Shown: positions 1 through 64,000 of the stretch, piece by piece
Position numbering within the stretch: the stretch's first letter is position 1
How the letters are laid out: the number at the start of each line of letters is the position of its first letter
NCBI GenBank assembly: GCA_965248265.1
Contig: CBDFJF010000002.1
Coordinates: 2,528,001 to 2,592,000, forward strand
Direction of reading: 5' to 3'
Length of the DNA: 64,000 nucleotides
Source of the DNA: Candidatus Latescibacterota bacterium
Lineage (GTDB): Bacteria; Latescibacterota; UBA2968; UBA8231
The notes under the pieces: generated by a model
The model's input: the letters and a program-made list of their open reading frames with translations, nothing else
Database searches by the model: none
Told to the model about the DNA's origin: nothing
Position numbers and translations under genes: made by a program

Positions 1-1301
1 TCGCCATCCCGCACCCTGCATACAAGCTCGTAGTCCTCCTCAGACATGGATGCGTGGTAGAGATGGGCGAGTTCCTGCACGCGCATGGGGGCAGGACCGC
101 TGAGGACGGATACCTCCGGTTGGGTGAGGCACCAGCCTTTTTCGTCGTAACGCCGCGGCACCAGCAGCTGGCCGTCCTCGCGTTTGATCGAGTTGTCCAG
201 CAGAACGTTGAGCTGCGAGCGCAACAGTTCGAGATACTTGTAGTCCCCGGTCAGCAGAAGACAACACTCGGCGGCGATGTTGATGGCGTGGTAGATGATG
301 TTGAAGCCCTGGTAGTGACCCCAGCCGTAGAAGCCGCCCCACCATACGCCGTCGCGGTGTTCACCGACCTTGCCCGTGGGTCCCACGTTGTCGGGGATGA
401 CGCCGTTGTTCTGCTGGATGCGTTCCATCCAGGCCTCGGTGTACTCGAGGACCCATTGTTTGTACTTCTGATCACCTGTAGCCAGGTACGCATGGGTGAC
501 CAATGCAGTCGCCGCCAGGTTGTTGGCCGAGTCGCAGTCGAGGACGATGTGCTCGAACAGCTTCAGGATTTCGTCGGCGCGCTCGGGCACCTTCCACCAG
601 CCGTCCTCCAACTCCTCAACCACCGGGTAGAGACTGGCGCGTATGCCCATCGGCTTGGGCTCCCACTGGTCTGCCGGCGTTTTTTCGAGATTGCCGCCCT
701 GTAGCATGGCCATGGCGACGACGAGGCGGGATTCGTGCCACGGTCCCTGGCCCGACTGCGCCGGTGAACGCAGGACACGGTGTTGCGGATCGTAGTTGGG
801 GGCTTCCGGATCCTCACCGATGTACCACCCGGCGTACTGCCTGGCACGACGGACGTTCTCCGAGATTGTCGGGCAGGCCACGCCGAAGTCGTAGAAGGCC
901 ATGTTGCCTTCGCCTTTGTGATGCCATTCTGCGTCACCAGGGTGAGACAGATCGTAGTATTCACGAGAGAGATTCTGACGAAACAAACGGTGATCTCGGT
1001 GTCGGATATCATTGGCACAGATGCGGGTGGAGGCGTTCCAGGCTGTCAGTGCCATGTCGAGGATGCCGTCGTCGGCACCCATGGCATAAAACAGGCCCCA
1101 GTTGTAGAAGGCCTCGTAGAAGTCATCGATGTCATCCGCCCAGATCGCCGTGCCGCTGGGTTCGGTGCAGCGCCGCATGTACTCGGGCGCAGCCCCTTCC
1201 ATGAGGGTTATCAACTGGCGTTCCAACAGCGCCCACCCCGGTGGGGCGCTGACGCGGGTCGCCTTGAGATTGACTAGGTCAGGCATTTCAACTGCGGGCA
1301 T
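1..1301 (-). CDS. Uncharacterised protein (DDFYE / EWHHxGEG family), paralog 1; 3' end runs off the window
   Basis: Not in the ORF track because it is open-ended. Manual translation from ATG 1301 (GAGGA RBS) gives MPAVEMPDLVNLKATRVSAPPGWALLERQL...DDIDDFYEAFYNWGL...EWHHKGEGNMAFYDFG...GEDPEAPNYDP, colinear with 50363..52339. Confidence 0.85.
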   Translation of the reverse strand, partial: MPAVEMPDLVNLKATRVSAPPGWALLERQLITLMEGAAPEYMRRCTEPSGTAIWADDIDDFYEAFYNWGLFYAMGADDGILDMALTAWNASTRICANDIRHRDHRLFRQNLSREYYDLSHPGDAEWHHKGEGNMAFYDFGVACPTISENVRRARQYAGWYIGEDPEAPNYDPQHRVLRSPAQSGQGPWHESRLVVAMAMLQGGNLEKTPADQWEPKPMGIRASLYPVVEELEDGWWKVPERADEILKLFEHIVLDCDSANNLAATALVTHAYLATGDQKYKQWVLEYTEAWMERIQQNNGVIPDNVGPTGKVGEHRDGVWWGGFYGWGHYQGFNIIYHAINIAAECCLLLTGDYKYLELLRSQLNVLLDNSIKREDGQLLVPRRYDEKGWCLTQPEVSVLSGPAPMRVQELAHLYHASMSEEDYELVCRVRDG

Positions 1302-1362
1302 CGTCGGGGGTCCTCGTTCGGGGACGTCTTTGGCTGTGTCTCGCGAGTCGGCGCCGGGTGTG

Positions 1363-2520
1363 CTACTTCTTGTGTCTCTGCATTTCCTTCATGTACCACT
1401 GACCGCCGTAGAGGTCACGCTTGGAGTTCCAGCGATAGGGCACCGGCCACATTGGCTGCTCGCGTATCTCGGGCGGTAGTGGCAGGTGCATCGGAGCATG
1501 GGCGCGCCGTGCTGACTCCCTTAGGGCCAGGGTGATCTCGAAGGCCTGCTGCTGGTCGCGACCGCTGCAGCGCGGCTCGGTACCGTAGTCGATGGCGTCG
1601 ATGATCGACTGCACAGTATCGACAATGCGGCCGTCGGGCTCCAGCCAACCATCAGGTGACACCGCCGTCTCCTCTTGGGGTACGTTCGGCGCGAGTCCGA
1701 AGACCTCCTTCATGCCGCAGAACACGTCGTCGCTGCTCTCGTCTGTCTTCTGCCAGAAGCGCAGGCGGCGGCCGTCGCTGGCGAATACGCCTGTCGTCCC
1801 GACGACTTCGACTCCGCGCCGGGCACTGGCATTGACATGCACGGTCATCTCAATGCCGTTACCAAAGTGGATGAAGCCGCCGATGCCATTGAGGCCTTCG
1901 TCGCCGTCGCTGAAAGGATCGCCAGCCGTCTTACCGATTACCCATTCGGCATCGGCGTCCTTGCCGCTCTTGCCGCGGATGAATTGCCCGAGGGCGAACA
2001 TCTTTGCCCAGGCCAGGGCATTGCAGCCGCCCTGGACGATCTGGGTGAAACAGCTGATGCTGCGGACTTCGCCGATGGCGCCCTGAATGATGGCTTCCCG
2101 TGCGGCCCAGTTCTGCGGTCGCACGCGGTCGACGTTGCCGGCCTGGTATGGGACTCCCGCCTCGTCGCAGGCCTCGACCATGCGGTCCAGGTCGACGAGC
2201 CGTCCCGCGATCGGTTTCTCCGTCATGATGCCGCGCACGCCGGCTCTGGCGCTGGCGATGACGATCTCCGGGTTTGGCTTCACCGGTATGACAGTGGCGA
2301 CGATGTCGAGTTTCTCGTCGCGCAGCATCTGTCGATAATCGGTGTATCCGGCAGTGCCGAAGCGCTGGCAGAACAGGTCCAGGGTGTCCTGGGAACGGTT
2401 GCAGGCAGCGACGACCTCGGTAGCCGGATTTGTGGCGAAGGCGCGGGCGAAGAAGGTGCCCTGGCGGCCGGCACCGACGAGGCCCACGCGGTAGCGGCCT
2501 TCCATCAGATTCGCCGTCAT
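1363..2520 (-). CDS. Gfo/Idh/MocA family NAD(P)-dependent oxidoreductase
   Basis: RVGLVGAGRQG Rossmann motif and TEKPIA motif; ATG 2520 overlaps the upstream stop (ATGA). Confidence 0.9.
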   Translation of the reverse strand: MTANLMEGRYRVGLVGAGRQGTFFARAFATNPATEVVAACNRSQDTLDLFCQRFGTAGYTDYRQMLRDEKLDIVATVIPVKPNPEIVIASARAGVRGIMTEKPIAGRLVDLDRMVEACDEAGVPYQAGNVDRVRPQNWAAREAIIQGAIGEVRSISCFTQIVQGGCNALAWAKMFALGQFIRGKSGKDADAEWVIGKTAGDPFSDGDEGLNGIGGFIHFGNGIEMTVHVNASARRGVEVVGTTGVFASDGRRLRFWQKTDESSDDVFCGMKEVFGLAPNVPQEETAVSPDGWLEPDGRIVDTVQSIIDAIDYGTEPRCSGRDQQQAFEITLALRESARRAHAPMHLPLPPEIREQPMWPVPYRWNSKRDLYGGQWYMKEMQRHKK

Positions 2521-3650
2521 TTGCCGTAAAACCACGAGATGGGCAGCGCCCGTAGCTTGGCGCCGTAATAGCTGCCCCTGGCCGCTGGCTTGTTGTAGCG
2601 CCGGTCGTCGTAGCGCAGGAATGCCCGGTCGTCGATGAACCTGACTCGCGGATGACGAATGGTCCGGTGACCTGATGTGGGGTAGGGGCCGCTCTCCGGG
2701 CTGACTCCTGACGAGATCAAGAAAGCCGGTGGTTGGTCCGCGGGAATGCGATCGATGTTCTGCATGCCCTCGGTCTGAACTATAGTGCGGAAATGCTGCC
2801 AGCTGGCACCAGAGTCCACGGAGACAGCTGAGCTCAGCCGAGAGCGATAGAATCCGCCCAACGTTTCCTCAGCGTTGACCTGATTCCACACGCAGAGCAG
2901 ATCGCCCGTCTCCGGAAGGCGATCCAGCCAAATTTCCGAGCGGCTGCTGACCAGATCGTTGAACTCGCCCTGTTCCCAATGCACCCCACCGTCGCTACTG
3001 TAACTTTGGGCGATGCGTTGCATCTCCGTGCGCATGAACATGAGTAGCCTGCCGTCCGTTGTCTCGGCAACGCAGGGCGCCTCCACGAACGAGGCATATG
3101 CACCGCGATCCTGTTCGCAAACGAATACGGTGTCCGTGGATTCTGACCATGAGACCCCTTCGTCATCCGAATAGAAGGCCGTGCAGAGTTTCATACTGTT
3201 GTGGGGGAACTGGCGGGTGTCCTGTCCAAAGGCGTATTCGTTCGGCATGATCAGCCGCCCACTGCCGGTCTGCATCAAATAGGTGGGATAGGATGGTGTG
3301 CCAGGCCAGGTCACCAGCACCGGTTCGGACCAGGTCAGGCCTTCGTCCTCCGTTTTGCGGAACAGAGTTCGGACCTCGCGGGTGCCGACTGGGTCGGCGA
3401 GCCTTTGCCAGTAGTTGACGGCGATGGCGCCTGAGGCAAGGCGAATCACGCTCATGGGTTGGAAGGTATCGCCGGTGAGCGCCGGGTTTGCGGGTTCAGG
3501 GAGGGGACCCGATGGCTCCCACGTCCTGCCGTCGTCGGAGGAATGCAGCAGGTTGAGCTTTCCATCCAGGCCCAACAGCCGTCCATCCGTCAGCCGGATC
3601 GGTCCGACGAAGCCCGTGGGGATTTCTACCTCGAACAGGGGTTCCGACAC
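2517..3650 (-). CDS. BNR/Asp-box beta-propeller protein (sialidase-like)
   Basis: Five Asp-boxes: SSDDGRTW, TEDEGLTW, SDDEGVSW, SSDGGVHW, SVDSGASW. No signal peptide. Confidence 0.85.
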   Translation of the reverse strand: MSEPLFEVEIPTGFVGPIRLTDGRLLGLDGKLNLLHSSDDGRTWEPSGPLPEPANPALTGDTFQPMSVIRLASGAIAVNYWQRLADPVGTREVRTLFRKTEDEGLTWSEPVLVTWPGTPSYPTYLMQTGSGRLIMPNEYAFGQDTRQFPHNSMKLCTAFYSDDEGVSWSESTDTVFVCEQDRGAYASFVEAPCVAETTDGRLLMFMRTEMQRIAQSYSSDGGVHWEQGEFNDLVSSRSEIWLDRLPETGDLLCVWNQVNAEETLGGFYRSRLSSAVSVDSGASWQHFRTIVQTEGMQNIDRIPADQPPAFLISSGVSPESGPYPTSGHRTIRHPRVRFIDDRAFLRYDDRRYNKPAARGSYYGAKLRALPISWFYGK

Positions 3651-3727
3651 TGTCTATCCCTCCTGAAGATGGATCTCAACGCCGGCCACAAGTATAGGGT
3701 AGACGGCCTGCTGCTGCAGACTATTAC

Positions 3728-4108
3728 TCAGTCGGTCGGCAAGGAGGCGGTGTAGTTGCGCCACCCCTTCCATTGAGTGATCTCTTGCATACCCTCGCAG
3801 AGGACGGGCTCGCCGAGCACGCCGAGGACCTCCTCATCATCGGCGAGCTGAACCTTGCCGATACACAGACCGGGCGGTTCCGAAATCAGCAGCGTTGCCA
3901 GTCCGGCCACGGGGACGGACCAGATCTCCAGCTGGATGGAGATGCCCCCAGAGGAGACTTTGAGCATCGCCGGATCGATCGACCACAATCGATAGCAGGG
4001 TGCGGTTGCTGCCTCTCGAACAAACAGACCGCCGACTTCTGTCAGATTGCCGCTTAGCTCCAGGCCTCGCATCAATGTACCGTTGACGGCGAGATCGATC
4101 GATTTCAC
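3728..4108 (-). CDS. Stand-alone allophanate hydrolase C-terminal / gamma-glutamylcyclotransferase-like protein
   Basis: LAVNGTLMRGLEL, EPPGLCIGKVQLAD and ITQWKGWRNY; GTG 4108 is preceded by GGAGG. Confidence 0.75.
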   Translation of the reverse strand: MKSIDLAVNGTLMRGLELSGNLTEVGGLFVREAATAPCYRLWSIDPAMLKVSSGGISIQLEIWSVPVAGLATLLISEPPGLCIGKVQLADDEEVLGVLGEPVLCEGMQEITQWKGWRNYTASLPTD

Positions 4109-4203
4109 TGTTGTTGTCCTCCCTGGCGGGTTCACTATAGTTTCCGGGCTGCTCACAGACTGGTGCGCCACAAGATTGCGTAGTATCAGACCCTGGGCAA
4201 GCC

Positions 4204-6672
4204 ATGTACAAGAGGGTGAACTTGGAAGATACCGAGAACGAAACGCTCACTACAGCAGGTTATCTCGGACGGGTCGCGGTATTCGCCGCCAGTTATTACC
4301 TGGCGGGGAAGAGTGGTCTGTTGCCTGCAATATCGCCCGGATATGCCACCGCCATCTGGCCTGCCTCTGGCGTTGCCCTGGCAGCCATCCTGCTGTTCGG
4401 TTACCGCATGTGGCCGGCTATTCTGTTGGGTGCGATCCTGATCAATGGGGAATTGTCGATCGATGGCTACGCGCAAGGTCCGCTGAAGTGGACGGTAGTC
4501 ACGCTCAGCGTCGCTGTGGGATCCACGCTTCAGGCCGTCGCCAGTGCTTTTCTGATTCGCCGATTCGTGGGCTTTCCCAACCCCCTAAATCAGGAGAGTG
4601 CGATACTGCGCTTTCTGGTTTTGGGAAGTCCGATCGGATGTTTGATCGCTCCTACGTGGGGCGCTGTGACCCTGCTCGTGAGTGGCGATCATCAATGGAC
4701 AACGCTACCACTCGACTGGTTCACGTGGTGGGTCGGCGACGCGATCGGCGTGCTGATTTTTACACCCTTGATTCTGGTGTGGTTTGCCAGGCCTCGAAAG
4801 CTCTGGAGACCGCGCCGCTTTTCTTTGACCCTGGCCCTCGGCATTGCCTTCTCGCTCACGGTGTCCGTCTTCATGCTTGCCAGCGAGTGGGAGAGTAAAC
4901 GGCAGCGTCTAGAATTCCAACAACAAGCGAGCAGAATCACCTACAACCTGGAACTGCATCTCAGAGGTTACATCGAGGTGCTGCATTCAATCGACAACCT
5001 GTACAGCAGTTCCAGCGACGTGTCGCGGGAGAATTTTCGCGCCTTTGTGCGGCGGCATTACCAGCGACTTCACGCTATCCAGGCACTTGAATGGATTCCG
5101 TACGTGAGCGATAAGCGCAGAGCACATTTCGAGCAGGAAGCACGTCGGGATGGGCTCACCGGATTCCGAATCACCGAGCGGTCTGCTCAAAAGACCATGA
5201 TCCCTGCTGCCCAGCGCGCGGAATACTACCCGGTGTACTACGTGGAGCCGTTGGAGGGTAATGAAGCTGCTCTAGGATTCGATCTGGCGTCCAGCGCGAC
5301 CAGGCTGGCCGCACTGAATGAGGCACGTGACAGTGGTGCCAACGTTGCGACCGCACCCATAACGCTCGTTCAGGAGAAGGGTAGTCAGGCCGCCTTCCTG
5401 GTATTCCTGCCGGTGTACCATGCAGGCCGCGATGTGGCTCCGACTTCCGTGCCCGAACGCCGTGATAGCTTGCGCGGATTCGTCCTGGGGGTCTTTCGCA
5501 GCGGTGACGTGATTGAGGATGCGGCTCTGGCTGATCTGGCCTCCTCAGGAATCGAACTGTTGGTTGAGGATCGAGCCGCTGTCGCCGGAACGGAAGTCCT
5601 GTACGACAACCGCTCGCACGGCAGTACGCCCCAGGTAAGGCCGGAGTCGGCGGTCAACGAAGTGAGGACAACAACCGATATCGAGGTGGGCGGTCGGCGG
5701 TGGCATCTGAGTTTCACCCCAACACCCGGGTACCTCGCGGCGCAGGCAACGTGGCACCTGTGGATGGTGCTCATCGGCGGTGTCCTGTTTTCGGGGCTTC
5801 TCGGAGCCTTGTTGTTGATGATGTCCGGCCGTACAGAGCGCATTACGCAGCTGGTTGAGGAGCGCACGATCGAGCTCACTCGGGTCAACGCCGACCTTAC
5901 CACGGAGATCACCGAGCGTCGGCGTATCCAACAGGAACTGGTCGAAGCCAAGCTGGTTGCCGAGAAGGCCGATCGGACCAAGAGTGAATTCCTGGCCAAT
6001 ATGAGCCACGAGCTCAGGACGCCGCTCAACGCGATAATCGGCTATAGTGAGATCCTGAAGGAGGACGCGGACGAGGCCCAGCAGACGTCGGCGTCTAAAG
6101 ATCTTAGCCAGATCCAGACCGCGGGACATCATCTGCTCGGTCTAATCAACGACGTCCTCGACCTGTCAAAAGTCGAGGCTGGCCGCATGGAGGTATCGCT
6201 TGAGCGTTTCGAGCCGCAGAGTTTGATCAACGAAGTAGTAGCCATGGTTGAACCGCTCGTGGAGAGGAACGACAACAAACTCGAAGTAGAGATCGTCGAC
6301 GCCGGAACCATGTACACGGATCAAACCAAACTGCGCCAGATTCTGTTCAACCTGCTGTCGAACGCGGCCAAATTCACTCAGCAAGGCTCGATCGTGCTCC
6401 GATGCAAGTCCCTGCAGGACGCGGGAACAACCTGGCTGGAATTTCAAGTCACTGACAGTGGCATCGGCATGACGGAGGCACAAATGGGGCAGGTGTTCGA
6501 GGCCTTCTCTCAAGCGGACTCATCGACGACGCGGCATTACGGTGGAACCGGATTGGGACTGACCATCACCAAGAGCTTTTGTGAGCTCCTGGGCGGTAAG
6601 ATAGCGGCTGAAAGCAAGATGGGTGTGGGATCGACATTTACCGTGCGCGTGCCGGCGACTATCCCGGAGTGA
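4204..6672 (+). CDS. MASE1-CHASE sensor histidine kinase
   Basis: MASE1 helices (IWPASGVALA, WWVGDAIG), CHASE (YVEPLEGNEAALGFDL), H-box [36 protein letters not shown]. Confidence 0.92.
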   Translation: MYKRVNLEDTENETLTTAGYLGRVAVFAASYYLAGKSGLLPAISPGYATAIWPASGVALAAILLFGYRMWPAILLGAILINGELSIDGYAQGPLKWTVVTLSVAVGSTLQAVASAFLIRRFVGFPNPLNQESAILRFLVLGSPIGCLIAPTWGAVTLLVSGDHQWTTLPLDWFTWWVGDAIGVLIFTPLILVWFARPRKLWRPRRFSLTLALGIAFSLTVSVFMLASEWESKRQRLEFQQQASRITYNLELHLRGYIEVLHSIDNLYSSSSDVSRENFRAFVRRHYQRLHAIQALEWIPYVSDKRRAHFEQEARRDGLTGFRITERSAQKTMIPAAQRAEYYPVYYVEPLEGNEAALGFDLASSATRLAALNEARDSGANVATAPITLVQEKGSQAAFLVFLPVYHAGRDVAPTSVPERRDSLRGFVLGVFRSGDVIEDAALADLASSGIELLVEDRAAVAGTEVLYDNRSHGSTPQVRPESAVNEVRTTTDIEVGGRRWHLSFTPTPGYLAAQATWHLWMVLIGGVLFSGLLGALLLMMSGRTERITQLVEERTIELTRVNADLTTEITERRRIQQELVEAKLVAEKADRTKSEFLANMSHELRTPLNAIIGYSEILKEDADEAQQTSASKDLSQIQTAGHHLLGLINDVLDLSKVEAGRMEVSLERFEPQSLINEVVAMVEPLVERNDNKLEVEIVDAGTMYTDQTKLRQILFNLLSNAAKFTQQGSIVLRCKSLQDAGTTWLEFQVTDSGIGMTEAQMGQVFEAFSQADSSTTRHYGGTGLGLTITKSFCELLGGKIAAESKMGVGSTFTVRVPATIPE

Positions 6673-8410
6673 TATTCGAAAGGTCCCAATCACCGAGTTT
6701 GGTGATTTTCATCGGCCCCGGTGTCATCGCTGGTCTTCCGTCCGCGACCCACGCGGCGATTTCCTCACGATGTCCCAGTCTGCGCAGGGCATTCCAGGAC
6801 GGCGAGTAAACGGCCCGGCGCAGATCGGCATCCCAGAAAAACAAATAGTCGACGCCGCATTCGTAGAGGGCATGCGCCTTCTCGAAATATTCTTCCGGCG
6901 GGAACTGTCGCGGCATGACGTTAAGGGCCAGCTTGCACTGTGTTCCGCTGGTTCGTTCCAGCCAGTAGTCGACGTCAGCAGTGTCGCTCCAGGATTCGTT
7001 GAGGCTGTCGTACCCAGGTTGCGAAGAATACGGCACGATCGTGTCCACGATGCTCTCCGTGATCCAGGCATCTACGTCGATGGCATCTTGCAGGTTCTCC
7101 TTGGCGTTCGCGCCCACGACAGCGGTGATTTCAACGCGCTTGCTTCGACCCATCTCCTCGGCAACGGCATCCAGGGTCTCACAGACTTCCCGCATAAACT
7201 GGGTCAGCGTCCGCGCACGGTAGGCCAACCAGCGACTGTCGTCCTCGGGTAGCCGACTCGGATGTTCTCCGAACTCTTCGACAAAGCCATCGACGAGTGG
7301 TGGCTCATGGTCCAGCAACGGAGGCCTGCGGTTGTACAGCAGCGCGATTCCGTCTACTCCGAGCAGGGCAATTTCACGCAGCACCGAAACCACGAACTGC
7401 CGAGCTTCTGGAAAGGCGTAGGAAATGCGCGGAGCGACGTTGCCCTCGCGGTCGATACCACGTAGTTCGGGGTGCCGCTTATAGAACGTGTCGCCGCTGT
7501 TGAAGTGGTCGTAGGGTGGGGGATAGTGAAACCCGGCGACGCGATAGCCGGCGTGCAGTTCGAGGCCCATCTCATGGGTTCGATCCAGGATGACGCGAAA
7601 CGGGTCGACGTGCTGCTGCACGAAGTGGCGCCAGCTCTCAGCCTGGTATCGGTACAATGGGTCGGGGAAGTCCTCCACCAGGTCGCGTGTCGTCATGCGG
7701 CCAATCTCGGTGAAGTAGTTCAACTCGTCACCACCGCCCGCTTCCCAGTAAAGGCGCCCGAAATCGCTGTCCCCGAAGCACTCTATGTGCCGGCGCAAGG
7801 CCTCCTCGGTCATGGGACGGCAGAACTGATGGGGACCATGCGCGTCGTTGTGGCCGAAAAGGCGTTTGGTGTCACGACGATCGCGGTCCACCTTGAGCGC
7901 TTCCACCTGATCACTTGAAAGCGGAACGAGCTTGATGTATGCGATGCGGGTGGGAGCACTCTGATGGGCGCCAGATCCGTCGCCGTCGCTGACTGTCATG
8001 GACCGCTGGCCGAGAACAAGATCCTGATCCGTCAGATCGGCGGTCTTCCAGAATAGTTCGTGAATGCACCTGGTACGGTAGGCTGGAGTTGTCAGTCTGC
8101 CATCAGATTCCTGTTGTGGCGGCAACTGCGCCATCTCGACCATGGAGAACGTGGTGTCATCACTCAGCCGTGCCAGGAACTCGACTGGAAACAGGTACTG
8201 CGAGAACACGCCGAAGTGGATCTCATGCCACCCTTGAGTATCCAGAGTACACACGATATCCGCGGCGGCGGTTTCCGGTCCCGCCACCAGCATGGTGCCG
8301 GAAACCGAGTCGGTTTCGTAGGCCAGGGTGCGCCAGTGTCCGGGTTTGGGTTCGCGGGAGAGCAGGTGCGCTGGCAGGCACTGGCTCAGGTCGCTCAAAT
8401 AAACGGTCAT
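6659..8410 (-). CDS. Glycoside hydrolase-like TIM-barrel protein (GHL10/DUF187-like), uncharacterised
   Basis: HEMGLELHAGYRV, YKRHPE, SYAFPEAR, VDGIALLYNR; resembles the three other paralogs in the window. Confidence 0.6.
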   Translation of the reverse strand: MTVYLSDLSQCLPAHLLSREPKPGHWRTLAYETDSVSGTMLVAGPETAAADIVCTLDTQGWHEIHFGVFSQYLFPVEFLARLSDDTTFSMVEMAQLPPQQESDGRLTTPAYRTRCIHELFWKTADLTDQDLVLGQRSMTVSDGDGSGAHQSAPTRIAYIKLVPLSSDQVEALKVDRDRRDTKRLFGHNDAHGPHQFCRPMTEEALRRHIECFGDSDFGRLYWEAGGGDELNYFTEIGRMTTRDLVEDFPDPLYRYQAESWRHFVQQHVDPFRVILDRTHEMGLELHAGYRVAGFHYPPPYDHFNSGDTFYKRHPELRGIDREGNVAPRISYAFPEARQFVVSVLREIALLGVDGIALLYNRRPPLLDHEPPLVDGFVEEFGEHPSRLPEDDSRWLAYRARTLTQFMREVCETLDAVAEEMGRSKRVEITAVVGANAKENLQDAIDVDAWITESIVDTIVPYSSQPGYDSLNESWSDTADVDYWLERTSGTQCKLALNVMPRQFPPEEYFEKAHALYECGVDYLFFWDADLRRAVYSPSWNALRRLGHREEIAAWVADGRPAMTPGPMKITKLGDWDLSNITPG

Positions 8411-8437
8411 GTCAGAACAGGACTCCGATGCCCAGGG

Positions 8438-9469
8438 CTACTCGTGTTCGAGCACGACCTTGACCGACTCCGGTCCGAGCGCGGTCTCCAGCGCTTCAGG
8501 CAGGGCTGCCAGCGGATAGGCATCCGTAATCAGCGGCTGAACGTTGAGCTTTTTTCTAGCGAGCAGATCAATGGCGAAACCGAATTGGTGGGCAAAGCGA
8601 AAGGAACCACGTATAGTCAACTCCTTGACCAGCGCCAGATTAGCCGGCAGGGGTACATCGCCCAGCTGATTGCCTATCTGAACGATGACTCCTCCTGGCG
8701 TACAGCGTTCATAGGCGGAACGCAGAGCCGGAGCTGCTCCAGAAGCCTCCATTACGATGTCAAACCCGTCACAGATCTTCGCCACGGTCTCCAACTCTTC
8801 GTCGTCATCGGCCATGATCGCGTGATCGGCCCACAGCTCGGAGGCCAGGTCGAGGGCGCGCTGCCGCACGTCTGTCACCGTGATCCGCGCAGCGCCGTGA
8901 TGCCGGGTGACCAGCCCCAGCAACTGGCCGATCGGACCGGCGCCGGATATGAGCACTCGTTTCCCTGCCAAGCTGCCTGCCCGCTGCGCGGCCTGCAGGA
9001 CGACGGACAGCGGTTCGAGCAGCGCTGCCTGTCGCCACGAGAGCCCCTCAGGAAGGATGTGGCAGCGCTCCGCCAGGGCGGGCACCAATTCCCGGAAACA
9101 GCCATCCATGTGGGGTGTGGTCGCGGCTGAGCCGAAGTATTTCATATGGCGGCAGAGATTATAGGCTCCTTCGACGCACTGACGGCATGTACCGCAGGGA
9201 TGAGACGGGTCGACAGCCACTCTGGTGCCAACTGGCAATCGATCGGAGTGGTCACCGGCATCCGCTACCTCCCCGGCGAACTCGTGACCGAGAACGAAAG
9301 GCTCCTTCACCTCGAAACCAGAGTTCCGCCCGTGTTCGAAGTAGTGCATGTCCGTGCCGCAGATTCCGGCTGCCTGCAGTCGTACCAACACCTGATCTGT
9401 GTCAATCGTGGGGACCGATACTTGCTCGTCGCGCAGGTCTCTGGCTCCGTGGAGATAGAATGCCCGCAT
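8438..9469 (-). CDS. Zn-dependent MDR dehydrogenase (L-idonate 5-dehydrogenase/sorbitol dehydrogenase-like)
   Basis: GICGTD, LGHE, CGTCRQC...NLC structural Zn site, GAGPIG, GSFRF. Confidence 0.88.
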   Translation of the reverse strand: MRAFYLHGARDLRDEQVSVPTIDTDQVLVRLQAAGICGTDMHYFEHGRNSGFEVKEPFVLGHEFAGEVADAGDHSDRLPVGTRVAVDPSHPCGTCRQCVEGAYNLCRHMKYFGSAATTPHMDGCFRELVPALAERCHILPEGLSWRQAALLEPLSVVLQAAQRAGSLAGKRVLISGAGPIGQLLGLVTRHHGAARITVTDVRQRALDLASELWADHAIMADDDEELETVAKICDGFDIVMEASGAAPALRSAYERCTPGGVIVQIGNQLGDVPLPANLALVKELTIRGSFRFAHQFGFAIDLLARKKLNVQPLITDAYPLAALPEALETALGPESVKVVLEHE

Positions 9470-9472
9470 TCG

Positions 9473-12097
9473 CTATGTCTGACTCGCTGAGGCTTCTGGG
9501 GTCGCGTCGGATTCGGCGTGTGGCGGCAGCAGTATGGTCAACGTAGTCCCCACGCCTGGCGTTGATTCGAGCTCGAGTCGTCCCGAGCATTGCTCGATGA
9601 TGCTCCGACAGATCGAGAGTCCAAGACCAGTGCCTTTGTCCGGATCCTTGGTCGTGAAGAACGGCTCCCAGATACGCTCATGGAGTTCCTCTGGAATGCC
9701 GGCGCCATTGTCAGTCACACTGATACTGACGTGTCCATCATTGAAGTCGGTGCGGATCTCGATGCGGGCTCCGTCCATCTCCGGTCCCATGCCCAACAGC
9801 GAATCCCTCGCGTTGACGAGCAGATTGAGGATGACCTCCTCCAGCGAGTAGGGATTGACGTTCACGGACGGAAGTTCGTTGCCGTTGGTGACGTTCAGCT
9901 CTATGCCCTGTGATTTGAGCTGGGACCCAAGCAGGCCGATGCTTGACTGGACTATGTCGTTGACATCGGCAATTCCCGTATCCGGCCTTCCAGCCTGGCG
10001 GGCGAACAGCCGAACGTGGTCGATGATGTGGACCATGCGATCGGCCTGATCGATGATCGACTGTTGCCGTGCCACCAGCTTATCCCCATCGAGATCCCAG
10101 CCTTTCTCCAGGCCGATCAGTGTGAGCTCGGCGTAGCCTCTTATGCCCGTGAGTGGCTGATTCAGTTCGTGAGCGATACCTGCCGCCATTTCGCCCAACG
10201 ATCTCAAGCGGTCAGCGCGCATGCTGAGGACCTTCTGCTCTTCAAGCTCGACCTCGGCACTCATACGGTTGTGCTCGGCTTCCACGCGCGAAGTCACGTC
10301 GACGATGGAGCCGACGATCTCGGACGGGTTGCCGTGTTCATCGCGCACTAGAAAGGTCTCGTCCCTGACCCAGCGGTACTCTCCATCTCCGCCTTGAATG
10401 CGATACTCCTGCGCCAGCTGACCCGAGCGCAGCACGCGCGACTGCTCGCCCATGACCCGGGGCAGGTCTTCCATGTGGATGCGCCACTTGAGGAAATTCG
10501 GGTTGGACAGAAAGGTCGAGACTTCCAGACCCAACAGAGGCTCGACGCTGGCTGACACGAAGGAGAAGCCGAAGGGTTGATCCAGCGGCCGGCTGTAGAG
10601 GACGGCAGGACTGCTTCTCAACAGATGCTGCAAACGTTCCTCGACTTCCATCAAGGCACGTGTTTCCTGTTTCCAGTGGCTGATATCGCGCGTCACGAGG
10701 CACACGATGCTCTCGCCCCGGTATTCGATCGTGTAGGCATCAATCTCAGCATCTAGGGCGGGGCCGGTCGTCGAGCGCAGGCGATGTTGCCCGGTATATG
10801 GCCGGTCAGCGTCCGCGGCAGCAAACAGATCCTGCAGTTCTTCGCCGACAGCAAAGATGGACTCAACCCGGATATTCCGGTGCTCGGGAGACGCGATATT
10901 TAGCTGCGAGACGAGCGAGGCGTTCATTTCGACGACGGCATGCGAGCGCGGGTCGAAGAACAGGATGCCTTCGGTACTCTTCTCAAGAATGGCGCGGTAG
11001 CGCGCATCGCGCACCCGCAACGATTCCAGAGTCGCTCGCCGAAAGCGCCGGCGAACGCCGGAATAAATCAGCATCAAGACAACGGTTCCGGCCCCGATGC
11101 CACCAGCCCATCGAAGGGCGAGGGCGTTCTCTTTTTTCGAGTTGGCGATGTCGGTCGCGTCGCCGAACCATCGGGGATCCCCAATCGGCGTATGGTCTTC
11201 GCCCAACCAGAGACATGGCGACTCTGGTAACAGGGAGAAGTCATCACTTTCCGAGTCGAAAAAACGTGGATCGGCCTTCAGGCAGTTCAGGCAGCGGGCC
11301 CCCTCAACGTGCTGGTGCTTTTTGGAATCGAAAATACAGGAGTTGAGAACGGATAGATGGTCGGTGCCGCCGACCACCTCGCCTCTGATGGTCGATAGAA
11401 TGACCCCGGACACGAGTGCGTCCGTCACATCTTTCAGGACGATGCCCTCACCAGCCTCGTGGATAGTGATGTCGGAAATTCGAACGGAAATCGGTTCGTC
11501 CTTCTGAGTGACTTGGATCGCCGTGTCGATGTCGTGAAAGGTGCTGTTGGATACCAGCAGGTTGCGAATCATGTCCCCGGAACCGAAGCCCAGGGCGCGA
11601 CGACCGATATCATGGAACTGGGAATTGTGTACCTCGCACCATGCGAAGGTTACCCCAACATCGCCTGAGATCGCATCCCCAGCGATGTTGCGGAACTGGC
11701 AATTTTCGACAATCAGTGTGTTGGGCTGACGAGCCTGGGAGTAGATCGCGTACTCAGCCCCCTTGGCCCCATCGAAGGTGATGCCCTGCACCCGCAGATC
11801 GGAGTAAACCCGCAGCAGTACAGATTCCGCGGTCAAGATGGGTGGAGACTTGAGATCCGGTGCGGCGAGAAAGGTCAGCGGGACATCTGGCAGGGTGACC
11901 GTCGTGCTCTCTTCATAGCGTCCGCTGGCGGCGAATCGAACGCTGTCGCGCGCGGCCAACAGAGGCAGCAAGGCGTGGATTCGGTCGCGACCGGGGTGAA
12001 TGTCGTGCGTGCGAGCCGAGGCGCCCGACGCGGTCAGCATCGCGATCAGGCACACCAGAAAACAGATGAAAGCTCTTGAATGAGCGGCGTCAGACAG
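9473..12097 (-). CDS. Sensor histidine kinase: extracellular right-handed beta-helix, TM, 2 PAS, HisKA/HATPase (start uncertain, about 12040-12097)
   Basis: Signal-like N-terminus; beta-helix repeats (VENCQFRNI, VHNSQFHDI, VSNSTFHDI); IGDPRW; TM helix; PAS/PAC; AHELNQPL, NARD, DNGAG, GTGLGL. Confidence 0.85.
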   Translation of the reverse strand: MSDAAHSRAFICFLVCLIAMLTASGASARTHDIHPGRDRIHALLPLLAARDSVRFAASGRYEESTTVTLPDVPLTFLAAPDLKSPPILTAESVLLRVYSDLRVQGITFDGAKGAEYAIYSQARQPNTLIVENCQFRNIAGDAISGDVGVTFAWCEVHNSQFHDIGRRALGFGSGDMIRNLLVSNSTFHDIDTAIQVTQKDEPISVRISDITIHEAGEGIVLKDVTDALVSGVILSTIRGEVVGGTDHLSVLNSCIFDSKKHQHVEGARCLNCLKADPRFFDSESDDFSLLPESPCLWLGEDHTPIGDPRWFGDATDIANSKKENALALRWAGGIGAGTVVLMLIYSGVRRRFRRATLESLRVRDARYRAILEKSTEGILFFDPRSHAVVEMNASLVSQLNIASPEHRNIRVESIFAVGEELQDLFAAADADRPYTGQHRLRSTTGPALDAEIDAYTIEYRGESIVCLVTRDISHWKQETRALMEVEERLQHLLRSSPAVLYSRPLDQPFGFSFVSASVEPLLGLEVSTFLSNPNFLKWRIHMEDLPRVMGEQSRVLRSGQLAQEYRIQGGDGEYRWVRDETFLVRDEHGNPSEIVGSIVDVTSRVEAEHNRMSAEVELEEQKVLSMRADRLRSLGEMAAGIAHELNQPLTGIRGYAELTLIGLEKGWDLDGDKLVARQQSIIDQADRMVHIIDHVRLFARQAGRPDTGIADVNDIVQSSIGLLGSQLKSQGIELNVTNGNELPSVNVNPYSLEEVILNLLVNARDSLLGMGPEMDGARIEIRTDFNDGHVSISVTDNGAGIPEELHERIWEPFFTTKDPDKGTGLGLSICRSIIEQCSGRLELESTPGVGTTLTILLPPHAESDATPEASASQT

Positions 12098-12099
12098 AG

Positions 12100-12840
12100 T
12101 TACCCACCCTCGTTCTGGTCGATCTCTGTTTTGATTCGCGTTTTCTGCCATTCGTAGTCGACTTCGCCGTCGTAGAAGACCTCCGGCGCCTCGATAGCCC
12201 AACCCTGTTTGCGGATGAGCCAGTTTTCTGGGTCAAGGGAGACGCCCTCTTGTAACGCCTGCAAGGCAGCCTGCGGCTTGCCTTCGTCGAGGTAGCCGAC
12301 TGCGCGCTGCAGGCAGGCGTCGGATTGTCGCTCCTCCGGTGTAATCAGCTCTGCGGCTGCCGGTTCACTCGCCTCGTTCCATGAATCCGGCCGACTGCCC
12401 GTTGAAGCCCAATTCTCCAACTCGCTTCGGAACGTCGAATCACCGATATCGACCATACTGACAGGTCGGGCGAGTTGTCCATCGGCATCGATGACAATAC
12501 CGACGGGAACATACTTCACGCCGAATGCCTTGCCGACCACGTTGCCCCTGTCCACTAAAGACGGAAAGGTCGCCATGGCTTTTTCGAGCCAGGGCTTGGC
12601 ATAGTCCTCACCTTGAGCGTCTTGAGCGATCGAGATTACGTTGCAGTTTTCGCCGTTCTTATTGAAGAATGACTGCCATCCAGGCAGTTGCGATCGGCAG
12701 CGTCACCACGAGGCCCACATGTAGAGGACCGTTCGCCTGCCGAGAAAGTCCCGAGGTCCCAAGGATCGGTCGGAACCGATTTCGGGCAAGGTGAATTCTG
12801 GTAGTTCGCGGCGGGTGTCATTGGTACCTTTGCTGGTCAT
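12100..12840 (-). CDS. ResA/TlpA-like redoxin selenoprotein (WASW-U-RC) with C-terminal TPR-like helices, 246 aa
   Basis: ATG 12840 with AGGAG RBS. In-frame TGA at codon 46 (12703-12705) sits at the redox Cys position. The thioredoxin-like sequence continues in frame into ORF 12100..12576. Confidence 0.85.
12672..12688 (-). promoter_or_regulatory. Candidate bacterial SECIS hairpin
   Basis: mRNA reads ACUGCC-UGGAU-GGCAGU, a 6-bp stem with a G-containing loop, starting after a 14-nt spacer downstream of the in-frame UGA. Confidence 0.6.
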
Positions 12841-12854
12841 CGATAAACTCTCCT

Positions 12855-14405
12855 CTACTCTCCGTAGGCTATCCAGAATTCGACGTTCTCAATGCCCAGC
12901 GGCGGACGGATTCGGGCGTCGCGCTTGACGAGAACGACCTTGACTTCGTGGCCGCCCGGTGAAATCTGTGCCGCTTCAAGGTCCCACACCAGCCAGCTGT
13001 TCTCGTCGACGTCGGCCGGGTTGTTGGGATTCTCCGCGGTCTGATTGCGGATCGCGGGGGGACCCAGCGGCGTGCCATCCAGGGTCACCGCTACTTCGTC
13101 TCCGGTGGGCGAGAAGTGTGCCATTTCGAGCAATAACTGCAGGCTGCTGGCTTTCCCCGGATCCGCGTCGTGGGTGGAAATGTGGAAGGTCGGGCCGTCA
13201 GCAGTCAACGTCCGATGGAGGTCGACGGGGACCTCACCATAGATGCGATCATCCCGTTCGGAGTCCAGGCGCAGCGGGTTGGTGCCGATGCTTCGGTAAA
13301 TGGCGGTATAGGCCTTGTCTTGATCCTTCAGCGTTTCAGTTGACCCAATCGTCGAAAGAGAATGACGCCGAGTCGTAGCATTTGCATGCCAGTTGAAGAT
13401 GTAGATGCCGTGGGCGCCACGATCGAAGTGGCCCTGCGCCATGCCGGCGAACCAGCGATCGCGCCACCGAGTATGTGGGATCAGTCGATTGGCCAGCTGT
13501 CGTGAGTCGAAGTCCAGACCGGGATACACCTGGATGTCGGTGCCTTCTACAAGGCGGAGAAATTCCTCGGTCTCGAAACAGGGGTCCGTTCCGGAATTGC
13601 CGCCACCAATGATGATGTCGCACAAGCCCTCTTTGACCCAGGTCTCTAGGTCGTAGCCGATACGACGGCATGATTCCAGGGTCGCAGCCACCCGTACGGC
13701 GACGGGGAAGGGGCGGCCGCGTTCTTCGGCCAGTCGATTGGTCATCTGGCGCACGGCCCGCTGCAGATCGGTGAGGGCGTAACGCAGCCGGTACTCGTGG
13801 TTGCCGGGCAGGTGAAAGGCATGACGTTGCCAGTCGAGTTCGACGCCGTCCCAGTCCGTCAGGCGACAGGCCTGCTCGATGAGGTCCAGCTTGTGTTCGC
13901 GAACCTCCGGAATGGCCATGTTCCATGAGGTCGCGCACCACCCCGGTGCCTGGTCGCCGAGGCACCATTCGGGGTGCTGTTTGCGCAGATCCGTCATCTC
14001 ATGTTCGTCGGACTTCTGCATGGCTTCCAGATCCTGGATGGTCCAGAAGTGCTGGTCGTTCATGCGGATGGATGGCCACGCATCGATGCCGAGCTCGCGT
14101 CCGCGCGCTACCATCGCGCCGTATAGATCCTCGCCGCGTTCCAGCAAGGCGCGGATGTTCTCCGTATCCCGCATGGCCAGGACACTGTCGTAGATCCTGC
14201 CGACTGAATCGCCCTTTACCGGTAGATTCCCTGACAACCACGTTGCTTCGTGGATGCCCATGCACCAGAACAGGGCGTCTACCTGGGTGTCGGCGAGGGG
14301 GGCGTAGACCTTTTCCAGGAACTGCTCTACGGTCTGGGGGTATTCGTCGTAGTGGTGAGGGGCACCATCCCAGTTATAGATGATTCGGTATGGGGATTGA
14401 GCCAT
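12855..14405 (-). CDS. Glycoside hydrolase-like TIM-barrel protein (GHL10-like), close paralog of 44255..45814
   Basis: YRIIYNWDG, RMNDQH, WDGVELDWQRH, GIYIFNW; ATG 14405 after GAGGAG. Confidence 0.65.
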   Translation of the reverse strand: MAQSPYRIIYNWDGAPHHYDEYPQTVEQFLEKVYAPLADTQVDALFWCMGIHEATWLSGNLPVKGDSVGRIYDSVLAMRDTENIRALLERGEDLYGAMVARGRELGIDAWPSIRMNDQHFWTIQDLEAMQKSDEHEMTDLRKQHPEWCLGDQAPGWCATSWNMAIPEVREHKLDLIEQACRLTDWDGVELDWQRHAFHLPGNHEYRLRYALTDLQRAVRQMTNRLAEERGRPFPVAVRVAATLESCRRIGYDLETWVKEGLCDIIIGGGNSGTDPCFETEEFLRLVEGTDIQVYPGLDFDSRQLANRLIPHTRWRDRWFAGMAQGHFDRGAHGIYIFNWHANATTRRHSLSTIGSTETLKDQDKAYTAIYRSIGTNPLRLDSERDDRIYGEVPVDLHRTLTADGPTFHISTHDADPGKASSLQLLLEMAHFSPTGDEVAVTLDGTPLGPPAIRNQTAENPNNPADVDENSWLVWDLEAAQISPGGHEVKVVLVKRDARIRPPLGIENVEFWIAYGE

Positions 14406-14468
14406 GGTGGTCACTCCTCGCACAAGGCTGAATGCAGCGTCGATAATGGCATTACCGACAAATTAAGG

Positions 14469-15272
14469 TCAGCTGCCAGTCGATGTATAGTGTCTGACGC
14501 CGAAAAGCCACACGCGCAAGGAGATCAAGAGAAAGAGGAAACCGACCAGAGGAGACAACCAGGAGAAGAAGTACACCGGATCACTCGTGGTTACCCGACC
14601 AAGCACGGCCAGCATCGGGTAGTAGTTTACGCACGCCAGCGGGATCACGTAGGTGAACAGTTTTCGGAACCAGTCTTGATAGATCTCGAGGGGATATCGA
14701 ATGGTTTCCACGCCTCCGTAGACGGCGGCATTCGCGATTTCAAGCCCTTCGGTCGTCCAGAAAGCCAGCGTCGCCTGAAAAACAACGATCGCGTAGAACG
14801 TTGCCGCGCCTCCGATGATACTGGAAACGACAAGCATGGATCGCTGCATGGTCCAGTCGATATCGAGAACCCAGACCGCCCATGCAAGCACCAGGAATGC
14901 TTGAGAAAAACGACCGATTCTCCGCAACGTCAATTCCTGGCCGGCGAGTTGCAGAGCTGTGCTTCTCGGTCTGAGCAGCAGGCGGTCGAACTCACCAGCT
15001 TTCACGGTTTGGCCAAAGCGATCAAACCCCGCGGTAAAAGCATCGGCAATCGCAAAGGAGAGAGCCGCCGTTCCGTAGAAAAGAGCGACTTCCTGGAAGG
15101 ACCAACCCTGTACCGCCTTGAATCGATCGAACAGTACCCAAACAGAGATGAACTCAATCCCAGTCGTTACGAAGTCGCCGATCGTCAACATCACGAATGA
15201 GGCGCGATACTGCATTTGCGCTCGTAGTGAAATCGCTATCAGTCTGGTATAGATCCGGATTGCGTCAGCCAT
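14469..15272 (-). CDS. ABC-2 family (DUF990-type) transporter permease
   Basis: MQYRASF, GEFDRLLLRP, YPLEIY, C-terminal YTSTGS. Confidence 0.9.
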   Translation of the reverse strand: MADAIRIYTRLIAISLRAQMQYRASFVMLTIGDFVTTGIEFISVWVLFDRFKAVQGWSFQEVALFYGTAALSFAIADAFTAGFDRFGQTVKAGEFDRLLLRPRSTALQLAGQELTLRRIGRFSQAFLVLAWAVWVLDIDWTMQRSMLVVSSIIGGAATFYAIVVFQATLAFWTTEGLEIANAAVYGGVETIRYPLEIYQDWFRKLFTYVIPLACVNYYPMLAVLGRVTTSDPVYFFSWLSPLVGFLFLLISLRVWLFGVRHYTSTGS

Positions 15273-15275
15273 CGC

Positions 15276-16067
15276 TCACCCTCCCTGCACGACGAGGTTG
15301 CGGCGACCTCGGATGAAGAGGGCTCGACTCAACAGCATGAGGGCTACCGTCCACGCGACTTGATGCCCCAAGTATGGCAGTAATTCAGCCGCTGGTATGT
15401 GTCCCAGGTAGAATCGAAACGGGATGTCGATGAGCCCGCGGAAGGGGAGGAAGTTGAGCACAGGCTGCATCCACTGCGGGTACAGTGGAAGGGGAACCGC
15501 CATACCAGACAGCGCATAGGCGATGGCAGGCATCATGCGCGAAATCCCCTCGCCGGAAATCGTCCAGAGCAGGCTGACGGTCATTACGGTGGCGAGGGCG
15601 CTGCTCAGGAGCAACGCTCCAATCATCGCTGCGATCCAGGCTGAGAAAGCGGCCAGACTTGGAGGTGCTACCATATCCACGACGGTGAAAGCCAGGACAA
15701 GGATGGGGCTGGCTCTGAGGGCAACTGTGCCGACTCGTTGCGCCATCACCCTTGCGAACCAGTAGAAAGGGATGTCAACTGGCCTGAGCATTTCGTAGGC
15801 GACTGTACCCGTCCGGATTTGCTGGCGAACGTCGGGATCGGCTCCCCAGCCGATTATGCCGAGAAAGGCCTGGCCCAACCAGACGTAAGCGATCACATCG
15901 GTCAGGGTCATTGGCATGTCCGCCGTGGTTGACCGGTAGAATGCCTCGAACAGCATCATTCGGATCAATCCCCAGAAACATTGCGTCCCAACGCCGGAGA
16001 TCGCGGCGACCCGGTACTGGAGCTGAGTCTGGAATCGAGCCAGGAAAACGCTGTAGTAGGCTCTCAC
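15276..16067 (-). CDS. ABC-2 family transporter permease
   Basis: LQYRVA, IRTGTVAYEMLRPVD, LSGMAVPL, C-terminal VVQGG. Confidence 0.9.
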   Translation of the reverse strand: MRAYYSVFLARFQTQLQYRVAAISGVGTQCFWGLIRMMLFEAFYRSTTADMPMTLTDVIAYVWLGQAFLGIIGWGADPDVRQQIRTGTVAYEMLRPVDIPFYWFARVMAQRVGTVALRASPILVLAFTVVDMVAPPSLAAFSAWIAAMIGALLLSSALATVMTVSLLWTISGEGISRMMPAIAYALSGMAVPLPLYPQWMQPVLNFLPFRGLIDIPFRFYLGHIPAAELLPYLGHQVAWTVALMLLSRALFIRGRRNLVVQGG

Positions 16068-17047
16068 TCTTCTTCCTTCCCATACATCCGGGCGATGATC
16101 TCCTCGATCGGCGGATTCTCGACGAACAGATCTCGAACCGCGTGTCTTGCGGTGATCCGGCCGATCAAGTCTGCAGCAGACGTTTTTTCAGGCTGGAATC
16201 GAATCTCAACACGATGCCCGTCTTGTCGGATGATCTCAGCGCTTTCGTCCAACACAGATTCGCTCTCATTTTCCAGGTCAACGATGAGCCGCCGCTCGCT
16301 GCTGACCTGGTTGCGAAGTTCCTCGATCGTCCCATCGGACAGAATTTTCCCCTCACCGATGACCAGAATCCGTGAGCAAAGCGCCTCGATGTCATCCATG
16401 TTATGCGTCGTCAGGATGACAGTAATGCCCTGCTTTTTGTTCAACTCCATAACAAAGTCGCGGACAGCCAGCTTAGATACGGCGTCCAGTCCGATCGTCG
16501 GTTCATCCAGGAAGAGCAACTCTGGCCGATGAAGTAACGAAGCTGCAAGATCGCAACGCATACGTTGACCAAGGCTCAACTGTCGGACCGGAACGTCGAG
16601 AAAACTGGACAGCTTGAGGCGGTCTACCAGCTCGTCTCGTGACTCGGCGTACCTGTCCGGAGGTATTCGATAAATGTCTCTGAGCAAATCGAATGACTCG
16701 ATGGCAGGCAGATCCCACCACAGCTGCGTTCGTTGTCCGAAAACCACACCAATCTCGTTCACGTGCCGAGTGCGCTGCTTCCAGGGCACGATCCCACCGA
16801 TCTCGCAGACTCCGGAGTCCGGTACCAGGATGCCGGAGATCACCTTTACTGTGGTGGACTTCCCGGCACCGTTCGGGCCAATGTATCCAACCAGTTCACC
16901 CGGCTCGATCGAAAAACTGATACCGTGAAGAGCTGTCACCGTTCTGTGCTTGCGATGAACGACCCCCTTGACTGCTCCCCAAAAACCAGGGCTCCGCTCA
17001 GCTACCCGGAACGTCTTGACTATATTTTCTACATGGATTCCTGGCAT
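16064..17047 (-). CDS. ABC transporter ATP-binding protein
   Basis: Walker A GPNGAGKST, signature LSLGQ, Walker B LFLDEPT, H-loop TTH. Confidence 0.95.
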   Translation of the reverse strand: MPGIHVENIVKTFRVAERSPGFWGAVKGVVHRKHRTVTALHGISFSIEPGELVGYIGPNGAGKSTTVKVISGILVPDSGVCEIGGIVPWKQRTRHVNEIGVVFGQRTQLWWDLPAIESFDLLRDIYRIPPDRYAESRDELVDRLKLSSFLDVPVRQLSLGQRMRCDLAASLLHRPELLFLDEPTIGLDAVSKLAVRDFVMELNKKQGITVILTTHNMDDIEALCSRILVIGEGKILSDGTIEELRNQVSSERRLIVDLENESESVLDESAEIIRQDGHRVEIRFQPEKTSAADLIGRITARHAVRDLFVENPPIEEIIARMYGKEEE

Positions 17048-17307
17048 GTGTTTCGTGGCGATCCTGACCCATTGGGCATTCTGACTCTCTCGAGGGGAAT
17101 CGAATAGTAAGGAAACTCGAGTTCAACGGCATTCAGCCAGTTTCTCGCAGGCGTAACGCGGCGACGGGGAAGGGTTGCTGGACGACTTTGGAGCGTCCCG
17201 GGCGCTCGGCGCGTCGCTCGGACAGAATCGAATGTTGATCGGGAGCGCGGCAATGCTTCTCTTTCGTTTGTACAAAAATCTCACCAATCAACCAGCGAGC
17301 TCCTTCG

Positions 17308-18063
17308 ATGAGCGATGCCACTCCTCCCTCGCGCCACCTGCAGATCGCGGACACCTACAACATTCGCGATATCGGCGGTTACGCCACGGCCGACGGCCGG
17401 AACACCCAATGGCGCACCTACCTGCGGGCCGACAGCCTCCACAAGCTCTCACCGGAAGCGCAGCGAGAACTCCTCGATACCGGACTGAAGACGATCATCG
17501 ACCTGAGGCGGGAACGGGAGACCGCCAACACGCCAAATGTCTTCGCTTCCTCCGCCGAGATTGACTACCGACACATGAACCTGATCACCGATACGGATCC
17601 CGAAGGCTACGGCGAGCCCGGGGAGGGGCCGGCGTGGATAGCCGGCTCCTACAAGCTGTTGCTCGACAATAGAAAGCCGGAGATCGCCGCCATCATGGCC
17701 ACGCTGGCAGACCCGGCCGTGCCTCCGGCTCTCTTCCACTGTGCCGGCGGTGCCGACCGGACCGGAATTATCGCTGCACTTCTATTGAGCCTGGCCGGAG
17801 TTCCAGATGAAACGATTGCCGAGGATTACAACCTGACCGCGCCAACTCTATTCAAGCGCTATTCGACCGAGGGCCCGCCGCCGGGATGGTCGACGGACGA
17901 TTTGAGGCGGGCGCAGAGCATGGACTATTTGGCCCCGGCTGAAACCATGATGATTACGCTGCGATACCTGGAAGACACGTACGGGGGAGTCGAGGCCTAC
18001 GTGCGCGAGATCGGTCTGACGATGGAGCAGATCGAGTCCATTCGAGCATCATTCGTGGAGTGA
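17308..18063 (+). CDS. Tyrosine-protein phosphatase family (Y_phosphatase3 / IphP-like)
   Basis: NIRDIGG, IIDLR, P-loop HCAGGADRTG, EDYNLT. Confidence 0.88.
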   Translation: MSDATPPSRHLQIADTYNIRDIGGYATADGRNTQWRTYLRADSLHKLSPEAQRELLDTGLKTIIDLRRERETANTPNVFASSAEIDYRHMNLITDTDPEGYGEPGEGPAWIAGSYKLLLDNRKPEIAAIMATLADPAVPPALFHCAGGADRTGIIAALLLSLAGVPDETIAEDYNLTAPTLFKRYSTEGPPPGWSTDDLRRAQSMDYLAPAETMMITLRYLEDTYGGVEAYVREIGLTMEQIESIRASFVE

Positions 18064-18128
18064 TTCGATCACGTCGAGCCTGCGGCCGGCAACCAGTTTC
18101 ATCCTTCGTGACAAGACAAGGTGGCATC

Positions 18129-19782
18129 GTGAACGAAGTCGAGACATCCAGAGTTGAACTGCAGGAGCAGCTGGCGGAGTTGCGTCTAAGCCACGACATG
18201 CTGTCGCGGTTGCTTCAGACCAGCCCGGAAAACATCATTCTGACTCGCTTGAGCGATGGCAAGATACTGGAGGTCAACGACGGCTTCTGTCGCAATTCCG
18301 GCCTATCTCGCAGCGATGCCATCGGAAAAACCACAGCCGAGTTGGATATCTGGGTCCATCAGGAAGACCGGGATCGGTTCGTCAGGATTCTCGAAGACAA
18401 AGGGGAGTGCCGCAACTTCGCTGCTTTGATCAGGTCGAACGGACGCATACTTCACAGTCTCATATCGGACCACATTGTCGAAGTTGACGGAGAGCAATGC
18501 CTGGTCGCGAATTCCCGAGACATCAGCGATCTGAAGGAGGCGGAAGAGGCGCTTAGGCGGCGGGCGGCGGAGCTGGCTGCGGCCAATCACAAGCTGGCCG
18601 CGCGCGAACGAGAGCTGGAAATTCACAACCAGCGTCTGCAGCAGGAAGTTGCGGAGCGCGAGCGGCTCGAGTCCGAAACCGTGCGCCTGGAACGCCTATC
18701 CGCGCTCGGCCAAATGGCACAGGGCGTTGCGCACAATTTCAACAATCTTCTCGCCATCGTTCTGGGTCATGCCGAGATGCTTCAATCTCAGCTCACCGAC
18801 GCGGCTCTGCGCCAGGAAGTCCAACTTCTGATAGATGGCGTAATGCGCGCAGCGGAATTGGTTCGACGCCTCAACCAGGCTGTGCGGACCGAGCAGGATG
18901 AAATGCAACCGGTCTCAGTCGAGACCGTCGTTCGCGATGCCCTGGAAGTTTCCCGGCCTCAGTGGAAGGATGAACCGGAGTCCAAGGGAATCCCCATCGA
19001 CATTGTCACCGATCTTGTTGAAACCCCACCTATCCGGGCAACCGAGTCCGGGCTGCACCAGATCTTTATCAACCTGCTCTTCAACGCCCTGGAGGCCCTG
19101 CCCAAGGGGGGAACCATCCGGATTGCATCGAAGCTGGCACCAGACCGTGTGGAGGTGACGTTCAGCGATGACGGCATCGGCATGAGCGAGGAATCGCGCC
19201 CAAAGAGCGTTCGAGCCCTTTTTCACCACGAAGATGACCGTCGGCTCGGGCCTGGGTTTGTCCAACGTCCACGGCACGGTCGTCGGCTGGGGGGGCGAAT
19301 GTGAGGTGGACAGCGCAATCGGCCTCGGCACGACCATAAGATTGCGGTTCTGCATCTCCGATCAGGAGCCGGATTCCCCGGTTGAGGTTGGTGATCCCGT
19401 TCCGGTCGGGCGCAGGGGAGCGATCATCGTGGTCGAGGACGAGGAGAGCATCTGTACCTTCCTGGTCAGCACTCTCTCTCGCCAGCACCAAGTCGACGCG
19501 TTCCAAAACGGCACCGAAGCGTTGGATCAGTTCTCCGCGGGAAAGTACGATGTGGCGCTCATCGACCTGGGAATGCCCGGGCTGCCTGGCGATCAGTTGG
19601 CATTGAGGTTACGGGAAACCGATCCCGCCATCATCACCGTTCTGGTTACGGGTTGGGCTCTCGAAGAAGACGACCCTCGCTTGTCCCACTTCGACTTTCG
19701 GCTTACCAAACCCGCACGGTCCGTGGCCATCCGGCACACCGTTACCCGCGCGATTGATCTCTACGACACCCGACGGTCCTGA
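18129..19782 (+). pseudogene. PAS-HisKA-HATPase-REC hybrid kinase split by a +1 frameshift
   Basis: AHNFNNLL and DDGIG lie in one frame; FEPFFTTK, GSGLGL and the REC domain lie in another. One extra C in the CCC at 19199-19201. Could be a sequencing error. Confidence 0.8.
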
Positions 19783-19966
19783 CGGCTGGACGTACGGTCA
19801 TGATTCATCCGGTTCGGCAAAGGCGTCGGCAAAGAGATGGGTCTTTCGGTTGAGATTGCCGTAGCAGCCGCGGACTTCCTCATCCGGAAGTGACTGAGGA
19901 CCGGTCCTGAGCGGAGCCCGTAGCAGGTCTGCACGGTCTTGCGCTCACGCGTCGAGGGTCACCCAC

Positions 19967-21586
19967 TCAAAGTCGCTTGGTCAACTCCCGGACCTCATCC
20001 GGCTTCAGCGCTCGACGATACATCCTGACATCGCAAATCTTTCCGTGGAAGTAATCGTGCGAGCCAAACCCGATGGTGATCGGCTGATCGTTCGAAAGGT
20101 CGAAGTCTGACGGATCGAAACTCGAAGATCTGGCGACTTGCTGACCTTCGACATAAAGCTCCAGCGCGCTCCCGTTTCTGATGGCTGCGATGTGTTTCCA
20201 ACCGGATGCGAGCTCGTAATCGTGCGTCACGCTGCGACCTGGTTCCAGGGACATCACCCGACCTGCCGGCAAGGTTCCGAAGAACAGTTTTCCATCGAAA
20301 ACCGAGGTCGACCAGGCGCGGCGATACTTCACGTCCGGCGTGGTATCGAGTTGGCCTGTGCAAGTCCAGTTGTCGTCTCCGTCGTATCGATAAACCTGCG
20401 CGAGCGGCAGCGTGCCTGCGTAGAGCTTGCCGTTGTGAATCGACATGCCCATGACCTCAAGCTCGTCGCCGAGACGGCCTGTGTTCGTCCACTCTCCATT
20501 CTCTTCCAGACGAAACACGCATCCTTCCGGCCACGTGCCCACGTGTAACTTGCCACGGTACACCGCCATCGAGTAATTCTGCGTCGCTCCGGGGAGGTCC
20601 CCTAATCGACTCCAGCGCGTCCAGTCTTCGCCGCTCTCAAATCGATAGATGCCGCTGCCGTTTTCAACCGTGTTGAGGTTGCCGCGGTAGACGCCGATCG
20701 CGAACGCACGCCGACCATGGCTGCCGCAGTCGTTCCAGCCATGGTCTCCGTCGTACCGGTAAAGCCCTTTCGTGTAGAGTGGAATGGCGTAGAGATCTCC
20801 CTGGAAGACCTCCAGGCTGTGAACAGTGTCGTGTTCGTACTCAGGGAAGTCGCGCTCCCCGCCCTGAAGCTCTCCACAGTCCACCCAACCGCTATCCTCC
20901 AATCGAAAGATGCGACCGCCGATTTCCCTGTTCGGCGAGTAGGACAATGCAGAGCCTGGGCCTTTCAGCCGTCCGGTCCCGGCATAGAGCTTGCCCTGGT
21001 AGGTGGCCAGTGACATTACCGCGTTCGACGCATCCAGCGGCCCGCACTCCTCCCACTCACCGTTACCGGCATAGCGATGTACGTGTCCGGTTTCGCCTTC
21101 GCCGTCTTCGTAAGACCCGACATAGAGTGATCCATCGTGAACAGCCATCGACATGACAAACCTCGCGTTGCCTGGCTGGCCACAGTCCGTCCACTCAGGG
21201 ATCGACGTGCCATCGTCGATGCCAAACTGCACATTGCGATAGTTCGAGAGGCTGCTGGCCGCAGCCGAGTGCCTTTTCACATTGAGATTGAATCCGCGCC
21301 GATCGTCGGCATCGAAATTGCCCACGATGTCCCCTATCGGATCGTCCACGTGCTCTGTGTGAATGATCGCGCTGATGGTGAAATCACTTTCGCCGAGTTG
21401 AAGTGATTCACTTTTGGCAATCGATAGGAAAGACGAACGACCATCGAAAACTGCCGCCGTACCAACCTGTCCATCGGGCCCCGTGGCTGACAAATCCACG
21501 CCCCGATTCTCCGCATGGTTTTTATTCCCGGAGTGATCGTTGACGTCACCGGCGAGTTTCCAGTGTCCAACAAGTGTCGGTTCCAT
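19967..21586 (-). CDS. LamG-like jelly-roll protein with an inserted beta-propeller
   Basis: LVGHWKL...FTISAII at the N-terminus, WKHIAAIR...ELYVEG...FHGKICDVRMY at the C-terminus; central repeats (W.DCG, SMAVY.GKLYAGT). Confidence 0.75.
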   Translation of the reverse strand: MEPTLVGHWKLAGDVNDHSGNKNHAENRGVDLSATGPDGQVGTAAVFDGRSSFLSIAKSESLQLGESDFTISAIIHTEHVDDPIGDIVGNFDADDRRGFNLNVKRHSAAASSLSNYRNVQFGIDDGTSIPEWTDCGQPGNARFVMSMAVHDGSLYVGSYEDGEGETGHVHRYAGNGEWEECGPLDASNAVMSLATYQGKLYAGTGRLKGPGSALSYSPNREIGGRIFRLEDSGWVDCGELQGGERDFPEYEHDTVHSLEVFQGDLYAIPLYTKGLYRYDGDHGWNDCGSHGRRAFAIGVYRGNLNTVENGSGIYRFESGEDWTRWSRLGDLPGATQNYSMAVYRGKLHVGTWPEGCVFRLEENGEWTNTGRLGDELEVMGMSIHNGKLYAGTLPLAQVYRYDGDDNWTCTGQLDTTPDVKYRRAWSTSVFDGKLFFGTLPAGRVMSLEPGRSVTHDYELASGWKHIAAIRNGSALELYVEGQQVARSSSFDPSDFDLSNDQPITIGFGSHDYFHGKICDVRMYRRALKPDEVRELTKRL

Positions 21587-21594
21587 AATTGCCT

Positions 21595-21666
21595 CATTCA
21601 AAAGTTTCGGTCGGAATCGGATGGCTGTCATCAAACACAGCCATCGGTGCTGCATCCTCGACGGAT
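21595..21666 (+). repeat. Repeat A, copy 1 (72 bp, internal hairpin GATGGCTGT-N8-ACAGCCATC)
   Basis: 69/72 identical to 38899..38970 by eye alignment. Confidence 0.92.
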
Positions 21667-21733
21667 GAGAACGATAAGGGGCCATTATACATAGTCAAGA
21701 TTGCTTGGGGCTTTTGTGAAGGGGCCGGATGCG
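21661..21733 (+). repeat. Repeat B, copy 1 (begins at the shared ACGGAT core; TATAAT on the minus strand)
   Basis: Similar to 38242..38339 (gaacgata..ccattatacatagt..attgcttggggctt..ttgtga.ggggccggatgcg). Confidence 0.85.
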
Positions 21734-21996
21734 TGTTTCATGGAGCTTTCCGGGCATGGCAAACTTGGATTCAGGAATGAGATAGTTTGGGCGGTTTTGC
21801 AGACCTCACGAACGAATCAGGCCGCGAATGCTGCAAGCAGCTGACGCTGGAAGTGGTAAGGGTTCGAACTCGGACTGCGGGGCAAACCGACGCCCTCAAG
21901 GTAGAACTGGTGGGAGGTTTGAACAGCCACAAGCTCTGAGTTCAGCCGCCCAGTGGTGCTTGCCCGGGCCAGGTCGCCAATCGCGGCTGGATCACC

Positions 21997-22015
21997 CCGC
22001 CGCTGAGCGGCGGCG
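21997..22015 (-). terminator. GC hairpin after susD-like gene (possible terminator)
   Basis: CCGCCGC-TGA-GCGGCGG about 10 nt past the stop codon; no clear U-tract. Confidence 0.4.
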
Positions 22016-22023
22016 GGTCAGAA

Positions 22024-23388
22024 TCAGTAGTTGTCTCCCGGATCATTGTCGTTCCTCGCGGGCTGGTCGCTCGGAACCGGGATGTTCGAGTTGGCGTTGC
22101 GCTCGTCCTCACTGTAATAAAGCCGTCTGGGAATATTCGAGGTGTTTGCCAGTGCCGGTCGATTGGTGCGCTTCCAGTCGTTCCACACCTCGATGTTGAG
22201 GAAGAGCGCGATGTATTTCTCTTCCATAATGGCGTTGATCAGCGCCTCCCCCGACAGCCCAGACGCAACGCCAAGAGATCCGTCGTCCAGACTCCACCTC
22301 ATCTCCAACCCTCGGCGCACCTCGTTCAGTTTTTCCAGGGCCGTGGCCTCGTCCCCGGTCTTGTAGGCGCATTCAGCCCAGATCAGTTGGGTTTCCTCCC
22401 AGGTGAGGATGTCGCTGGAGGCGTCCGGCGACAGGAAACCGGCGCTCAGGTTGGAGACATCGGTATTGCCGTCGCCAGGATCGACGCCGCTGTAGTCGCC
22501 CGACGCATCCGTGCCGAAGTAGAGCGCCAGGCGCGGGTCATCGCGCGATTGCAGCAGATCGACCATGAACTTGCCGGCCCGCTGGTAGGAGTCCCGCTCC
22601 CGCTGGAACTGGTACCACGTGTTCGCCTCCACCTCCACCGTAGTGTGGTAACTCTTGAAGTCCCCGCTAGAAGACGAGATCCCCAACTGAGCCTGTTGCA
22701 GGGCCCTGTCGTAGTTCCCCGCATCGACCTCCGCCCAGTGCATATAGAGGCGCGCCTTCAAGGAGTGGGCCGCCTCGATCCACAACTGGTTGTCCCCACC
22801 GTAGACCAGGTCGTTGGGCGGGAGCGACCCGGCATCGCTCTCCAGATCGGCGATGGCCGCGTCCAGGAGACTCTGCAGGGTGTTATAGATATCCCACTGC
22901 TCGTCCAGCCTCGGCTCGGCGACGTCACCAAGCGCTTCGGAATAGGGCAGATCCCCCCAGATGCTGGCGGCCGTGCCCACGCTCAGGGCCTCCCAGACCT
23001 TGGCGATGCCAGCGTACACCCGGTTGCCTTGCTCCTCGTTCTTGGCGATGATCCTGCGAATGTCGATCAGTCCGCCGCCGACGTAGACGTCGTTCATCTC
23101 GCCGTCGTGGTCGGCCTCGGTGAAAGAAAAGGTGCCCAGTGACCGGAACTGAAGGTCGGTGCCAGCCATCTGCTGCGTCCAGATTGCGGCGGTGCGGGCC
23201 AGGTGTCCCTCCTGCATGAAAAATCCCGAAATCTGAATCGAGTTGAACATCAGGTCGGCGGACACCTCGGTGGCCCGGTTGGGGTCGTCTTCGACCTTCG
23301 AGCCCGTGATGAAATCACCGCAGCCGATCACCCACGTGCAAGCGGAGATAATCCCGAGGGATAGCGCTGTCTTCGTTGCCTTGTACAT
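22024..23388 (-). CDS. SusD/RagB family outer-membrane lipoprotein
   Basis: Lipobox VIGC, WGDLPYSEA, LKARLYMH, EKYIALF, WNDWKRT, PRRLYY. True start is ATG 23388 after GGGAGG; the ORF-track extension is spurious. Confidence 0.92.
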   Translation of the reverse strand: MYKATKTALSLGIISACTWVIGCGDFITGSKVEDDPNRATEVSADLMFNSIQISGFFMQEGHLARTAAIWTQQMAGTDLQFRSLGTFSFTEADHDGEMNDVYVGGGLIDIRRIIAKNEEQGNRVYAGIAKVWEALSVGTAASIWGDLPYSEALGDVAEPRLDEQWDIYNTLQSLLDAAIADLESDAGSLPPNDLVYGGDNQLWIEAAHSLKARLYMHWAEVDAGNYDRALQQAQLGISSSSGDFKSYHTTVEVEANTWYQFQRERDSYQRAGKFMVDLLQSRDDPRLALYFGTDASGDYSGVDPGDGNTDVSNLSAGFLSPDASSDILTWEETQLIWAECAYKTGDEATALEKLNEVRRGLEMRWSLDDGSLGVASGLSGEALINAIMEEKYIALFLNIEVWNDWKRTNRPALANTSNIPRRLYYSEDERNANSNIPVPSDQPARNDNDPGDNY

Positions 23389-23405
23389 GGCTTTTCCCCC
23401 CTCCC

Positions 23406-26400
23406 TTAGTAGTCGAGCCGCAGCGTCATGACGTACGACCGCGTGTTCGGATTGTTGAAGTAGTCCAAACCGCGCAAGTTGCTCGCGCCGGTCAGGTTGG
23501 TCTCGGGATCGATCCCCCTGTAGTCCGTCCAGGTCGCGAGGTTGCGGGCGCTGAGGCGGAGGTTGAGGTTGGTCAACCCGAGTTGCTGCACGAAATCCCC
23601 CCGGAAGTCGTAAGCCACGGCGATCTCGCGCAGCTTGATGTACCCGCCGTCCTCGACGAACTGAGACGCCGGGCCCGAAAGGCCGCTGCCCAGGTTTTCG
23701 AGATGCCAGGCCTGACCCTTGGCCACTTCCGTACCCGCACCTGGGCCCTGGCCCTCGAACACCTGGGTTCCGTCGCGATCCTCGGTGTCCTTGTGTGTGC
23801 CGAAAAAGTAGAGGGCCCCCCTGGTTCCGTTCCACACCTCCCCCCCGCTCCTGATGTCGAACAGCCCGGAGACCTCCAGGTTGTTGAATAGGGTGACGGT
23901 GTTGCGGATGCTGCCGGTCCAGTCGGGATTGGGATCACCGATGATGCGGATCTCCGGATCGAGGAGCGGGTATCCATCAGCCGCGATATAGAGATCGCCG
24001 GAGTTCCAGCCCGTGTACCTCTCATCGATGTTCACGTTCTGGGTCTCGCCATCGACCTCTTCGTCGATCTTGATGCCGCGCCCGAAGCGGATGAAGTCCT
24101 CGCCGCGGAAGACGCCCACAGGCTCTCCCTCGATGGCATTGCCAGTGGCGCTGACCAAGCCGCCCAGGTTGACGAATTCGGCCCCTGGCAGGTCGGTCAC
24201 CTCGTTCCGGTTGCGCGCGTAGACCGCGTTAACCGACCACTTGATGTCCTTGGTGCTCACCGGCTGGCCGTAGATACCGAGCTCGACTCCCTTGTTGGTG
24301 ATGGTGCCCGCGTTCTTGATCTGCTCGAAGAAGCCGGTGGACGGCGGCAGTGACAGCGGGAAGATCACGTCCTCGGTCTTCTGGTCGTAGTAGGTCAGGT
24401 CGAAGCCCAGACGGTTGCCGAGCAGGCCGAGGTCGGTGCCCAGCTCCAGCTCTCTGGCGCGCTCGGGCTTGATCTTCTCCTGGCCCTTCGTGTCGTCGGT
24501 GAAAAACCCGCCCTGACCGAAGGCGGTCGAGTTGTGGACGACCCCCCAGCCCTGCTCGAAGATGTCGGTCTCAAAGGCCGTGATCGTCGAGTAGGCATTC
24601 GGCTCGCGGCCGGTCACGCCGTAGGCAGCGCGGAGCTTGCCGAAGGCTATGAGGTTCTGGTTCTGCAGCGCGTGCAGATTGGTGAAATCCCAGGCCGTAC
24701 TGAACTTGGGATACCAGTGACGTTTGCGCCCCTCGCTGAAGATCGATGAGCCGTCGTTGCGCACGCCTACCGTTAGGTAGAGCTGGTCCCACACGTCGAC
24801 CAGCGCCTGGGCGAAGTACCCCTCGGTGCGGATGATCTCTTCGTACTCCTGCGGGGTGTACGAGGAGGTGTTTGACAGCTGTTCGAAGCCGTCCACCGAG
24901 ATGCCGTTTCCTGTCGTGGAAAACTCGTTGTACTCCCGCTGGTTCAGGTTCTGGCCGACCATCAGATCCACTCTCATGTCCGCGGGCGCGAAAGCCCGCG
25001 TGGCGGTGATTGCCAGGTTCGCGTCGGCCTCGGTGGTGGTGTACTTGTCGCGGATAATCTTGCCCTGAGGCGAGTCGGAGTTGCCCAGAGGAAGCACCGT
25101 CCGCCGCTCGTCGTTGGCGTAGTCGTAGCCCAGGGTGTACCTGACGTTGAGCCAGTTGAGCGGATTGTAGTCCAGGTTCAGGTTGCCGAAGAAGCGACCC
25201 ACATCACTGATGTTGGTGTGCTCGTTGACGATGAAGAACGGGTTGTCGTACCCGCGCGAGCCCGCCAGCGACTCCGGGTTCGGATTGCGATAGGAGCGGT
25301 GGAAGCCGGTCTCCGGATCGAGATATGGCCGGTTATTGAAGTCCGGCGGTGTCCGGTAAGCGCCCAGCAGCAGGCCGCCGACGTTGGAGCCCTTCTGGAT
25401 GCGGTTGGACGAAGTGGAGGAGAAGGCCGCGTTCCCGGTGACGCTCAGCCGCCCGTTGATGCGCTGAGAAGCCTTGAGCCGGACCGCGTCGCGCAGGTAA
25501 TTCGAGTTGCCCTTGATCGCGCCGTCGTGATCGGTGCGGCCGACGGACACGAAGTATGTCGTCATGTCATTGCCGCCCGATACGGTCAGGTTGTTCTCTA
25601 CCCGGTTCCCGGTCTCGAACATCTCCCAGGCGTGGTCGTAGGTCGGTACGTCCAGAGTGTCGAGGCGGGGCCCCCAGGTCAGAGCGAACCCCTCGATCGC
25701 GCTGCCGTCGATGCCCTGGCCATAGCTGCGCTGCAGCGCAGCGCTCTCGTTTACCTCGTCGAAGCTGTAGGACATCTTGTAAGACACCCTCGGCCTTCCG
25801 GGCTGCCCCTGCTTGGTGGTGATGAGCACCACTCCGTTGGCCGCTCGGGAGCCGTACATGGCCGCCGCCGCCCCCCCCTTGAGGATCTCTACGGACTCGA
25901 TGTCCTCAGGGTTGATGTCGGCGGCCCGGTTCTGTTGAGTGACCCCGGCCACGGCGTCGCCGAGCGACGTGTTGGCCTCGTGGATGGACTGGTTGTTGAT
26001 CGGCGAGCCGTCGACGACGAACAAGGGCTGCGTGCCGCCCATGATGGAGTTGACCCCGCGGATGCGGATGTAGGATGCCGCACCCGGCTCGCCACTCGTC
26101 TTGGTGATCTCCACATTGGGCACCTTGCCAGACAGGGCGGTGACCACGTCCGCCTCATCGCTGTCGACGATCACCTTGGGTGCGACCTTGTTGATTGTGA
26201 CGCCCAGCCTTTCCCTGCTCCTCCCCACGCCGAGTGCGGTGACCACTATCTCTTCCATGTACAACACATCGATGCCGAGGACGAAGTCCGTCTTGTTGGT
26301 TCCGGCCTTCGGCACGAGTGCCGCCGTCTGGGCGCTGTGGCCGACGTAGCTGGCCTTCAAGGTGACCTCTTTACCCAAGAGGTCCCTTCCCACGGCGAAC

Positions 26401-26594
26401 CGATAGAGCCCCTCGTCGTCCGTGATGGATCCGAGGGGATTGTCGACGATGCCGACGCTTGCCCCGCCCAGTGGAGCTCCGGTCTCGTCGGTCACAGTGC
26501 CCGTGATGACGACATCGCTCAACGCGGCTGCCCAGGTCGACATCAACACCAAGACGAAGACTAGAACCGGCAGCAAGAATGTGCGGTCTCTCAT
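23406..26594 (-). CDS. SusC/RagA family TonB-dependent outer-membrane transporter
   Basis: Signal peptide, CarboxypepD_reg-like domain, EEIVVTALG, plug DINPEDIESVEILKG..AAMYGSRAANGVVLITTK, GDPNPDW, terminal aromatic residue; ATG 26594. Confidence 0.95.
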   Translation of the reverse strand: MRDRTFLLPVLVFVLVLMSTWAAALSDVVITGTVTDETGAPLGGASVGIVDNPLGSITDDEGLYRFAVGRDLLGKEVTLKASYVGHSAQTAALVPKAGTNKTDFVLGIDVLYMEEIVVTALGVGRSRERLGVTINKVAPKVIVDSDEADVVTALSGKVPNVEITKTSGEPGAASYIRIRGVNSIMGGTQPLFVVDGSPINNQSIHEANTSLGDAVAGVTQQNRAADINPEDIESVEILKGGAAAAMYGSRAANGVVLITTKQGQPGRPRVSYKMSYSFDEVNESAALQRSYGQGIDGSAIEGFALTWGPRLDTLDVPTYDHAWEMFETGNRVENNLTVSGGNDMTTYFVSVGRTDHDGAIKGNSNYLRDAVRLKASQRINGRLSVTGNAAFSSTSSNRIQKGSNVGGLLLGAYRTPPDFNNRPYLDPETGFHRSYRNPNPESLAGSRGYDNPFFIVNEHTNISDVGRFFGNLNLDYNPLNWLNVRYTLGYDYANDERRTVLPLGNSDSPQGKIIRDKYTTTEADANLAITATRAFAPADMRVDLMVGQNLNQREYNEFSTTGNGISVDGFEQLSNTSSYTPQEYEEIIRTEGYFAQALVDVWDQLYLTVGVRNDGSSIFSEGRKRHWYPKFSTAWDFTNLHALQNQNLIAFGKLRAAYGVTGREPNAYSTITAFETDIFEQGWGVVHNSTAFGQGGFFTDDTKGQEKIKPERARELELGTDLGLLGNRLGFDLTYYDQKTEDVIFPLSLPPSTGFFEQIKNAGTITNKGVELGIYGQPVSTKDIKWSVNAVYARNRNEVTDLPGAEFVNLGGLVSATGNAIEGEPVGVFRGEDFIRFGRGIKIDEEVDGETQNVNIDERYTGWNSGDLYIAADGYPLLDPEIRIIGDPNPDWTGSIRNTVTLFNNLEVSGLFDIRSGGEVWNGTRGALYFFGTHKDTEDRDGTQVFEGQGPGAGTEVAKGQAWHLENLGSGLSGPASQFVEDGGYIKLREIAVAYDFRGDFVQQLGLTNLNLRLSARNLATWTDYRGIDPETNLTGASNLRGLDYFNNPNTRSYVMTLRLDY

Positions 26595-26768
26595 GCTTTC
26601 CCCCTCCCGTGCGTGCAACCCCAAGGGCCTCCCCGATGCCAGTCCTCGGTTCAGTGCCGTCTGCATGGCGATATTGGAGACCAGTGCCCGCGCATCACCG
26701 ACGAACGGTGAGTGCAGCAGAGACGTCCCCCTGGTTATCGAAACTTACAGATATTACCTGTAGAGGTC

Positions 26769-26796
26769 AGCATATATTATGCTCATTATCATTTGC
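26769..26796 (-). promoter_or_regulatory. AT-rich operator-like region upstream of susC (palindrome AGCATA-TAT-TATGCT overlapping a Fur-box-like sequence)
   Basis: Minus-strand GCAAATGATAATGAGCATA matches 13/19 of GATAATGATAATCATTATC. Confidence 0.4.
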
Positions 26797-26978
26797 TTGT
26801 CTGGTCACGGGTTTCAGGCTTTTTTTTTATGCTGCCGACTTTCACAGATACGCCCCGGACACGCAGGCGATCGTGAATCTGGGGGCCAGTGGTATGCACA
26901 GCTGCATCGGTGAAGCGGATCGGGGTCGAATGGGCGTCTACTCGAAACCGGCACGGGCCGCTAAAGTCGGTTGATCTC

Positions 26979-27728
26979 TCAGTGGATTCTGACGACGACT
27001 GCGGTCAAGTTGTCCGCGTTCCCGCCGCGCTCACTGCGCGCAGCATCCACGAGACGGCGCGCCAGGTCAGCGGAGGGCAGATCGAGGGACAGCAACTCGC
27101 CGATGCGCTTGTGGCCGAGAGGGTCGTGCAAGCCATCGGAGCTGATCATCAGGCGATCTGCTGGGAGGAGATCATGCGTGCCGAGTTGCGGTTGCACACG
27201 TCGGACCGTTCCAAGAAACCTGACCAGCACACTGCTGTCGGTCGAGCGCGCTGCGGATTCAGTGGGCAGCAGGCCGAGGGAGACCTTCTGTTGGGAGCGG
27301 GTATGGTCCAGGGTCAGCTGCTCGAGAGTACCCTGGCGCCAACGATAGAGCCGGGTGTCACCCACATGAGCGAAGGAGACGCTTCCCTCGGAAAGAACGG
27401 CAACGGTGAGCGTCGTGCCCATTCCGAGCAGTTCCGGCTCCTGGCGTGAAGCCTGTGCGATGAACTGGTTTGCCCGTTCGCAAAGATTGTCCAAGTCACG
27501 GACGAGATCCTCAGCATCGCGGTGGGCGACAAGATCCTCGCAGACCATGCTCACGGTCTCCACGGCGATCTGACTGGCGACTCCGCCGCCTCTGGCACCG
27601 CCCATGCCGTCAGCCACCGCACAAACACGACCACCCGCGGTGTTGACGGCACGATCTTCGTTGGATTCCCGATCGCCGCGATGGGTGCACGTCCCGGCAT
27701 CCAGTGGGGACGACTGCGGATCGCTCAC
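26979..27728 (-). CDS. PP2C/Stp1-type Ser/Thr protein phosphatase
   Basis: RESNED, VADGMGG, AHVGDTRLY, SSDGL, ADNLT. Confidence 0.93.
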   Translation of the reverse strand: MSDPQSSPLDAGTCTHRGDRESNEDRAVNTAGGRVCAVADGMGGARGGGVASQIAVETVSMVCEDLVAHRDAEDLVRDLDNLCERANQFIAQASRQEPELLGMGTTLTVAVLSEGSVSFAHVGDTRLYRWRQGTLEQLTLDHTRSQQKVSLGLLPTESAARSTDSSVLVRFLGTVRRVQPQLGTHDLLPADRLMISSDGLHDPLGHKRIGELLSLDLPSADLARRLVDAARSERGGNADNLTAVVVRIH

Positions 27729-27741
27729 GGCAGGGCCGGCG

Positions 27742-30700
27742 CTACGCCGATTTGGCCACTGGTTCCAGCTCGGCGATGACCGTGCGGACGTGGTCGAGAT
27801 CGAGCGTCGCTTCGGCGCCCTCGAATATCTGTTCGGCCTTGCGCAATGGTTCCAGAGCGGCGTCGCTGTGGCCCGAATCGCGCTCCAACAGACCCAACTC
27901 GAACAGTGCTTCGGCCAGGCTCACAGATTCGCCAAACTGCCTGTTCATGTCGATGCTTTTCGCCAGGTACGTGCGTCCGTCGGCCCAATTGCGCTCGAGG
28001 CGGCAAAGGCGGCCGTAGAGGCGGAGTGCATCGGCGACTCCGAGTGAATCCTCGAGCCGGCGCAGACCCCGAAGCGCCGTTCCGCAAGCCATGCGGGCCT
28101 CGACGAGGTTGCCTTTGCCCAGAAGGGCTTCGGTGCGGTTCAACTCGATCGTAGGTTCGTGAAAAGCGAATCGAGCTGAGCGGCACAAGCTCAGACTGCG
28201 CTCGTACAATTCCAGCGCGTCGTCCCATCGCCGCTGGTCGGCCCGCAGCATACCCATGTTGTAATAGGTCAATGCGGTCTGTGGCGAAGGCTCCAGCTGT
28301 TCGTCCAGGGCGAGGACCCTTTCATACTGGTCCCAGGCGGCTTCGAGGTCCCCCCTCATAGTGGCTACGACGGCGAGATTGTTGAGGGCTTCCGACATCT
28401 CGCGCGGACCGTCTGCCGCGGCCAGTTCGACGGTTTCCCGCCAGCGGGACTCGGCCTCGTTGTAGCGCCCGCACTCGAAGTCGGCAACGCCCCAGTTGAT
28501 CAGGATCCTGGCGCGCGCCAGTGGTGCGTCCAGCCCCTCGAGGCAGCGTATTGCCTTCTCGTATCCCTGAACGGCCTGTGGGAATCTCCTCTGGTGCTCG
28601 TCCACCTTGCCCGTGAGCTTGAGGGCTTCGGCTTCGTCCAGAGGGCGTCCGGCGCGATGGGCCTCCGCGCGCATGCGCTCGCAGTGCTCGCGCGCCCGGT
28701 CATGAGCAGCCAGATAGACGTTGGCGAGAGCGCTTCGCTTCAGAGCGTGGATGAGCGCGTCGGTCGTTCCGTCCGCGATACTCTCGCAGGCCTCTATGAC
28801 CTGGGCGAAGTAGGCGCTGGCCTTGCGCCAGCTGAACAGCTCGAAGGCTTCGTCCCCGGCGGTGGTCAGGTAGGGGATGGCACGAGCAAAATCACCGGCG
28901 CCGTGGAGGTGTGTGCCAAGCTCGGCTGCGGCTATGTCGGTACCCTGAGACGAGCGCTCTTCGAGGTACGATCCGACCACGCGGTGGTATTCGCGTTTCA
29001 ACTCCCACGGAATGTCTTCGTAGAGCACCTCACGTATCATCGAGTGGCTGAATTCGAATCCGTCTTTGACGGACACGATGAGCTGGCCCTTTTTCTCCAG
29101 TCTGAAAAGCGACTTCAACGCATCCATTCTCGAGAGGCCGCCCGCCTCTTCCACAATGCTGGAGGTGAAGCGGTGGCCAACGACGGCGGCGAGCTGGATT
29201 ACCTCGAACTCGCGCCCCTCCAGCAGATCGACTCGACGGCGCACCAGTGCCCTGACCCGGTCAGGTACGGCGATCTCGCCGAGCTCTGCGCGAACCGTCC
29301 AGGCACCGCCGTCGTAGCGCAGCAGTTCCTGGTCGCGCAGCAGCTTGAGGATCTCGACCGCGACAAGCGGATTGCCCTGCGCATGCTCGAACAGGAAATC
29401 CACGAAGTCGCTGCTATAATCCGATTCGTAGAACAAGGAGCCCACGAGACGGTTCGTGTCCTGCCAGGACAATCGGCGCAGGTGCCGTTCGACCAGCACG
29501 CCCTCAGCGTCAAGTTGCTTGATGAGACTCGACAGAGGCCCTTCGCTCACCTCTGCCGTCAGCTCCTCTGGGCGATACGTGACGACACACAGCACCTGGC
29601 ATTCGGAGATACGTCGCACGAGATAGTGCAACAGCTGCAGAGACCCCTCATCGGCCCAGTGCACGTCTTCGAGGCAGAGGACCAGGGGCTTCAACTCGGA
29701 CGCGGCAGCAAAGAGCTCGAACACGGTATCGAACAGACGCTGCCGCCCCGCATCAGCATCCGAATCGGAGCCGAAAGCAGCCGCGAAACTGGCCCGCACC
29801 TTGGCGGTCGTGCTCGAGCTGGTGGCGAGATCGACGAGCTCCGGAGCCTTCTCCCGCAGTATCTTCTCCAGCGCGCTTCGCTCGGATTCGGAGGCGTCGT
29901 CCCGCTCACCAAACAGGTTGCTGACGGCGTCGAGGAAAGGCATGAATGGACCGAGTCCGTGTTCGTAAAAGCACGCGCCCTGCACGAAGCGACCACCGTG
30001 CTCGGTGGCGTAGCTGGCTAGCTGCCCGACGAGACGACTCTTGCCGATTCCAGCCTCGCCCGCCAGGAAAACCATCCGACCGCCGTCTGACAGCGCGTCG
30101 AAATCGGCCCGCAACGCATCGAGCTCGCTTCGACGTCCAGTGAAACGCGGCTGGAAATCGCGATTGCGCAGACCGTAGTCCTCCTGCTCACCGTCATACG
30201 GCCGCGGCTCCAGGCCGGAGATCTCGCCCAGCTCCAAACGCCGTTGGATATCGAGAAGGGCGGCGATGGCGTCGCCTGCCGCGGCGAAACGATGTTCGGG
30301 TAGCTTCTCCAGCAGCCGCAGGACCAACCGGTCCAGCGCCGTCGGAATGGCCGGATTGTGGAACGACGGCGCCAGCGGCTCTTCGTTGAGCTGGTGGTAG
30401 ACCAGAGTAGCCGGCGAGTCACCGGACACCGGCTGCGTTCCCGTCAGCATCTCGTAAAGGACGACGCCGACCGCGTAGAGATCGACGGCAGGCCCGATGT
30501 CCTCACCGAGAATCTGCTCAGGGGCCATGTATTCGACCGTCCCGAGTATCTCATCGGCGCGCGTCAGGAAGGCGCCGTCCTGAAGCCTGGCGACGCCAAA
30601 GTCGAGGACCTTTACCACGCCTTCGTCCTTCAACAAGACGTTGTCGGGCTTGATGTCACGGTGGATGATCGAGCTCTCGTGGGCGACTCGGGCGGCATCC

Positions 30701-31077
30701 ATCAGCTGTAGCGCGATGGAAAGGCATTCGGGTACCGGCAGGCCGCCCATGCTGGCCTGCAGCAGGCTGCGCAACGACTGGCCCTCGATCAGTTCCATCG
30801 CCAGATAGAGATAGCCGTCAGCCCTCCCGCTGCGATACACCCGGACTATGTTGTCATGGTCAAGCTTGGCGGCCAGGCGCGCTTCGCGCACGAACCGCTC
30901 GTCGGCTCGCCCGTCGCCATCGAGGGATATCACTTTCAGTGCCACATCGCGTTCCAGCACTTCGTCCCAAGCTCGGTACACCGTCCCCATCCCGCCCCGT
31001 CCGACAACGTGCGTGATGCGGTAATCGTCGAAGGTATAGCCTATCAAGTGATCAAGCGGCGGCATGGATGACTTCAT
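27742..31077 (-). CDS. Hanks-type Ser/Thr kinase fused to a STAND/AAA ATPase and TPR repeats
   Basis: GRGGMGTVY, VALK, HRDIKPDN, DFG, YMAPE; Walker A GEAGIGKS, Walker B CLEDVHWAD, AQGNPL; C-terminal TPRs. Confidence 0.93.
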   Translation of the reverse strand: MKSSMPPLDHLIGYTFDDYRITHVVGRGGMGTVYRAWDEVLERDVALKVISLDGDGRADERFVREARLAAKLDHDNIVRVYRSGRADGYLYLAMELIEGQSLRSLLQASMGGLPVPECLSIALQLMDAARVAHESSIIHRDIKPDNVLLKDEGVVKVLDFGVARLQDGAFLTRADEILGTVEYMAPEQILGEDIGPAVDLYAVGVVLYEMLTGTQPVSGDSPATLVYHQLNEEPLAPSFHNPAIPTALDRLVLRLLEKLPEHRFAAAGDAIAALLDIQRRLELGEISGLEPRPYDGEQEDYGLRNRDFQPRFTGRRSELDALRADFDALSDGGRMVFLAGEAGIGKSRLVGQLASYATEHGGRFVQGACFYEHGLGPFMPFLDAVSNLFGERDDASESERSALEKILREKAPELVDLATSSSTTAKVRASFAAAFGSDSDADAGRQRLFDTVFELFAAASELKPLVLCLEDVHWADEGSLQLLHYLVRRISECQVLCVVTYRPEELTAEVSEGPLSSLIKQLDAEGVLVERHLRRLSWQDTNRLVGSLFYESDYSSDFVDFLFEHAQGNPLVAVEILKLLRDQELLRYDGGAWTVRAELGEIAVPDRVRALVRRRVDLLEGREFEVIQLAAVVGHRFTSSIVEEAGGLSRMDALKSLFRLEKKGQLIVSVKDGFEFSHSMIREVLYEDIPWELKREYHRVVGSYLEERSSQGTDIAAAELGTHLHGAGDFARAIPYLTTAGDEAFELFSWRKASAYFAQVIEACESIADGTTDALIHALKRSALANVYLAAHDRAREHCERMRAEAHRAGRPLDEAEALKLTGKVDEHQRRFPQAVQGYEKAIRCLEGLDAPLARARILINWGVADFECGRYNEAESRWRETVELAAADGPREMSEALNNLAVVATMRGDLEAAWDQYERVLALDEQLEPSPQTALTYYNMGMLRADQRRWDDALELYERSLSLCRSARFAFHEPTIELNRTEALLGKGNLVEARMACGTALRGLRRLEDSLGVADALRLYGRLCRLERNWADGRTYLAKSIDMNRQFGESVSLAEALFELGLLERDSGHSDAALEPLRKAEQIFEGAEATLDLDHVRTVIAELEPVAKSA

Positions 31078-33479
31078 GCGTTTGTGGAGGAGGGTAGGTC
31101 GAGCAGCATCTGCTCGGTTTTTCTCGCCTGTTCGACAGATCCCACATCCCGGAAAAGAGTAGAGGACTCCCTCAGATGTGATCGGGCCGCCTCGAGATCG
31201 CCTTGTTCATGTCTCAAGAGGCCGATCTCGCGTGTGCACTCGGCCAGAGTCAGCCTGTCACCTTGGACCTGCAACCCAAAGCGGGCTTGTCCGAGCAGCT
31301 CAACGGCGCGGGGATACTGCTGCTGGTTGCGATAAATCATGCCTTCCACCAGGTCGCATTGCGTCATGCCTTTGGCGTAGCCCATGGTTTCCATCGAGTT
31401 CCGCGCAGCGCGACAGGCGGCGTCAGCGGCGCTGTAATCGCCCAGATTCAGGTGCGTTCGAGCCTCGTGTACCTGGCCGAGGGCTACCAGGTCCGTGGCT
31501 CCAAGTTGGCGGGCCAAGCCCACGCTTTCTGTGTAGCAGCGCAACGCCTCCTTCCACCGTCCCTGGTCTTGCTGGCTTGCTCCGAGTCCGGCGTAGGATT
31601 CGCAGATCCCGTAGCCGTCCCCCGACCTGCGCCGCGACCGCAGGGCTCGCATGTGATAGAGGGTGGCTTCGAGATGCTTGCCTTCCAGTCCAGAAAGGAC
31701 GCCAAACTGCTGGCGGATCAAGGCACGCAGACGCCCATCGTCACCGGAGCCGGCCAACTGGCGGGCCTGCGCGAAATACCGGCGCGCCTCTTCGCGACGC
31801 GAAAGTGATAGCGTAGACAACCCGAACCGCACGTACAGCTCGGCCATGACGGATGGTTCGCCCAGCGGTTCGAGTGTGTCCAGGGCCTCGCGGTTCAGCT
31901 GTAGAGCTTCTTCCGGGTCCCCTTGGCGCAGTCTCAAGGAAGCCAGCTGCATCAGGGCCTTGCCGATCATGAGCGCATGTTGTTCCGGATGCGAGATGCG
32001 TAGGACCTCGCGGCAGCGTTGCGCCGACTGCGTCCATTCACCCATGTGCTCGTCGACCTGTGCCAGCACGAGCAGAATGCCCGGCTTTCTGATTCGAGTC
32101 TGCTCGGCTTCGAGAAACTCACAGGTTTCGAGGGCGGCTTCGTAGAGACGCCGGGTCGCGAGGTAGTCGCACGCGGCAAAGGCCCGCTGTCCCGACGTGA
32201 TCAGATAGGGCAGCGCGCGAATGGATCTGTCACTGCGGAAGAAGTGAAATGCCAGCGATTCGATCTCGCGTGGCACTCGCCTTTCCAGCAGCTCAGCGAT
32301 GCGGCGGTGAACACGTTTTCTCTCGGCCGGCGGCAGCAGCTCATACAGGGTCTCGGCCAGGATGCCGTGGGCAAACTGGAACTGCCGTTCGGTCGATTCG
32401 ATGACATGGAAACGGCGCTCGATGCGGCCGAGGGTGTGCAGAACCTCCACAGTTGGGCGCCGCAGCACTGAGGCCAACAGCAGGCTTTCGAAACGCTGAC
32501 CCTGTACGGCTGCACGACTCAGAAGGGACTGATATTCACTTGGCAGACCCTGCACTCGCTGGCGCACGAGCTCACGTACCGAGTGAGCCACCGGCAAATC
32601 CTCGACCCGCCGATTTCTCCAGATGCCCCGCTGGCGGTAGATGATGCCACGATCTCTCAGGAACTCCAGGCATTGCAGGACAAACAGAGGGGATCCCCCC
32701 GTCTTCGCGTGAAGCTGGCCGACGAGATCCTGGGTGAAGTCCGCAGGCGCGAAGCAGGAATCGGCCAGCGCTCTGGTCTCGCGCAGGGAGAGGGGTCCCA
32801 GGTTCAGCAGCTCGGTCTTGGACTCGGAGCACAGGTGTAGGACGAGTCTGTTCGGTCGCTGCCAGCGACCCTGCTCGTCCGCGTGTCCGCCAGTCTGATA
32901 CGCACCGACCACAAGAATCGGCATCTGATGGACCTGCTGTGCGAGCTGGCGCAGCAGCAGGAGTGCTGGCCAGTCCGCCAGATGCAAGTCGTCGATGAAG
33001 AGGACGAGGGGACGGTCTTCCGCCACCGCGAGCAACAGGGATCGGACTCGGACAACGAAGAGCGCGCGCCGCATTTCGGCATCGCCGTCGTCCTCCTCGG
33101 AGGTGACCTCTCCTTCACCGGAGAACAGGAACGGCCAAAGATGTGGTGCGAACTGCTCCACCGCGTCGCGCAGAGCTCGCTGTCCAGAGTCAGGAGCCTC
33201 GTGATCCAAGCCCTTCAGGATCTCGATGAGGCAGCCATAGGCGATCTCAGGGCCCGCTGGATCACCCCCGCCAGCGAGGTAGGGCATGCCGCACCTGTGA
33301 GCGATGCGACCCACTTCGGCAGCGAGTCGGCTCTTCCCTGATCCATCTTCGCCGGCGATCAGCACCATCGATCCGCGTCCCGCTGCGGCGGCGGCCATTT
33401 TCTGGCGCAGCAGCGCAAGATCAGCGTCTCGGCCTATGAGGTCAGACTCTATTCGACTCCCAGGACCACCACTCACCAT
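31074..33479 (-). CDS. STAND/AAA ATPase with TPR repeats, no effector domain
   Basis: LIGRDADL, GEDGSGKS, FIDDLHLAD, TGGSPLF, TPRs; ATG 33479 after GGAGG; ATGA overlap with the kinase gene. Confidence 0.88.
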   Translation of the reverse strand: MVSGGPGSRIESDLIGRDADLALLRQKMAAAAAGRGSMVLIAGEDGSGKSRLAAEVGRIAHRCGMPYLAGGGDPAGPEIAYGCLIEILKGLDHEAPDSGQRALRDAVEQFAPHLWPFLFSGEGEVTSEEDDGDAEMRRALFVVRVRSLLLAVAEDRPLVLFIDDLHLADWPALLLLRQLAQQVHQMPILVVGAYQTGGHADEQGRWQRPNRLVLHLCSESKTELLNLGPLSLRETRALADSCFAPADFTQDLVGQLHAKTGGSPLFVLQCLEFLRDRGIIYRQRGIWRNRRVEDLPVAHSVRELVRQRVQGLPSEYQSLLSRAAVQGQRFESLLLASVLRRPTVEVLHTLGRIERRFHVIESTERQFQFAHGILAETLYELLPPAERKRVHRRIAELLERRVPREIESLAFHFFRSDRSIRALPYLITSGQRAFAACDYLATRRLYEAALETCEFLEAEQTRIRKPGILLVLAQVDEHMGEWTQSAQRCREVLRISHPEQHALMIGKALMQLASLRLRQGDPEEALQLNREALDTLEPLGEPSVMAELYVRFGLSTLSLSRREEARRYFAQARQLAGSGDDGRLRALIRQQFGVLSGLEGKHLEATLYHMRALRSRRRSGDGYGICESYAGLGASQQDQGRWKEALRCYTESVGLARQLGATDLVALGQVHEARTHLNLGDYSAADAACRAARNSMETMGYAKGMTQCDLVEGMIYRNQQQYPRAVELLGQARFGLQVQGDRLTLAECTREIGLLRHEQGDLEAARSHLRESSTLFRDVGSVEQARKTEQMLLDLPSSTNA

Positions 33480-33526
33480 AGCTTTCCTCCAGGCCACTCA
33501 AGCCCATGCCGTCACACAGCCAAGAT

Positions 33527-34258
33527 TTACAATGCATATGAGGAGTTGCGAAGCCCGTATCGGGAAAAGTGCGGGACCTCGATTACAATGGTCACGGACT
33601 CGAATGACGCCGACCCGTCGTCATCGTCATCATCGTCGTCGCCATCGTCATCATCACCATCGTCATCACCGTCATCGCCATCGTCATCGTCATCACCGTG
33701 GGTTTCGATGGAAATGATGTTGGTTTCCCCGATTTGGCCGTCATCCGAGACAACCAGAGCCCGGAGCGTGGACGGATCCATGTCCACCAATTCGGCGTCG
33801 AGCTCGATCTCCAAATAGGGGCTGGGGGCCTCTTCGACAAACCAATAGGGCGACGGTCCCAGCTCGACGACGAGCAGGCTGAGGGGCGCTGGTCGCACCG
33901 CCATCCTGATGCGCACAGCCTCGGTGACTGCGCCCTCCGGGATCACCAGTTTCAGGCTGAGATCATCATCCTCGATCTTGAGCCGTGTTTTCTCATCAGG
34001 CTCGGCGACCTTCGATGTCGAGAGCCAGTCGCCGTCATCATCATCGTCATCATCCATGGCCTTGGCGGCGACGGGCGACTGCGGCGAGAACACGAGGTAT
34101 ACCTTGCCGTCAGGCGATGATGGTCCAACGGCATCGGTATCGGAGGATGTGGGCGGGTGCTCGACCCCGCAGCCCAAGGCGGCGATGGCGAGAGACAGCC
34201 CGACCACAATGAACGGTGCAGTCAGTAGAGTTCGGATGCGCTGTGCGAACGGAACCAT
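33527..34258 (-). CDS. Acidic lipoprotein with a ZU5-like domain, poly-Asp inserts and a C-terminal HFS motif
   Basis: Lipobox ALGC; LVIPEGAVTEAVRI..VVELGPS..F (ZU5-like); IEVPHFSRYGL; ATG 34258 after AAGGAG. Confidence 0.7.
   Translation of the reverse strand: MVPFAQRIRTLLTAPFIVVGLSLAIAALGCGVEHPPTSSDTDAVGPSSPDGKVYLVFSPQSPVAAKAMDDDDDDDGDWLSTSKVAEPDEKTRLKIEDDDLSLKLVIPEGAVTEAVRIRMAVRPAPLSLLVVELGPSPYWFVEEAPSPYLEIELDAELVDMDPSTLRALVVSDDGQIGETNIISIETHGDDDDDGDDGDDDGDDDDGDDDDDDDDGSASFESVTIVIEVPHFSRYGLRNSSYAL
33617..33698 (-). repeat. (GAY)n low-complexity tract encoding DDDDDGDDGDDDGDDDDGDDDDDDDDG
   Basis: Direct reading; a second shorter tract at about 34030-34055. Confidence 0.9.
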
Positions 34259-34322
34259 AGGGGGAAAGCTCCTTTTCAAAAGGGGAAGCTCCTTTTCGAG
34301 CGAGACTGTCCAAGCATCACAT

Positions 34323-34338
34323 GGCAAGAACCATACCA
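34323..34338 (-). promoter_or_regulatory. Sigma54 -24/-12 promoter
   Basis: Minus strand TGGTAT-GGTTC-TTGCC with exact GG-N10-GC spacing, about 65 nt upstream of ATG 34258. Confidence 0.75.
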
Positions 34339-34388
34339 ATGCTGAACTTGCTCATCGTCTACGATTCAGCTTGGAAAAAACATAGACA

Positions 34389-34401
34389 AATCAACGGGTT
34401 A
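34389..34401 (+). promoter_or_regulatory. IHF consensus site
   Basis: AATCAACGGGTTA matches WATCAANNNNTTR; in an AT-rich patch between the -24 element and the palindromes. Confidence 0.7.
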
Positions 34402-34447
34402 TGACCATTATTTAAAGGAGGAGGAACACCGGTTAGCGGATCTGTAT

Positions 34448-34484
34448 ACTGGGGAATAATCCCCAGTGGGCACTATTCCCCAGT
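34448..34484. promoter_or_regulatory. Tandem palindromes, candidate enhancer (UAS) for the sigma54 activator; may also act as a terminator hairpin
   Basis: ACTGGGGA-ATAA-TCCCCAGT (34448-34467) and the related AGTGGGCACTATTCCCCAGT (34465-34484), 110-146 bp upstream of the -24 element. Confidence 0.65.
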
Positions 34485-34486
34485 TT

Positions 34487-34864
34487 TCACGCCGTGAACT
34501 TCATTAGAATGTGCCCCATTTTGAGCAGATCATCGTCTTGCAGCCGGGTGATCGCCGAGATTCGCTCTCCATTCACGAAGGTGCCGTTCGTGCTGTTGAG
34601 GTCTTCCACCCAGAAACACCCGTCGTCGTAAGTGATCCTGGCATGGCGGGAGGACACCTCCTCGTCGTCGACGACGAGGTCATTGGCTCCGTCACGGCCG
34701 ATGGTTCGGGCGCTGTCCCCGACTAGGTACTCGCGGTTACCCTCGTCTCCCAGCAAAATGAGCCGCCCGACGATGAACGGGTCCTCCGCAAGCTTGTTGC
34801 CGCAGAACGTGCAGAAGGCGTTGTCGTTCTTGTTCTGATTGCCACAATTCGTGCACAGAATCAT
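34487..34864 (-). CDS. Zinc ribbon + FHA domain protein
   Basis: CTNC..FCTFCG; FHA motifs IGR, VSSRHA, DLNSTNGTFVNG. Confidence 0.92.
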   Translation of the reverse strand: MILCTNCGNQNKNDNAFCTFCGNKLAEDPFIVGRLILLGDEGNREYLVGDSARTIGRDGANDLVVDDEEVSSRHARITYDDGCFWVEDLNSTNGTFVNGERISAITRLQDDDLLKMGHILMKFTA

Positions 34865-35145
34865 GATCCGAGTCGCGCTTTCGCCTCCTCGATGCGCTCC
34901 AGTAGAGCGTCGTTTCCAGGATCTCTCTCCAATGCTTTCTGCCAGGTCTCCAACGCCTCGCTGTACTGCTCCTGTTTGAAGTAGACGAGGCCGAGGTTGT
35001 AATAGATATCCACTAGATCCAGGGATTTCTGTGTGCGGGCGCCACTATCCATGTATCCGACCTCGTCGGACAAGCGCTCACCGCACTGCCCGCAGTAGTG
35101 GTCCCCATCCGCGTGGGGTGCTCGACAATTGGCACACTCTGGCAT
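34861..35145 (-). CDS. Zinc ribbon + single TPR protein
   Basis: CANC..YCGQCG; YYNLGLVYFKQEQYSEALETWQKALERDP. Confidence 0.88.
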   Translation of the reverse strand: MPECANCRAPHADGDHYCGQCGERLSDEVGYMDSGARTQKSLDLVDIYYNLGLVYFKQEQYSEALETWQKALERDPGNDALLERIEEAKARLGS

Positions 35146-35702
35146 CAGGCCGCCGCCAGGTCAAAACCGCAGCTGCCGCAGAAACGATCGCCCGGGTCGT
35201 ACGGCTCAGCGCATTCGCTGCAGGTCAGCTCGCGTTGCAAAGCGCCCCCGCACTGACGGCAGAAGTGGTCGTCGGACTGAGACGGTGTGCCGCACTGAGG
35301 GCAATAGCGAAATCGGCTGACCTCTTCACCCTCCAGCACGCGACGCAGCTCATCCATCAGACGCTTGACCTCGAAAGGTTTGGCGATTATGCCGCATATC
35401 CCGAGCTCGATCAGCGGGCCGATGCGATCTTCGTGCAGGTAACCGGACACGATGATCGTGGGCGGGATCGGCAAGTTCCTGCGTTTCAGGTGGGCCAGCA
35501 GGTGGTCCCCGTGCGGCCCCGGCATGTGCAGGTCCAGGAGCATGGCGTCAATCTGCTCCTCGACGATGGCGGAGGCAGCACGCGTCGCGCGCTCTACCGA
35601 CAGACTCCGGTAACCCATGCGTTCGACGATCCTCTGGATGGTATCCCGCACCGTCTTGTCATTGTCCACGATGAGGACGGTTTTCTCGCGCGTTCCATTC
35701 AT
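35145..35702 (-). CDS. Response regulator receiver + double zinc ribbon
   Basis: LIVDND, LLDLHMP, KPF; CPQC..FCRQC..CSEC..FCGSC. Confidence 0.9.
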   Translation of the reverse strand: MNGTREKTVLIVDNDKTVRDTIQRIVERMGYRSLSVERATRAASAIVEEQIDAMLLDLHMPGPHGDHLLAHLKRRNLPIPPTIIVSGYLHEDRIGPLIELGICGIIAKPFEVKRLMDELRRVLEGEEVSRFRYCPQCGTPSQSDDHFCRQCGGALQRELTCSECAEPYDPGDRFCGSCGFDLAAA

Positions 35703-36736
35703 GGTGCTGAAGATGGATTCTCGTGCTCTCTCGATAGCTCGTGGTCGAGGGGCAAGAGCAGTCGGAAGCTCGTGCCGGCGCCCGCCTTCGTCGCCACCAG
35801 GATGTCTCCTTCGTGGTCCTCCGCTATCTTGCGACAGATCGCCAGTCCCAGACCGGTACCCCGGTCCTCATCTTTCGTACTGAAAAAGGCATCGAAAATC
35901 GAATCGAGTGCCGTCGAGTCGATGCCGGGACCATCATCGCTCACCGCCATGAACAAGCAATCGCCTTCTGGAGTCTCGTCGCCGTCGACAGCGAGCCGAA
36001 CCTGTTGGCCAGAGGCGCGCTCCGACTGAATCAGAGCAGGAATGCTGGAGATGCCGGTCTCGACATGGATATGGACGGATCCTCTTCGGTCGACCGCGTC
36101 CATGGCGTTGGTCAGCAGATTTGTCAGGACCTGCTCCATCTGCGCGGGGTAAGCCCGGACCATAGGCAGGTCCGCGGCCAGCGTCGAGTCCACGGTCGCC
36201 CGTTTCATCAGCGGGCCCAGAAATTCGAGCGTTTCCGAGACGATCTGATTCAGGTCGACGGAGTGAAGCTCGCTGGCGCTGCGTCTGGAGAAGCGCAGGA
36301 CATTTCTCGTGAGCCGACCCAACCTCTGGCCGGCCTCGATGATCATCCGCACCTCCGCCTCATCGACCGGCTCGCCCGCCCTCATCAGGATCATCTCCGC
36401 CTGGCCGACGACGACCGAGAGCGGGCTGTTGATCTCGTGCACGATGGCAGCCGCCATCTGTCCCATGGCGCTCATGCGCTCGGACCGCAGCAGCATGCGT
36501 TGCGTGTCGTGCAGCTGCTCATGGGCTTCGCGCAGCTCACTCAGCTGGGCCTGGAGCTGGTCGTTTTTCCTGCGCAACTCATCGTAGGCGAGGTGCGTCT
36601 CGTGGCCGGCGAACTGCAGCACTTTCTCCATCTGCTGATAAGCCATGGCCAGCTCCTGGAGCAGGTGTGCATTGTCTCCTCGAAGGGCCAGCAGTTCGTC
36701 GCTGCCGTTATGGTCTTGCACGGTTTGCCGTCTCAA
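35699..36736 (-). CDS. Cytoplasmic histidine kinase with a coiled-coil N-terminus and no sensor domain
   Basis: VHEINSPL, NLLTNAMDA, DDGPG, FFSTK, GTGLGL; no TM; TTG start overlaps the upstream stop. Confidence 0.9.
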   Translation of the reverse strand: MRRQTVQDHNGSDELLALRGDNAHLLQELAMAYQQMEKVLQFAGHETHLAYDELRRKNDQLQAQLSELREAHEQLHDTQRMLLRSERMSAMGQMAAAIVHEINSPLSVVVGQAEMILMRAGEPVDEAEVRMIIEAGQRLGRLTRNVLRFSRRSASELHSVDLNQIVSETLEFLGPLMKRATVDSTLAADLPMVRAYPAQMEQVLTNLLTNAMDAVDRRGSVHIHVETGISSIPALIQSERASGQQVRLAVDGDETPEGDCLFMAVSDDGPGIDSTALDSIFDAFFSTKDEDRGTGLGLAICRKIAEDHEGDILVATKAGAGTSFRLLLPLDHELSREHENPSSAP

Positions 36737-38097
36737 TCCCCGGAATTCAGGTCGTATTTGGCCATGCGATAGCGGATCTTGTCGCGGCTGACGTGCAGCA
36801 GGTTCGCCGCCCGGCTGACGTTGCCGTCGGTGTGCTCGAGCGCGGCATCGACAACCTGACGCTCGATCTCTTCCAGCGGAATTCCTTCAGGAGGGAAGGC
36901 AATCGACACACGCCCATCTTCCCCAAACTTCAGCTCCTCACCCGCGGCAGTGCGCTTCGATCGGCGATCGATGATCAGGTCATCGGCTTGAATGATATTT
37001 CTGTCGGCCATGACCACGGCCCGTTCGATGACGTTACGCAACTCACGCACATTGCCTGGCAGGGAATAGGACATCAGAAGCTGCCGCGCATCTTCCGCCA
37101 GGCGTCGGGGAGGTGTCCCGTGCAGGGAAGAGTAGAGGTCGAGGAAATGCTCCGCGATCATCAACACATCTTCTCCCCGCAGGCGCAACGGCGGCAGTAT
37201 GAGCGGCACAACGTTGAGCCTGTAATACAGATCCTCGCGAAAGTGCCCCTCCTTCACGCGCGCTTCGAGGTCCTCATTGGTCGCGGCGAGGAAGCGCACG
37301 GAGATCTCGATCTCCTCCGTTCCGCCAACGCGGCGGATTCGCTGCGTTTCCAGCACGTGCAGGAGTTTGGCCTGCAGGTGCGAGGGCAGGAGCCCGATTT
37401 CGTCGAAAAAGAGGGTGCCGTCGTGAGCTGTTTCGACCAGTCCCTGCTTCATCGTCTTGGCATCCGTGAACGCGCCCCGTTCATGGCCGAACAGCTCCGA
37501 CTCGAGCAGGTTGCCAGGGATATTGGTGCAGTCGACGGTGACGAACGGGTTGTCGCCAAACGGGCTCAGCATGTGAATGGCGCGGGCGATGACCTCTTTG
37601 CCGGTGCCGCTTTCCCCCCGGATCAGCACCGTCGCCGTCGTCGCCGCCACCTTGTGCACCATCCGGTAGACCTCCTGCATGACCGGACTGTGGCCTATCA
37701 CGCCTTCCAGTTCCCGGAATCCCGCCGTCGAGCCGGGCTCGTCGAGGAGATGGTCGATCAGGACGCGGAGCTCGGGCAGTGGAGTGGGTTTGGTCAGGTA
37801 GTTCTCCGCCCCGAGCTTCATGGCTTCGACGACTGTGTCGACATCACTGTAGGAGCTCATGATGACGACCCTGCAGCGCGGGGCTCTGCGTTTGAACAGG
37901 CGCAAGAGGTCGAGTCCGTCACCGTCCGGCAACTTGAGATCCATAATGACGACTTGCGGTTCGATGTCGTCGAACTGGATGATCGACTCTCGCGCCGAGC
38001 GCGCGCCGTGGGCTGGAAAACCACACTCGCTTATGAACTTGGTGAGGACGTCACACAGCTGCGGATCATCCTCCACCACCATCACTTTGCCGGGCAT
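36733..38097 (-). CDS. Sigma54-dependent NtrC-family response regulator (REC-AAA+-Fis HTH)
   Basis: GESGTGKE, ESELFGHERGAFTDA, FREDLYYRL, PGNVREL, GNVSRAANLL. Confidence 0.95.
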   Translation of the reverse strand: MPGKVMVVEDDPQLCDVLTKFISECGFPAHGARSARESIIQFDDIEPQVVIMDLKLPDGDGLDLLRLFKRRAPRCRVVIMSSYSDVDTVVEAMKLGAENYLTKPTPLPELRVLIDHLLDEPGSTAGFRELEGVIGHSPVMQEVYRMVHKVAATTATVLIRGESGTGKEVIARAIHMLSPFGDNPFVTVDCTNIPGNLLESELFGHERGAFTDAKTMKQGLVETAHDGTLFFDEIGLLPSHLQAKLLHVLETQRIRRVGGTEEIEISVRFLAATNEDLEARVKEGHFREDLYYRLNVVPLILPPLRLRGEDVLMIAEHFLDLYSSLHGTPPRRLAEDARQLLMSYSLPGNVRELRNVIERAVVMADRNIIQADDLIIDRRSKRTAAGEELKFGEDGRVSIAFPPEGIPLEEIERQVVDAALEHTDGNVSRAANLLHVSRDKIRYRMAKYDLNSGD

Positions 38098-38241
38098 TTT
38101 CCCTCGAAACACTCAGATGAGGTACCCTAACCCTCGTGCTGTTTGAACATAAGTTAACTGATCGCACATGGATCGGACAGAAAACAGTCGTGGTCGCCGC
38201 GAACTGACAAAAACCACGCAATTCTGTAACAGTAAAGCGGT

Positions 38242-38339
38242 ACGGATTAAGAACGATAGGGGGACCATTATACATAGTTAACATTGCTTGGGGCTTGGTG
38301 TCGAGTGGAGTTTGGAGCTTTTGTGAGGGGCCGGATGCG
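38242..38339 (+). repeat. Repeat B, copy 2 (with an extra internal segment of about 24 bp)
   Basis: Aligns with 21661..21733; begins with ACGGAT. Confidence 0.85.
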
Positions 38340-38460
38340 ATTGGTCTTGTGGTTGAGCACCCAGCTGGTTGTCAAATGACCGCACGGCCTCAACCATGGG
38401 TTACCGCCGCGATCTGGGCAACTCTATGGGAGACAAGGAACTCTCATTTCGACATGTTGC

Positions 38461-38476
38461 GGGCACGCCGTTTGCC
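38461..38476 (+). promoter_or_regulatory. Second candidate sigma54 promoter
   Basis: GGGCAC-GCCGT-TTGCC, GG-N10-GC, about 65 nt upstream of ATG 38541. Confidence 0.55.
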
Positions 38477-38540
38477 ATTGCATGACCATCGACAGAACAC
38501 GGTCGCTCGGAAACCGCGTTTCTTCAGAAAGGTGGCCATC

Positions 38541-38897
38541 ATGTATAGCGAATCGGTCTGCGGCCTGATTGCCCTGGTACTGTGGGCACTCGCCATCGTC
38601 GCGCGAGTCGGCAGTGTGAGGCTGACGGCCGCCGCCAGACGTCATCTGCACCTGCTGGAACAGCGCAAGGTCGCATTGGCGAAAACACTGCTGGCGCTGC
38701 GTGGAGAAAGGGAGCTGCTCGACCGAAATCAGGCGCGGGCGAGCCTGGACCATTCGGCGGCATGTGAGGATGTGGCCTTGTTGCGTGGACAACTCGAGGA
38801 GCTGCGACAGGGAACCCAACGGCGCAATGACAGGATCGCGCGCCGCATCGCCACGCAACACCATGTGTGCCCCCAACAGATCGAAGCAGTCCCCTAA
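38541..38897 (+). CDS. Small protein with N-terminal TM helix and coiled coil
   Basis: ATG after AAGGTGG; GLIALVLWALAIV followed by Leu-heptad helix. Confidence 0.6.
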   Translation: MYSESVCGLIALVLWALAIVARVGSVRLTAAARRHLHLLEQRKVALAKTLLALRGERELLDRNQARASLDHSAACEDVALLRGQLEELRQGTQRRNDRIARRIATQHHVCPQQIEAVP

Positions 38898-38898
38898 G

Positions 38899-38970
38899 CA
38901 TTCAGAAGTTTCGGTCGGAATCGGATGGCTGTCATCAAACACAGCCATCTGCGCTGCATCCTCGACGGAT
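38899..38970 (+). repeat. Repeat A, copy 2
   Basis: 69/72 identical to 21595..21666; ends in ACGGAT. Confidence 0.92.
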
Positions 38971-38999
38971 CCTTGTAGCTCAGGCAGGGGAAACCGGTC

Positions 39000-39033
39000 G
39001 CCGGGACGCCACCCGCGAGAGTGGCATCCCGGC
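39000..39033 (-). terminator. Strong hairpin after the EF-hand gene
   Basis: GCCGGGACGCCAC-N8-GTGGCATCCCGGC. Confidence 0.5.
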
Positions 39034-39055
39034 AACCAGCTGAGGGAGGGATGTT

Positions 39056-39784
39056 CTACGGACCGCCAGTCGGGTAGTCGACGTAGCTGAACGTGAATAC
39101 GGCCGCTGGTATACCAGACTCGATCAGTTCGACGTGGTAGATACCCGGGCCCAGGACCAGAGACTCGAACACCGCCTGCGCATCCTCCTGCATGGAATGC
39201 CAGATTACCGGCGGCGGCTCGCTCGGAGGATCGGTCTCCTCGATGATCTGGAACTCATTTGCCATGGTCTCGAGGTCACCACCGGTCACTTCCAGGTGGA
39301 AGCAACCACCTTCCCGGGCTTCGGGGAGGGAGATGGCCATGGCGGTCGGGCCCGTCGCAATCGAGATGCTGAACTCCACGTGATTGCCGATGAAGTCGCC
39401 ACAAGGCGCACCCGGCTCACCTTCTGGCGGCTCGCCCTCGGGGGGTGGCTCGCCTTCGGGGGGAGGCTCCATGGGCTCCATGGGCGGGATGTGCACCCAG
39501 GCCACCCAGGCTCGCACTTCCTCATAGCTCAATCCGCCGCTGCCGTCGCTATCCATCATCGGGAAGGTTATCCCGAGGAGCCAGTCTTTGGCTGCCTCAG
39601 GGTCCATGGGGGGTTCGCCCACATCCTCAGGTGGTTCGGGTGGAGGTTCCCCTTCCCCGGGCGGTGGCGGCATGAGCGTTATCTGCGGCATGTCCTCCGG
39701 GGGCGGGCCTTCGTGCATGTCGGCTAGCAGCTGCCCGGTCATCAGCATCAATGCCCCTGCTGCGAGAATGATCTTCTTCATCAT
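39056..39784 (-). CDS. Secreted Pro/Glu-rich protein with one EF-hand
   Basis: Signal peptide MKKIILAAGALML..LLA; EF loop DSDGSGGLSYEE; PPPEGE repeats. Confidence 0.75.
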   Translation of the reverse strand: MMKKIILAAGALMLMTGQLLADMHEGPPPEDMPQITLMPPPPGEGEPPPEPPEDVGEPPMDPEAAKDWLLGITFPMMDSDGSGGLSYEEVRAWVAWVHIPPMEPMEPPPEGEPPPEGEPPEGEPGAPCGDFIGNHVEFSISIATGPTAMAISLPEAREGGCFHLEVTGGDLETMANEFQIIEETDPPSEPPPVIWHSMQEDAQAVFESLVLGPGIYHVELIESGIPAAVFTFSYVDYPTGGP

Positions 39785-39970
39785 TGGCTCCTTGTAAAGG
39801 GGTTTAGGGTCGTGGATCTCCGGAATATCCCTCCCGTGCCGGATCCTTATTCAACCCTGATATGCGCTAACATAGGGCAGTTTCGACGATTTAGCGGTGC
39901 GAAAAATCACATTTCTGAAGCGAGATACCTTCGGCCAATTCGTGAGAGAATCCTCCTCGCACCCCCGGGG

Positions 39971-41572
39971 CTATTTCGGCTGCATCCAGACTTCCACTTC
40001 GTCGATGACGATCTCCCCGGCGGCCTGAGGGTCCCCGCTTGTCAGCGTAATGCTCAGTCGGTTCTCTCCGTACAGCATCGCCTCGGGGGGAACCGGGTAC
40101 CATCGCACATCGGGTGGTTGGTTGATCATATAAGTGGCATCGGACGAGCCCAGCAACGCCGACGCCATGGTCACGCCATTGAGCTGCACTTCCACTTCGT
40201 CCCGTTCGGTCAGGCTGCCCCGCAACAGCAGTGTGGCCTGGATTACGTGATCCATGTCTTCGTACAGCCGGAACGGGTACACACCCGATGGCTTCGGGTC
40301 GCTGCGATCAAGGACGACCCGAAGCGCCTCGGGCGCTCCGGTCTTCCAGCCATCCGGTCCGGAGTTCGCCTCCCGCTGCCAAGCCACCTGCTTCCACTTG
40401 TTCTCAGCCAGATCTCCCCCGGCCAGTCCCCCCCAGTTTTCCTCTGTGGGGTCGAAGACATAGTGCCGCTCGCCGCTTGCCACCTTCTGCGGGTCGCGCA
40501 GCTCGTGGAATATCTGCAAGGCCTGCGGATAGAACGGGGGAAAGCGCAAGTAGCCGACGTAGTGGTTGTAAATGGAGATCCCGTCGGCGCCTGCTCCATA
40601 GAAGGTATGGGCCAGCGCCCTGCAGTTAGACGGAGTCATCGTACTCTTCATTATCCGCCGTCTGCGGTCACTGATCCACGGGTGCAGTCCCGGATACAGC
40701 ATGCATTGGCTGTCTCGGGTGAGGGCGCCGAATTCCGCGTAGCCGGCGTTGAAGTCGGAGTACATGGTGTTTTCCGGGCAGAGACAATCTATCAGACCCT
40801 CATCGATCCAGGTCGACACATCGAGTCCCTTGTCCAGACACTCATCGAGCGTGGAGAACACGCGGGCCCCCAAGGTCAACCGCCGGCCGTTGCTGCGCTC
40901 GTCCAGCAGGCCGCGCAGGCGCCGGACCAGATCGGTCATCAGGTGGGCGCGCTGCCTCCCCTCGGGAATCGGGAAGTAGGCCGGCTCCCGGAAGGTCAGT
41001 TCCATGCCATCGATGTCGAAGCGGTTTAGTAGCTCCTCTGCTACTTCGATGACGAGCTCGCGCACTCCGTCGAAGGTGTAGTCGAGGATCCGTCCCTCAT
41101 ACAGATCCCGGTTGGGCCCGGGCTCACGCGTATCCGGCAGCCACCACTCCGGGTGTGAATCGACGAACTCGGCGCGGTCGGGGAAGTGAGCAAGTCCGTG
41201 GTTGTCGTTCATGCGAAACCCGGCCACGAATGCCATGCCGCGTTCGTGACTCTGGTCGAGAAGCACCTGCAGGGGTTGGATGCCCGCATCCAGCATGGGC
41301 AGAAACCGCTTGTGCTGCCGTCGCGGGTCGTACTGAAACTGGTCTGACCGCCAGTAGACCGTGCACCCCTTGTGATAGGCATCCTGCTGGAAGACGTCGA
41401 CGCCACTGTCGGCGACCATATCCACCCACCGCCGAAGTTCGTCAGCCTCTGCCGGGTCGGACAGCAACCCGACGGCGATGCTGGACGGATCGCTCACAAA
41501 GTGGATACGCTGGGTGCCGCGTGGAGCGATCGGCACCTCGGCCTCGCCTGGCCTGTCTTGAGACGGATTCAC
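39971..41572 (-). CDS. Glycoside hydrolase-like TIM-barrel protein (GHL10-like)
   Basis: GFRMNDNH, HPEW, LDYTFDGVR, IDGMELTFRE, GADGISIYN; GTG 41572 after GGAGGAG. Confidence 0.65.
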   Translation of the reverse strand: MNPSQDRPGEAEVPIAPRGTQRIHFVSDPSSIAVGLLSDPAEADELRRWVDMVADSGVDVFQQDAYHKGCTVYWRSDQFQYDPRRQHKRFLPMLDAGIQPLQVLLDQSHERGMAFVAGFRMNDNHGLAHFPDRAEFVDSHPEWWLPDTREPGPNRDLYEGRILDYTFDGVRELVIEVAEELLNRFDIDGMELTFREPAYFPIPEGRQRAHLMTDLVRRLRGLLDERSNGRRLTLGARVFSTLDECLDKGLDVSTWIDEGLIDCLCPENTMYSDFNAGYAEFGALTRDSQCMLYPGLHPWISDRRRRIMKSTMTPSNCRALAHTFYGAGADGISIYNHYVGYLRFPPFYPQALQIFHELRDPQKVASGERHYVFDPTEENWGGLAGGDLAENKWKQVAWQREANSGPDGWKTGAPEALRVVLDRSDPKPSGVYPFRLYEDMDHVIQATLLLRGSLTERDEVEVQLNGVTMASALLGSSDATYMINQPPDVRWYPVPPEAMLYGENRLSITLTSGDPQAAGEIVIDEVEVWMQPK

Positions 41573-41659
41573 GGAGCTCCTCCCTTTCGTATTCATGTGC
41601 GCCTACCCACCGGGCCTGAACGGCTGGCACCGATGCACACAGATGCGGCGCTTTGGCTT

Positions 41660-43195
41660 TCACCGTTGGAACATCAAATCCAGATTCTTCGATATGTACG
41701 TCAGAATGACCCCGCGACGCGGCTTCTCGTTCATCCACGGATAGGCGCCGTGCGTCTGTGCCGCCCCCATGAACAGAAGCACGTCTCCCGTCTCCATCTC
41801 TACGTGCCTCACCTCATCCATCTCCTCCTCGCACAGAGCCAGACGTTCCGGAATCGGATGGTTGGCCTTGTGACTCCCCGGGATGCAGACATAACCGCCG
41901 TCTCCGGCTTTGACGTCGCACAGCTGCCATGTCGCGTTCACCTGCTCGCTGTAGCATCGGCCGTTCTGCAGTGCATACCGATTCCGGGGCGTTGCAGGTT
42001 CGGGCGTACTGTGAAGGAAAAGCCCTGACGTGCCCCTGTCGTAATGAATGCCTCGAGCCCGTCGCAAGTAATACCCGCTGCCCATCATCCAATTGAGCCG
42101 TTGAATCACCGCCGGATGCGCGATCATCTCGCGGAACGGATCGCAGTAGGGATGTGGTAGATCGAACAAGCCGTGGAGCGACGGCAGCGGTGTCCCGGCC
42201 AGACGCTTGGATCCGCGGGTCGCGTCGTTTTCATACTCCAGCCGATCCGAGAACCGGTCGATCGCCTCGTTCGCGGCCGTCACCCACGACTCGTCCATCA
42301 GGCCGCGAAGGACGAGATAGCCGCACAGGTCCCAGAAGTAGAGCTCCTTCTCGTCGATTTCCGAATCGGGATCGCGGACATGGATTGATGGATGAAAGCC
42401 TTCCGCATCTTCTTCAATCGAGGTAGCCTTTCCATCCGATTTCACCACGGACCTGTTCGTGTCGATCGACAGAACAACACGCTGTTCGGGCGTCATCTCA
42501 TCCACCCACGTCGCCTTCTCTCCCTCCTCGATCGCGTTATCCGATCGTCGCACCAATCCGCCGATGTAGCCGTAGCTCAGAAGACGCTTCGGTTCCGCTT
42601 TCCACGGTCGCACGCCGTGAAGCAGGGTCTGGGCACACAGAAGCAGATCCCCCGCCCCGAGCGCCGGTTGTTCGACCAGCCCCATGTCGTCCGATCCGTC
42701 GCGAATATCGGCCGGCACGATGAGGTCGGACCGATGGCTACCCGGAATCAGGACGAATCCTCCGTCTCCTTCATTCACGTCCGACAGCGCCCAGATCACT
42801 AGAACGCCGTGGAGATATCGGGTTTTGTTGACGTGCTGGTATGCCCTTGACCAGTTTCGCGGCTCGTTCCCCCCGACCAGAGGTCGACACGCTACTTCCG
42901 GTCGCTGTTCAATCAGCCGAGGCGGCGCATCCAGTCTGACGTCGCCCCAACACAGCTGATCGAGAATCTGCGTCAGGGCTGGATGATCCCGAAGCTTGAC
43001 GAACGGATCGCGCCATGGTTCCTCCCATTCCAGCATCCCCACAGTTTCGGCCGTTTCGTCCAGTGCGCGGTTACAGGCGCCGACCTCTTCGGCGTTCAGC
43101 ACGTTTCGCACGATCAGGTAGCCTGCGACGTCGAGGCGATAGTCGTCTTCGTGGCTCATTGATTTCGAATCGATGGTCATCTCGCGGAACTGCAT
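41660..43195 (-). CDS. Tandem two-domain phytanoyl-CoA dioxygenase (PhyH) family protein
   Basis: Two repeats: YRLDVAGYL / YFWDLCGYL, GGFVLIPGSH / GGYVCIPGSH, GDLLL..LHG / GDVLL..THG. The start may be up to 12 codons later. Confidence 0.85.
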   Translation of the reverse strand: MQFREMTIDSKSMSHEDDYRLDVAGYLIVRNVLNAEEVGACNRALDETAETVGMLEWEEPWRDPFVKLRDHPALTQILDQLCWGDVRLDAPPRLIEQRPEVACRPLVGGNEPRNWSRAYQHVNKTRYLHGVLVIWALSDVNEGDGGFVLIPGSHRSDLIVPADIRDGSDDMGLVEQPALGAGDLLLCAQTLLHGVRPWKAEPKRLLSYGYIGGLVRRSDNAIEEGEKATWVDEMTPEQRVVLSIDTNRSVVKSDGKATSIEEDAEGFHPSIHVRDPDSEIDEKELYFWDLCGYLVLRGLMDESWVTAANEAIDRFSDRLEYENDATRGSKRLAGTPLPSLHGLFDLPHPYCDPFREMIAHPAVIQRLNWMMGSGYYLRRARGIHYDRGTSGLFLHSTPEPATPRNRYALQNGRCYSEQVNATWQLCDVKAGDGGYVCIPGSHKANHPIPERLALCEEEMDEVRHVEMETGDVLLFMGAAQTHGAYPWMNEKPRRGVILTYISKNLDLMFQR

Positions 43196-44248
43196 CAGCC
43201 AGGCGGGCCTCCCGCGTGATAGACGACATCATCTCCGAACCGCTTTCTTCCCTTTGCTGCGGGCCCGACGATATCCAGTTGCCCCCTGCCCATTACGGCT
43301 TCGCGAGATCCATCCCGCATAGGGTCTGCGTACCGCACGAACCAGGTTTCCAGATCCTCCTTCAGCCGTTCAACCACAAGCTGGTGTTTTGACTGATCGA
43401 TGAGATTCTCCCGTTCATCAAGATCATGCACCAGATCGTAGAGTTCATGCGGGCCGTATGGATACCGATGGATATATTTCCAGGCGGCCGATCGAACCAT
43501 ACGCGTTGGCCCGTATTCGTCAAATACGACCACAGAATCATGGCCCTCCGAATCCCGTCCCTGCAGCAAGGGTGCGAAACTCCGTCCGGGAAGCGAATCA
43601 GCCTGAGAGTGCGCGATATCCAAGTAGTCGAGCAAGGTAGGCATGATGTCGTAAGGCTGTAAAGCGACTGGATGACCCGCCGCTGAGGTACATGCTCCGG
43701 ATGGGAGATCAGTGTGGGCACTTTCACAGAGGTATCAAACATGTTGGGCGGGAACGTGCCATTGCCTTTTCCGTAGATGCCGTGCTCTGGTAGGCCTTGC
43801 CATCCCGAATCATCGGCGCCTTGTAGTACGGTCCGCCACCGTTTGCGTGAACGTCCCAGAATGTGAAACCCTTTTGCGGTTTCTCCGAATAGCCTAAATG
43901 CCACTTTCCACTCAAGCCGCACACATAGCCTTGTTCGGCCAATAGATCAGTATAGGCGGTTTGACCATGCAGGTACTCGATGCCAGAATCACCCGGTCCG
44001 TAAACGCCTGAGTTACCGGCACGCAAGAAATCCTGAACCCCGTGCTGAGATGGAATGCGCCCGGTCAAAATAGAAGCACGAGCTGGCGAGCAAACCGGCG
44101 AGGCACAGAAAAAATGCTCGAAACGTAAACCAGTCGCCGCCAGCCGATCGAGGTTAGGCGTGTGAATTTCTGCATTCCCCGCACAACCCATTGCCCAATA
44201 GCCCTGGTCGTCGGTCAGAATGAAAAGAAGATTGGGTGTTCGTGACAT
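43195..44248 (-). pseudogene. Sulfatase pseudogene (internal deletion plus frameshift)
   Basis: PNLLFILTDDQG, CSPARASILTG and GKWHLG, then a jump at about 43787 to HGIYGKGNG in another frame; a second 1-nt loss at about 43655 (S[H]YDIMPT). Confidence 0.85.
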
Positions 44249-44254
44249 GAAGTT

Positions 44255-45814
44255 TTACATGTACTTCACATGCACGTCTACGTGGTCGATGGTCAGGGGG
44301 ACGCTGATTCGACGATCTCGATTGATCAGGACGACCTTGACGATGTGCAACCCCTTGGCGAGCTGATCGGGTTCCAGGCCCCAGACCAGCCACTTGTTCT
44401 CCGACACCCTTGGGGGGGCATCGTCGTTTTCGGCCACGTCGACGATGGCCGGGGGGGCGAGGGCGTGGCCGTCGAGGCTGACCTCAACTTCGTCCTGTGG
44501 TGCCCAATGTGCGATCTCGATGTGGAGTTGCAGCGCCGTGACGTCAGCTGCTAGTGCTACCACGTCGTCGTGCATGGAAAGCTTGAAGGTCGGACCATCC
44601 CCGGTGAGGGTCGGCATAAGCACCGCTGCCGTTTCACCGTAGATGCGATCGTTCACGGCGTTCGGCCCGACACCGTCGACGTAGGTCGGACCACGACGCA
44701 GCACCGAGTACAGTTTGTCCTTTTTTTCCAGCGTTTCCAGCGTTCCCATGCTCTTGAGCAGGGGGCTCCAGTCATCCTTCTTCGGGAACCAGTTGAAGCA
44801 GTAGACTCCATCCCCGCCCTGGTCGAGGTAGCTGGCGGCGGTGGCTCTGAAGAAACCGTCCCGCCACTGGGTGTAGGTGATCAACCGGGCACCATCCTGC
44901 CGGTAGGTGCTGTCGAAACCACCATACAGTCGGATGCCGGTGCCATCCGTGTGTCGCTTGAACTCGCTCACCTCGAAGCCCGGATCGGTGGCTGAGCCGC
45001 CGGCGCCGATGATGATGTCACACAGGCCATCCACCGTCCATTGCGGAATGTCATAGCCGATGCGCCGGCACGATTCCAACGTCGTGGCCACGCGCACGGC
45101 GACATGGAAGGGGCGGCCCTTTTCGGTGGCGATGTCGTCGGCCATCTGCCGGAGGGCACGCTGCAGATCGGTGAGGGTGTAGCGCAATCGGTAGGCATCG
45201 AATTGGGGCAGGTGATGGGGGTGCCGCTGCCAATCGATCTCGACGCCATCCCAGTCAGCCTGGTCGCAGGCCTCGCGGATATAGGAGAGCTTGTGCTCGC
45301 GGACTCCCACGTTGGCCATGTTCCATGAGCCTACACCTCGTTGCTCGGGCACATCATCGACATCCAGGAGCCATTCGGGATGGTCCTGCCGCAGCCTGGT
45401 GCCTTTGTTGAGCTTCTTGAACTCGTGTGGGCGGGTGTTGTAGAAGTGGTTGTCATTCATCCGCATCGAGACGTACACGTGCATACCGAGCTCGTGTCCG
45501 CGCTCGACCATGCCCTGATACGGATTTTCTCCCTTTTCGAAGAGGTTCCACACATTCTCGTCGTGGCGCATGGCGCGGATTGAATTGTAAGTCCGGCCGC
45601 TGCTTTCCCCGGCGCGCTCGTTGTTCTGGGCGGGAAACAGCGCTGCGTGACTGCCGATGCTCCAGAACATGGCGTCGACCTGGGTGCCTTCGAGCGAGGC
45701 GAAGGTCTCGTCGACGATCTGCTCCGTTGACTGCGGATGCTCGCCGTAGGCCAGGCTGTCACCGTCCCAGTTGAAGATGATCCTGTACCGTGGTGGCTGT
45801 GTTCTCTTGTTCAT
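44255..45814 (-). CDS. Glycoside hydrolase-like TIM-barrel protein (GHL10-like), close paralog of 12855..14405
   Basis: YRIIFNWDG, RMNDNH, WDGVEIDWQRH, NDRIYGE. Confidence 0.65.
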   Translation of the reverse strand: MNKRTQPPRYRIIFNWDGDSLAYGEHPQSTEQIVDETFASLEGTQVDAMFWSIGSHAALFPAQNNERAGESSGRTYNSIRAMRHDENVWNLFEKGENPYQGMVERGHELGMHVYVSMRMNDNHFYNTRPHEFKKLNKGTRLRQDHPEWLLDVDDVPEQRGVGSWNMANVGVREHKLSYIREACDQADWDGVEIDWQRHPHHLPQFDAYRLRYTLTDLQRALRQMADDIATEKGRPFHVAVRVATTLESCRRIGYDIPQWTVDGLCDIIIGAGGSATDPGFEVSEFKRHTDGTGIRLYGGFDSTYRQDGARLITYTQWRDGFFRATAASYLDQGGDGVYCFNWFPKKDDWSPLLKSMGTLETLEKKDKLYSVLRRGPTYVDGVGPNAVNDRIYGETAAVLMPTLTGDGPTFKLSMHDDVVALAADVTALQLHIEIAHWAPQDEVEVSLDGHALAPPAIVDVAENDDAPPRVSENKWLVWGLEPDQLAKGLHIVKVVLINRDRRISVPLTIDHVDVHVKYM

Positions 45815-47070
45815 GAAGCCTGGCCCTCCCAGACCGGTGGTTTGTCGAAATAGCTTTGATCACCGAAATAGCAATGCATGCCATACATGTCTTTGCTGCC
45901 CTGCTCCCAGACAATGCCGGCTTCGGCATACGCCGTACCGGCCCCGTGAGATGGCGGGCTGTACTCTGGATGACTCAACTGGTCCGCCCGGTACCAGACC
46001 GCGCGATTTTCAAGCGAGCGGGCCCGGCGTTCGCCGTCGGGCACCCAGTGAACGACGCGTTTGTTCTCCAGTTGCTTGTCTACGCCGGGGCCGTGCTCGG
46101 TTACGGCGTGAAGCTCGGCAGGTGTGAGCTGCTGCAACTCTTTCGTTGACAGTGGTACTCCGTCGCGGATGAACATGGCATCGAAGTTGGGATCGACCAT
46201 CGCCCACTTCTCGTGCTCCTGCGACCACCATTCCGCGGTGAAATGACCATCGGACTTGCCCAGCTTGCCGGCCCAGATGGCACAGCGGCCGGGGATGCCG
46301 ATGGCCTGGACGGCGTTGGCGAAACTGACGCCGAAAAAGATGCAGTTTGCGATCGGACGCAGGCCGTTGTGGCCGATTTGATCAGGCGCCCAGGCCAGAA
46401 TGGTTTCGGGATCCCAGGGAGTGCAGACGACACCCAGGTCAGGCCCCCAGGGGGTGTGTTCCCAACTGGAGCCGAGCCAGGTGGAAATGGCGCGCACACG
46501 CTGCAGAGTCGGTAGCGACTCATCAAGCGCCTGTGCCGGCAGGATCTCTCGTAATGATGCCAACCTCGGGTGCTCGGGATCATTGAAGACCATCTGCGGT
46601 GGGGCCGGATCCACGCCCTCGGCCAGCCTGACGCGCACGACGTACTCGCCTCTGAACGTATTGAGGTAGCCCATGTGGTCGTTGCGCCAGGTGGTGCCGG
46701 CGTCATCGGTGATGAAGCTGCGCGGATCGGCGTGGCCAGGCTCGATCGCCAGTGACCAGGCGTTCATCGGTTTGGCGTCGCACCACAAATCGATGGTGTT
46801 TTCACCCCCGATGAATAGGCCCGGCTCTATATCAACTGTATACCACCAGTGAAGAGGCAATTCGGGTGATACCGGGGCGATCTCTTTACCATTTACGGAG
46901 ATGCGCAGGGGGAGCACGGAATCGGGCCAGGCCCGGGCCATGAAGTACAGCTTGGCGGCGGAAGTGGTGGCCTCGAGGTGGAGGGATTTGCGCGCGCGCC
47001 GGAAGGTCGTCAACTCCTCGGCGAGCGTGGGAATGACGTGACCGCTCTCAGTGTGGTACAGCTTGCTCAT
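45811..47070 (-). CDS. Transglutaminase-like (Cys-His-Asp) domain protein
   Basis: ANCIFFG..AIGIPGR..GHFTAEWW..KWAMVDP; ATG 47070 after GGAG. Confidence 0.7.
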   Translation of the reverse strand: MSKLYHTESGHVIPTLAEELTTFRRARKSLHLEATTSAAKLYFMARAWPDSVLPLRISVNGKEIAPVSPELPLHWWYTVDIEPGLFIGGENTIDLWCDAKPMNAWSLAIEPGHADPRSFITDDAGTTWRNDHMGYLNTFRGEYVVRVRLAEGVDPAPPQMVFNDPEHPRLASLREILPAQALDESLPTLQRVRAISTWLGSSWEHTPWGPDLGVVCTPWDPETILAWAPDQIGHNGLRPIANCIFFGVSFANAVQAIGIPGRCAIWAGKLGKSDGHFTAEWWSQEHEKWAMVDPNFDAMFIRDGVPLSTKELQQLTPAELHAVTEHGPGVDKQLENKRVVHWVPDGERRARSLENRAVWYRADQLSHPEYSPPSHGAGTAYAEAGIVWEQGSKDMYGMHCYFGDQSYFDKPPVWEGQAS

Positions 47071-47202
47071 GGTAGCTCCAGGTAACTGCGAGTTGTGAAC
47101 GATATCGTCAGTGTTCCCGATTGTCAAAGAGTGACTCCCTGCGATCTCCGGTCCAGCAGCTTCCAAGGGCACCGGTAGGCGGCGCAGCGGGACAGGAAGG
47201 GA

Positions 47203-47364
47203 ATGCCGGCAGATCGACCAGTGGTGCAGGCAGGGTTCGGCTCGAAGGTCCGATATTCCCGAGAGAAAGCCTGCCGGCTTCTCGGCTACGAGCCCGAGGT
47301 CGAGTTCGCCGAGGAGATGAAGTTGACCGAAGCGTGGGCGCGGGCGTCAGGGCTCTTGCCCTGA
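47203..47364 (+). pseudogene. Remnant of the C-terminus of an NAD-dependent epimerase/dehydratase
   Basis: 53-codon frame ending YSREKACRLLGYEPEVEFAEEMKLTEAWARASGLLP*, typical of extended-SDR C-termini. Confidence 0.55.
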
Positions 47365-47457
47365 TCGGCCGGTGTGATGGCCAGATCTTGACCATGGTCT
47401 AACTCTGGTCTTACTCTGGATTTTTTGGACTTGCCCAGTAGAGCAGGACTCAATCCG

Positions 47458-48516
47458 ATGAATCATTCACCGCCGTATCCCGAGGGTATCAAGATCGGGA
47501 ATTTCTTCCCGCCCGAGCACTGCGGCGCTTCCGGGGGGTTGCTGTCTCTTACTACCGACGAGGAAGGGGCCGCTGAGGATTGGGCGTTCCTCCGTCACAC
47601 CGGTGTCGAGTACCTCTCCACATGGACGACCATCGACGGCTCCAGCTACGAGGCCATGCTACGGCACCGCCAGCAGGTGGAGGCCCAGGGCATCAAGGTC
47701 TACAACATCGGTATCCTTGATCTACACTGCGACCCGACGATCGTGCTCGGGCTCAGAGGAGTTGACGAGAAGATCGACCAGTACCAGCAATACCTGCGAA
47801 ATCTGGGCAAGGCCGGCATCCCCTATACCACCTACGCCCACATGGCGAATCTCAAAAACCAGGCCATCCCGGGTTATTATCAGACAGCCAACGTGCGTGA
47901 CCGGGGTGGGGCAACGACGCGCGAGTTCGACCTCGACGTTGCCAACCAGCTGCCGCTCTCGCAGGACAGGGATTACCCAGAAGATCACATCTGGGGCACT
48001 TTTACCGACTTCATTCGCGCTGTGATGCCGGTGGCCGAGGAAGCGGGTGTCCGCATCGGCCTGCACCCCGACGATCCACCGGTCGCCTCGCTGGGGGGCA
48101 TTGCGCGTTGCTTCCGTAATTTCCAGGCCTTCGAGCGGGCCATGGAGATTGCCGACAGCGATAACTTCGGTCTCTGCTTCTGTGCCGGAACCTGGGCAGA
48201 GGGCGGCCCGATGATGGGGAAAGACGCGTTGGAAATGATCCGACACTACGGATTCCACAAGAAGATCTTCAAAGTGCATTTCCGCAATGTTGACCGCCCC
48301 TTACCGAAGTTTCAGGAGACCTTCATCGACAACGGATATCTCGACGCGTACCAGGTGATGCGGGCGCTTCGGGAAGTCGAATTTGATGGTATAATTGTCC
48401 CCGATCACGTCCCTGCCGGGGGCTATCCACAGGTGAACAACGCGTACACGATCGGTTATATGAAAGCCCTTCGCGATCGCGTCAATGAAGAGTTTGGGGA
48501 GGTGGGACCGCGATGA
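47458..48516 (+). CDS. Mannonate dehydratase (UxuA) family protein
   Basis: PVAEEAGVRIGLHPDDPP, GLCFCAG, VHFRNV, FQETFIDNG, PDHVP, YTIGYMKA. Confidence 0.88.
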   Translation: MNHSPPYPEGIKIGNFFPPEHCGASGGLLSLTTDEEGAAEDWAFLRHTGVEYLSTWTTIDGSSYEAMLRHRQQVEAQGIKVYNIGILDLHCDPTIVLGLRGVDEKIDQYQQYLRNLGKAGIPYTTYAHMANLKNQAIPGYYQTANVRDRGGATTREFDLDVANQLPLSQDRDYPEDHIWGTFTDFIRAVMPVAEEAGVRIGLHPDDPPVASLGGIARCFRNFQAFERAMEIADSDNFGLCFCAGTWAEGGPMMGKDALEMIRHYGFHKKIFKVHFRNVDRPLPKFQETFIDNGYLDAYQVMRALREVEFDGIIVPDHVPAGGYPQVNNAYTIGYMKALRDRVNEEFGEVGPR

Positions 48517-49352
48517 ATGACGTGGAGAAGTACGAATTCGACCGTCTGGGTTACCTGGTGATTCCCAACCTGCTCTCACCGGAGCAGGTGGCTTCACTGG
48601 TGCCTGTCGTCGACGGGGTGGAGGAGCATGCCGTCGAGCACGTCGACGAGCCCCCACGCAAGAGAAGCGGCTGGGGCATGGACACCCATAGCAATCCCGA
48701 GCGCGGCTACCACGTGTACGGAGCAAGGGGAGACAGCAAGACGATCGTCATCGAGGATTTCTGGAACGCGGACCCGGCATTCGATTTCCTCATGGATTGG
48801 CCTCGCACGATGGAATACGTCAACGCCGTGATACGCGGCCGGCCGACGATCAACAACTCTGAGATCCGCATTCGCTACAAGGGGAATCAATCGCCCAGTC
48901 ATGGCGGCGGCGGCAGACCGGTGAATCACAAATACCGCTACAATGCCGACGATCAGGGTATCGACTGCATGATGGTGCGGATGGTGTATTTCATCCACGA
49001 TGTGAGTGACGAACAGGGCGCATTCAGCGTCGTTCCGGGAGCACACAAGTCCAGCTTCCCAACTCCGTATGAAGCGAATCCGGACACCATGCCGGGCATG
49101 ATCGGTCTGCAGGTGAACGCCGGGGATGGCATCTTCTTCACCGAGGCCCTGACCCACGGGGGCCTGACCAACCACTCCGAGCAGGTGCGCAAAACGCTGC
49201 ACGTGGGATACGGGCCGAACTGGATGCTGTCGCAGAACATCGCGACCATGGATGAGCCGCAACATCTGACCGAACAAACCCGGACCCGACTCAGCGAAGA
49301 GCGCCGGGATCTGTTTCGTAGCTGGCCCGAGAATCCCAAACCACGCGGTTAG
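48513..49352 (+). CDS. Phytanoyl-CoA dioxygenase (PhyH) family protein
   Basis: YEFDRLGYL, SHGG, VVPGAHKS, AGDGIFFTEALTHG, RKT. Confidence 0.85.
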   Translation: MNDVEKYEFDRLGYLVIPNLLSPEQVASLVPVVDGVEEHAVEHVDEPPRKRSGWGMDTHSNPERGYHVYGARGDSKTIVIEDFWNADPAFDFLMDWPRTMEYVNAVIRGRPTINNSEIRIRYKGNQSPSHGGGGRPVNHKYRYNADDQGIDCMMVRMVYFIHDVSDEQGAFSVVPGAHKSSFPTPYEANPDTMPGMIGLQVNAGDGIFFTEALTHGGLTNHSEQVRKTLHVGYGPNWMLSQNIATMDEPQHLTEQTRTRLSEERRDLFRSWPENPKPRG

Positions 49353-49405
49353 GGATGTGTCCAGCGAGTGATTAGCTTTGGCGGCGTGAAGGCACTGAGA
49401 ATACA

Positions 49406-50308
49406 GTGAAGGAACTGAGAATACATCAGGTCGACGCGTTTACGGACGCTCTCTTCGGAGGCAATCCCACTGCCGTGGTCTGCGACGCCGATGTTCTCGA
49501 TGACGACGAGATGCGCAAGATCGCCCGCGAGATGAACCTCTCCGAATCGGTGTTCCTGCTGCCAAGCGACCAGGCCGACGTCAAACTGCGGTTTTTTACT
49601 CCCCCCGGTGACGAGATCAAGTTCTGCGGCCATGCAACGGTCGGCGCCCTCTACACGATTGCGACCCAGCAGCTGTACGAGACCAGCGCCAGCGGCGGGA
49701 GGCAACAGCTGACGATCGAGACCAATGCCGGCGTGTTGACTACCGACCTCGACTTCGACGGTGGTCCATCCCCCGGCATCATCCTCGACTGTCCCAAGAT
49801 AGACCTGGTGCCGACGAAGTACGAACTGGCGGATGTGGTGTCCGCGATGGGTCTGAAAGAGGATCAGGTGGACTGGGACAAGCCGCTGATGCTGGAGCGG
49901 ACCAACAATTATTTGTACTTCGCAGCTCCAAATATTGAGGTCCTGCAAGAGATCGAACTCGACGTGCGCGGTGCCATCGAGTTCGCTCAGAATGACCACA
50001 TCGTCGTGTTCTGCGTCATGACGGCGCAGGCCCTCGACGCCGCCAACCATGTCCATGCCCGCGGTTACGCCCCGCTCGTCGGGGTCCCCGAAGACCCGTT
50101 CACCGGATCGATGCAGGGTGGTCTGGCGGCCTACCTGGTCGCCAATGACATGGTAGGTGCTGATCTGTCCCTCATAGGCTCGGAACAGGGTCACTTCATC
50201 GGCCGGCCTGGCCAGGTGCGCATCGAGATCGTCGAGCGGGCGCCGCAATTCCGCGCGCGCATGCACGCCAGTGCCGTCGCCGTGTTTGAGACCGTGCTGA
50301 CATTGTAA
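49406..50308 (+). CDS. PhzF/YHI9 family epimerase/isomerase
   Basis: VDAFT..GNPTAV, EMNLSES, EIKFCGHAT, EDPFTGS, EQG. Confidence 0.92.
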   Translation: MKELRIHQVDAFTDALFGGNPTAVVCDADVLDDDEMRKIAREMNLSESVFLLPSDQADVKLRFFTPPGDEIKFCGHATVGALYTIATQQLYETSASGGRQQLTIETNAGVLTTDLDFDGGPSPGIILDCPKIDLVPTKYELADVVSAMGLKEDQVDWDKPLMLERTNNYLYFAAPNIEVLQEIELDVRGAIEFAQNDHIVVFCVMTAQALDAANHVHARGYAPLVGVPEDPFTGSMQGGLAAYLVANDMVGADLSLIGSEQGHFIGRPGQVRIEIVERAPQFRARMHASAVAVFETVLTL

Positions 50309-50362
50309 TGACGGCGTCAAGATTCTGAACGAAGGACATCCAATCAACATATGGAGGGTGTT

Positions 50363-52339
50363 GTGACCACGACTGGCCCGGCCCCATCAATCGTTGCATC
50401 CAGGATTTCGGCACCTCCGGAGTGGGCCCTGCTTCAACGCCAGCTCATGGAGGTGAATGAGCAGAACGCGGCGCTGGTGCTCGAAAAGCACTGCGCACCC
50501 GGTGGTATGCCGTACTACGCCGATGATGTGGACGATTTCTATGAAATCGTGTGCAACTGGGGACTCCTCTATGCAATGGGATCTCGTAAGCAGGTCTTCG
50601 AAGATGCCATGTCGCTGTGGAACGCGACGACGAGGACGAACGAGATACCGCGCGGCAATCCGGTCTTCAAATGGATGGTGCCACAGATACACAACGAGTA
50701 CTACTGCATGGCCCCGCAGGAGGATTCGACCTGGATCCCGGGACGGCGCATGGTCAACGAATGGCACCATCAGAGTGAGGGCAATATGGCCTTCTACGGC
50801 TTTGGTCTGGCTGATCCTACGGTGCCCGAGTCGCGCGACCGAGCCGTCCGTTTCGCCAACATGTATATCGGTGAGGACCCGGAGGCGCCCAACTGGGACC
50901 CCAAGCACAAGATCATCCGCTCGCCGTTTCCGACCAGCAAGGGACCGGTCTTCGAGATCTCCGTGGAGAACGTGATGGCCTACCTGCACGGCAGTCGCGC
51001 CGTGCACGGACAGTACCTCTTCAAGGAGATGGGCACGATGGCGACCCTGTACCCGGTCGTCAAGGAGGTGGAGGAGGGTTGGTGGAAAACGCCGGCACGG
51101 GCCGCGGAGGTCGTCGACACCTTCGGCAAGGTGGTCCTCAACGGTGATATCGCCAACAACCTGGCTGTCTGTTCTCTCGTCACCAACGCCTATCTCTACA
51201 CCGGGGAAGATCAGTTCAAGAAGTGGGTCCTCGATTACATAGAAGTGTGGATGGACCGGATCAAGAGGAACTCGGGTATCATCCCTGACAACGTCGGCCC
51301 GACGGGGAAGATCGGCGAGAATCGGGAAGGCCAGTGGTGGGGCGGATTGTTCGGGTGGAGCTACTACATGGGCTTCAACATCATGTTTCACGGTCTTACG
51401 GCGGCCTCGGAGTGCGCCCAGATGATGACGGGTGACTCCGGCTACCTCGAGCTGCTGCGCTCACAGCTCAAGGTAATCGCCGACAACTCGATCGAGGGGG
51501 ACGACGGCCAGCGACTGGTCCGCTATCGACATGATCATCGCGGCTGGGTCAATGACAGCGAGTATGGACACCTGGGCGCCAAGCCAATGCGGGGTAAAGA
51601 TATCGGCCACCTCTACCACGCCTCGCTGTCATCACAAGACTACGAGTTGGTCACCTTTTTCCGCGACGGAGAGGTGCGCCGCGACTGGAACGACGAACTG
51701 GGACGCGGGGAAAAGGACGACGGCGACTCGGAGCTCAGCCGCTTTCAGTACTACGACGGAAAAAACCCGAATTGGCCAGTACGGATTCTGCGCAAGGAGC
51801 TGGGGCAGGCGATCCAGAGCCACCAGGATCTACGGAACGAGAACCGCAGCCCCCAGCAGCTGGTGAACGATCATATGCACCCCCGGCACGCTGTGTACAC
51901 ACGGGCATTGATACAGACCATGTTCGGTTGCCCGCAGACCGTCTACAACGGCTCCCTGCTGCGGGCGACGGTCCGCTACTACGACGCGCAGGCCCGGCGA
52001 CCGGGGCTGCCACCTGACACGGCGGCCTTCGTGGATGAGATAAAACCCGATTCAGCGGGTCTGCAGTTGGTTAATCTCAGTCCGAATGCCATCAGCGACG
52101 TCATTCTTCAGGCCGGCGCCTTTGGTGAGCATGAGTTCACGGAGGTGAGGTGGCAGGGAAAAGGGGATTCGAAAGAAGGCAAGACCATCAGCGGCCGGCA
52201 TTTCACCGTCAGGCTGCCGCCGTCAACGGCGATCCGCCTCGATCTGGGTCTCAAGCGCTTCACCAGCCAACCCTCATACGCCCATCCCTGGCACGGCGGC
52301 GAAGTGCCGGTGGCCATCGAGCATGAACTGGCGGAATGA
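50363..52339 (+). CDS. Uncharacterised protein (DDFYE / EWHHxxEG family), paralog 2, complete
   Basis: PPEWALLQRQL, DDFYE, EWHHQSEG, GEDPEAPNWDP, IPDNVGPTGKIGE, QYYDGKNP, RPGLP; GTG after GGAGG. Confidence 0.85.
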   Translation: MTTTGPAPSIVASRISAPPEWALLQRQLMEVNEQNAALVLEKHCAPGGMPYYADDVDDFYEIVCNWGLLYAMGSRKQVFEDAMSLWNATTRTNEIPRGNPVFKWMVPQIHNEYYCMAPQEDSTWIPGRRMVNEWHHQSEGNMAFYGFGLADPTVPESRDRAVRFANMYIGEDPEAPNWDPKHKIIRSPFPTSKGPVFEISVENVMAYLHGSRAVHGQYLFKEMGTMATLYPVVKEVEEGWWKTPARAAEVVDTFGKVVLNGDIANNLAVCSLVTNAYLYTGEDQFKKWVLDYIEVWMDRIKRNSGIIPDNVGPTGKIGENREGQWWGGLFGWSYYMGFNIMFHGLTAASECAQMMTGDSGYLELLRSQLKVIADNSIEGDDGQRLVRYRHDHRGWVNDSEYGHLGAKPMRGKDIGHLYHASLSSQDYELVTFFRDGEVRRDWNDELGRGEKDDGDSELSRFQYYDGKNPNWPVRILRKELGQAIQSHQDLRNENRSPQQLVNDHMHPRHAVYTRALIQTMFGCPQTVYNGSLLRATVRYYDAQARRPGLPPDTAAFVDEIKPDSAGLQLVNLSPNAISDVILQAGAFGEHEFTEVRWQGKGDSKEGKTISGRHFTVRLPPSTAIRLDLGLKRFTSQPSYAHPWHGGEVPVAIEHELAE

Positions 52340-52357
52340 CCAGAGGAGAGTGACAGC

Positions 52358-53509
52358 ATGGCGACATCAAACGGGGTGAAGTACCGGGTAGCCGTTATCG
52401 GCTGCGGCAGTCACGGCACGCGACTGGCGCGCACCATCGACCTCAACCCGCTGTGCGAGGTCGTGTGCGGTGTGAACCGCGGTCAGGAAGGGCTCGACCT
52501 GTTCTGCGAGCGCTTCGGTGTCCACGGGTACAGTGACTACCGCGAGATGCTGGAGAAGGAACGGTTCGAGATCGCGCTGATGGGCCTGCCTGTAAACGTC
52601 AATGCCGAAATCGTCACCGCCTGCGCCGAGAAGGAGGGTGTCGTCGGCATCATGAGTGAGAAGCCGGTGGCTACGAGTCTGGCTGAAGCCGATCGGGCGG
52701 TCGAGGCCTGTGCATCGCGCGGCATCCCGTGGGCCTCCGGGGACATGTTTCGGAATTCACCTCAGATTTGGAAGGCCAGGGAGCTGGTCGAAGCGGGCGA
52801 AATAGGTGACGTGCAGTCCATCGAGGTGTTCGGTGCGGGGGGAAACCAGATGTCGGGTCAGGGATGCCGGCAGCTCACCGACGCCTTCATGTTCGCCGGC
52901 GATGCCGACATCGATTGGGTGGTCGGGGCTGTCGACGGCAATCCGGCCGATGCCGAACTGGGGGAGATCGACGAACACAGCGACCACGACCAGGGCATCG
53001 TGTTCGGTTTCGTCCAGTTTGCCAACGGGGCGACCGCTCATCTGCACAAGAATATTGCTGCCAAGAACGGCATCGAAGTGCACGGGAGCACGGGTGTTCT
53101 CTACATTGGTCAAAGCAGGGTCGGCAAGATCTGGCACAGGGATGGTGCTGAGCTAAAGCTGGCCGGCAGCTTGTTCGATTACCCGGATACCGCCCACACA
53201 GCCTTGCGGGCCGATTTCGACGAGGACGGCTGGGAGGTTCAGCGCACCCGCATGACGGACAGCGTCGACGCCTTCGTCGAGGCCGTGGATAAGGGCACGC
53301 CCGCCAAATGTAGCGGCGCTGATGTGGCCAAGGCGCTGGAACTGGCCATCGCCGTGCGCGAGTCACACCGGCGCGGCATCGTCAAGGTCAACCTGCCGTT
53401 GGAGGATCGCGAACTGAAGATCATTCCCAGCGCCAGGCGCTACGTGGGCCGTCGGGAATGCGAGGGTACGGAGGCTTTCATGGAGTTCGTGAAAGGGTAC
53501 AAGCGCTAG
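52358..53509 (+). CDS. Gfo/Idh/MocA family oxidoreductase
   Basis: RVAVIGCGSHG, SEKPVA, ALELAIAVRESHRRG..LPLEDR. Confidence 0.9.
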   Translation: MATSNGVKYRVAVIGCGSHGTRLARTIDLNPLCEVVCGVNRGQEGLDLFCERFGVHGYSDYREMLEKERFEIALMGLPVNVNAEIVTACAEKEGVVGIMSEKPVATSLAEADRAVEACASRGIPWASGDMFRNSPQIWKARELVEAGEIGDVQSIEVFGAGGNQMSGQGCRQLTDAFMFAGDADIDWVVGAVDGNPADAELGEIDEHSDHDQGIVFGFVQFANGATAHLHKNIAAKNGIEVHGSTGVLYIGQSRVGKIWHRDGAELKLAGSLFDYPDTAHTALRADFDEDGWEVQRTRMTDSVDAFVEAVDKGTPAKCSGADVAKALELAIAVRESHRRGIVKVNLPLEDRELKIIPSARRYVGRRECEGTEAFMEFVKGYKR

Positions 53510-53513
53510 AACG

Positions 53514-53792
53514 GATGATCGGCCGAGCCAACAGCGCTTTGCGGGCTTGCCTGTTGCTGTGCGTACTTGCTCTGTCGGCTCCGGCGGAGTTGTCCGCGAC
53601 GGAGCCGGACCGTTCCGTCGCGCAAAAAAGATCATCTCCTTCCGCGGCCCCAACGCCCGCGGGTTGGCCCAAGACATCGAAAAGATGGAGAGACTGCTGC
53701 CGGGAATCGACGGCGTCGCCATCTATCCGAGCACCTATGGTGAGGGGATACCCACCGACGATGTCGGGCCCTATGGCTCCACTCGTTTCTAA
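53514..53792 (+). pseudogene. Probable remnant of a secreted-protein gene
   Basis: Signal peptide (ALRACLLLCVLALSAPA) joins KKIISFRGP..IEKMERLLPGIDGVAIYP if one A is added to the A6 run at 53624-53629; then terminates early. Confidence 0.4.
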
Positions 53793-53828
53793 ACCCAAAA
53801 CGAACGGCCACTCGAAAGGAACCCACTG

Positions 53829-54653
53829 GTGATGCTCAGCACGGTGGATGTACCCGAGATCCTCGAGCAACAGTACGCGGCAAACAAACAGCTGGCAGGA
53901 GAAATCGCCGAAGCTCTGGAAGGATCGGGCAAACAAGAGCGGCTGGATGCAGACGTCGACCTGCTGGCGTTCGAGGAACTGGCCTACGTCCATATCCGCG
54001 GGCAGGCCTATTTCAAGTTCTATCACAGCGACCGCCTGTTGCGCATGTTCTCGGCGGGAGACCTGGTACAGGCCGGCCCAAGATTCAGAGGCTCGGAGGC
54101 CAGGATCGTCTGTGATTTTGCAGCCGACGTGACCATTTACTCACCGTCAGAGGTGACGCAAGCGCTCGCTGACAAACCCGGTTTGCTGGCACAGTGGATA
54201 CAGTATTTCGAGAATGAGCAGACGATCATCTACGGCTTGTGTGCCCGCTATTCCCAGGTGGACAACCAGCCCGACATCCGCTTGAAGCACTTCCACCCCG
54301 GCGATGTCATCATCAGCGAAGGGGAACCTTCATCCGAAGTGCTGTGCCTCATCGATGGGTTGGCGCAAGTGACATCTCACGACGTAGTGGTAGGGGAAGT
54401 CAGGCCTTCCGAGTTTTTCGGTGAAATCGGCTTTCTGTTGAATCAGGATCGCACCGCCGCGGTGATCGCCGTCAAAGCCTGCACCGTTCAGATCATCGAT
54501 ACCAGCGAATTTGTCGAGTTCATCAAGCACAATCCGCAGGTCATCATCTCCCTGGCAACGACGCTCGCGGGGCGAATCGTCGAACTCAACGATCGGGTCG
54601 TTACTGCTGACGCTGTATCTGTTGGTCGCCGCCGCCACGATATTCCGCGCTGA
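53829..54653 (+). CDS. Cyclic nucleotide-binding domain protein (no HTH)
   Basis: FHPGDVIISEG, FFGEIGFL..RTAAVIA; degenerate N-terminal repeat. Confidence 0.8.
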   Translation: MMLSTVDVPEILEQQYAANKQLAGEIAEALEGSGKQERLDADVDLLAFEELAYVHIRGQAYFKFYHSDRLLRMFSAGDLVQAGPRFRGSEARIVCDFAADVTIYSPSEVTQALADKPGLLAQWIQYFENEQTIIYGLCARYSQVDNQPDIRLKHFHPGDVIISEGEPSSEVLCLIDGLAQVTSHDVVVGEVRPSEFFGEIGFLLNQDRTAAVIAVKACTVQIIDTSEFVEFIKHNPQVIISLATTLAGRIVELNDRVVTADAVSVGRRRHDIPR

Positions 54654-54710
54654 TTGACAGGATCCACGATGTCTTCCGCGTTGCACAGATTCATCGAATC
54701 TGAGGTCAAG

Positions 54711-55577
54711 ATGATGAGAACGAAAATAGCGTTAGGGCTTGCCGTAATCGTGTCCAACGCTGCATGGGCTGGCTCGTTGGACATCGCGCCGGGCGGTTAC
54801 GGTCTCAGCATCGGCAATTCCAAGCGCATCACCGGTCTACGGATCAACGCGCGCGACACCGACGTCGAACAAATCAACGAAATCAACCTGACATTGTGGA
54901 AGGCTGGTAAGAATCCAGCCGCAAAGCTCAACGGCATCGCCGCCGGACTGGTCGGGCCTGAGGGTCAACAGCTCAACGGTGTCGCCCTGGGGTTGCTCGG
55001 TGCGGGGGCGCATGGTTCGGTTCGGGGCATTGCCATCGGCGGGTTGGGGATTGGGGCCGGCGCGAATGCGACTGGATTGATGATCGGAGGTTTTGGAGCC
55101 GGGGCAGGTGAGAGCGTAACCGGCATTGTTATCGGCGGTCTGGGCGTGGGAGCTGGTGAAAGTATCAGGGGCATCGCCATCGGTGGTCTGGGAGTGGGGG
55201 CGGGGGCAGAGATCACCGGCCTGGCACTCGGTGTTGTTGGCGCCGGAGCTGGCGAGAGGATACGCGGTATCGCCATCGGTGGCCTCGGCGTCGGCGCAGG
55301 GGAGCAAATCACCGGCGTCACCCTGAGTCTGCTGCGGGTGAAGGCCGGCAAGAAGATCGTTGGAGCTGCCGCCGGCCTGATCGTGTCGGCCAAGGAAATC
55401 CGCGGGTTGACTGTTGGCGGGGCAAACGGCATCGAGTCAGATCTGTTCACCGGTCTGTCGATCGGTGGATTCAACTGCACCGAAGAGCTTCACGGCGTGC
55501 AGCTGGGGTTGCTCAACTACGCGGGAAACAACCCGCGCTGGGCTCGGTGGCTGCCTCTGCTTAACATCCATCCCTGA
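54711..55577 (+). CDS. Secreted Gly-rich 16-aa tandem-repeat protein (LA_2272-like)
   Basis: Signal peptide; GIAIGGLGVGAGExIx repeats; C-terminal GVQLGLLN..LPLLN. Confidence 0.75.
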   Translation: MMRTKIALGLAVIVSNAAWAGSLDIAPGGYGLSIGNSKRITGLRINARDTDVEQINEINLTLWKAGKNPAAKLNGIAAGLVGPEGQQLNGVALGLLGAGAHGSVRGIAIGGLGIGAGANATGLMIGGFGAGAGESVTGIVIGGLGVGAGESIRGIAIGGLGVGAGAEITGLALGVVGAGAGERIRGIAIGGLGVGAGEQITGVTLSLLRVKAGKKIVGAAAGLIVSAKEIRGLTVGGANGIESDLFTGLSIGGFNCTEELHGVQLGLLNYAGNNPRWARWLPLLNIHP

Positions 55578-55662
55578 CCACCAACGTCACCGGAGGTTGA
55601 TTTCGATCCACAGCATACTCAATGTGCGGCTCTTCGGTTACGGCGTGCCATACCGAGCCGAG

Positions 55663-56412
55663 GTGAGCGACACGGATGGCGTGAATCCGTTACCGACCAA
55701 TGCCGATCAGGAGGCCAGCGACCTTGCCGGGGCATTGGCGCTGTTGGCGGGCGAGCAGGTCGACGCGATTCCCCCAGGGGAGGATGCATGGGCCGTATCG
55801 CTGCCGTTCGGAAGGTGCGGACTCGAGGGCAGGCCGCGAGAGCACCTGATCGTTCACGGTACGGAAGAAGCCTATCTCGATGTGCTTGACCTGGATGGCG
55901 CAAGGGTAACTCCGGTAGAGTCCAATCAGATTGTCGCCATCGAGCCCCAAACGGTCGTACGCTTGCGGGCCAGGTCCATGGCTGGCCGGCGAGTGCTGGT
56001 GGCGTTTCAGACGCAGGATCGCACTCCATTGATGGGACATGCTGCTCCGTTTACCCTCGATGGGGTGGTTCCGGAGGATTTCGCCGAGCGTCTGCGCAAG
56101 GTTCACGGCGTCTTCGCTGAGGTCCGTGGATTGTGGCGGGAAGATCGTTCAGCTTACCGGCAGGCGCTGGAGGGCTTCTTCGGTGACATGGCGACCCGAC
56201 TGGCCGGCAACGAGGAAGTGGCAGCCGTCGCCGCCGAGGCCCGCCGGGCTGGCTCCTACGATGTCGTTGACGAACGGGTGTTCTTCGACTTTCAGCGATC
56301 CATGCTGGATGCCGAGCTGCTGGAGCGGATCAGGTCGCAAGACGGCGAGCTCTTTCGCTTCCCAGGCATGTTCGGCGGCATTACGACGCTGTTCAACTAC
56401 CTGAAATCGTGA
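55663..56412 (+). CDS. Hypothetical protein (possible cupin-like N-terminus)
   Basis: In-frame GTG after CCGAG; codon usage typical of real genes; EHLIVHGTEE. Confidence 0.6.
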   Translation: MSDTDGVNPLPTNADQEASDLAGALALLAGEQVDAIPPGEDAWAVSLPFGRCGLEGRPREHLIVHGTEEAYLDVLDLDGARVTPVESNQIVAIEPQTVVRLRARSMAGRRVLVAFQTQDRTPLMGHAAPFTLDGVVPEDFAERLRKVHGVFAEVRGLWREDRSAYRQALEGFFGDMATRLAGNEEVAAVAAEARRAGSYDVVDERVFFDFQRSMLDAELLERIRSQDGELFRFPGMFGGITTLFNYLKS

Positions 56413-56441
56413 GCCCTTACTTCCAGAGACCCGCCCCTACC

Positions 56442-57551
56442 TCAACGAGCTGGGGCGGTGCGAACGCGCCGCGCCGCTTCGGCCAGTCGTGAGAGTTTTT
56501 CGAAGGCTTCATCGATAGACGGAGGGTCGGCGAGGCCGGGGGAGAAACCGCAGTCCGGATTCAGGGCGATGCGCTCCGGTGCCAGGTACTTCGCTCCTTC
56601 GCGGGCAATGGCCTCGATCTCTTCTACCGTCTGCAGTTCTTCACCGCGAATATCCAACACTCCCATGCCGACGCCCAGGTTTTGCGGTAGCAGCTTCAAG
56701 TCATCCACGGCTCCGGTGTCCTGGTAGGCAAATTCCAGATTAACCCGATCGACTTTCGCATCCTTCAGATAAGGCAGGATCGGTTTGTAGTCACCGGTCA
56801 CATCCGCTCTTCGCCGGTATACACTGTGACAGCAGTGCAGATGGATTTCTGCCTCGAGCCCTTCAACGATCCTGTTGATTGAATCGAGCGCTTCGGGGAT
56901 CTGCCGGTCGATGTCCCAATCCTGCTTCAGGCGCTCGTCGTGGGTCTCCCCATGGGTCTGGAGGGCGCGGTCGCAGAAGTAGGTCAGCGCTGGATCGTCG
57001 AGTTGAAGCACGTCGACGCCGGCCTGGACGATGGATTCCGCCTCCAGCCTGAGCAACTCGGCCAGGTGATCCATCAGGTGTTGCCGGGTGGGATAGGCCT
57101 CGGTGCTGAAGTCCTCGTGCCAGAAGCGCGTGGCCAGCAGGAACGGACTCGGCAACGCGAATTTGGTTACCCGGTCTGTGTTCCTCACGAGAAACTCAGC
57201 TTCACGAGCGAAGATGGGCCCCGGGTATTCCATCCTGCGCACGAAAACGTCCGCCTTCTTTGACTCTCCCTGGTGCGAGTAGGGGCGAATCTTCTCACAG
57301 CCGTTGACCGGGTCGAGGAAGGCGTTGATGTAACTGAAACGGGACCACTCTCCGTCGCTGATGACGTCGATCCCCGCCTGCTCCTGAAGACGGATCGCAA
57401 AGATGATCATCTCCCGCATCAGTTTGGCGAAGCGCTCTTCGGGCATCCCGCGGCGCCGTTCCCACAGGTCTCGGACAAGCTGCGGTCGGGGAAGTGATCC
57501 GATTACGTGGGTGTAGAAGTGGGGGAGAGAGGAGGTTCGAGTCGTAATCAT
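56442..57551 (-). CDS. Cobalamin-independent methionine synthase II family (catalytic half only)
   Basis: HVIGSLPRP, SDGEWSR, LQLDDP, HCC, LEFA, NPDCG. Confidence 0.88.
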   Translation of the reverse strand: MITTRTSSLPHFYTHVIGSLPRPQLVRDLWERRRGMPEERFAKLMREMIIFAIRLQEQAGIDVISDGEWSRFSYINAFLDPVNGCEKIRPYSHQGESKKADVFVRRMEYPGPIFAREAEFLVRNTDRVTKFALPSPFLLATRFWHEDFSTEAYPTRQHLMDHLAELLRLEAESIVQAGVDVLQLDDPALTYFCDRALQTHGETHDERLKQDWDIDRQIPEALDSINRIVEGLEAEIHLHCCHSVYRRRADVTGDYKPILPYLKDAKVDRVNLEFAYQDTGAVDDLKLLPQNLGVGMGVLDIRGEELQTVEEIEAIAREGAKYLAPERIALNPDCGFSPGLADPPSIDEAFEKLSRLAEAARRVRTAPAR

Positions 57552-57669
57552 ATCGTTCTCCACATGGATGCCCTATTTTCCCTCTCAATACTGCCCATTT
57601 CCGAGAAGGGGTAGTCCGGAGTTTCTTGGTAGTGAGCAGTCAACTTCCGATCGTAATCTGTGAACGTCA

Positions 57670-60120
57670 ATGTCGAACCACTCTTTCGGCGGGCTTTGGC
57701 ACATCGTCTGCCGCGCGAATTCTGTTCCGGTTCTTGCCGCCGTGCTCTGCCTGGAAGTTGTGGGTGCTCCGGCCCAGACCCGGCTCGAGCTCACCGAGCA
57801 AGAGCGCTCCTGGATCCAGGCCAACCCCGAGATCAGCGTCGCCGCAACTCCGGACTGGCCGCCGTTCGAATTTGTCGACAACAGCGGTCAGTACAAGGGT
57901 GTGACGATCGATTTTCTGCGTTTGATTGCCGATCGAGTCGGACTGACGCTAAACCCCGTTATCGGTCCGTGGGACGAACTCCTGGCCAAGCTTCGCGCCG
58001 GTGAGCTCGATGTCTGCCCAGGACTCGTGGACATGGAGAATCGCCGCACGTTCATGGGTTTCACCCATCCGTTCATAGATCTGCCCCAGACGATTGTAGT
58101 ACGAAAGGACTGGGATGGTGGCTTCGAACTTGAGGATTTTGCCACCACGACTGTCGCGGTGGAACGTGCCTATTACACACAGGAATTCCTTGCGGACCGG
58201 TTCCCCGGTATGAAGCTTCACCTGGTCACTTCCGCGCGCGATGCCCTCTTCGCCGTTTCCAACGGCGTTGCCGATGCCTATGCGGGTACGCGTCCATCCG
58301 TCGATTACCTGATTCGCGAAAACCTTATCGCCAATCTGCGGATGCGAACCCTCGATCTGCCTGACCTGGGCCTGTCCATGGGGGTTCGCGATGAACTGAC
58401 CGTTCTTCGGGACATTCTCGAAAAAGGGCTCGCGGCGATGACGGAAGGTGATCGCCGCGCGATTCTTGAGCAATACCTGTCGCAACTCCCATTGCATCTC
58501 ACTCGGGCAGAGAAGGACTGGCTGGCTGAACACGGGGAGGACATCAGATTGGGCATCGATGCGGACTGGCCGCCCTTCGAATTCCGCGATGCGACGGGCT
58601 CCTACGTCGGACTGGGAGCCGACTATGTCCGGGCGATCAATGCGCGTCTCGGCATAGAGATGACACCGGTTTCCGAACTGAGTTGGTCTCAAATCATGGA
58701 CGGCGCTCGTCGAGGCGAGATCGACGTCGTGCCCTGTCTCGTGCAGACGCCTGAACGCTCCAAGTTTCTCGTCTTTACAGATCCGTACATAGACCTGCCC
58801 ATGGTCATTCTGACGCGCGACGACGTGCCGTTCGTCCATGGCGTTGAGGATGTCGCTGACGGGCGTGTCGTCGTCATTGAAGGGTACCTCGCACAGGAGC
58901 TTCTGACACGGGATTATCCCGAGCGCACGTTCCCAAGTGTCCAATCAACTGAGGCAGCACTGCTGTCCGTGTCGGAAGGACAGGCGGATGCCTTCGTGAC
59001 CGATCTGGCTTCGAGCCGGGTAGTGATTCAGCGACTGGGAATCGATAATCTCAAGGTGGCCGCCACCACACCCTACGAACGTCAACTGGGGCTCGGTGTC
59101 AGGAAGGATTGGCCTGAACTCGTCACCATCCTGAACAAGACTCTAATCGCGATGCCGTCCGAGGACCGAGCCGACATCCATCGTCAGTGGCTCAACCTTC
59201 AGTTCGAGCGCGAAGTAGACTGGGACTTTGTCTGGCAAGTCGTGTTCGGAATTAGCGCCGTGTCAGTGCTCGTTCTCGGTGTTATTCTGATCTGGAATCG
59301 CCGGCTTGCCGCTGAGATCGAAGTGCGGCGTCAAGCCGAGCTTGCTCTGCGGCATCGTGAAGAAGAGTTGCTGCACGCTAAAGAGGTTGCCGAGGCCGCC
59401 GATCGTTCCAAAAGTGCCTTTCTCGCCAACATGAGCCACGAGATCCGCACCCCGATGAACGCCATTTTGGGGTATTCGGATTTATTGAATCGCGCGGTGA
59501 CGGAGGAAAAGCATCAGGGGTTCGTCGAGGCGATCAGGTCGAATGGATCTTCGCTGATGGATCTGATGAACGACATTCTGGATCTCTCGAGAGCCGAAGC
59601 AGGCAAGCTGAATCTCGAGCCGAACTGGTTTGATCCGCGTGTGACACTCGGCGAGATCGAGCAGGTTCATTCAGCCAAGGCAGGGGAAAAGGGGCTCGGT
59701 TTCAACATGAATGCCACGGACACTCTGCCCGATGCCCTGTTCCTCGATGAGGCGCGTCTGCGGCAGGTTCTCACCAACCTGCTCGATAACGCAGTCAAAT
59801 TCACCGAGAAGGGCCAGGTCGATCTGGCGGTCAAATGTGACCCTGCCGGTACCGCCACGACCGCGAATCTGGTGATACAGGTCGTCGATAGCGGCATCGG
59901 AATCCCGGAAAACCAACAGTCCAGGATTTTCTACTCTTTCACGCAGAATGACTGGCAGTCCGTCAATGACTATGGTGGTACCGGGTTGGGATTAACCATC
60001 GTCAAAGGACTCGTTGAGATGATGAACGGTAACATTACTGTCACCAGCGAGGTTGGCGAAGGCAGCACATTTCGGGTCATCCTGCGTGATGTGCCGATTT
60101 CGGCCAAGAGTGATCGCTGA
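57670..60120 (+). CDS. Sensor histidine kinase with two periplasmic SBP_bac_3 domains (BvgS/EvgS-like), no receiver
   Basis: Two DWPPFEF repeats, [34 protein letters not shown]. Confidence 0.92.
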
Positions 60121-60894
60121 CTACACGAGCGCACTCAGGATCAGGTGCTGAATCCAGTCCCTGCCGTCGTTGATGAGGGCGTGCCGGGTGTTGGGTGGGA
60201 TGTAGGCGGCGTCGCCGTCGCGCACATCGAGTGTCTTGTCTCCCAACAACAGCTTGCCGCTGCCTTCGGTGAAGTAATAGATCTGTTCCTTGTTGTCGTG
60301 TTCGTGCACCTCTTCCTGTTTGCCTCCCGGCATCATGTGCATGGTCAATCCGTGGAATCCTTCCAGCGGCGCTTCCTCGTAGGTCCGGTTAGGGAATTGG
60401 CCTTTCTCAGCCAGGATGGACCAACCGACCGCGCCATGGCTCATTCGCGGCAGGCTGTCACGCCAGTTGCGGATCACAGGGTCGACACATCCCCGGTCCG
60501 CCGAGTCTTCTAAACCGTCGCGAGCCCACATGGGGATGGCGCTGATGACGAGGTGGTCGATGAACTCGTCCGAGTCATTGACGATCGAGTGCACGCCCTG
60601 GGCCGGAAGATAGACGGCGTCTCCGTCTGAAACGTCGTGGAACTCATCCCCCAGCTGAACCTTGCCACGCCCCTTGATGATGTAGTAGACGTGCTCCTTG
60701 GCCTTGTGCGAGTGTGCCGGCTCTACCATTCCGGCCTGCAGCATCCGAAAGGTGAGTCCATGCAGGCCTACCAAGGGTGAGACCTCATACGGCTTACCCT
60801 CACCCCTCTCAGTCAGGATCTTCCAGCCAACGGCGCCATGACTGTTGGCCGGCTCTTGATCTCTCCAATTGCGAATGAATGGGGGGTGGTCCAT
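60121..60894 (-). CDS. Bicupin protein
   Basis: Two repeats: IRNWRD..SHGAVGW..HSH..EHVYY..GD..H and HEH..EQIYY..GD..H; ATG after GAGGTG (alternative start 60921). Confidence 0.85.
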   Translation of the reverse strand: MDHPPFIRNWRDQEPANSHGAVGWKILTERGEGKPYEVSPLVGLHGLTFRMLQAGMVEPAHSHKAKEHVYYIIKGRGKVQLGDEFHDVSDGDAVYLPAQGVHSIVNDSDEFIDHLVISAIPMWARDGLEDSADRGCVDPVIRNWRDSLPRMSHGAVGWSILAEKGQFPNRTYEEAPLEGFHGLTMHMMPGGKQEEVHEHDNKEQIYYFTEGSGKLLLGDKTLDVRDGDAAYIPPNTRHALINDGRDWIQHLILSALV

Positions 60895-61059
60895 CAGTTG
60901 CACCTCATGGTTAGGGGTCATCGTCGATTGCCGACTGAAAAGAGCCACGCAGCCGATTATTGTCAATGCGCCATTCGATGCAAGCTGGCGGCGCTGATTG
61001 ACTCTGGTTACAATGATCGAAAACGGGAACGAAAAACGAGCACCCGGAGATTCCAGCAC

Positions 61060-62217
61060 ATGTCGCAGGATCCCAAGTACCGCGTCGCCCTCATCGGCGG
61101 CGGCCGCGCCGGGCCGTCGCGCGCCGCGGCCTTCGATGCCCATCCTCTGTGCAAGGTGGTCGCTGTCGCTGACACGGATCCGGAGAACCTGACACTGACT
61201 GCGGGAAGGTTCGATGCCGCCGCCTACGCCACCTTCGACGACATGTTCGCCAACGAGCAGCTCGATATCGTGTTGCCGATCCTGCCGGTGCGGCCCAACG
61301 CCGATGCAGTCGTGGCCGCGGCCGAAGCCGGAGCCAAGGCCATCTTCTGCGAGAAACCGCTGACCGCCTCTCTCGCTGACGCCGACCGTATGGTCGAGGC
61401 CTGCGCCAGTCGCAACATTCCACTGGGGTGCGGGGTCATGGTTTCCTCTCATCCCGACTATCGCAAAGCTTATCGCCTGGCCGCAGACGGCACCATTGGC
61501 CAGGTCGGGCGCATCAACCTCTATGGCAACAACAATCAGGGCGGCTGCCATGGCATGAACCTGGTGCGCAAGTTCGCCGGCAAGGCGGCGATCGAGGAAG
61601 TCATCGGCCGTGTATCCGGTGATCCCCACAGCGACCACGAGGAACCCTACGATGACGCCAAGACGGGGTTCGGTGACGTCGGTGGCTACATCCGCTTCGC
61701 CAATGGCATCGAGGCCTTCCTCAGTCTCGGCGATTTCGGCGTACGCGGGATCGAGGTCATCGGTCCGCGCGGCATGATCGTCAACAGCGACAACACAGGG
61801 CTTGGATTGCAGCTGCGGCTGGCTCCGGAAGGTGGCGGCAGAACCTATCTGACGGAGATGGAGCCGGTGGACGTCGGCTTTGAGCCGCGACCAGTACCCG
61901 GTGCGGAGCGGGGCCGTGACGCGGCTGGATGGATGGATCCCGGGTTCCCCATGTTCAACATAGTCGACGACACCATGCGCGTCCTCGAGGAAGGGGGGGA
62001 ACTGGAGATCACGACGGGTGATGATCTGCGTCACGCCCTGGAGATGAGCATCGCGGTGCGGGAATCGGCACGGCGCGGGCATGCGCCGGTCACCCTTCCG
62101 TTGGAAGACCGGTCTCTGGCGATGTACCCGGAGCGCAGTCGATGGCACTACAAGAAACCGCTCTTGGGCGAGAAAGCCTACATGGATATGCTGGCCCAAC
62201 AAAAAGTAGAAACCTAA
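61060..62217 (+). CDS. Gfo/Idh/MocA family oxidoreductase
   Basis: RVALIGGGRAG, FCEKPL, ALEMSIAVRESARRG..LPLEDR. Confidence 0.9.
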   Translation: MSQDPKYRVALIGGGRAGPSRAAAFDAHPLCKVVAVADTDPENLTLTAGRFDAAAYATFDDMFANEQLDIVLPILPVRPNADAVVAAAEAGAKAIFCEKPLTASLADADRMVEACASRNIPLGCGVMVSSHPDYRKAYRLAADGTIGQVGRINLYGNNNQGGCHGMNLVRKFAGKAAIEEVIGRVSGDPHSDHEEPYDDAKTGFGDVGGYIRFANGIEAFLSLGDFGVRGIEVIGPRGMIVNSDNTGLGLQLRLAPEGGGRTYLTEMEPVDVGFEPRPVPGAERGRDAAGWMDPGFPMFNIVDDTMRVLEEGGELEITTGDDLRHALEMSIAVRESARRGHAPVTLPLEDRSLAMYPERSRWHYKKPLLGEKAYMDMLAQQKVET

Positions 62218-62235
62218 AAAAGGAGCCGTACCCCC

Positions 62236-64000
62236 GTGAGTGACATGAATCAGTTGCCGAACATCACCGCGACGCGAGTGGCGGCGCCACCGTCGTGGGC
62301 CTTGATGGAGAGAAACCTGATCGCGCAGATGGACGAAGCCGCGCCGTTGAGGTTCCGCCAGGCGGCGGAGCGCGGCGGGGCCATCCTCTACGCCGAAGAC
62401 TACGATGATCTCTGGGAGCAGTTCGCCAACTGGGGGCTCTACTACGGCCTCGGTGGCAGCGATGAGGTGCTGGAGATGGCGGCGACGATGTGGAACGCGA
62501 CGGCCCGCATCAGCGATGATCAGATTGTCCACCGAACCCGCTTCAACGATGGGAAAAAGACCTTTCGTCCGTCGGGACACCGGGAGTACTGGAATTACAC
62601 CCAGGCGATGGAGTGGCATCACCTGGGCGAGGGGCTGATGGCGTTCTACGACTTCGGCGTCGCCGACCCGACGATCTCGGAGATGGCCCGGCGCGCGCAG
62701 ACCTTTGCCGGCTTCTACACCGGCGAGGATCCCGAAGCGCCCAACTACGATCCTGAGCACAAGATCCTGCGATCTCCCTTCCAATCGAGTCAGGGACCAC
62801 GGCTGGAAGCGGAAGCGGAATACGCGCACGCCATGCTGCTGGCCGGGCGCTGGCTGGGAAGCGAGGTCAACTACTACGGAGTCCGGGCAAGCCTGTACCC
62901 CATCGTCGAGGATCTGGAATTGAACTGGTGGGAGGACCCTGCCCGGCGCGAGGAGATCGTCGCGCTGTTCAACAAGCTCATCATGCAGTCGGATACCCCG
63001 AACAATCTGGCTGCAACGGCATTGATAACGCACGCCTACCTGTACACAGGGGACGATAAATACAAACGCTGGGTCCTCGACTACACCGAAGCCTGGATGG
63101 AGCGTGCCAAGAAGAACGGCGGAATCATGCCTGACAACGTCGGACCCACTGGCAAGGTCGGCGAACACCGCAACGGCAATTTCTGGGGTGGCCAGTACGG
63201 CTGGAACCACTACCAGGGCTTCAGCATCATGTTCCACGGCCTCAGCATCGCAGCCGAATGTGCATTGCTACTGTCCGGTGATTTCGGCTATGTCGACGTG
63301 TTGCGCAGCCAGATCAAGGTGTTGATGGAGGCTTCCATCACCCGTGACGACGGTCAACTGATCATGCCGACGCGGTATGGTCCTTCGGGGTGGCAGTACG
63401 ATCCGCCACTGCCTCGGCGTGAGGACACCATCGTGCCGATGCGTCATGTCTATACCGGCCCCTTGCCCTGGCGTATGCAGGAGTTGGCACATCTCTACCA
63501 TGCATCGATGGCGCAGGAGGATTACGAGCTGATAGATCGCGTCCGCCAGGGAGAAGTTGAGCGCGATTGGAATGAGGTCGGGACGGTCGGCAGTGAAAAG
63601 AACGGCGGGCAGACCGAATTCGCCCGGTTCCAATATTATGACGGCAAGAATCCCGACTGGCCGGAGAAAATTCTGACGGCCGAGACCAACTGGTCACTGG
63701 AGGCACTGGAAGAGATTCGCCACGACCAGCGCACCGTGTTCGAGCGTCTGGAGGTGAACGCGTTTCCACCCAATCCCATCGTCACCAAGGGACTGACCCA
63801 ACTGACGACGGGAGCGCCCCAGTCGGTCTTCAACGGCGGTCTGCTGCGCTCGACGGTCAGGTACTTCGATTGTGATGAACAGCGGCCCGGCATGCCGCGC
63901 GACGTCGCCGCCCTCGTCGACCACCTGGCCGCCGATGCGGTGGGGGTCCAGCTGGTGAACTGCAACCGCTACGAATCTCGCCGTCTGATCGTCCAGGCCG
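62236..64000 (+). CDS. Uncharacterised protein (DDxxE / EWHHxGEG family), paralog 3; runs off the window
   Basis: Not in the ORF track. GTG after AGGAG; PPSWALMERNL, DDLWE, EWHHLGEG, GEDPEAPNYDP, MPDNVGPTGKVGE, QYYDGKNPDWP. Confidence 0.85.
   Translation, partial: MSDMNQLPNITATRVAAPPSWALMERNLIAQMDEAAPLRFRQAAERGGAILYAEDYDDLWEQFANWGLYYGLGGSDEVLEMAATMWNATARISDDQIVHRTRFNDGKKTFRPSGHREYWNYTQAMEWHHLGEGLMAFYDFGVADPTISEMARRAQTFAGFYTGEDPEAPNYDPEHKILRSPFQSSQGPRLEAEAEYAHAMLLAGRWLGSEVNYYGVRASLYPIVEDLELNWWEDPARREEIVALFNKLIMQSDTPNNLAATALITHAYLYTGDDKYKRWVLDYTEAWMERAKKNGGIMPDNVGPTGKVGEHRNGNFWGGQYGWNHYQGFSIMFHGLSIAAECALLLSGDFGYVDVLRSQIKVLMEASITRDDGQLIMPTRYGPSGWQYDPPLPRREDTIVPMRHVYTGPLPWRMQELAHLYHASMAQEDYELIDRVRQGEVERDWNEVGTVGSEKNGGQTEFARFQYYDGKNPDWPEKILTAETNWSLEALEEIRHDQRTVFERLEVNAFPPNPIVTKGLTQLTTGAPQSVFNGGLLRSTVRYFDCDEQRPGMPRDVAALVDHLAADAVGVQLVNCNRYESRRLIVQA

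Follow-up and report, generated by a model that had tools for sequence, protein, structure and literature searches.

The unsaturated glucuronyl and rhamnogalacturonyl hydrolases of families GH88 and GH105 (PF07470, six-hairpin fold) are cytoplasmic enzymes that act on lyase-generated uronide oligosaccharides, with a catalytic Asp placed to hydrate the C4=C5 vinyl ether. Oxidative (3-keto) glycoside cleavage is represented by the AL/BT clusters (Nasseri et al. 2024 preprint), the levoglucosan system LgdA-B-C (PMC7676230), and DgpA/B/C. In these systems, a Gfo/Idh/MocA dehydrogenase stands beside a non-Koshland cleaving enzyme, either a xylose-isomerase-like TIM barrel or a DUF1080 protein. A parallel in genome style is found in Poribacteria living with sponges, whose PhyH family (PF05721) is expanded (Kamke et al. 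2014, PMC3909097); it is a large, diverse cytoplasmic family with tens to hundreds of copies in the same phyla as the proteins studied here. The latter belong to a different family, DUF8034, whose Pfam entry consists of a name and no function; literature searches for 'PF26099' and 'DUF8034' did not find the name in papers. We analyzed 64,000 nucleotides of a Candidatus Latescibacterota genome (the window), where Gfo/Idh/MocA oxidoreductase (GFO) genes accompany DUF8034 genes, and we describe a 34-copy expansion of the family, its neighbor statistics, and a recurrent GFO pairing, none of which we found in print.

DUF8034 copy A (P0002; 3..1301, minus strand) comprises the N-terminal 433 aa and runs off the left window edge, its intact open reading frame (ORF) in the whole genome encoding 648 aa. 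Copy B (P0001; 50351..52339, plus strand) is complete at 662 aa and lacks a signal peptide, and copy C (P0003; 62236..63999, plus strand; 588 aa) is cut by the right edge (intact ORF, 677 aa). Copies A and C are 47–50% identical to copy B over the shared length, and the genome-search E-values of the two cut copies (1.7e-215 and 3.2e-198) are far beyond chance. A tandem paralog follows copy A outside the window. The initial annotation of this DNA had described three copies of a ~660-aa family, each abutting a co-oriented GFO gene in both gene orders, and this picture was reproduced, with a length closer to 650 aa and the start of the middle copy at 50351 rather than 50363. GFO_A (1363..2535, minus strand) lies 61 nt upstream of copy A and GFO_C (61060..62217, plus strand; likely start by alignment, ORF open from 60838) 18 nt upstream of copy C, whereas GFO_B (52358..53509, plus strand) follows copy B after 18 nt. 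All three partners carry the NAD(P)-binding Rossmann domain PF01408 (70.6, 58.9, and 70.8 bits; cut-off 24). The tail noted earlier (ALE..IA.RES.RR....LPL, shared by the three partners) was confirmed but is not exclusive to them: 17 paralogs in this genome form the subfamily that carries it, and 14 of these do not adjoin DUF8034. Across 20 sequences of this subfamily, E101, K102, and P103 are invariant, corresponding to the conserved EKP motif of Gfo/Idh/MocA proteins with its catalytic Lys. Unlike the dehydrogenases of the 3-keto systems, the window GFOs fall below the NCBIfam glycoside/disaccharide 3-dehydrogenase models (BT_2158_fam and BT_2159_fam; 20–28 bits against cut-offs of 650–750, with 21–28 bits against 750 for the glycoside model). 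They match models for IolG, xylose 1-dehydrogenase, and UDP-GlcNAc 3-dehydrogenase similarly weakly, and judged by sequence they could equally be sugar 1-dehydrogenases.

The remaining named neighbors of the initial annotation (an Asp-box protein, UxuA, PhzF, and a cupin) were all recovered with Pfam, the UxuA gene only as UxuA-like. A BNR_2/Asp-box, sialidase-like beta-propeller gene (2517..3650, minus strand; PF13088, 72.4 bits) overlaps the start of GFO_A and is the first gene of the copy A operon. The operon containing copy B begins with a divergent UxuA-like gene (47425..48516, plus strand; PF03786, E 2.7e-39; PF01261, E 6.5e-13) for a mannonate-dehydratase/xylose-isomerase-like TIM barrel, which remains under the NCBIfam cut-offs. 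Between it and copy B lie genes for a PhyH-family Fe(II)/2-oxoglutarate oxygenase (48513..49352, plus strand; PF05721, 50.3 bits) and a PhzF-family isomerase (49406..50308, plus strand; PF02567, 183.7 bits; TIGR00654, 179 bits, cut-off 76). Divergent from GFO_C is a gene with two cupin domains (60121..60780, minus strand, start approximate; PF07883, 98.3 bits); the long ORF at 60121–63237, with the PF07883 match at its residues 831–1028, is mostly spurious.

On sequence grounds, the ~650-aa proteins are members of DUF8034 (PF26099), an assignment made indirectly, via precomputed labels of homologs and Atlas clusters rather than a direct model score. The label was present on all homologs listed (at least 120; 47–90% identity, 94–99% coverage), and DUF8034 clusters made up 28/30 Atlas feature matches (scores 0.97), with the nearest clusters labelled '100% DUF8034'. 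The window copies had no match above threshold in NCBIfam, PDB sequences, or a Pfam copy that lacks PF26099. An exhaustive profile search retrieved 2561 clusters (50% identity) at E ≤ 1e-3. This genome alone encodes 34 full-length paralogs, and a hydrophobic N-terminal leader was found in none of them (0/34). The motifs that had been read as conserved despite divergence were borne out in a 119-sequence alignment, which shows no variation at D61, D62, E65, W138, H140, E143, P312, D313, G316, and G319 and conservation of ≥90% at E175, D176, A179, P180, N181, and D183. Paralogs of only 29–36% identity retain D61, D62, E65, E116, H140, E143, R164, D183, D266, Y296, W300, N307, and D430. Such invariant acidic, histidine, and aromatic residues would be expected in a sugar-binding active site. 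A T9SS secretion tail is present on one homolog and an FGE-sulfatase domain on a second; both features are typical of proteins that degrade glycans.

Profile and sequence searches detected no significant similarity of DUF8034 to characterized enzymes, including 0 matches in PDB profile searches and no consistent family in a Pfam scan of 42 members at E ≤ 10. DUF8034 has a local 'TGDxxY' hairpin motif in common with GH88/GH105, and its haloarchaeal pectate-lyase and uronate context matches the substrates of those enzymes, but the two show no significant sequence similarity and DUF8034 is ~300 aa longer. With hhalign, a mixed GH88/GH105 template gave a weak signal (probability 54.8%, P 1.2e-4) through a match spanning two of these hairpins, whereas split templates scored 2.1% and 4.8% and three other alignments 0.2–0.5%. 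The positive control, AGE against GH88, both members of the six-hairpin clan, reached 1.7%, and the set-up is thus low-powered both for and against this (alpha/alpha)6 fold, and likewise for the alpha/alpha barrel that the initial annotation had offered as a possibility. No PF07470 gene was found in this genome, and only 10 of the 121 genomes searched in the phylum carry one. For a GH127/heparinase II-III-like toroid, probabilities were 0.2% and 0.5% against members from the same genome, a weak test with shallow templates. The partner families of the 3-keto systems (AP_endonuc_2/sugar-phosphate-isomerase and DUF1080) had no Pfam match among the three copies or the 42 members at E ≤ 10.

Contact with a GFO gene is uncommon within the family. 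Only 3/34 paralogs in this genome, exactly those in the window, touch one, as do 4/104 relatives at other metagenome-assembled genome (MAG) loci and 2/14 in cultured organisms. Most homologs therefore lack the neighbor that the initial annotation had made half of a module (31/34, 100/104, and 12/14, respectively), as in the refuting case it had set out, and a fixed two-gene unit is not supported; the link to one GFO subfamily nevertheless exceeds chance. Its members occur within ±1 gene of 3/34 paralogs, compared with 31/5935 in the background (0.52%), a 17-fold enrichment (P ~7.5e-4, in binomial tests that count tandem copies as independent). For any GFO at ±1, enrichment is weak (3/34 vs 2.9%, P 0.07). 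The juxtaposition arose at least three times independently, from different subclades of both families, and the copy B pair is kept in orthologs of two related genomes (G016, with 69% identity for DUF8034 and 71% for GFO, and L087). Pairs are conserved across genera, one of them across phyla (Latescibacterota/Poribacteria), and the adjacency recurs in haloarchaea. Together, the enrichment, separate origins, ortholog conservation, and haloarchaeal recurrence indicate a real link. A single 1055-aa read-through ORF joins DUF8034 and GFO; it occurs on one contig, other full-length cluster members are unfused, and it could be an indel artefact.

Other enzymes are as common beside DUF8034 as GFO, or commoner, including enolase-superfamily, BNR, aldo/keto-reductase (AKR), and PhyH proteins and tandem paralogs. 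In this genome, the enolase superfamily is enriched at ±1 gene (5/34 vs 2.0%, P 6e-4), and BNR_2 (6/34 vs 3.2%) and AKR (6/34 vs 3.9%) occur above background within ±3 genes. PhyH, the commonest immediate neighbor in other MAGs (38/104), is not enriched at ±1 here (2/34 vs 5.1%). Across 75 MAG loci from four phyla, recurrent neighbors were PhyH, enolase, AKR, GFO, SDR, HpcH aldolase, aldehyde dehydrogenase, amidohydrolase, and PIG-L deacetylase. The 14 annotated loci from cultured organisms (27–33% identity) featured pectate lyase within ±3 genes in five, GFO within ±3 in five, and ThuA at ±1 in three, along with GH28, GH4, GH3, UxaA, UxaC, mannonate dehydratase, KdgD, paired MR/MLE genes, a DHDPS-type aldolase, and IclR regulators. 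Overlapping starts join an MFS transporter gene to DUF8034 in Asticcacaulis and DUF8034 to AKR in Streptomyces, and the order in Halarchaeum is DUF8034-GFO-GH4. Haloarchaeal members as a set are found amid pectate lyase, GH28, GH4, ThuA, and uronate genes, and the carbohydrate context is seen again at loci of archaea, Actinomycetota, and Alphaproteobacteria. The SAR202/Dehalococcoidia carriers are not known to degrade polysaccharides, which weighs against the glycan-cleaving role favored below.

This sugar and uronic-acid context, which extends from sponge-type bacteria to haloarchaea and only sometimes includes an adjacent GFO, suggests that DUF8034 is probably a new sugar-cleaving family; to this extent, the earlier proposal of an undescribed enzyme acting on sugar is supported. 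We tentatively favor the hypothesis that DUF8034 is a cytoplasmic enzyme cleaving acidic oligosaccharides or glycosides and feeding oxidative sugar-acid pathways. The substrates would be imported into the cell and acidic, bearing uronate or some other modification, and the soluble protein, most likely of a new glycoside-hydrolase- or lyase-like family, would cleave or open them. Its neighbors (GFO dehydrogenase, enolase-superfamily dehydratase, AKR or SDR, aldolase, cupin, and UxuA-like enzyme) would process the liberated sugars further by oxidative, non-phosphorylative sugar-acid routes. The 34 diverged paralogs may form a substrate-specificity set, comparable to the expanded PhyH, GFO, and enolase families of the same genome. 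We infer which reaction is catalyzed, on which class of substrates, and in which order the steps follow; the uronide reading draws mainly on haloarchaea, since the recurrent neighbors at bacterial MAG loci included no polysaccharide lyase.

The initial annotation had instead suggested that GFO oxidizes C3 of a glycoside and that its partner may be a lyase, epimerase, or glycosidase acting on the oxidized sugar. Spelled out, DUF8034 would be the dedicated lyase, hydratase, or hydrolase that breaks the activated 3-keto-glycoside, adding a third type to the sugar-phosphate-isomerase-like and DUF1080 lyases. The repeated origin of the pair, its tight spacing (18-nt gaps or 4-bp overlaps), the similar divergence of both proteins in G016, its retention in L087, the read-through ORF, and the xylose-isomerase-like gene in the copy B operon are all consistent with such a scheme. 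So are the haloarchaeal members beside GFO, GH4, and ThuA: GH4 enzymes and the ThuAB system are reported to act via 3-keto sugars (Nasseri et al. preprint; Ampomah et al. 2013, by its title), and the preprint's authors expect 'varied architectures' of such operons. We nevertheless regard it as unlikely, given the many loci without adjacent GFO, the 14/17 subfamily genes that adjoin other genes, GFO scores far below the 3-dehydrogenase cut-offs and about equal for xylose 1-dehydrogenase and IolG, and a fusion ORF confined to one contig that could be an indel artefact. A stronger version, in which DUF8034 is a new redox-assisted class with a dedicated, perhaps bound, GFO that breaks 3-keto-activated glycosides ordinary hydrolases cannot, appears quite improbable. 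If true, the tens of copies that Latescibacterota, Poribacteria, and SAR202-type Chloroflexota carry would be their toolkit for consuming modified, recalcitrant glycans of sponges and marine dissolved organic matter.

Adjacency might also carry no functional meaning, with an unrelated or non-catalytic role for DUF8034 and pairs produced by crowding in fluid accessory islands. With 174 PhyH, 88 GFO-like, 66 enolase, 42 AKR, and 36 BNR_2 genes in the genome, some co-location does reflect crowding, in keeping with the weak enrichment for GFOs at large. The restriction of the signal to one subfamily, pairs conserved across genera and in one case across phyla, and the same carbohydrate context in distant lineages make crowding as the whole explanation very unlikely. 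A further reading, to which we give little credence, places DUF8034 inside the oxidative (Weimberg/De Ley-Doudoroff-like) pathway of its neighbors, as an isomerase, epimerase, cyclo-isomerase, or lactone-opening enzyme that acts on monomeric sugars or sugar acids and cleaves no glycosidic bond. A length of 650 aa, probably in two domains, the many invariant Trp and acidic residues, the 34 paralogs, the T9SS-tailed homolog, and the pectate-lyase and GH28 neighbors better fit the glycan-active enzyme that we prefer. On the side of a monomer-directed enzyme are the enolase superfamily as the most enriched immediate neighbor in this genome and the small-molecule catabolism favored by SAR202-type carriers. 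Cultured organisms, in which the function of DUF8034 is now testable, add two further points to that side: in Asticcacaulis, DUF8034 is paired only with the MFS transporter, beside KdgD and a cupin, and a conserved block of Haloferax and Haladaptatus, in which DUF8034 and GFO occur with a pair of MR/MLE genes and a DHDPS-type aldolase, has no obvious lactonase or isomerase.

Three genes of the window (G+C ~60%) encode proteins of ~650 aa, and each lies beside a co-oriented gene for a Gfo/Idh/MocA oxidoreductase (GFO). Copy A (P0002; 3–1301, minus strand) is cut by the left window edge and forms an intact ORF of 648 aa in the whole genome (7.32 Mb, two contigs; the window is C2:2528001–2592000); 61 nt separate it from GFO_A (1363–2535, minus strand). 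Copy B (P0001; 50351–52339, plus strand, 662 aa) and GFO_B (52358–53509, plus strand) are 18 nt apart, as are GFO_C (60838–62217, plus strand, likely true start 61060) and copy C (P0003; 62236–63999, plus strand), which is cut by the right window edge and comprises 677 aa when intact. The initial annotation had described three such copies in both gene orders, and the coordinates, the strands and the PF01408 scores of the partners (58.9–70.8 bits) confirm it: the GFO precedes its partner in two pairs and follows it in one. Copies A and C are 47–50% identical to copy B, with 146 invariant columns across the shared part, and the three GFOs are 37–42% identical pairwise, with a C-terminal tail common to all. 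The four motifs singled out in the ~650-aa protein recur across an alignment of 119 homologs. The three-pair arrangement is real and non-random.

The partner protein belongs to DUF8034 (PF26099), a large, uncharacterised and heavily expanded enzyme family. A word-index search returned at least 897 relatives; all 120 of those listed carry a precomputed PF26099 label and, where named, are called 'hypothetical protein'. The ESM Atlas gives PF26099 as DUF8034, and 28 of 30 feature matches were DUF8034 clusters. In an exhaustive profile search the family spanned 2561 clusters (50% identity) at E ≤ 1e-3, 1665 at 1e-10 and 572 at 1e-30. The three window copies had no match above threshold in NCBIfam or in a Pfam set searched without the PF26099 model, the sole sub-threshold match being RE_MamI on copy A (E 0.0057, 16.8 bits versus a cut-off of 25), which was rejected. 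Stray Pfam matches at E ≤ 10 among 42 members were likewise dismissed as noise (Big_3_3 in two members; Alginate_lyase, E 0.29, and SQHop_cyclase_N, E 0.069, in one member each). Sequence and profile searches of the PDB (P0001, A3, A4) yielded no match, and the C-terminal 163 aa gave a single chance match (E 1.3). Our search of openly available main-text articles found no publication on the family itself and nothing relevant on its homologs in cultured organisms or on the Haloferax pHV3 cluster.

Few gene families of the source genome are as expanded as DUF8034. When all ORFs of ≥100 aa were searched, 38 matched the profile, 34 of them at ≥200 bits (including one truncated copy of 377 aa), and a genome search listed 47 match pieces. 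The genome as a whole shows extreme paralog expansion, with ~174 PhyH, 88 GFO-like, 81 'unk527', 66 enolase-superfamily, 61 SDR, 42 AKR and 36 BNR_2 ORFs by ad-hoc HMMs over ~6000 greedy gene calls. All 41 related genomes searched contained DUF8034, at 3–42 match pieces per genome. Public loci with close relatives came from Candidatus Latescibacterota (28), Chloroflexota/Dehalococcoidia including SAR202 (20), Candidatus Poribacteria (19), Gemmatimonadota (5) and unclassified MAGs (3), the nearest ortholog of copy B being 68% identical and in a Latescibacterota MAG. Together with the SusC/SusD pair of the window, this suggests that the source genome is probably a Latescibacterota. The family is common to four phyla, including sponge-associated Poribacteria and Latescibacterota and SAR202-type bacteria of the ocean. 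Its expansion resembles that of PhyH in Poribacteria, as described by Kamke 2014 (PMC3909097). According to Robbins et al. 2021, GH33 and GH88 are enriched in sponge MAGs, an enrichment largely confined to Poribacteria, Latescibacteria and a small number of further groups.

The link between DUF8034 and one GFO subfamily is recurrent but a minority arrangement. The tail shared by the three partners marks a 17-member subfamily in the source genome, of which 14 members lie away from DUF8034 and have neighbours that include enolase, PhyH, BNR_2, DUF2961 and other large Pfam-less proteins. An adjacent co-oriented GFO accompanies 3/34 DUF8034 copies, all three in the window. Binomial tests on a crude greedy ORF set, their significance overstated because tandem copies share neighbours, placed subfamily GFOs at ±1 of 3/34 DUF8034 genes (background 31/5935, 0.52%; P 7.5e-4) and at ±3 of 5/34 (background 1.6%; P 2e-4); for any GFO-like gene, 88 in the genome, the count at ±1 was 3/34 against 2.9% (P 0.07). 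Other neighbours were enriched equally or more, under the same overstatement: another DUF8034 at ±1 (8/34, background 1.0%, P 1.5e-9), the enolase superfamily at ±1 (5/34, 2.0%, P 6e-4), BNR_2 at ±3 (6/34, 3.2%, P 6e-4) and AKR at ±3 (6/34, 3.9%, P 0.0017). PhyH, with 174 genes in the genome, showed no enrichment at ±1 (2/34, background 5.1%), and none of the genome's four ThuA matches lay near a DUF8034 copy. Across 75 public MAG loci with 104 family genes, many of them orthologous and the counts therefore non-independent, a same-strand GFO lay no more than 400 bp away in 3 and a GFO at ±1 gene in 4 (cluster method), and PhyH was the commonest immediate neighbour in the other MAG loci (38/104 at ±1, 61/104 within ±3). 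The reading in the initial annotation is partly right. The link to the GFO subfamily exceeds chance; a fixed oxidoreductase-plus-partner module is not the rule, most copies being without an adjacent GFO (31/34 in the source genome, 100/104 in MAGs).

The pairs that do occur have independent origins and are retained in orthologs. In a quick IQ-TREE phylogeny of the 34 paralogs and 11 chosen external genes (45 rows), copies A, B and C fall in three different supported subclades. The sister of copy B is a Latescibacterota gene (locus L087), which likewise has a GFO next downstream, and copies A and C group with different members of clusters in which three DUF8034 genes precede a GFO (L086, a Poribacteria MAG; L049, an unclassified MAG). 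A GFO tree of 26 rows (genomic matches at ≥170 bits minus two ORFs >500 aa, plus five external genes) did not recover the three DUF8034-adjacent GFOs as monophyletic. Duplication of one ancestral two-gene unit was rejected as the origin of the three pairs, since neither the DUF8034 copies nor the GFOs are monophyletic. In the related genome G016, an ortholog of copy B (69%) precedes one of GFO_B (71%) with a 4-bp overlap. The 1055-aa metagenomic ORF P0186 has the same gene order, an ortholog of copy B (70%) running into a complete ortholog of GFO_B (69%) that begins at its own Met, residue 665; this single contig, whose cluster otherwise has unfused full-length members, may owe its read-through to an indel artefact. 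A word-index search for longer, fused DUF8034 forms gave none, and fusions were found solely via the exhaustive profile search and cluster listing. Neither G016 nor L087 retains the UxuA-like, PhyH and PhzF genes that lie upstream in the window operon. Just upstream of the L087 cluster lies an RVT_1 reverse-transcriptase ORF (L087:107–1315, plus strand), probably part of a group II intron or retron-type element.

Homologs in cultured organisms provided a second source of genomic context. A tblastn search of PLSDB gave 22 records at 27–33% identity over ≥87% of the query (16 haloarchaea, three Streptomyces and one each of Nonomuraea, Asticcacaulis and Sphingobium), of which 15 loci were examined, 14 with annotation. 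Among the annotated loci, a GFO stood at ±1 in two (Halopiger, and Halarchaeum in the order DUF8034–GFO–GH4) and within ±3 genes in five, a pectate lyase within ±3 in five, ThuA at ±1 in three and an IclR regulator within ±3 in six. ThuAB chemistry reportedly runs through 3-keto sugars (Ampomah 2013). Further neighbours were GH28, GH4, GH3, UxaA-family hydrolases, glucuronate isomerase, mannonate dehydratase, paired MR/MLE, DHDPS-type aldolase, FAH-family and aldehyde dehydrogenase genes, and TRAP/ABC transporters. In Asticcacaulis an MFS transporter gene lies upstream and overlaps the DUF8034 gene, which adjoins kdgD and a cupin; in Streptomyces the overlap is with an aldo/keto reductase gene downstream, in the company of genes for a fucosidase, an esterase, a beta-helix protein and a sugar ABC transporter. 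On Haloferax volcanii pHV3 it is HVO_RS01685, in a block of two MR/MLE, GFO, DHDPS-like, DUF8034 and ThuA genes with GH4 and UxaA nearby. These neighbours tie DUF8034 firmly to the breakdown of carbohydrates, uronate and pectin-like substrates in particular, in two domains of life. The gene is single-copy in three harmless and genetically tractable hosts, H. volcanii (pHV3), Asticcacaulis excentricus and Streptomyces, and the clean context there (pectin, uronate, GFO, ThuA) makes its function directly testable.

Residues retained in paralogs of 29–36% identity are mostly acidic, His or aromatic (D61, D62, E65, E116, H140, E143, R164, D183, D266, Y296, W300, N307, D430 and several Trp), and two 'TGDxxY...' helix-hairpin motifs lie mid-protein. 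By hhalign, a mixed GH88/GH105-like alignment from the same phylum scored 54.8% (P 1.2e-4) over both hairpins, while the positive control, AGE against GH88, both of which we take to belong to the six-hairpin clan, reached only 1.7%; after the template was split, the scores were 2.1% and 4.8%. GFO, GH127 and heparinase-like alignments gave 0.2–0.5%, and GH127, heparinase II/III, AGE and DUF2264 alignments from the genome or phylum 0.1–1.4%, in a method that, with its control at 1.7%, was without power. No PF07470 (GH88/105) gene was found in the source genome, and only 10 of the 121 genomes of the phylum searched had one, which is compatible with, and no proof of, DUF8034 covering a related role. 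The AGE family (PF07221) occurred in 64/121 of these genomes, at up to 14 copies per genome. All 34 copies lack a hydrophobic leader ahead of the conserved N-terminal core, which places the proteins in the cytoplasm. Of the homologs P0261 and P0205, one joins an FGE-sulfatase (SUMF1-like) domain to the C-terminal half of DUF8034 and the other ends in a T9SS Por_Secre_tail, implying a secreted form in some bacteria.

We tentatively favour, with slightly less than even confidence, a reading of DUF8034 as a cytoplasmic carbohydrate-active enzyme, probably of a new family that resembles hydrolases or lyases. Oligosaccharides or glycosides of an acidic or modified kind would be imported and opened by it, the products would then be oxidised and dehydrated by the enzymes encoded nearby (GFO, enolase superfamily, AKR/SDR, aldolase, cupin, UxuA-like), and the paralogs would represent different substrate specificities. 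The initial annotation had suggested that the protein may act on a sugar oxidised by the GFO, as a 3-keto partner. The tight, recurrent and conserved pairs fit that proposal, as do the GH4, ThuA and GFO genes found together in haloarchaea, since according to the Nasseri preprint GH4 and ThuAB act via 3-keto sugars; adjacent GFOs are nevertheless absent from most copies and the GFOs fall below every 3-dehydrogenase model, and we consider it unlikely. In that preprint, and in the systems for levoglucosan and C-glycosides, the known GFO partners in oxidative glycoside cleavage are DUF1080 proteins and lyases of the sugar-phosphate-isomerase-like type, and DUF8034 is neither.

A monomer-level isomerase, epimerase or lactone-opening activity seems less probable still. 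Least probable is that the adjacency reflects meaningless crowding. Should DUF8034 prove to be a glycan- or glycoside-cleaving family, as we favour, it would add a new CAZy-type family and fill a gap in the use of host and dissolved organic carbon by its uncultured carriers.

The window also encodes a PUL-type outer-membrane uptake pair on the minus strand, a SusD-like protein (22024–23835) and a SusC-like TonB-dependent receptor (23406–26666; CarboxypepD_reg and Plug), whose ORF calls overlap by ~430 nt, one start being probably over-called. A second expanded family of ~520 aa (12855–14423, 39971–41596 and 44255–45814, all minus strand) has no Pfam match or a weak one to GHL10 (PF02638) only, yields ~38–40 blastp matches (E ≤ 1e-10) among the genome's ORFs and also flanks GFO-subfamily genes (L121:6765–8381, L122:2004–3701). 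A third family, of ~500 aa (L119:3562–5076, L121:3530–4981, L111:6829–8514, L124:1883–3412; 24–60% mutual identity, no Pfam match), adjoins 4 of the 14 GFO-subfamily genes unpaired with DUF8034. Two short overlapping minus-strand ORFs (43362–43922 and 43724–44248), the upstream one matching only positions 1–121 of 301 of PF00884, may derive from a sulfatase gene that is split or frameshifted. A Ser/Thr kinase that also carries AAA_16 and TPR domains (27742–31077, minus strand, 1111 aa) stands in tandem with an AAA_16 and TPR protein (31074–33497, minus strand, 807 aa), and a PP2C phosphatase (26979–27728) follows these giant regulators.

Follow-up and report, generated by a model that had tools for sequence, protein, structure and literature searches.

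A family of ZU5/GAIN-B-fold lipoproteins with a predicted self-cleavage site, encoded beside TPR proteins in Latescibacterota, as candidate precursors of peptide signals

What does a small lipoprotein with a ZU5-like domain do in front of genes for TPR proteins, and could the end of its own chain be a message to them? We address this question for a gene in a 64,000-nucleotide stretch of Candidatus Latescibacterota DNA (contig CBDFJF010000002.1, positions 2,528,001 to 2,592,000); the whole stretch is referred to here as the window, and positions are counted from its first letter. A first-pass annotation of this DNA had pointed to ZU5-like words, a lipoprotein signal, a His-Phe-Ser motif with a 12-residue tail behind it, and tracts of Asp, and had read the protein as a cation-binding, self-cleaving envelope sensor or as a peptide signal for the downstream TPR proteins. 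The ZU5-like words, the lipoprotein signal with Cys30, the His-Phe-Ser motif and the 12-residue tail are all present in the translation of the open reading frame, which has the following parts.

33527..34258, minus strand: stand-alone ZU5/GAIN-B-fold lipoprotein of 243 aa (the open reading frame reads from 34258 to 33527)
34169..34258, minus strand: signal peptide and lipobox with Cys30 (from the sequence and Cys conservation in homologs)
34028..34054, minus strand: shorter tract of Asp ahead of the domain, residues 69-77 (from the sequence)
33545..34033, minus strand: predicted ZU5/GAIN-B beta-sandwich, residues 76-238 (from the model and its match to the AnkB ZU5 domain)
33752..33754, minus strand: Val169, on a strand, at the position occupied by His in members without His230 (family alignment)
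33614..33697, minus strand: Asp/Gly tract (residues 188-215), a variable insert in the loop that precedes the last strands (low pLDDT)
33563..33571, minus strand: His230-Phe231-Ser232, with the predicted cut between Phe231 and Ser232 (register against NLRP1 1212 and UNC5b 677)
33530..33565, minus strand: 12-residue C-terminal tail, residues 232-243, the predicted released peptide (110 distinct family tails)

The plus strand carries stops over 33527..34258. The lipoprotein gene is present in a single copy in the 7.3-Mb genome, and searches of that genome returned no paralog of it. Directly upstream of its start codon, at 34259-34300, lie two near-identical 17-base stretches, each of which holds a ribosome-binding-like word on the minus strand. 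Family searches yielded 85 proteins (four were dropped as unrelated or truncated), which together with the genome loci gave a set of 103 non-redundant sequences and a final set of 104. The lipobox Cys is nearly invariant (alignments A2 and A6), with a lipobox-like word in 84 of 103 homologs and no Cys at all in residues 13-50 of 5 of 66 family members. One subgroup (P0053, P0058, P0060, P0065, P0071, P0075, P0082 and the gene at 8569-9225 of L037) has a signal peptide, no lipobox Cys and a common Trp-containing word after the signal peptide; judging from their sequences, these are secreted forms and not lipid-anchored ones.

Searches at the level of sequence place the domain poorly. Pfam gives no domain match for the lipoprotein, the curated cut-off of PF00791 not being reached, and of 59 homologs 10 give a weak ZU5 match (best E 0.0028); NCBIfam has no family for any of four lipoproteins, and sequence and profile searches of the PDB returned nothing significant, with the ZO-1 ZU5 domain at E 0.13 only. 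In the Atlas, a homolog matched a cluster with ZU5 on 51% of its members, and Gemmatimonadota clusters were indicated for a homolog with a score of 0.96. A model of residues 51-243, built from the alignment of 104 sequences (pLDDT 82, pTM 0.76), was compared with 48,161 chains, and its best structural match was the ZU5 domain of ankyrin-B (Z 9.3, which is only slightly over the middling range of the structure-comparison method, rmsd 2.5, 107 residues aligned), followed by ankyrin-1 ZU5 (Z 8.2 and 8.0), the GPR110 GAIN domain (7.7), GPR126 (7.4), UNC5b (7.4), ZO-1 ZU5 (7.2), CD97 (6.8) and GPR56 (6.5), with NLRP1, CARD8 and Nup145 lower in the ranking at Z 4-5. Among these top rows are the ankyrin and UNC5 ZU5 domains, which we take to be non-cleaving. 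A first model from a shallower alignment gave the same picture of ZU5 and GAIN structures in the lead, and the ZU5 fold proposed from the sequence is borne out by both models in this search; Foldseek, which had been suggested as the check, found nothing in the PDB at E <= 0.001 with either model, and it was the other structure search that put ZU5 first. The last strand has a pLDDT below 50 in both models (residues 231-243 and 232-239), and an N-terminal strand, residues 53-56, is well placed (pLDDT 84) and absent from several members. It is a tempting idea that in the model this N-terminal strand could occupy the slot of the last one.

The position of the predicted cut follows from the register of the structural alignments, in which the aligned ranges stop at Phe231, opposite residue 1212 of NLRP1 and residue 677 of UNC5b. 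The aligned ranges of GPR56, GPR110 and CD97 end at residues 382, 566 and 530, which we take to be the residues preceding their cuts. NLRP1 is cut between Phe1212 and Ser1213 (PMC9700037), and Phe296 of CARD8 is the counterpart of UNC5b Leu677 (PMC3210808). Throughout the non-redundant family set the site itself is kept, with Phe231 in 103 of 103 sequences, Ser or Thr at 232 likewise in 103 of 103, and Tyr234 in 99 of 103. The residue before the Phe varies: position 230 is Gly in 82 of the 103, His in 16 and Ser in 5, and position 169, on the preceding strand, is His in 87.

The two positions appear to share one His between them. In the final set, His stands only at 230 (the -2 position) in 22 of 104 members and only at 169 in 80, with one member having both and one having neither; that is, exactly one of the two is found in 102 of 104 and at least one in 103. 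The His-Phe-Ser motif that drew attention to the window protein is thus genuine there and is not the family norm, for it occurs in 23 of 104 members, and 81 of 104 lack His230, most of the family having Gly-Phe-Ser together with the strand His. On a tree built without columns 169 and 230, each His trait changes six times, and by our reading five of these changes coincide: one at the base, one in the clade of the window protein (which is nested among Gly-Phe-Ser members), one in a single G042 paralog, one in a group of four in family f4, and one in near-identical proteins of G027 and G029, from one genus. An independent-pairs test found four pairs, of which 3.5 went the same way and none the opposite way (p 0.125, an underpowered test; the first sequence set had contained only two such pairs). 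The pattern is suggestive of an exchange of the His between positions 230 and 169 in the course of sequence evolution.

Both arrangements have counterparts among known self-cleaving domains. In the family, the strand His lies a median of 31 residues before the Phe, with a Glu eight residues further on in 45 of 81 cases. NLRP1 has Ser-Phe-Ser with the constellation Glu1195-His1186-Ser1213 (PMC9700037), and CARD8 has an upstream His270 and Glu279 (PMC3210808), and from the spacing we infer that the family's strand His would occupy the same site as the His of NLRP1 and CARD8. The His-Phe-Ser solution is that of PIDD, Nup98 and the MAIN domains (PMC3210808; bioRxiv 10.64898/2026.05.12.724683), with the qualification that His862 mutants of Nup98 cleave almost normally (PMC3210808). 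That one His is always kept is most simply explained by a catalytic site that still works, that is, one that cuts. With the conservation of Phe and Ser, the register and the one-His pattern in agreement, the self-cleavage at Phe/Ser that the first-pass annotation had envisaged is a well-placed prediction, and on the strength of fold, register and His exchange we consider it probable that the protein cuts itself between Phe231 and Ser232 by an N-O acyl shift, using His230 in the window protein and the strand His in most of its relatives.

What would be set free is a short tail. The 110 distinct tails of the family have 6-49 residues (median 9), and their first residues are conserved: Ser1 is found in 109 of the 110, Arg2 in 82, Tyr3 in 105 and Leu5 in 64, the conserved positions alternating as in a strand, and such a conserved start is also what would be expected of a structural strand. 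Beyond residue 6 the tails are acidic (183 acidic and 49 basic among 861 residues). In some proteins parts of the tail are repeated: in P0070 the first nine residues of the tail occur a second time after a pair of basic residues, L079 has three six-residue tail variants in tandem, and four G042 paralogs have the same five residues at the tail end. The propeptides of RRNPPA systems can carry tandem copies of the pheromone (PMC11343458); a structural strand needs no copies, and by analogy the repeated tails resemble these tandem pheromones.

To whom such a peptide might speak is suggested by the genes around the lipoprotein, given here with the groove (a peptide-binding groove modelled in a relative, described below) noted for the two TPR proteins.

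31074..33497, minus strand: STAND-type ATPase (AAA_16) with TPR, 807 aa, following the lipoprotein gene at 30 bases; groove degenerate
27742..31077, minus strand: Ser/Thr kinase with AAA_16 ATPase and TPR, 1111 aa; groove kept, the likely receptor by prediction
26979..27728, minus strand: PP2C phosphatase (Pfam; same place in L036)
34487..34864, minus strand: zinc ribbon and FHA protein (Pfam; same place in L036)
34861..35145, minus strand: small zinc ribbon and TPR protein (Pfam; same place in L035)
35145..35702, minus strand: response regulator receiver with zinc ribbons (Pfam; also in L035 and L036)
35699..36736, minus strand: soluble histidine kinase, no membrane segment (Pfam)
36733..38112, minus strand: NtrC-type sigma-54 activator with receiver domain (Pfam, NCBIfam)
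34323..34339, minus strand: putative -24/-12 box of the sigma-54 type, 81 bases ahead of the start codon (consensus match)

The gene order in L036 is that of the window throughout, and in a scan of 100 chosen open reading frames from 20 loci, the kinase-ATPase-TPR protein was found in 8 of 20 loci and the sigma-54 activator in 10 of 20. With a -24/-12 consensus, a match to which is by itself no proof of use, a sigma-54 box is found before 17 of 31 first genes with automatic starts, compared with 411 of 4608 (8.9%) in the genome background, and before 13 of 22 first genes with hand-set starts. The conserved cluster contains no effector or toxin domain. No oligopeptide permease was found among the 100 neighbours scanned in the 20 loci; the genome encodes five OppA-like genes, all outside the window.

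The association with TPR proteins extends beyond the window. Of 168 genomes of the phylum, 23 have the lipoprotein family and 29 the TPR family, called at E <= 1e-40; both are present in 23 genomes and neither in 139, and the TPR family occurs in 6 of the 145 genomes without the lipoprotein, in a sample whose genomes are kin to each other and many of them incomplete, with 11-18 candidates scored per genome. The TPR model had been built from 8 of the 23 genomes, the other 15 providing an independent check. A wider lipoprotein profile at E <= 0.001 reached 54 of 168 genomes, with strong matches confined to the same 23 and the extra matches mostly signal peptides or parts of large proteins, and a metagenome scan gave one short locus. 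Among 47 site-bearing lipoprotein genes (four broken or cut matches were left out of this count), 30 are followed by a TPR gene at no more than 500 bases and 38 at no more than 3.5 kb, and where loci were chosen by the lipoprotein alone, a TPR gene lies within 500 bases downstream in 13 of 17. The pairing with the TPR gene persists where the lipoprotein has been duplicated into paralogs, and it extends across the phylum. In the other families, what follows is a gene for an all-TPR protein, about 400 aa long and akin to the TPR region of the kinase; in these relatives about 60 helical residues at the N-terminus have no family match (RNPP_C below its cut-off in 1 of 12). No signal peptide and no clear membrane segment were detected in the TPR proteins of the loci, and the receptor candidates are, as in the RRNPPA criterion, cytoplasmic proteins with 5-9 TPR repeats. 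The TPR profile was compared with the PDB, and the best 60 of 64 matches include no RRNPPA chain, the best natural ones being GPSM2/LGN and kinesin light chain.

We modelled the complex with a pair from a relative, namely the all-TPR protein of L039 (42-row alignment) and its natural 30-residue tail, and not with the proteins of the window, where the tail is below the length that the modelling accepts. The complex scored 0.73 (runs of 0.74, 0.73 and 0.73) against 0.01 for the best of three controls, passing a mark that 116 of 157 solved pairs and 2 of 215 mismatched pairs reach; this pass may reflect likeness, since TPR-peptide complexes of similar fold have been solved (GPSM2/LGN, kinesin light chain). 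Between runs at least 64% of the contacts agree, with a partner pLDDT of 46-47, and the confident contacts involve tail residues 1-10 only, the best being those of residues 3-6, within the conserved part. The groove residues in contact lie one repeat apart and are conserved across the 42 rows: Asn183 in 26, Asn184 in 35, Asn224 in 38, Met227 in 31, Asp/Glu300 in 41 and Glu340 in 37. All six are kept in the kinase-STAND-TPR protein of the window, whereas the adjacent 807-aa protein keeps only Glu340. Since the groove is kept in the kinase and mostly lost in the 807-aa protein, the kinase-STAND-TPR protein, encoded by the second gene downstream, is the likely receptor of the predicted peptide in the window, and the 807-aa STAND-TPR protein is perhaps a peptide-blind partner. 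The earlier suggestion of a peptide signal for the downstream TPR proteins therefore stands as a prediction in which gene order, co-occurrence, repeated tails and the complex model of a relative agree, and it needs amending for the TPR protein next door, which has lost most of the groove residues.

We lean slightly towards the view that the lipoprotein is a self-processing precursor of a peptide signal, which is read by the TPR-bearing kinase and feeds back on its own promoter. Gene, fold, motif conservation and linkage are the observed level from which the cleavage, release, import, binding and wiring in this scheme are drawn. The protein would be exported and lipid-anchored at Cys30, a step well supported by its sequence, and the ZU5/GAIN-B domain would then cut itself at the Phe231/Ser232 bond. 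The anchor being N-terminal, the piece cut from the other end would consist of the last strand only, a peptide of 6-49 residues with a free Ser that may dissociate. Entry of the peptide into the cytoplasm, for which an oligopeptide permease from another part of the genome is the probable route, is the weakest step and is proposed by analogy; once there, the peptide would bind the Asn-lined groove of the linked TPR domain, as modelled for the pair of the relative; in the window this would be the kinase-STAND-TPR protein. Together with the PP2C phosphatase, the FHA protein, the soluble histidine kinase and the NtrC-type activator, the kinase would then set sigma-54 transcription, presumably including that of the lipoprotein's own promoter, and gene order and promoter box would in this way describe a feedback loop. 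What the peptide reports might be cell density or the condition of the envelope of the cell that makes it.

Self-cleavage does not by itself make a signal, and two other readings share this step. The tail could be cut and stay in place as a structural strand, the lipoprotein being an envelope actor and a co-regulated output of the kinase/sigma-54 cluster. The products of MAIN, GAIN and FIIND domains do stay together after the cut (bioRxiv 10.64898/2026.05.12.724683; PMC9700037), the strand-like alternation of the conserved tail positions is what such a role would produce, and the loci encode no importer; nevertheless, we regard this reading as unlikely, because it leaves unaccounted for the pairing with the TPR gene through duplications and across the phylum, the repeated tails and the groove-directed complex model, and because the partners are soluble and without an envelope part. 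Somewhat less likely still is a reading within one cell, in which precursor left in the cytoplasm by a failure of export folds and cleaves there, and its tail, as a TPR ligand read by the STAND protein, raises an alarm of export or envelope stress or of infection. This would remove the import step and would suit the few members without a lipobox Cys (the 5 of 66 with no Cys in residues 13-50) and the PspA gene that adjoins one cluster (L042), and threshold switching is typical of STAND ATPases that carry TPR sensors. However, tail ends that are specific to a genome and tandem copies of the tail fit a shared signal better, and the conserved cluster has no effector or toxin domain.

The remaining alternative concerns the Asp tracts and would make the protein a non-cleaving ZU5 scaffold that binds cations with them, a possibility that we consider highly improbable. 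Its appeal lies in the top structural matches, which are ankyrin ZU5 domains, and in the rarity of such tracts: a run of at least 8 Asp within 12 residues is found in 8 of 5825 long open reading frames of the genome, yet it recurs in 19 of 104 family members, a recurrence to be read with the bias of the word-based family search towards Asp-rich matches. The tracts are, however, missing from 85 of the 104 and sit at many unrelated loops in the other 19, their length varies among close relatives, and the loop that holds the long tract in the window protein has a median length of 5 in the family and in one close relative contains a helical insert of more than 100 residues. A scaffold of this kind also fails to explain why Ser or Thr at 232 is kept in 103 of 103 sequences and one His in 103 of 104. 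The Asp/Gly tract that had been described as 27 residues long before the last strands is indeed there (residues 188-215, 28 residues with both flanking Gly), whereas the N-terminal tract, given as eight Asp in a row, is in fact seven Asp, a Gly and an Asp (residues 69-77). Cation sensing through the tracts, which had been put forward for the protein, is not sustained by this distribution, and we rejected it as the core function of what are variable inserts.

Returning to the self-processing precursor, its parts are of known kinds, and by fold and site the modelled lipoprotein belongs to the ZU5/GAIN superfamily. Closest are the MAIN domains, microbial GAIN-like domains (Brogan and Rudner, bioRxiv 10.64898/2026.05.12.724683), which are likewise bacterial and exported, with a GAIN-B/ZU5 fold and a His-hydrophobic-Ser site, and for which the Phe/Ser cut of a His-Phe-Ser motif was shown in YfkN of B. 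subtilis. MAIN proteins differ in averaging 158 kDa, with N-terminal enzymes or adhesins and a C-terminal anchor, such that a large part is released, and the preprint's account of them assigns no signalling to the C-terminal piece, whereas the window lipoprotein has 243 aa, an N-terminal lipid anchor and no cargo, and only a short peptide would be able to leave. The main text of that preprint contains none of the terms ZU5, lipoprotein and TPR, although its supplementary tables, covering 15,000 proteins, may list such lipoproteins. The FIIND (ZU5-UPA) of NLRP1 and CARD8 is also cut after a buried Phe, has no -2 His but a His some 26 residues before the site and a Glu nine after that His, a pattern like that of most family members, and its released C-terminal piece is the signal (PMC9700037; PMC3210808); unlike the lipoproteins, these proteins are cytosolic and multi-domain, release depends on degradation of the N-terminal part, and the product is a folded UPA-CARD and not a peptide, and the window protein has gone back to the -2 His. 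Zhang et al. 2012 (PMC3482391) predicted that bacterial ZU5 domains act as autopeptidases on the exported proteins that contain them, which in the relevant sections of that paper are large RHS toxins and adhesin or hydrolase proteins, with no stand-alone lipoprotein or TPR partner among them, and the parts of Kaur et al. 2021 (PMC8195603) that touch on the subject add nothing further on such lipoproteins.

On the receptor side, the Rap-Phr type of RRNPPA system resembles the module in that the gene of an exported precursor neighbours that of a cytoplasmic receptor, which has about 400 aa, TPRs and a short helical stretch at its N-terminus (PMC9765709), and in that a short linear peptide occupies the TPR groove (predicted here) and some precursors have tandem peptide copies (PMC11343458). 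The sources just cited describe RRNPPA precursors as small propeptides cut by outside proteases, in Bacillota; the precursor of the present family, by contrast, is a folded, predicted self-cutting lipoprotein of 200-250 aa whose gene precedes that of the receptor, the same TPR domain is also fused to STAND ATPases and Ser/Thr kinases (the N-termini in the window are kinase and ATPase), and the host lineage has an outer membrane, as follows from the SusC/D-type genes in the window. The GAIN domains of adhesion GPCRs (GPR110, GPR126, CD97, GPR56) have the same fold, and there the agonist, the Stachel, is the last strand with a free N-terminal Ser or Thr; it is tethered to its own 7TM receptor, whereas here it would be a free peptide with a separate cytoplasmic reader. 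The system as a whole fits neither the MAIN architecture nor the RRNPPA precursor criterion, and full-text literature searches, the coverage of which mostly excludes subscription journals, did not find the module described.

To our knowledge, peptide-TPR signalling has been described for Bacillota and needs outside proteases, and bacterial GAIN-like domains have been described only as release devices for large cargo. The module is real and conserved, it probably represents a new kind of peptide signalling, and it would join peptide-TPR signalling with GAIN-like self-cleavage. The full form of this proposal, which we hold tentatively as a serious possibility, is a signalling class in which a GAIN/ZU5 domain would cage its own pheromone and also be the protease that frees it, the released Stachel-like strand would cross into the cytoplasm and switch TPR receptors, which in the window are fused to STAND ATPases and a Ser/Thr kinase that would feed a sigma-54 feedback loop, and the catalytic His would have moved repeatedly between the position of PIDD/Nup98 and that of NLRP1/CARD8. 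If true, there would be peptide quorum sensing in outer-membrane bacteria and a free-peptide forerunner of the tethered agonist of adhesion GPCRs, and the module has a bearing on how the tethered-agonist mechanism and FIIND-type catalysis arose. The family offers natural pairs that differ only in the position of the catalytic His, and the system can be tested cheaply with a 20-kDa domain, a synthetic peptide of 6-12 residues and a soluble TPR domain.

Several minor observations concern the family and the surroundings of the gene. In G026, G027 and G029 (L071-L075), with genomes of 1.3-1.8 Mb, lipoprotein, TPR, kinase fusion and sigma-54 box are kept, some in several copies, and the tails have six residues. 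In L041 (5331-8714), L042 (9195-12730), L052 (8594-9215) and L037 (8569-9709), the genes are split or parted from the TPR gene by insertion sequences or frameshifts; such disruption is common in signalling genes under selection for loss. The cluster of L042 is adjoined by a PspA gene. P0006, P0025 and P0040 have helical inserts of 100-200 residues, which in P0006 fill the loop that leads to the last strands and otherwise precede the domain; P0006 and P0008, whose contigs are equally long, are probably tandem paralogs. In the window, 22024-26666 (minus strand) encodes a SusC-like TonB-dependent receptor of 1086 aa, with Plug and carboxypeptidase-regulatory domains, and after it what looks like a SusD-like lipoprotein; this pair was set aside for now as a dedicated importer, having no counterpart among the neighbours scanned in the 20 loci. 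The gene at 39056-39784 (minus strand), upstream of the sigma-54 activator, encodes an exported Pro/Glu-rich protein with a weak EF-hand match (E 0.036), and since L036 has an unrelated gene in that position, it was not counted as part of the conserved cluster. Divergent from the activator, at 38295-38897 (plus strand), is a small open reading frame without a Pfam match, with a hydrophobic segment and the look of a coiled coil. Further away, 9473-12202 and 18060-19304 encode what by their look are histidine kinases with PAS domains, one of them with an exported pectin-lyase-like N-terminus.
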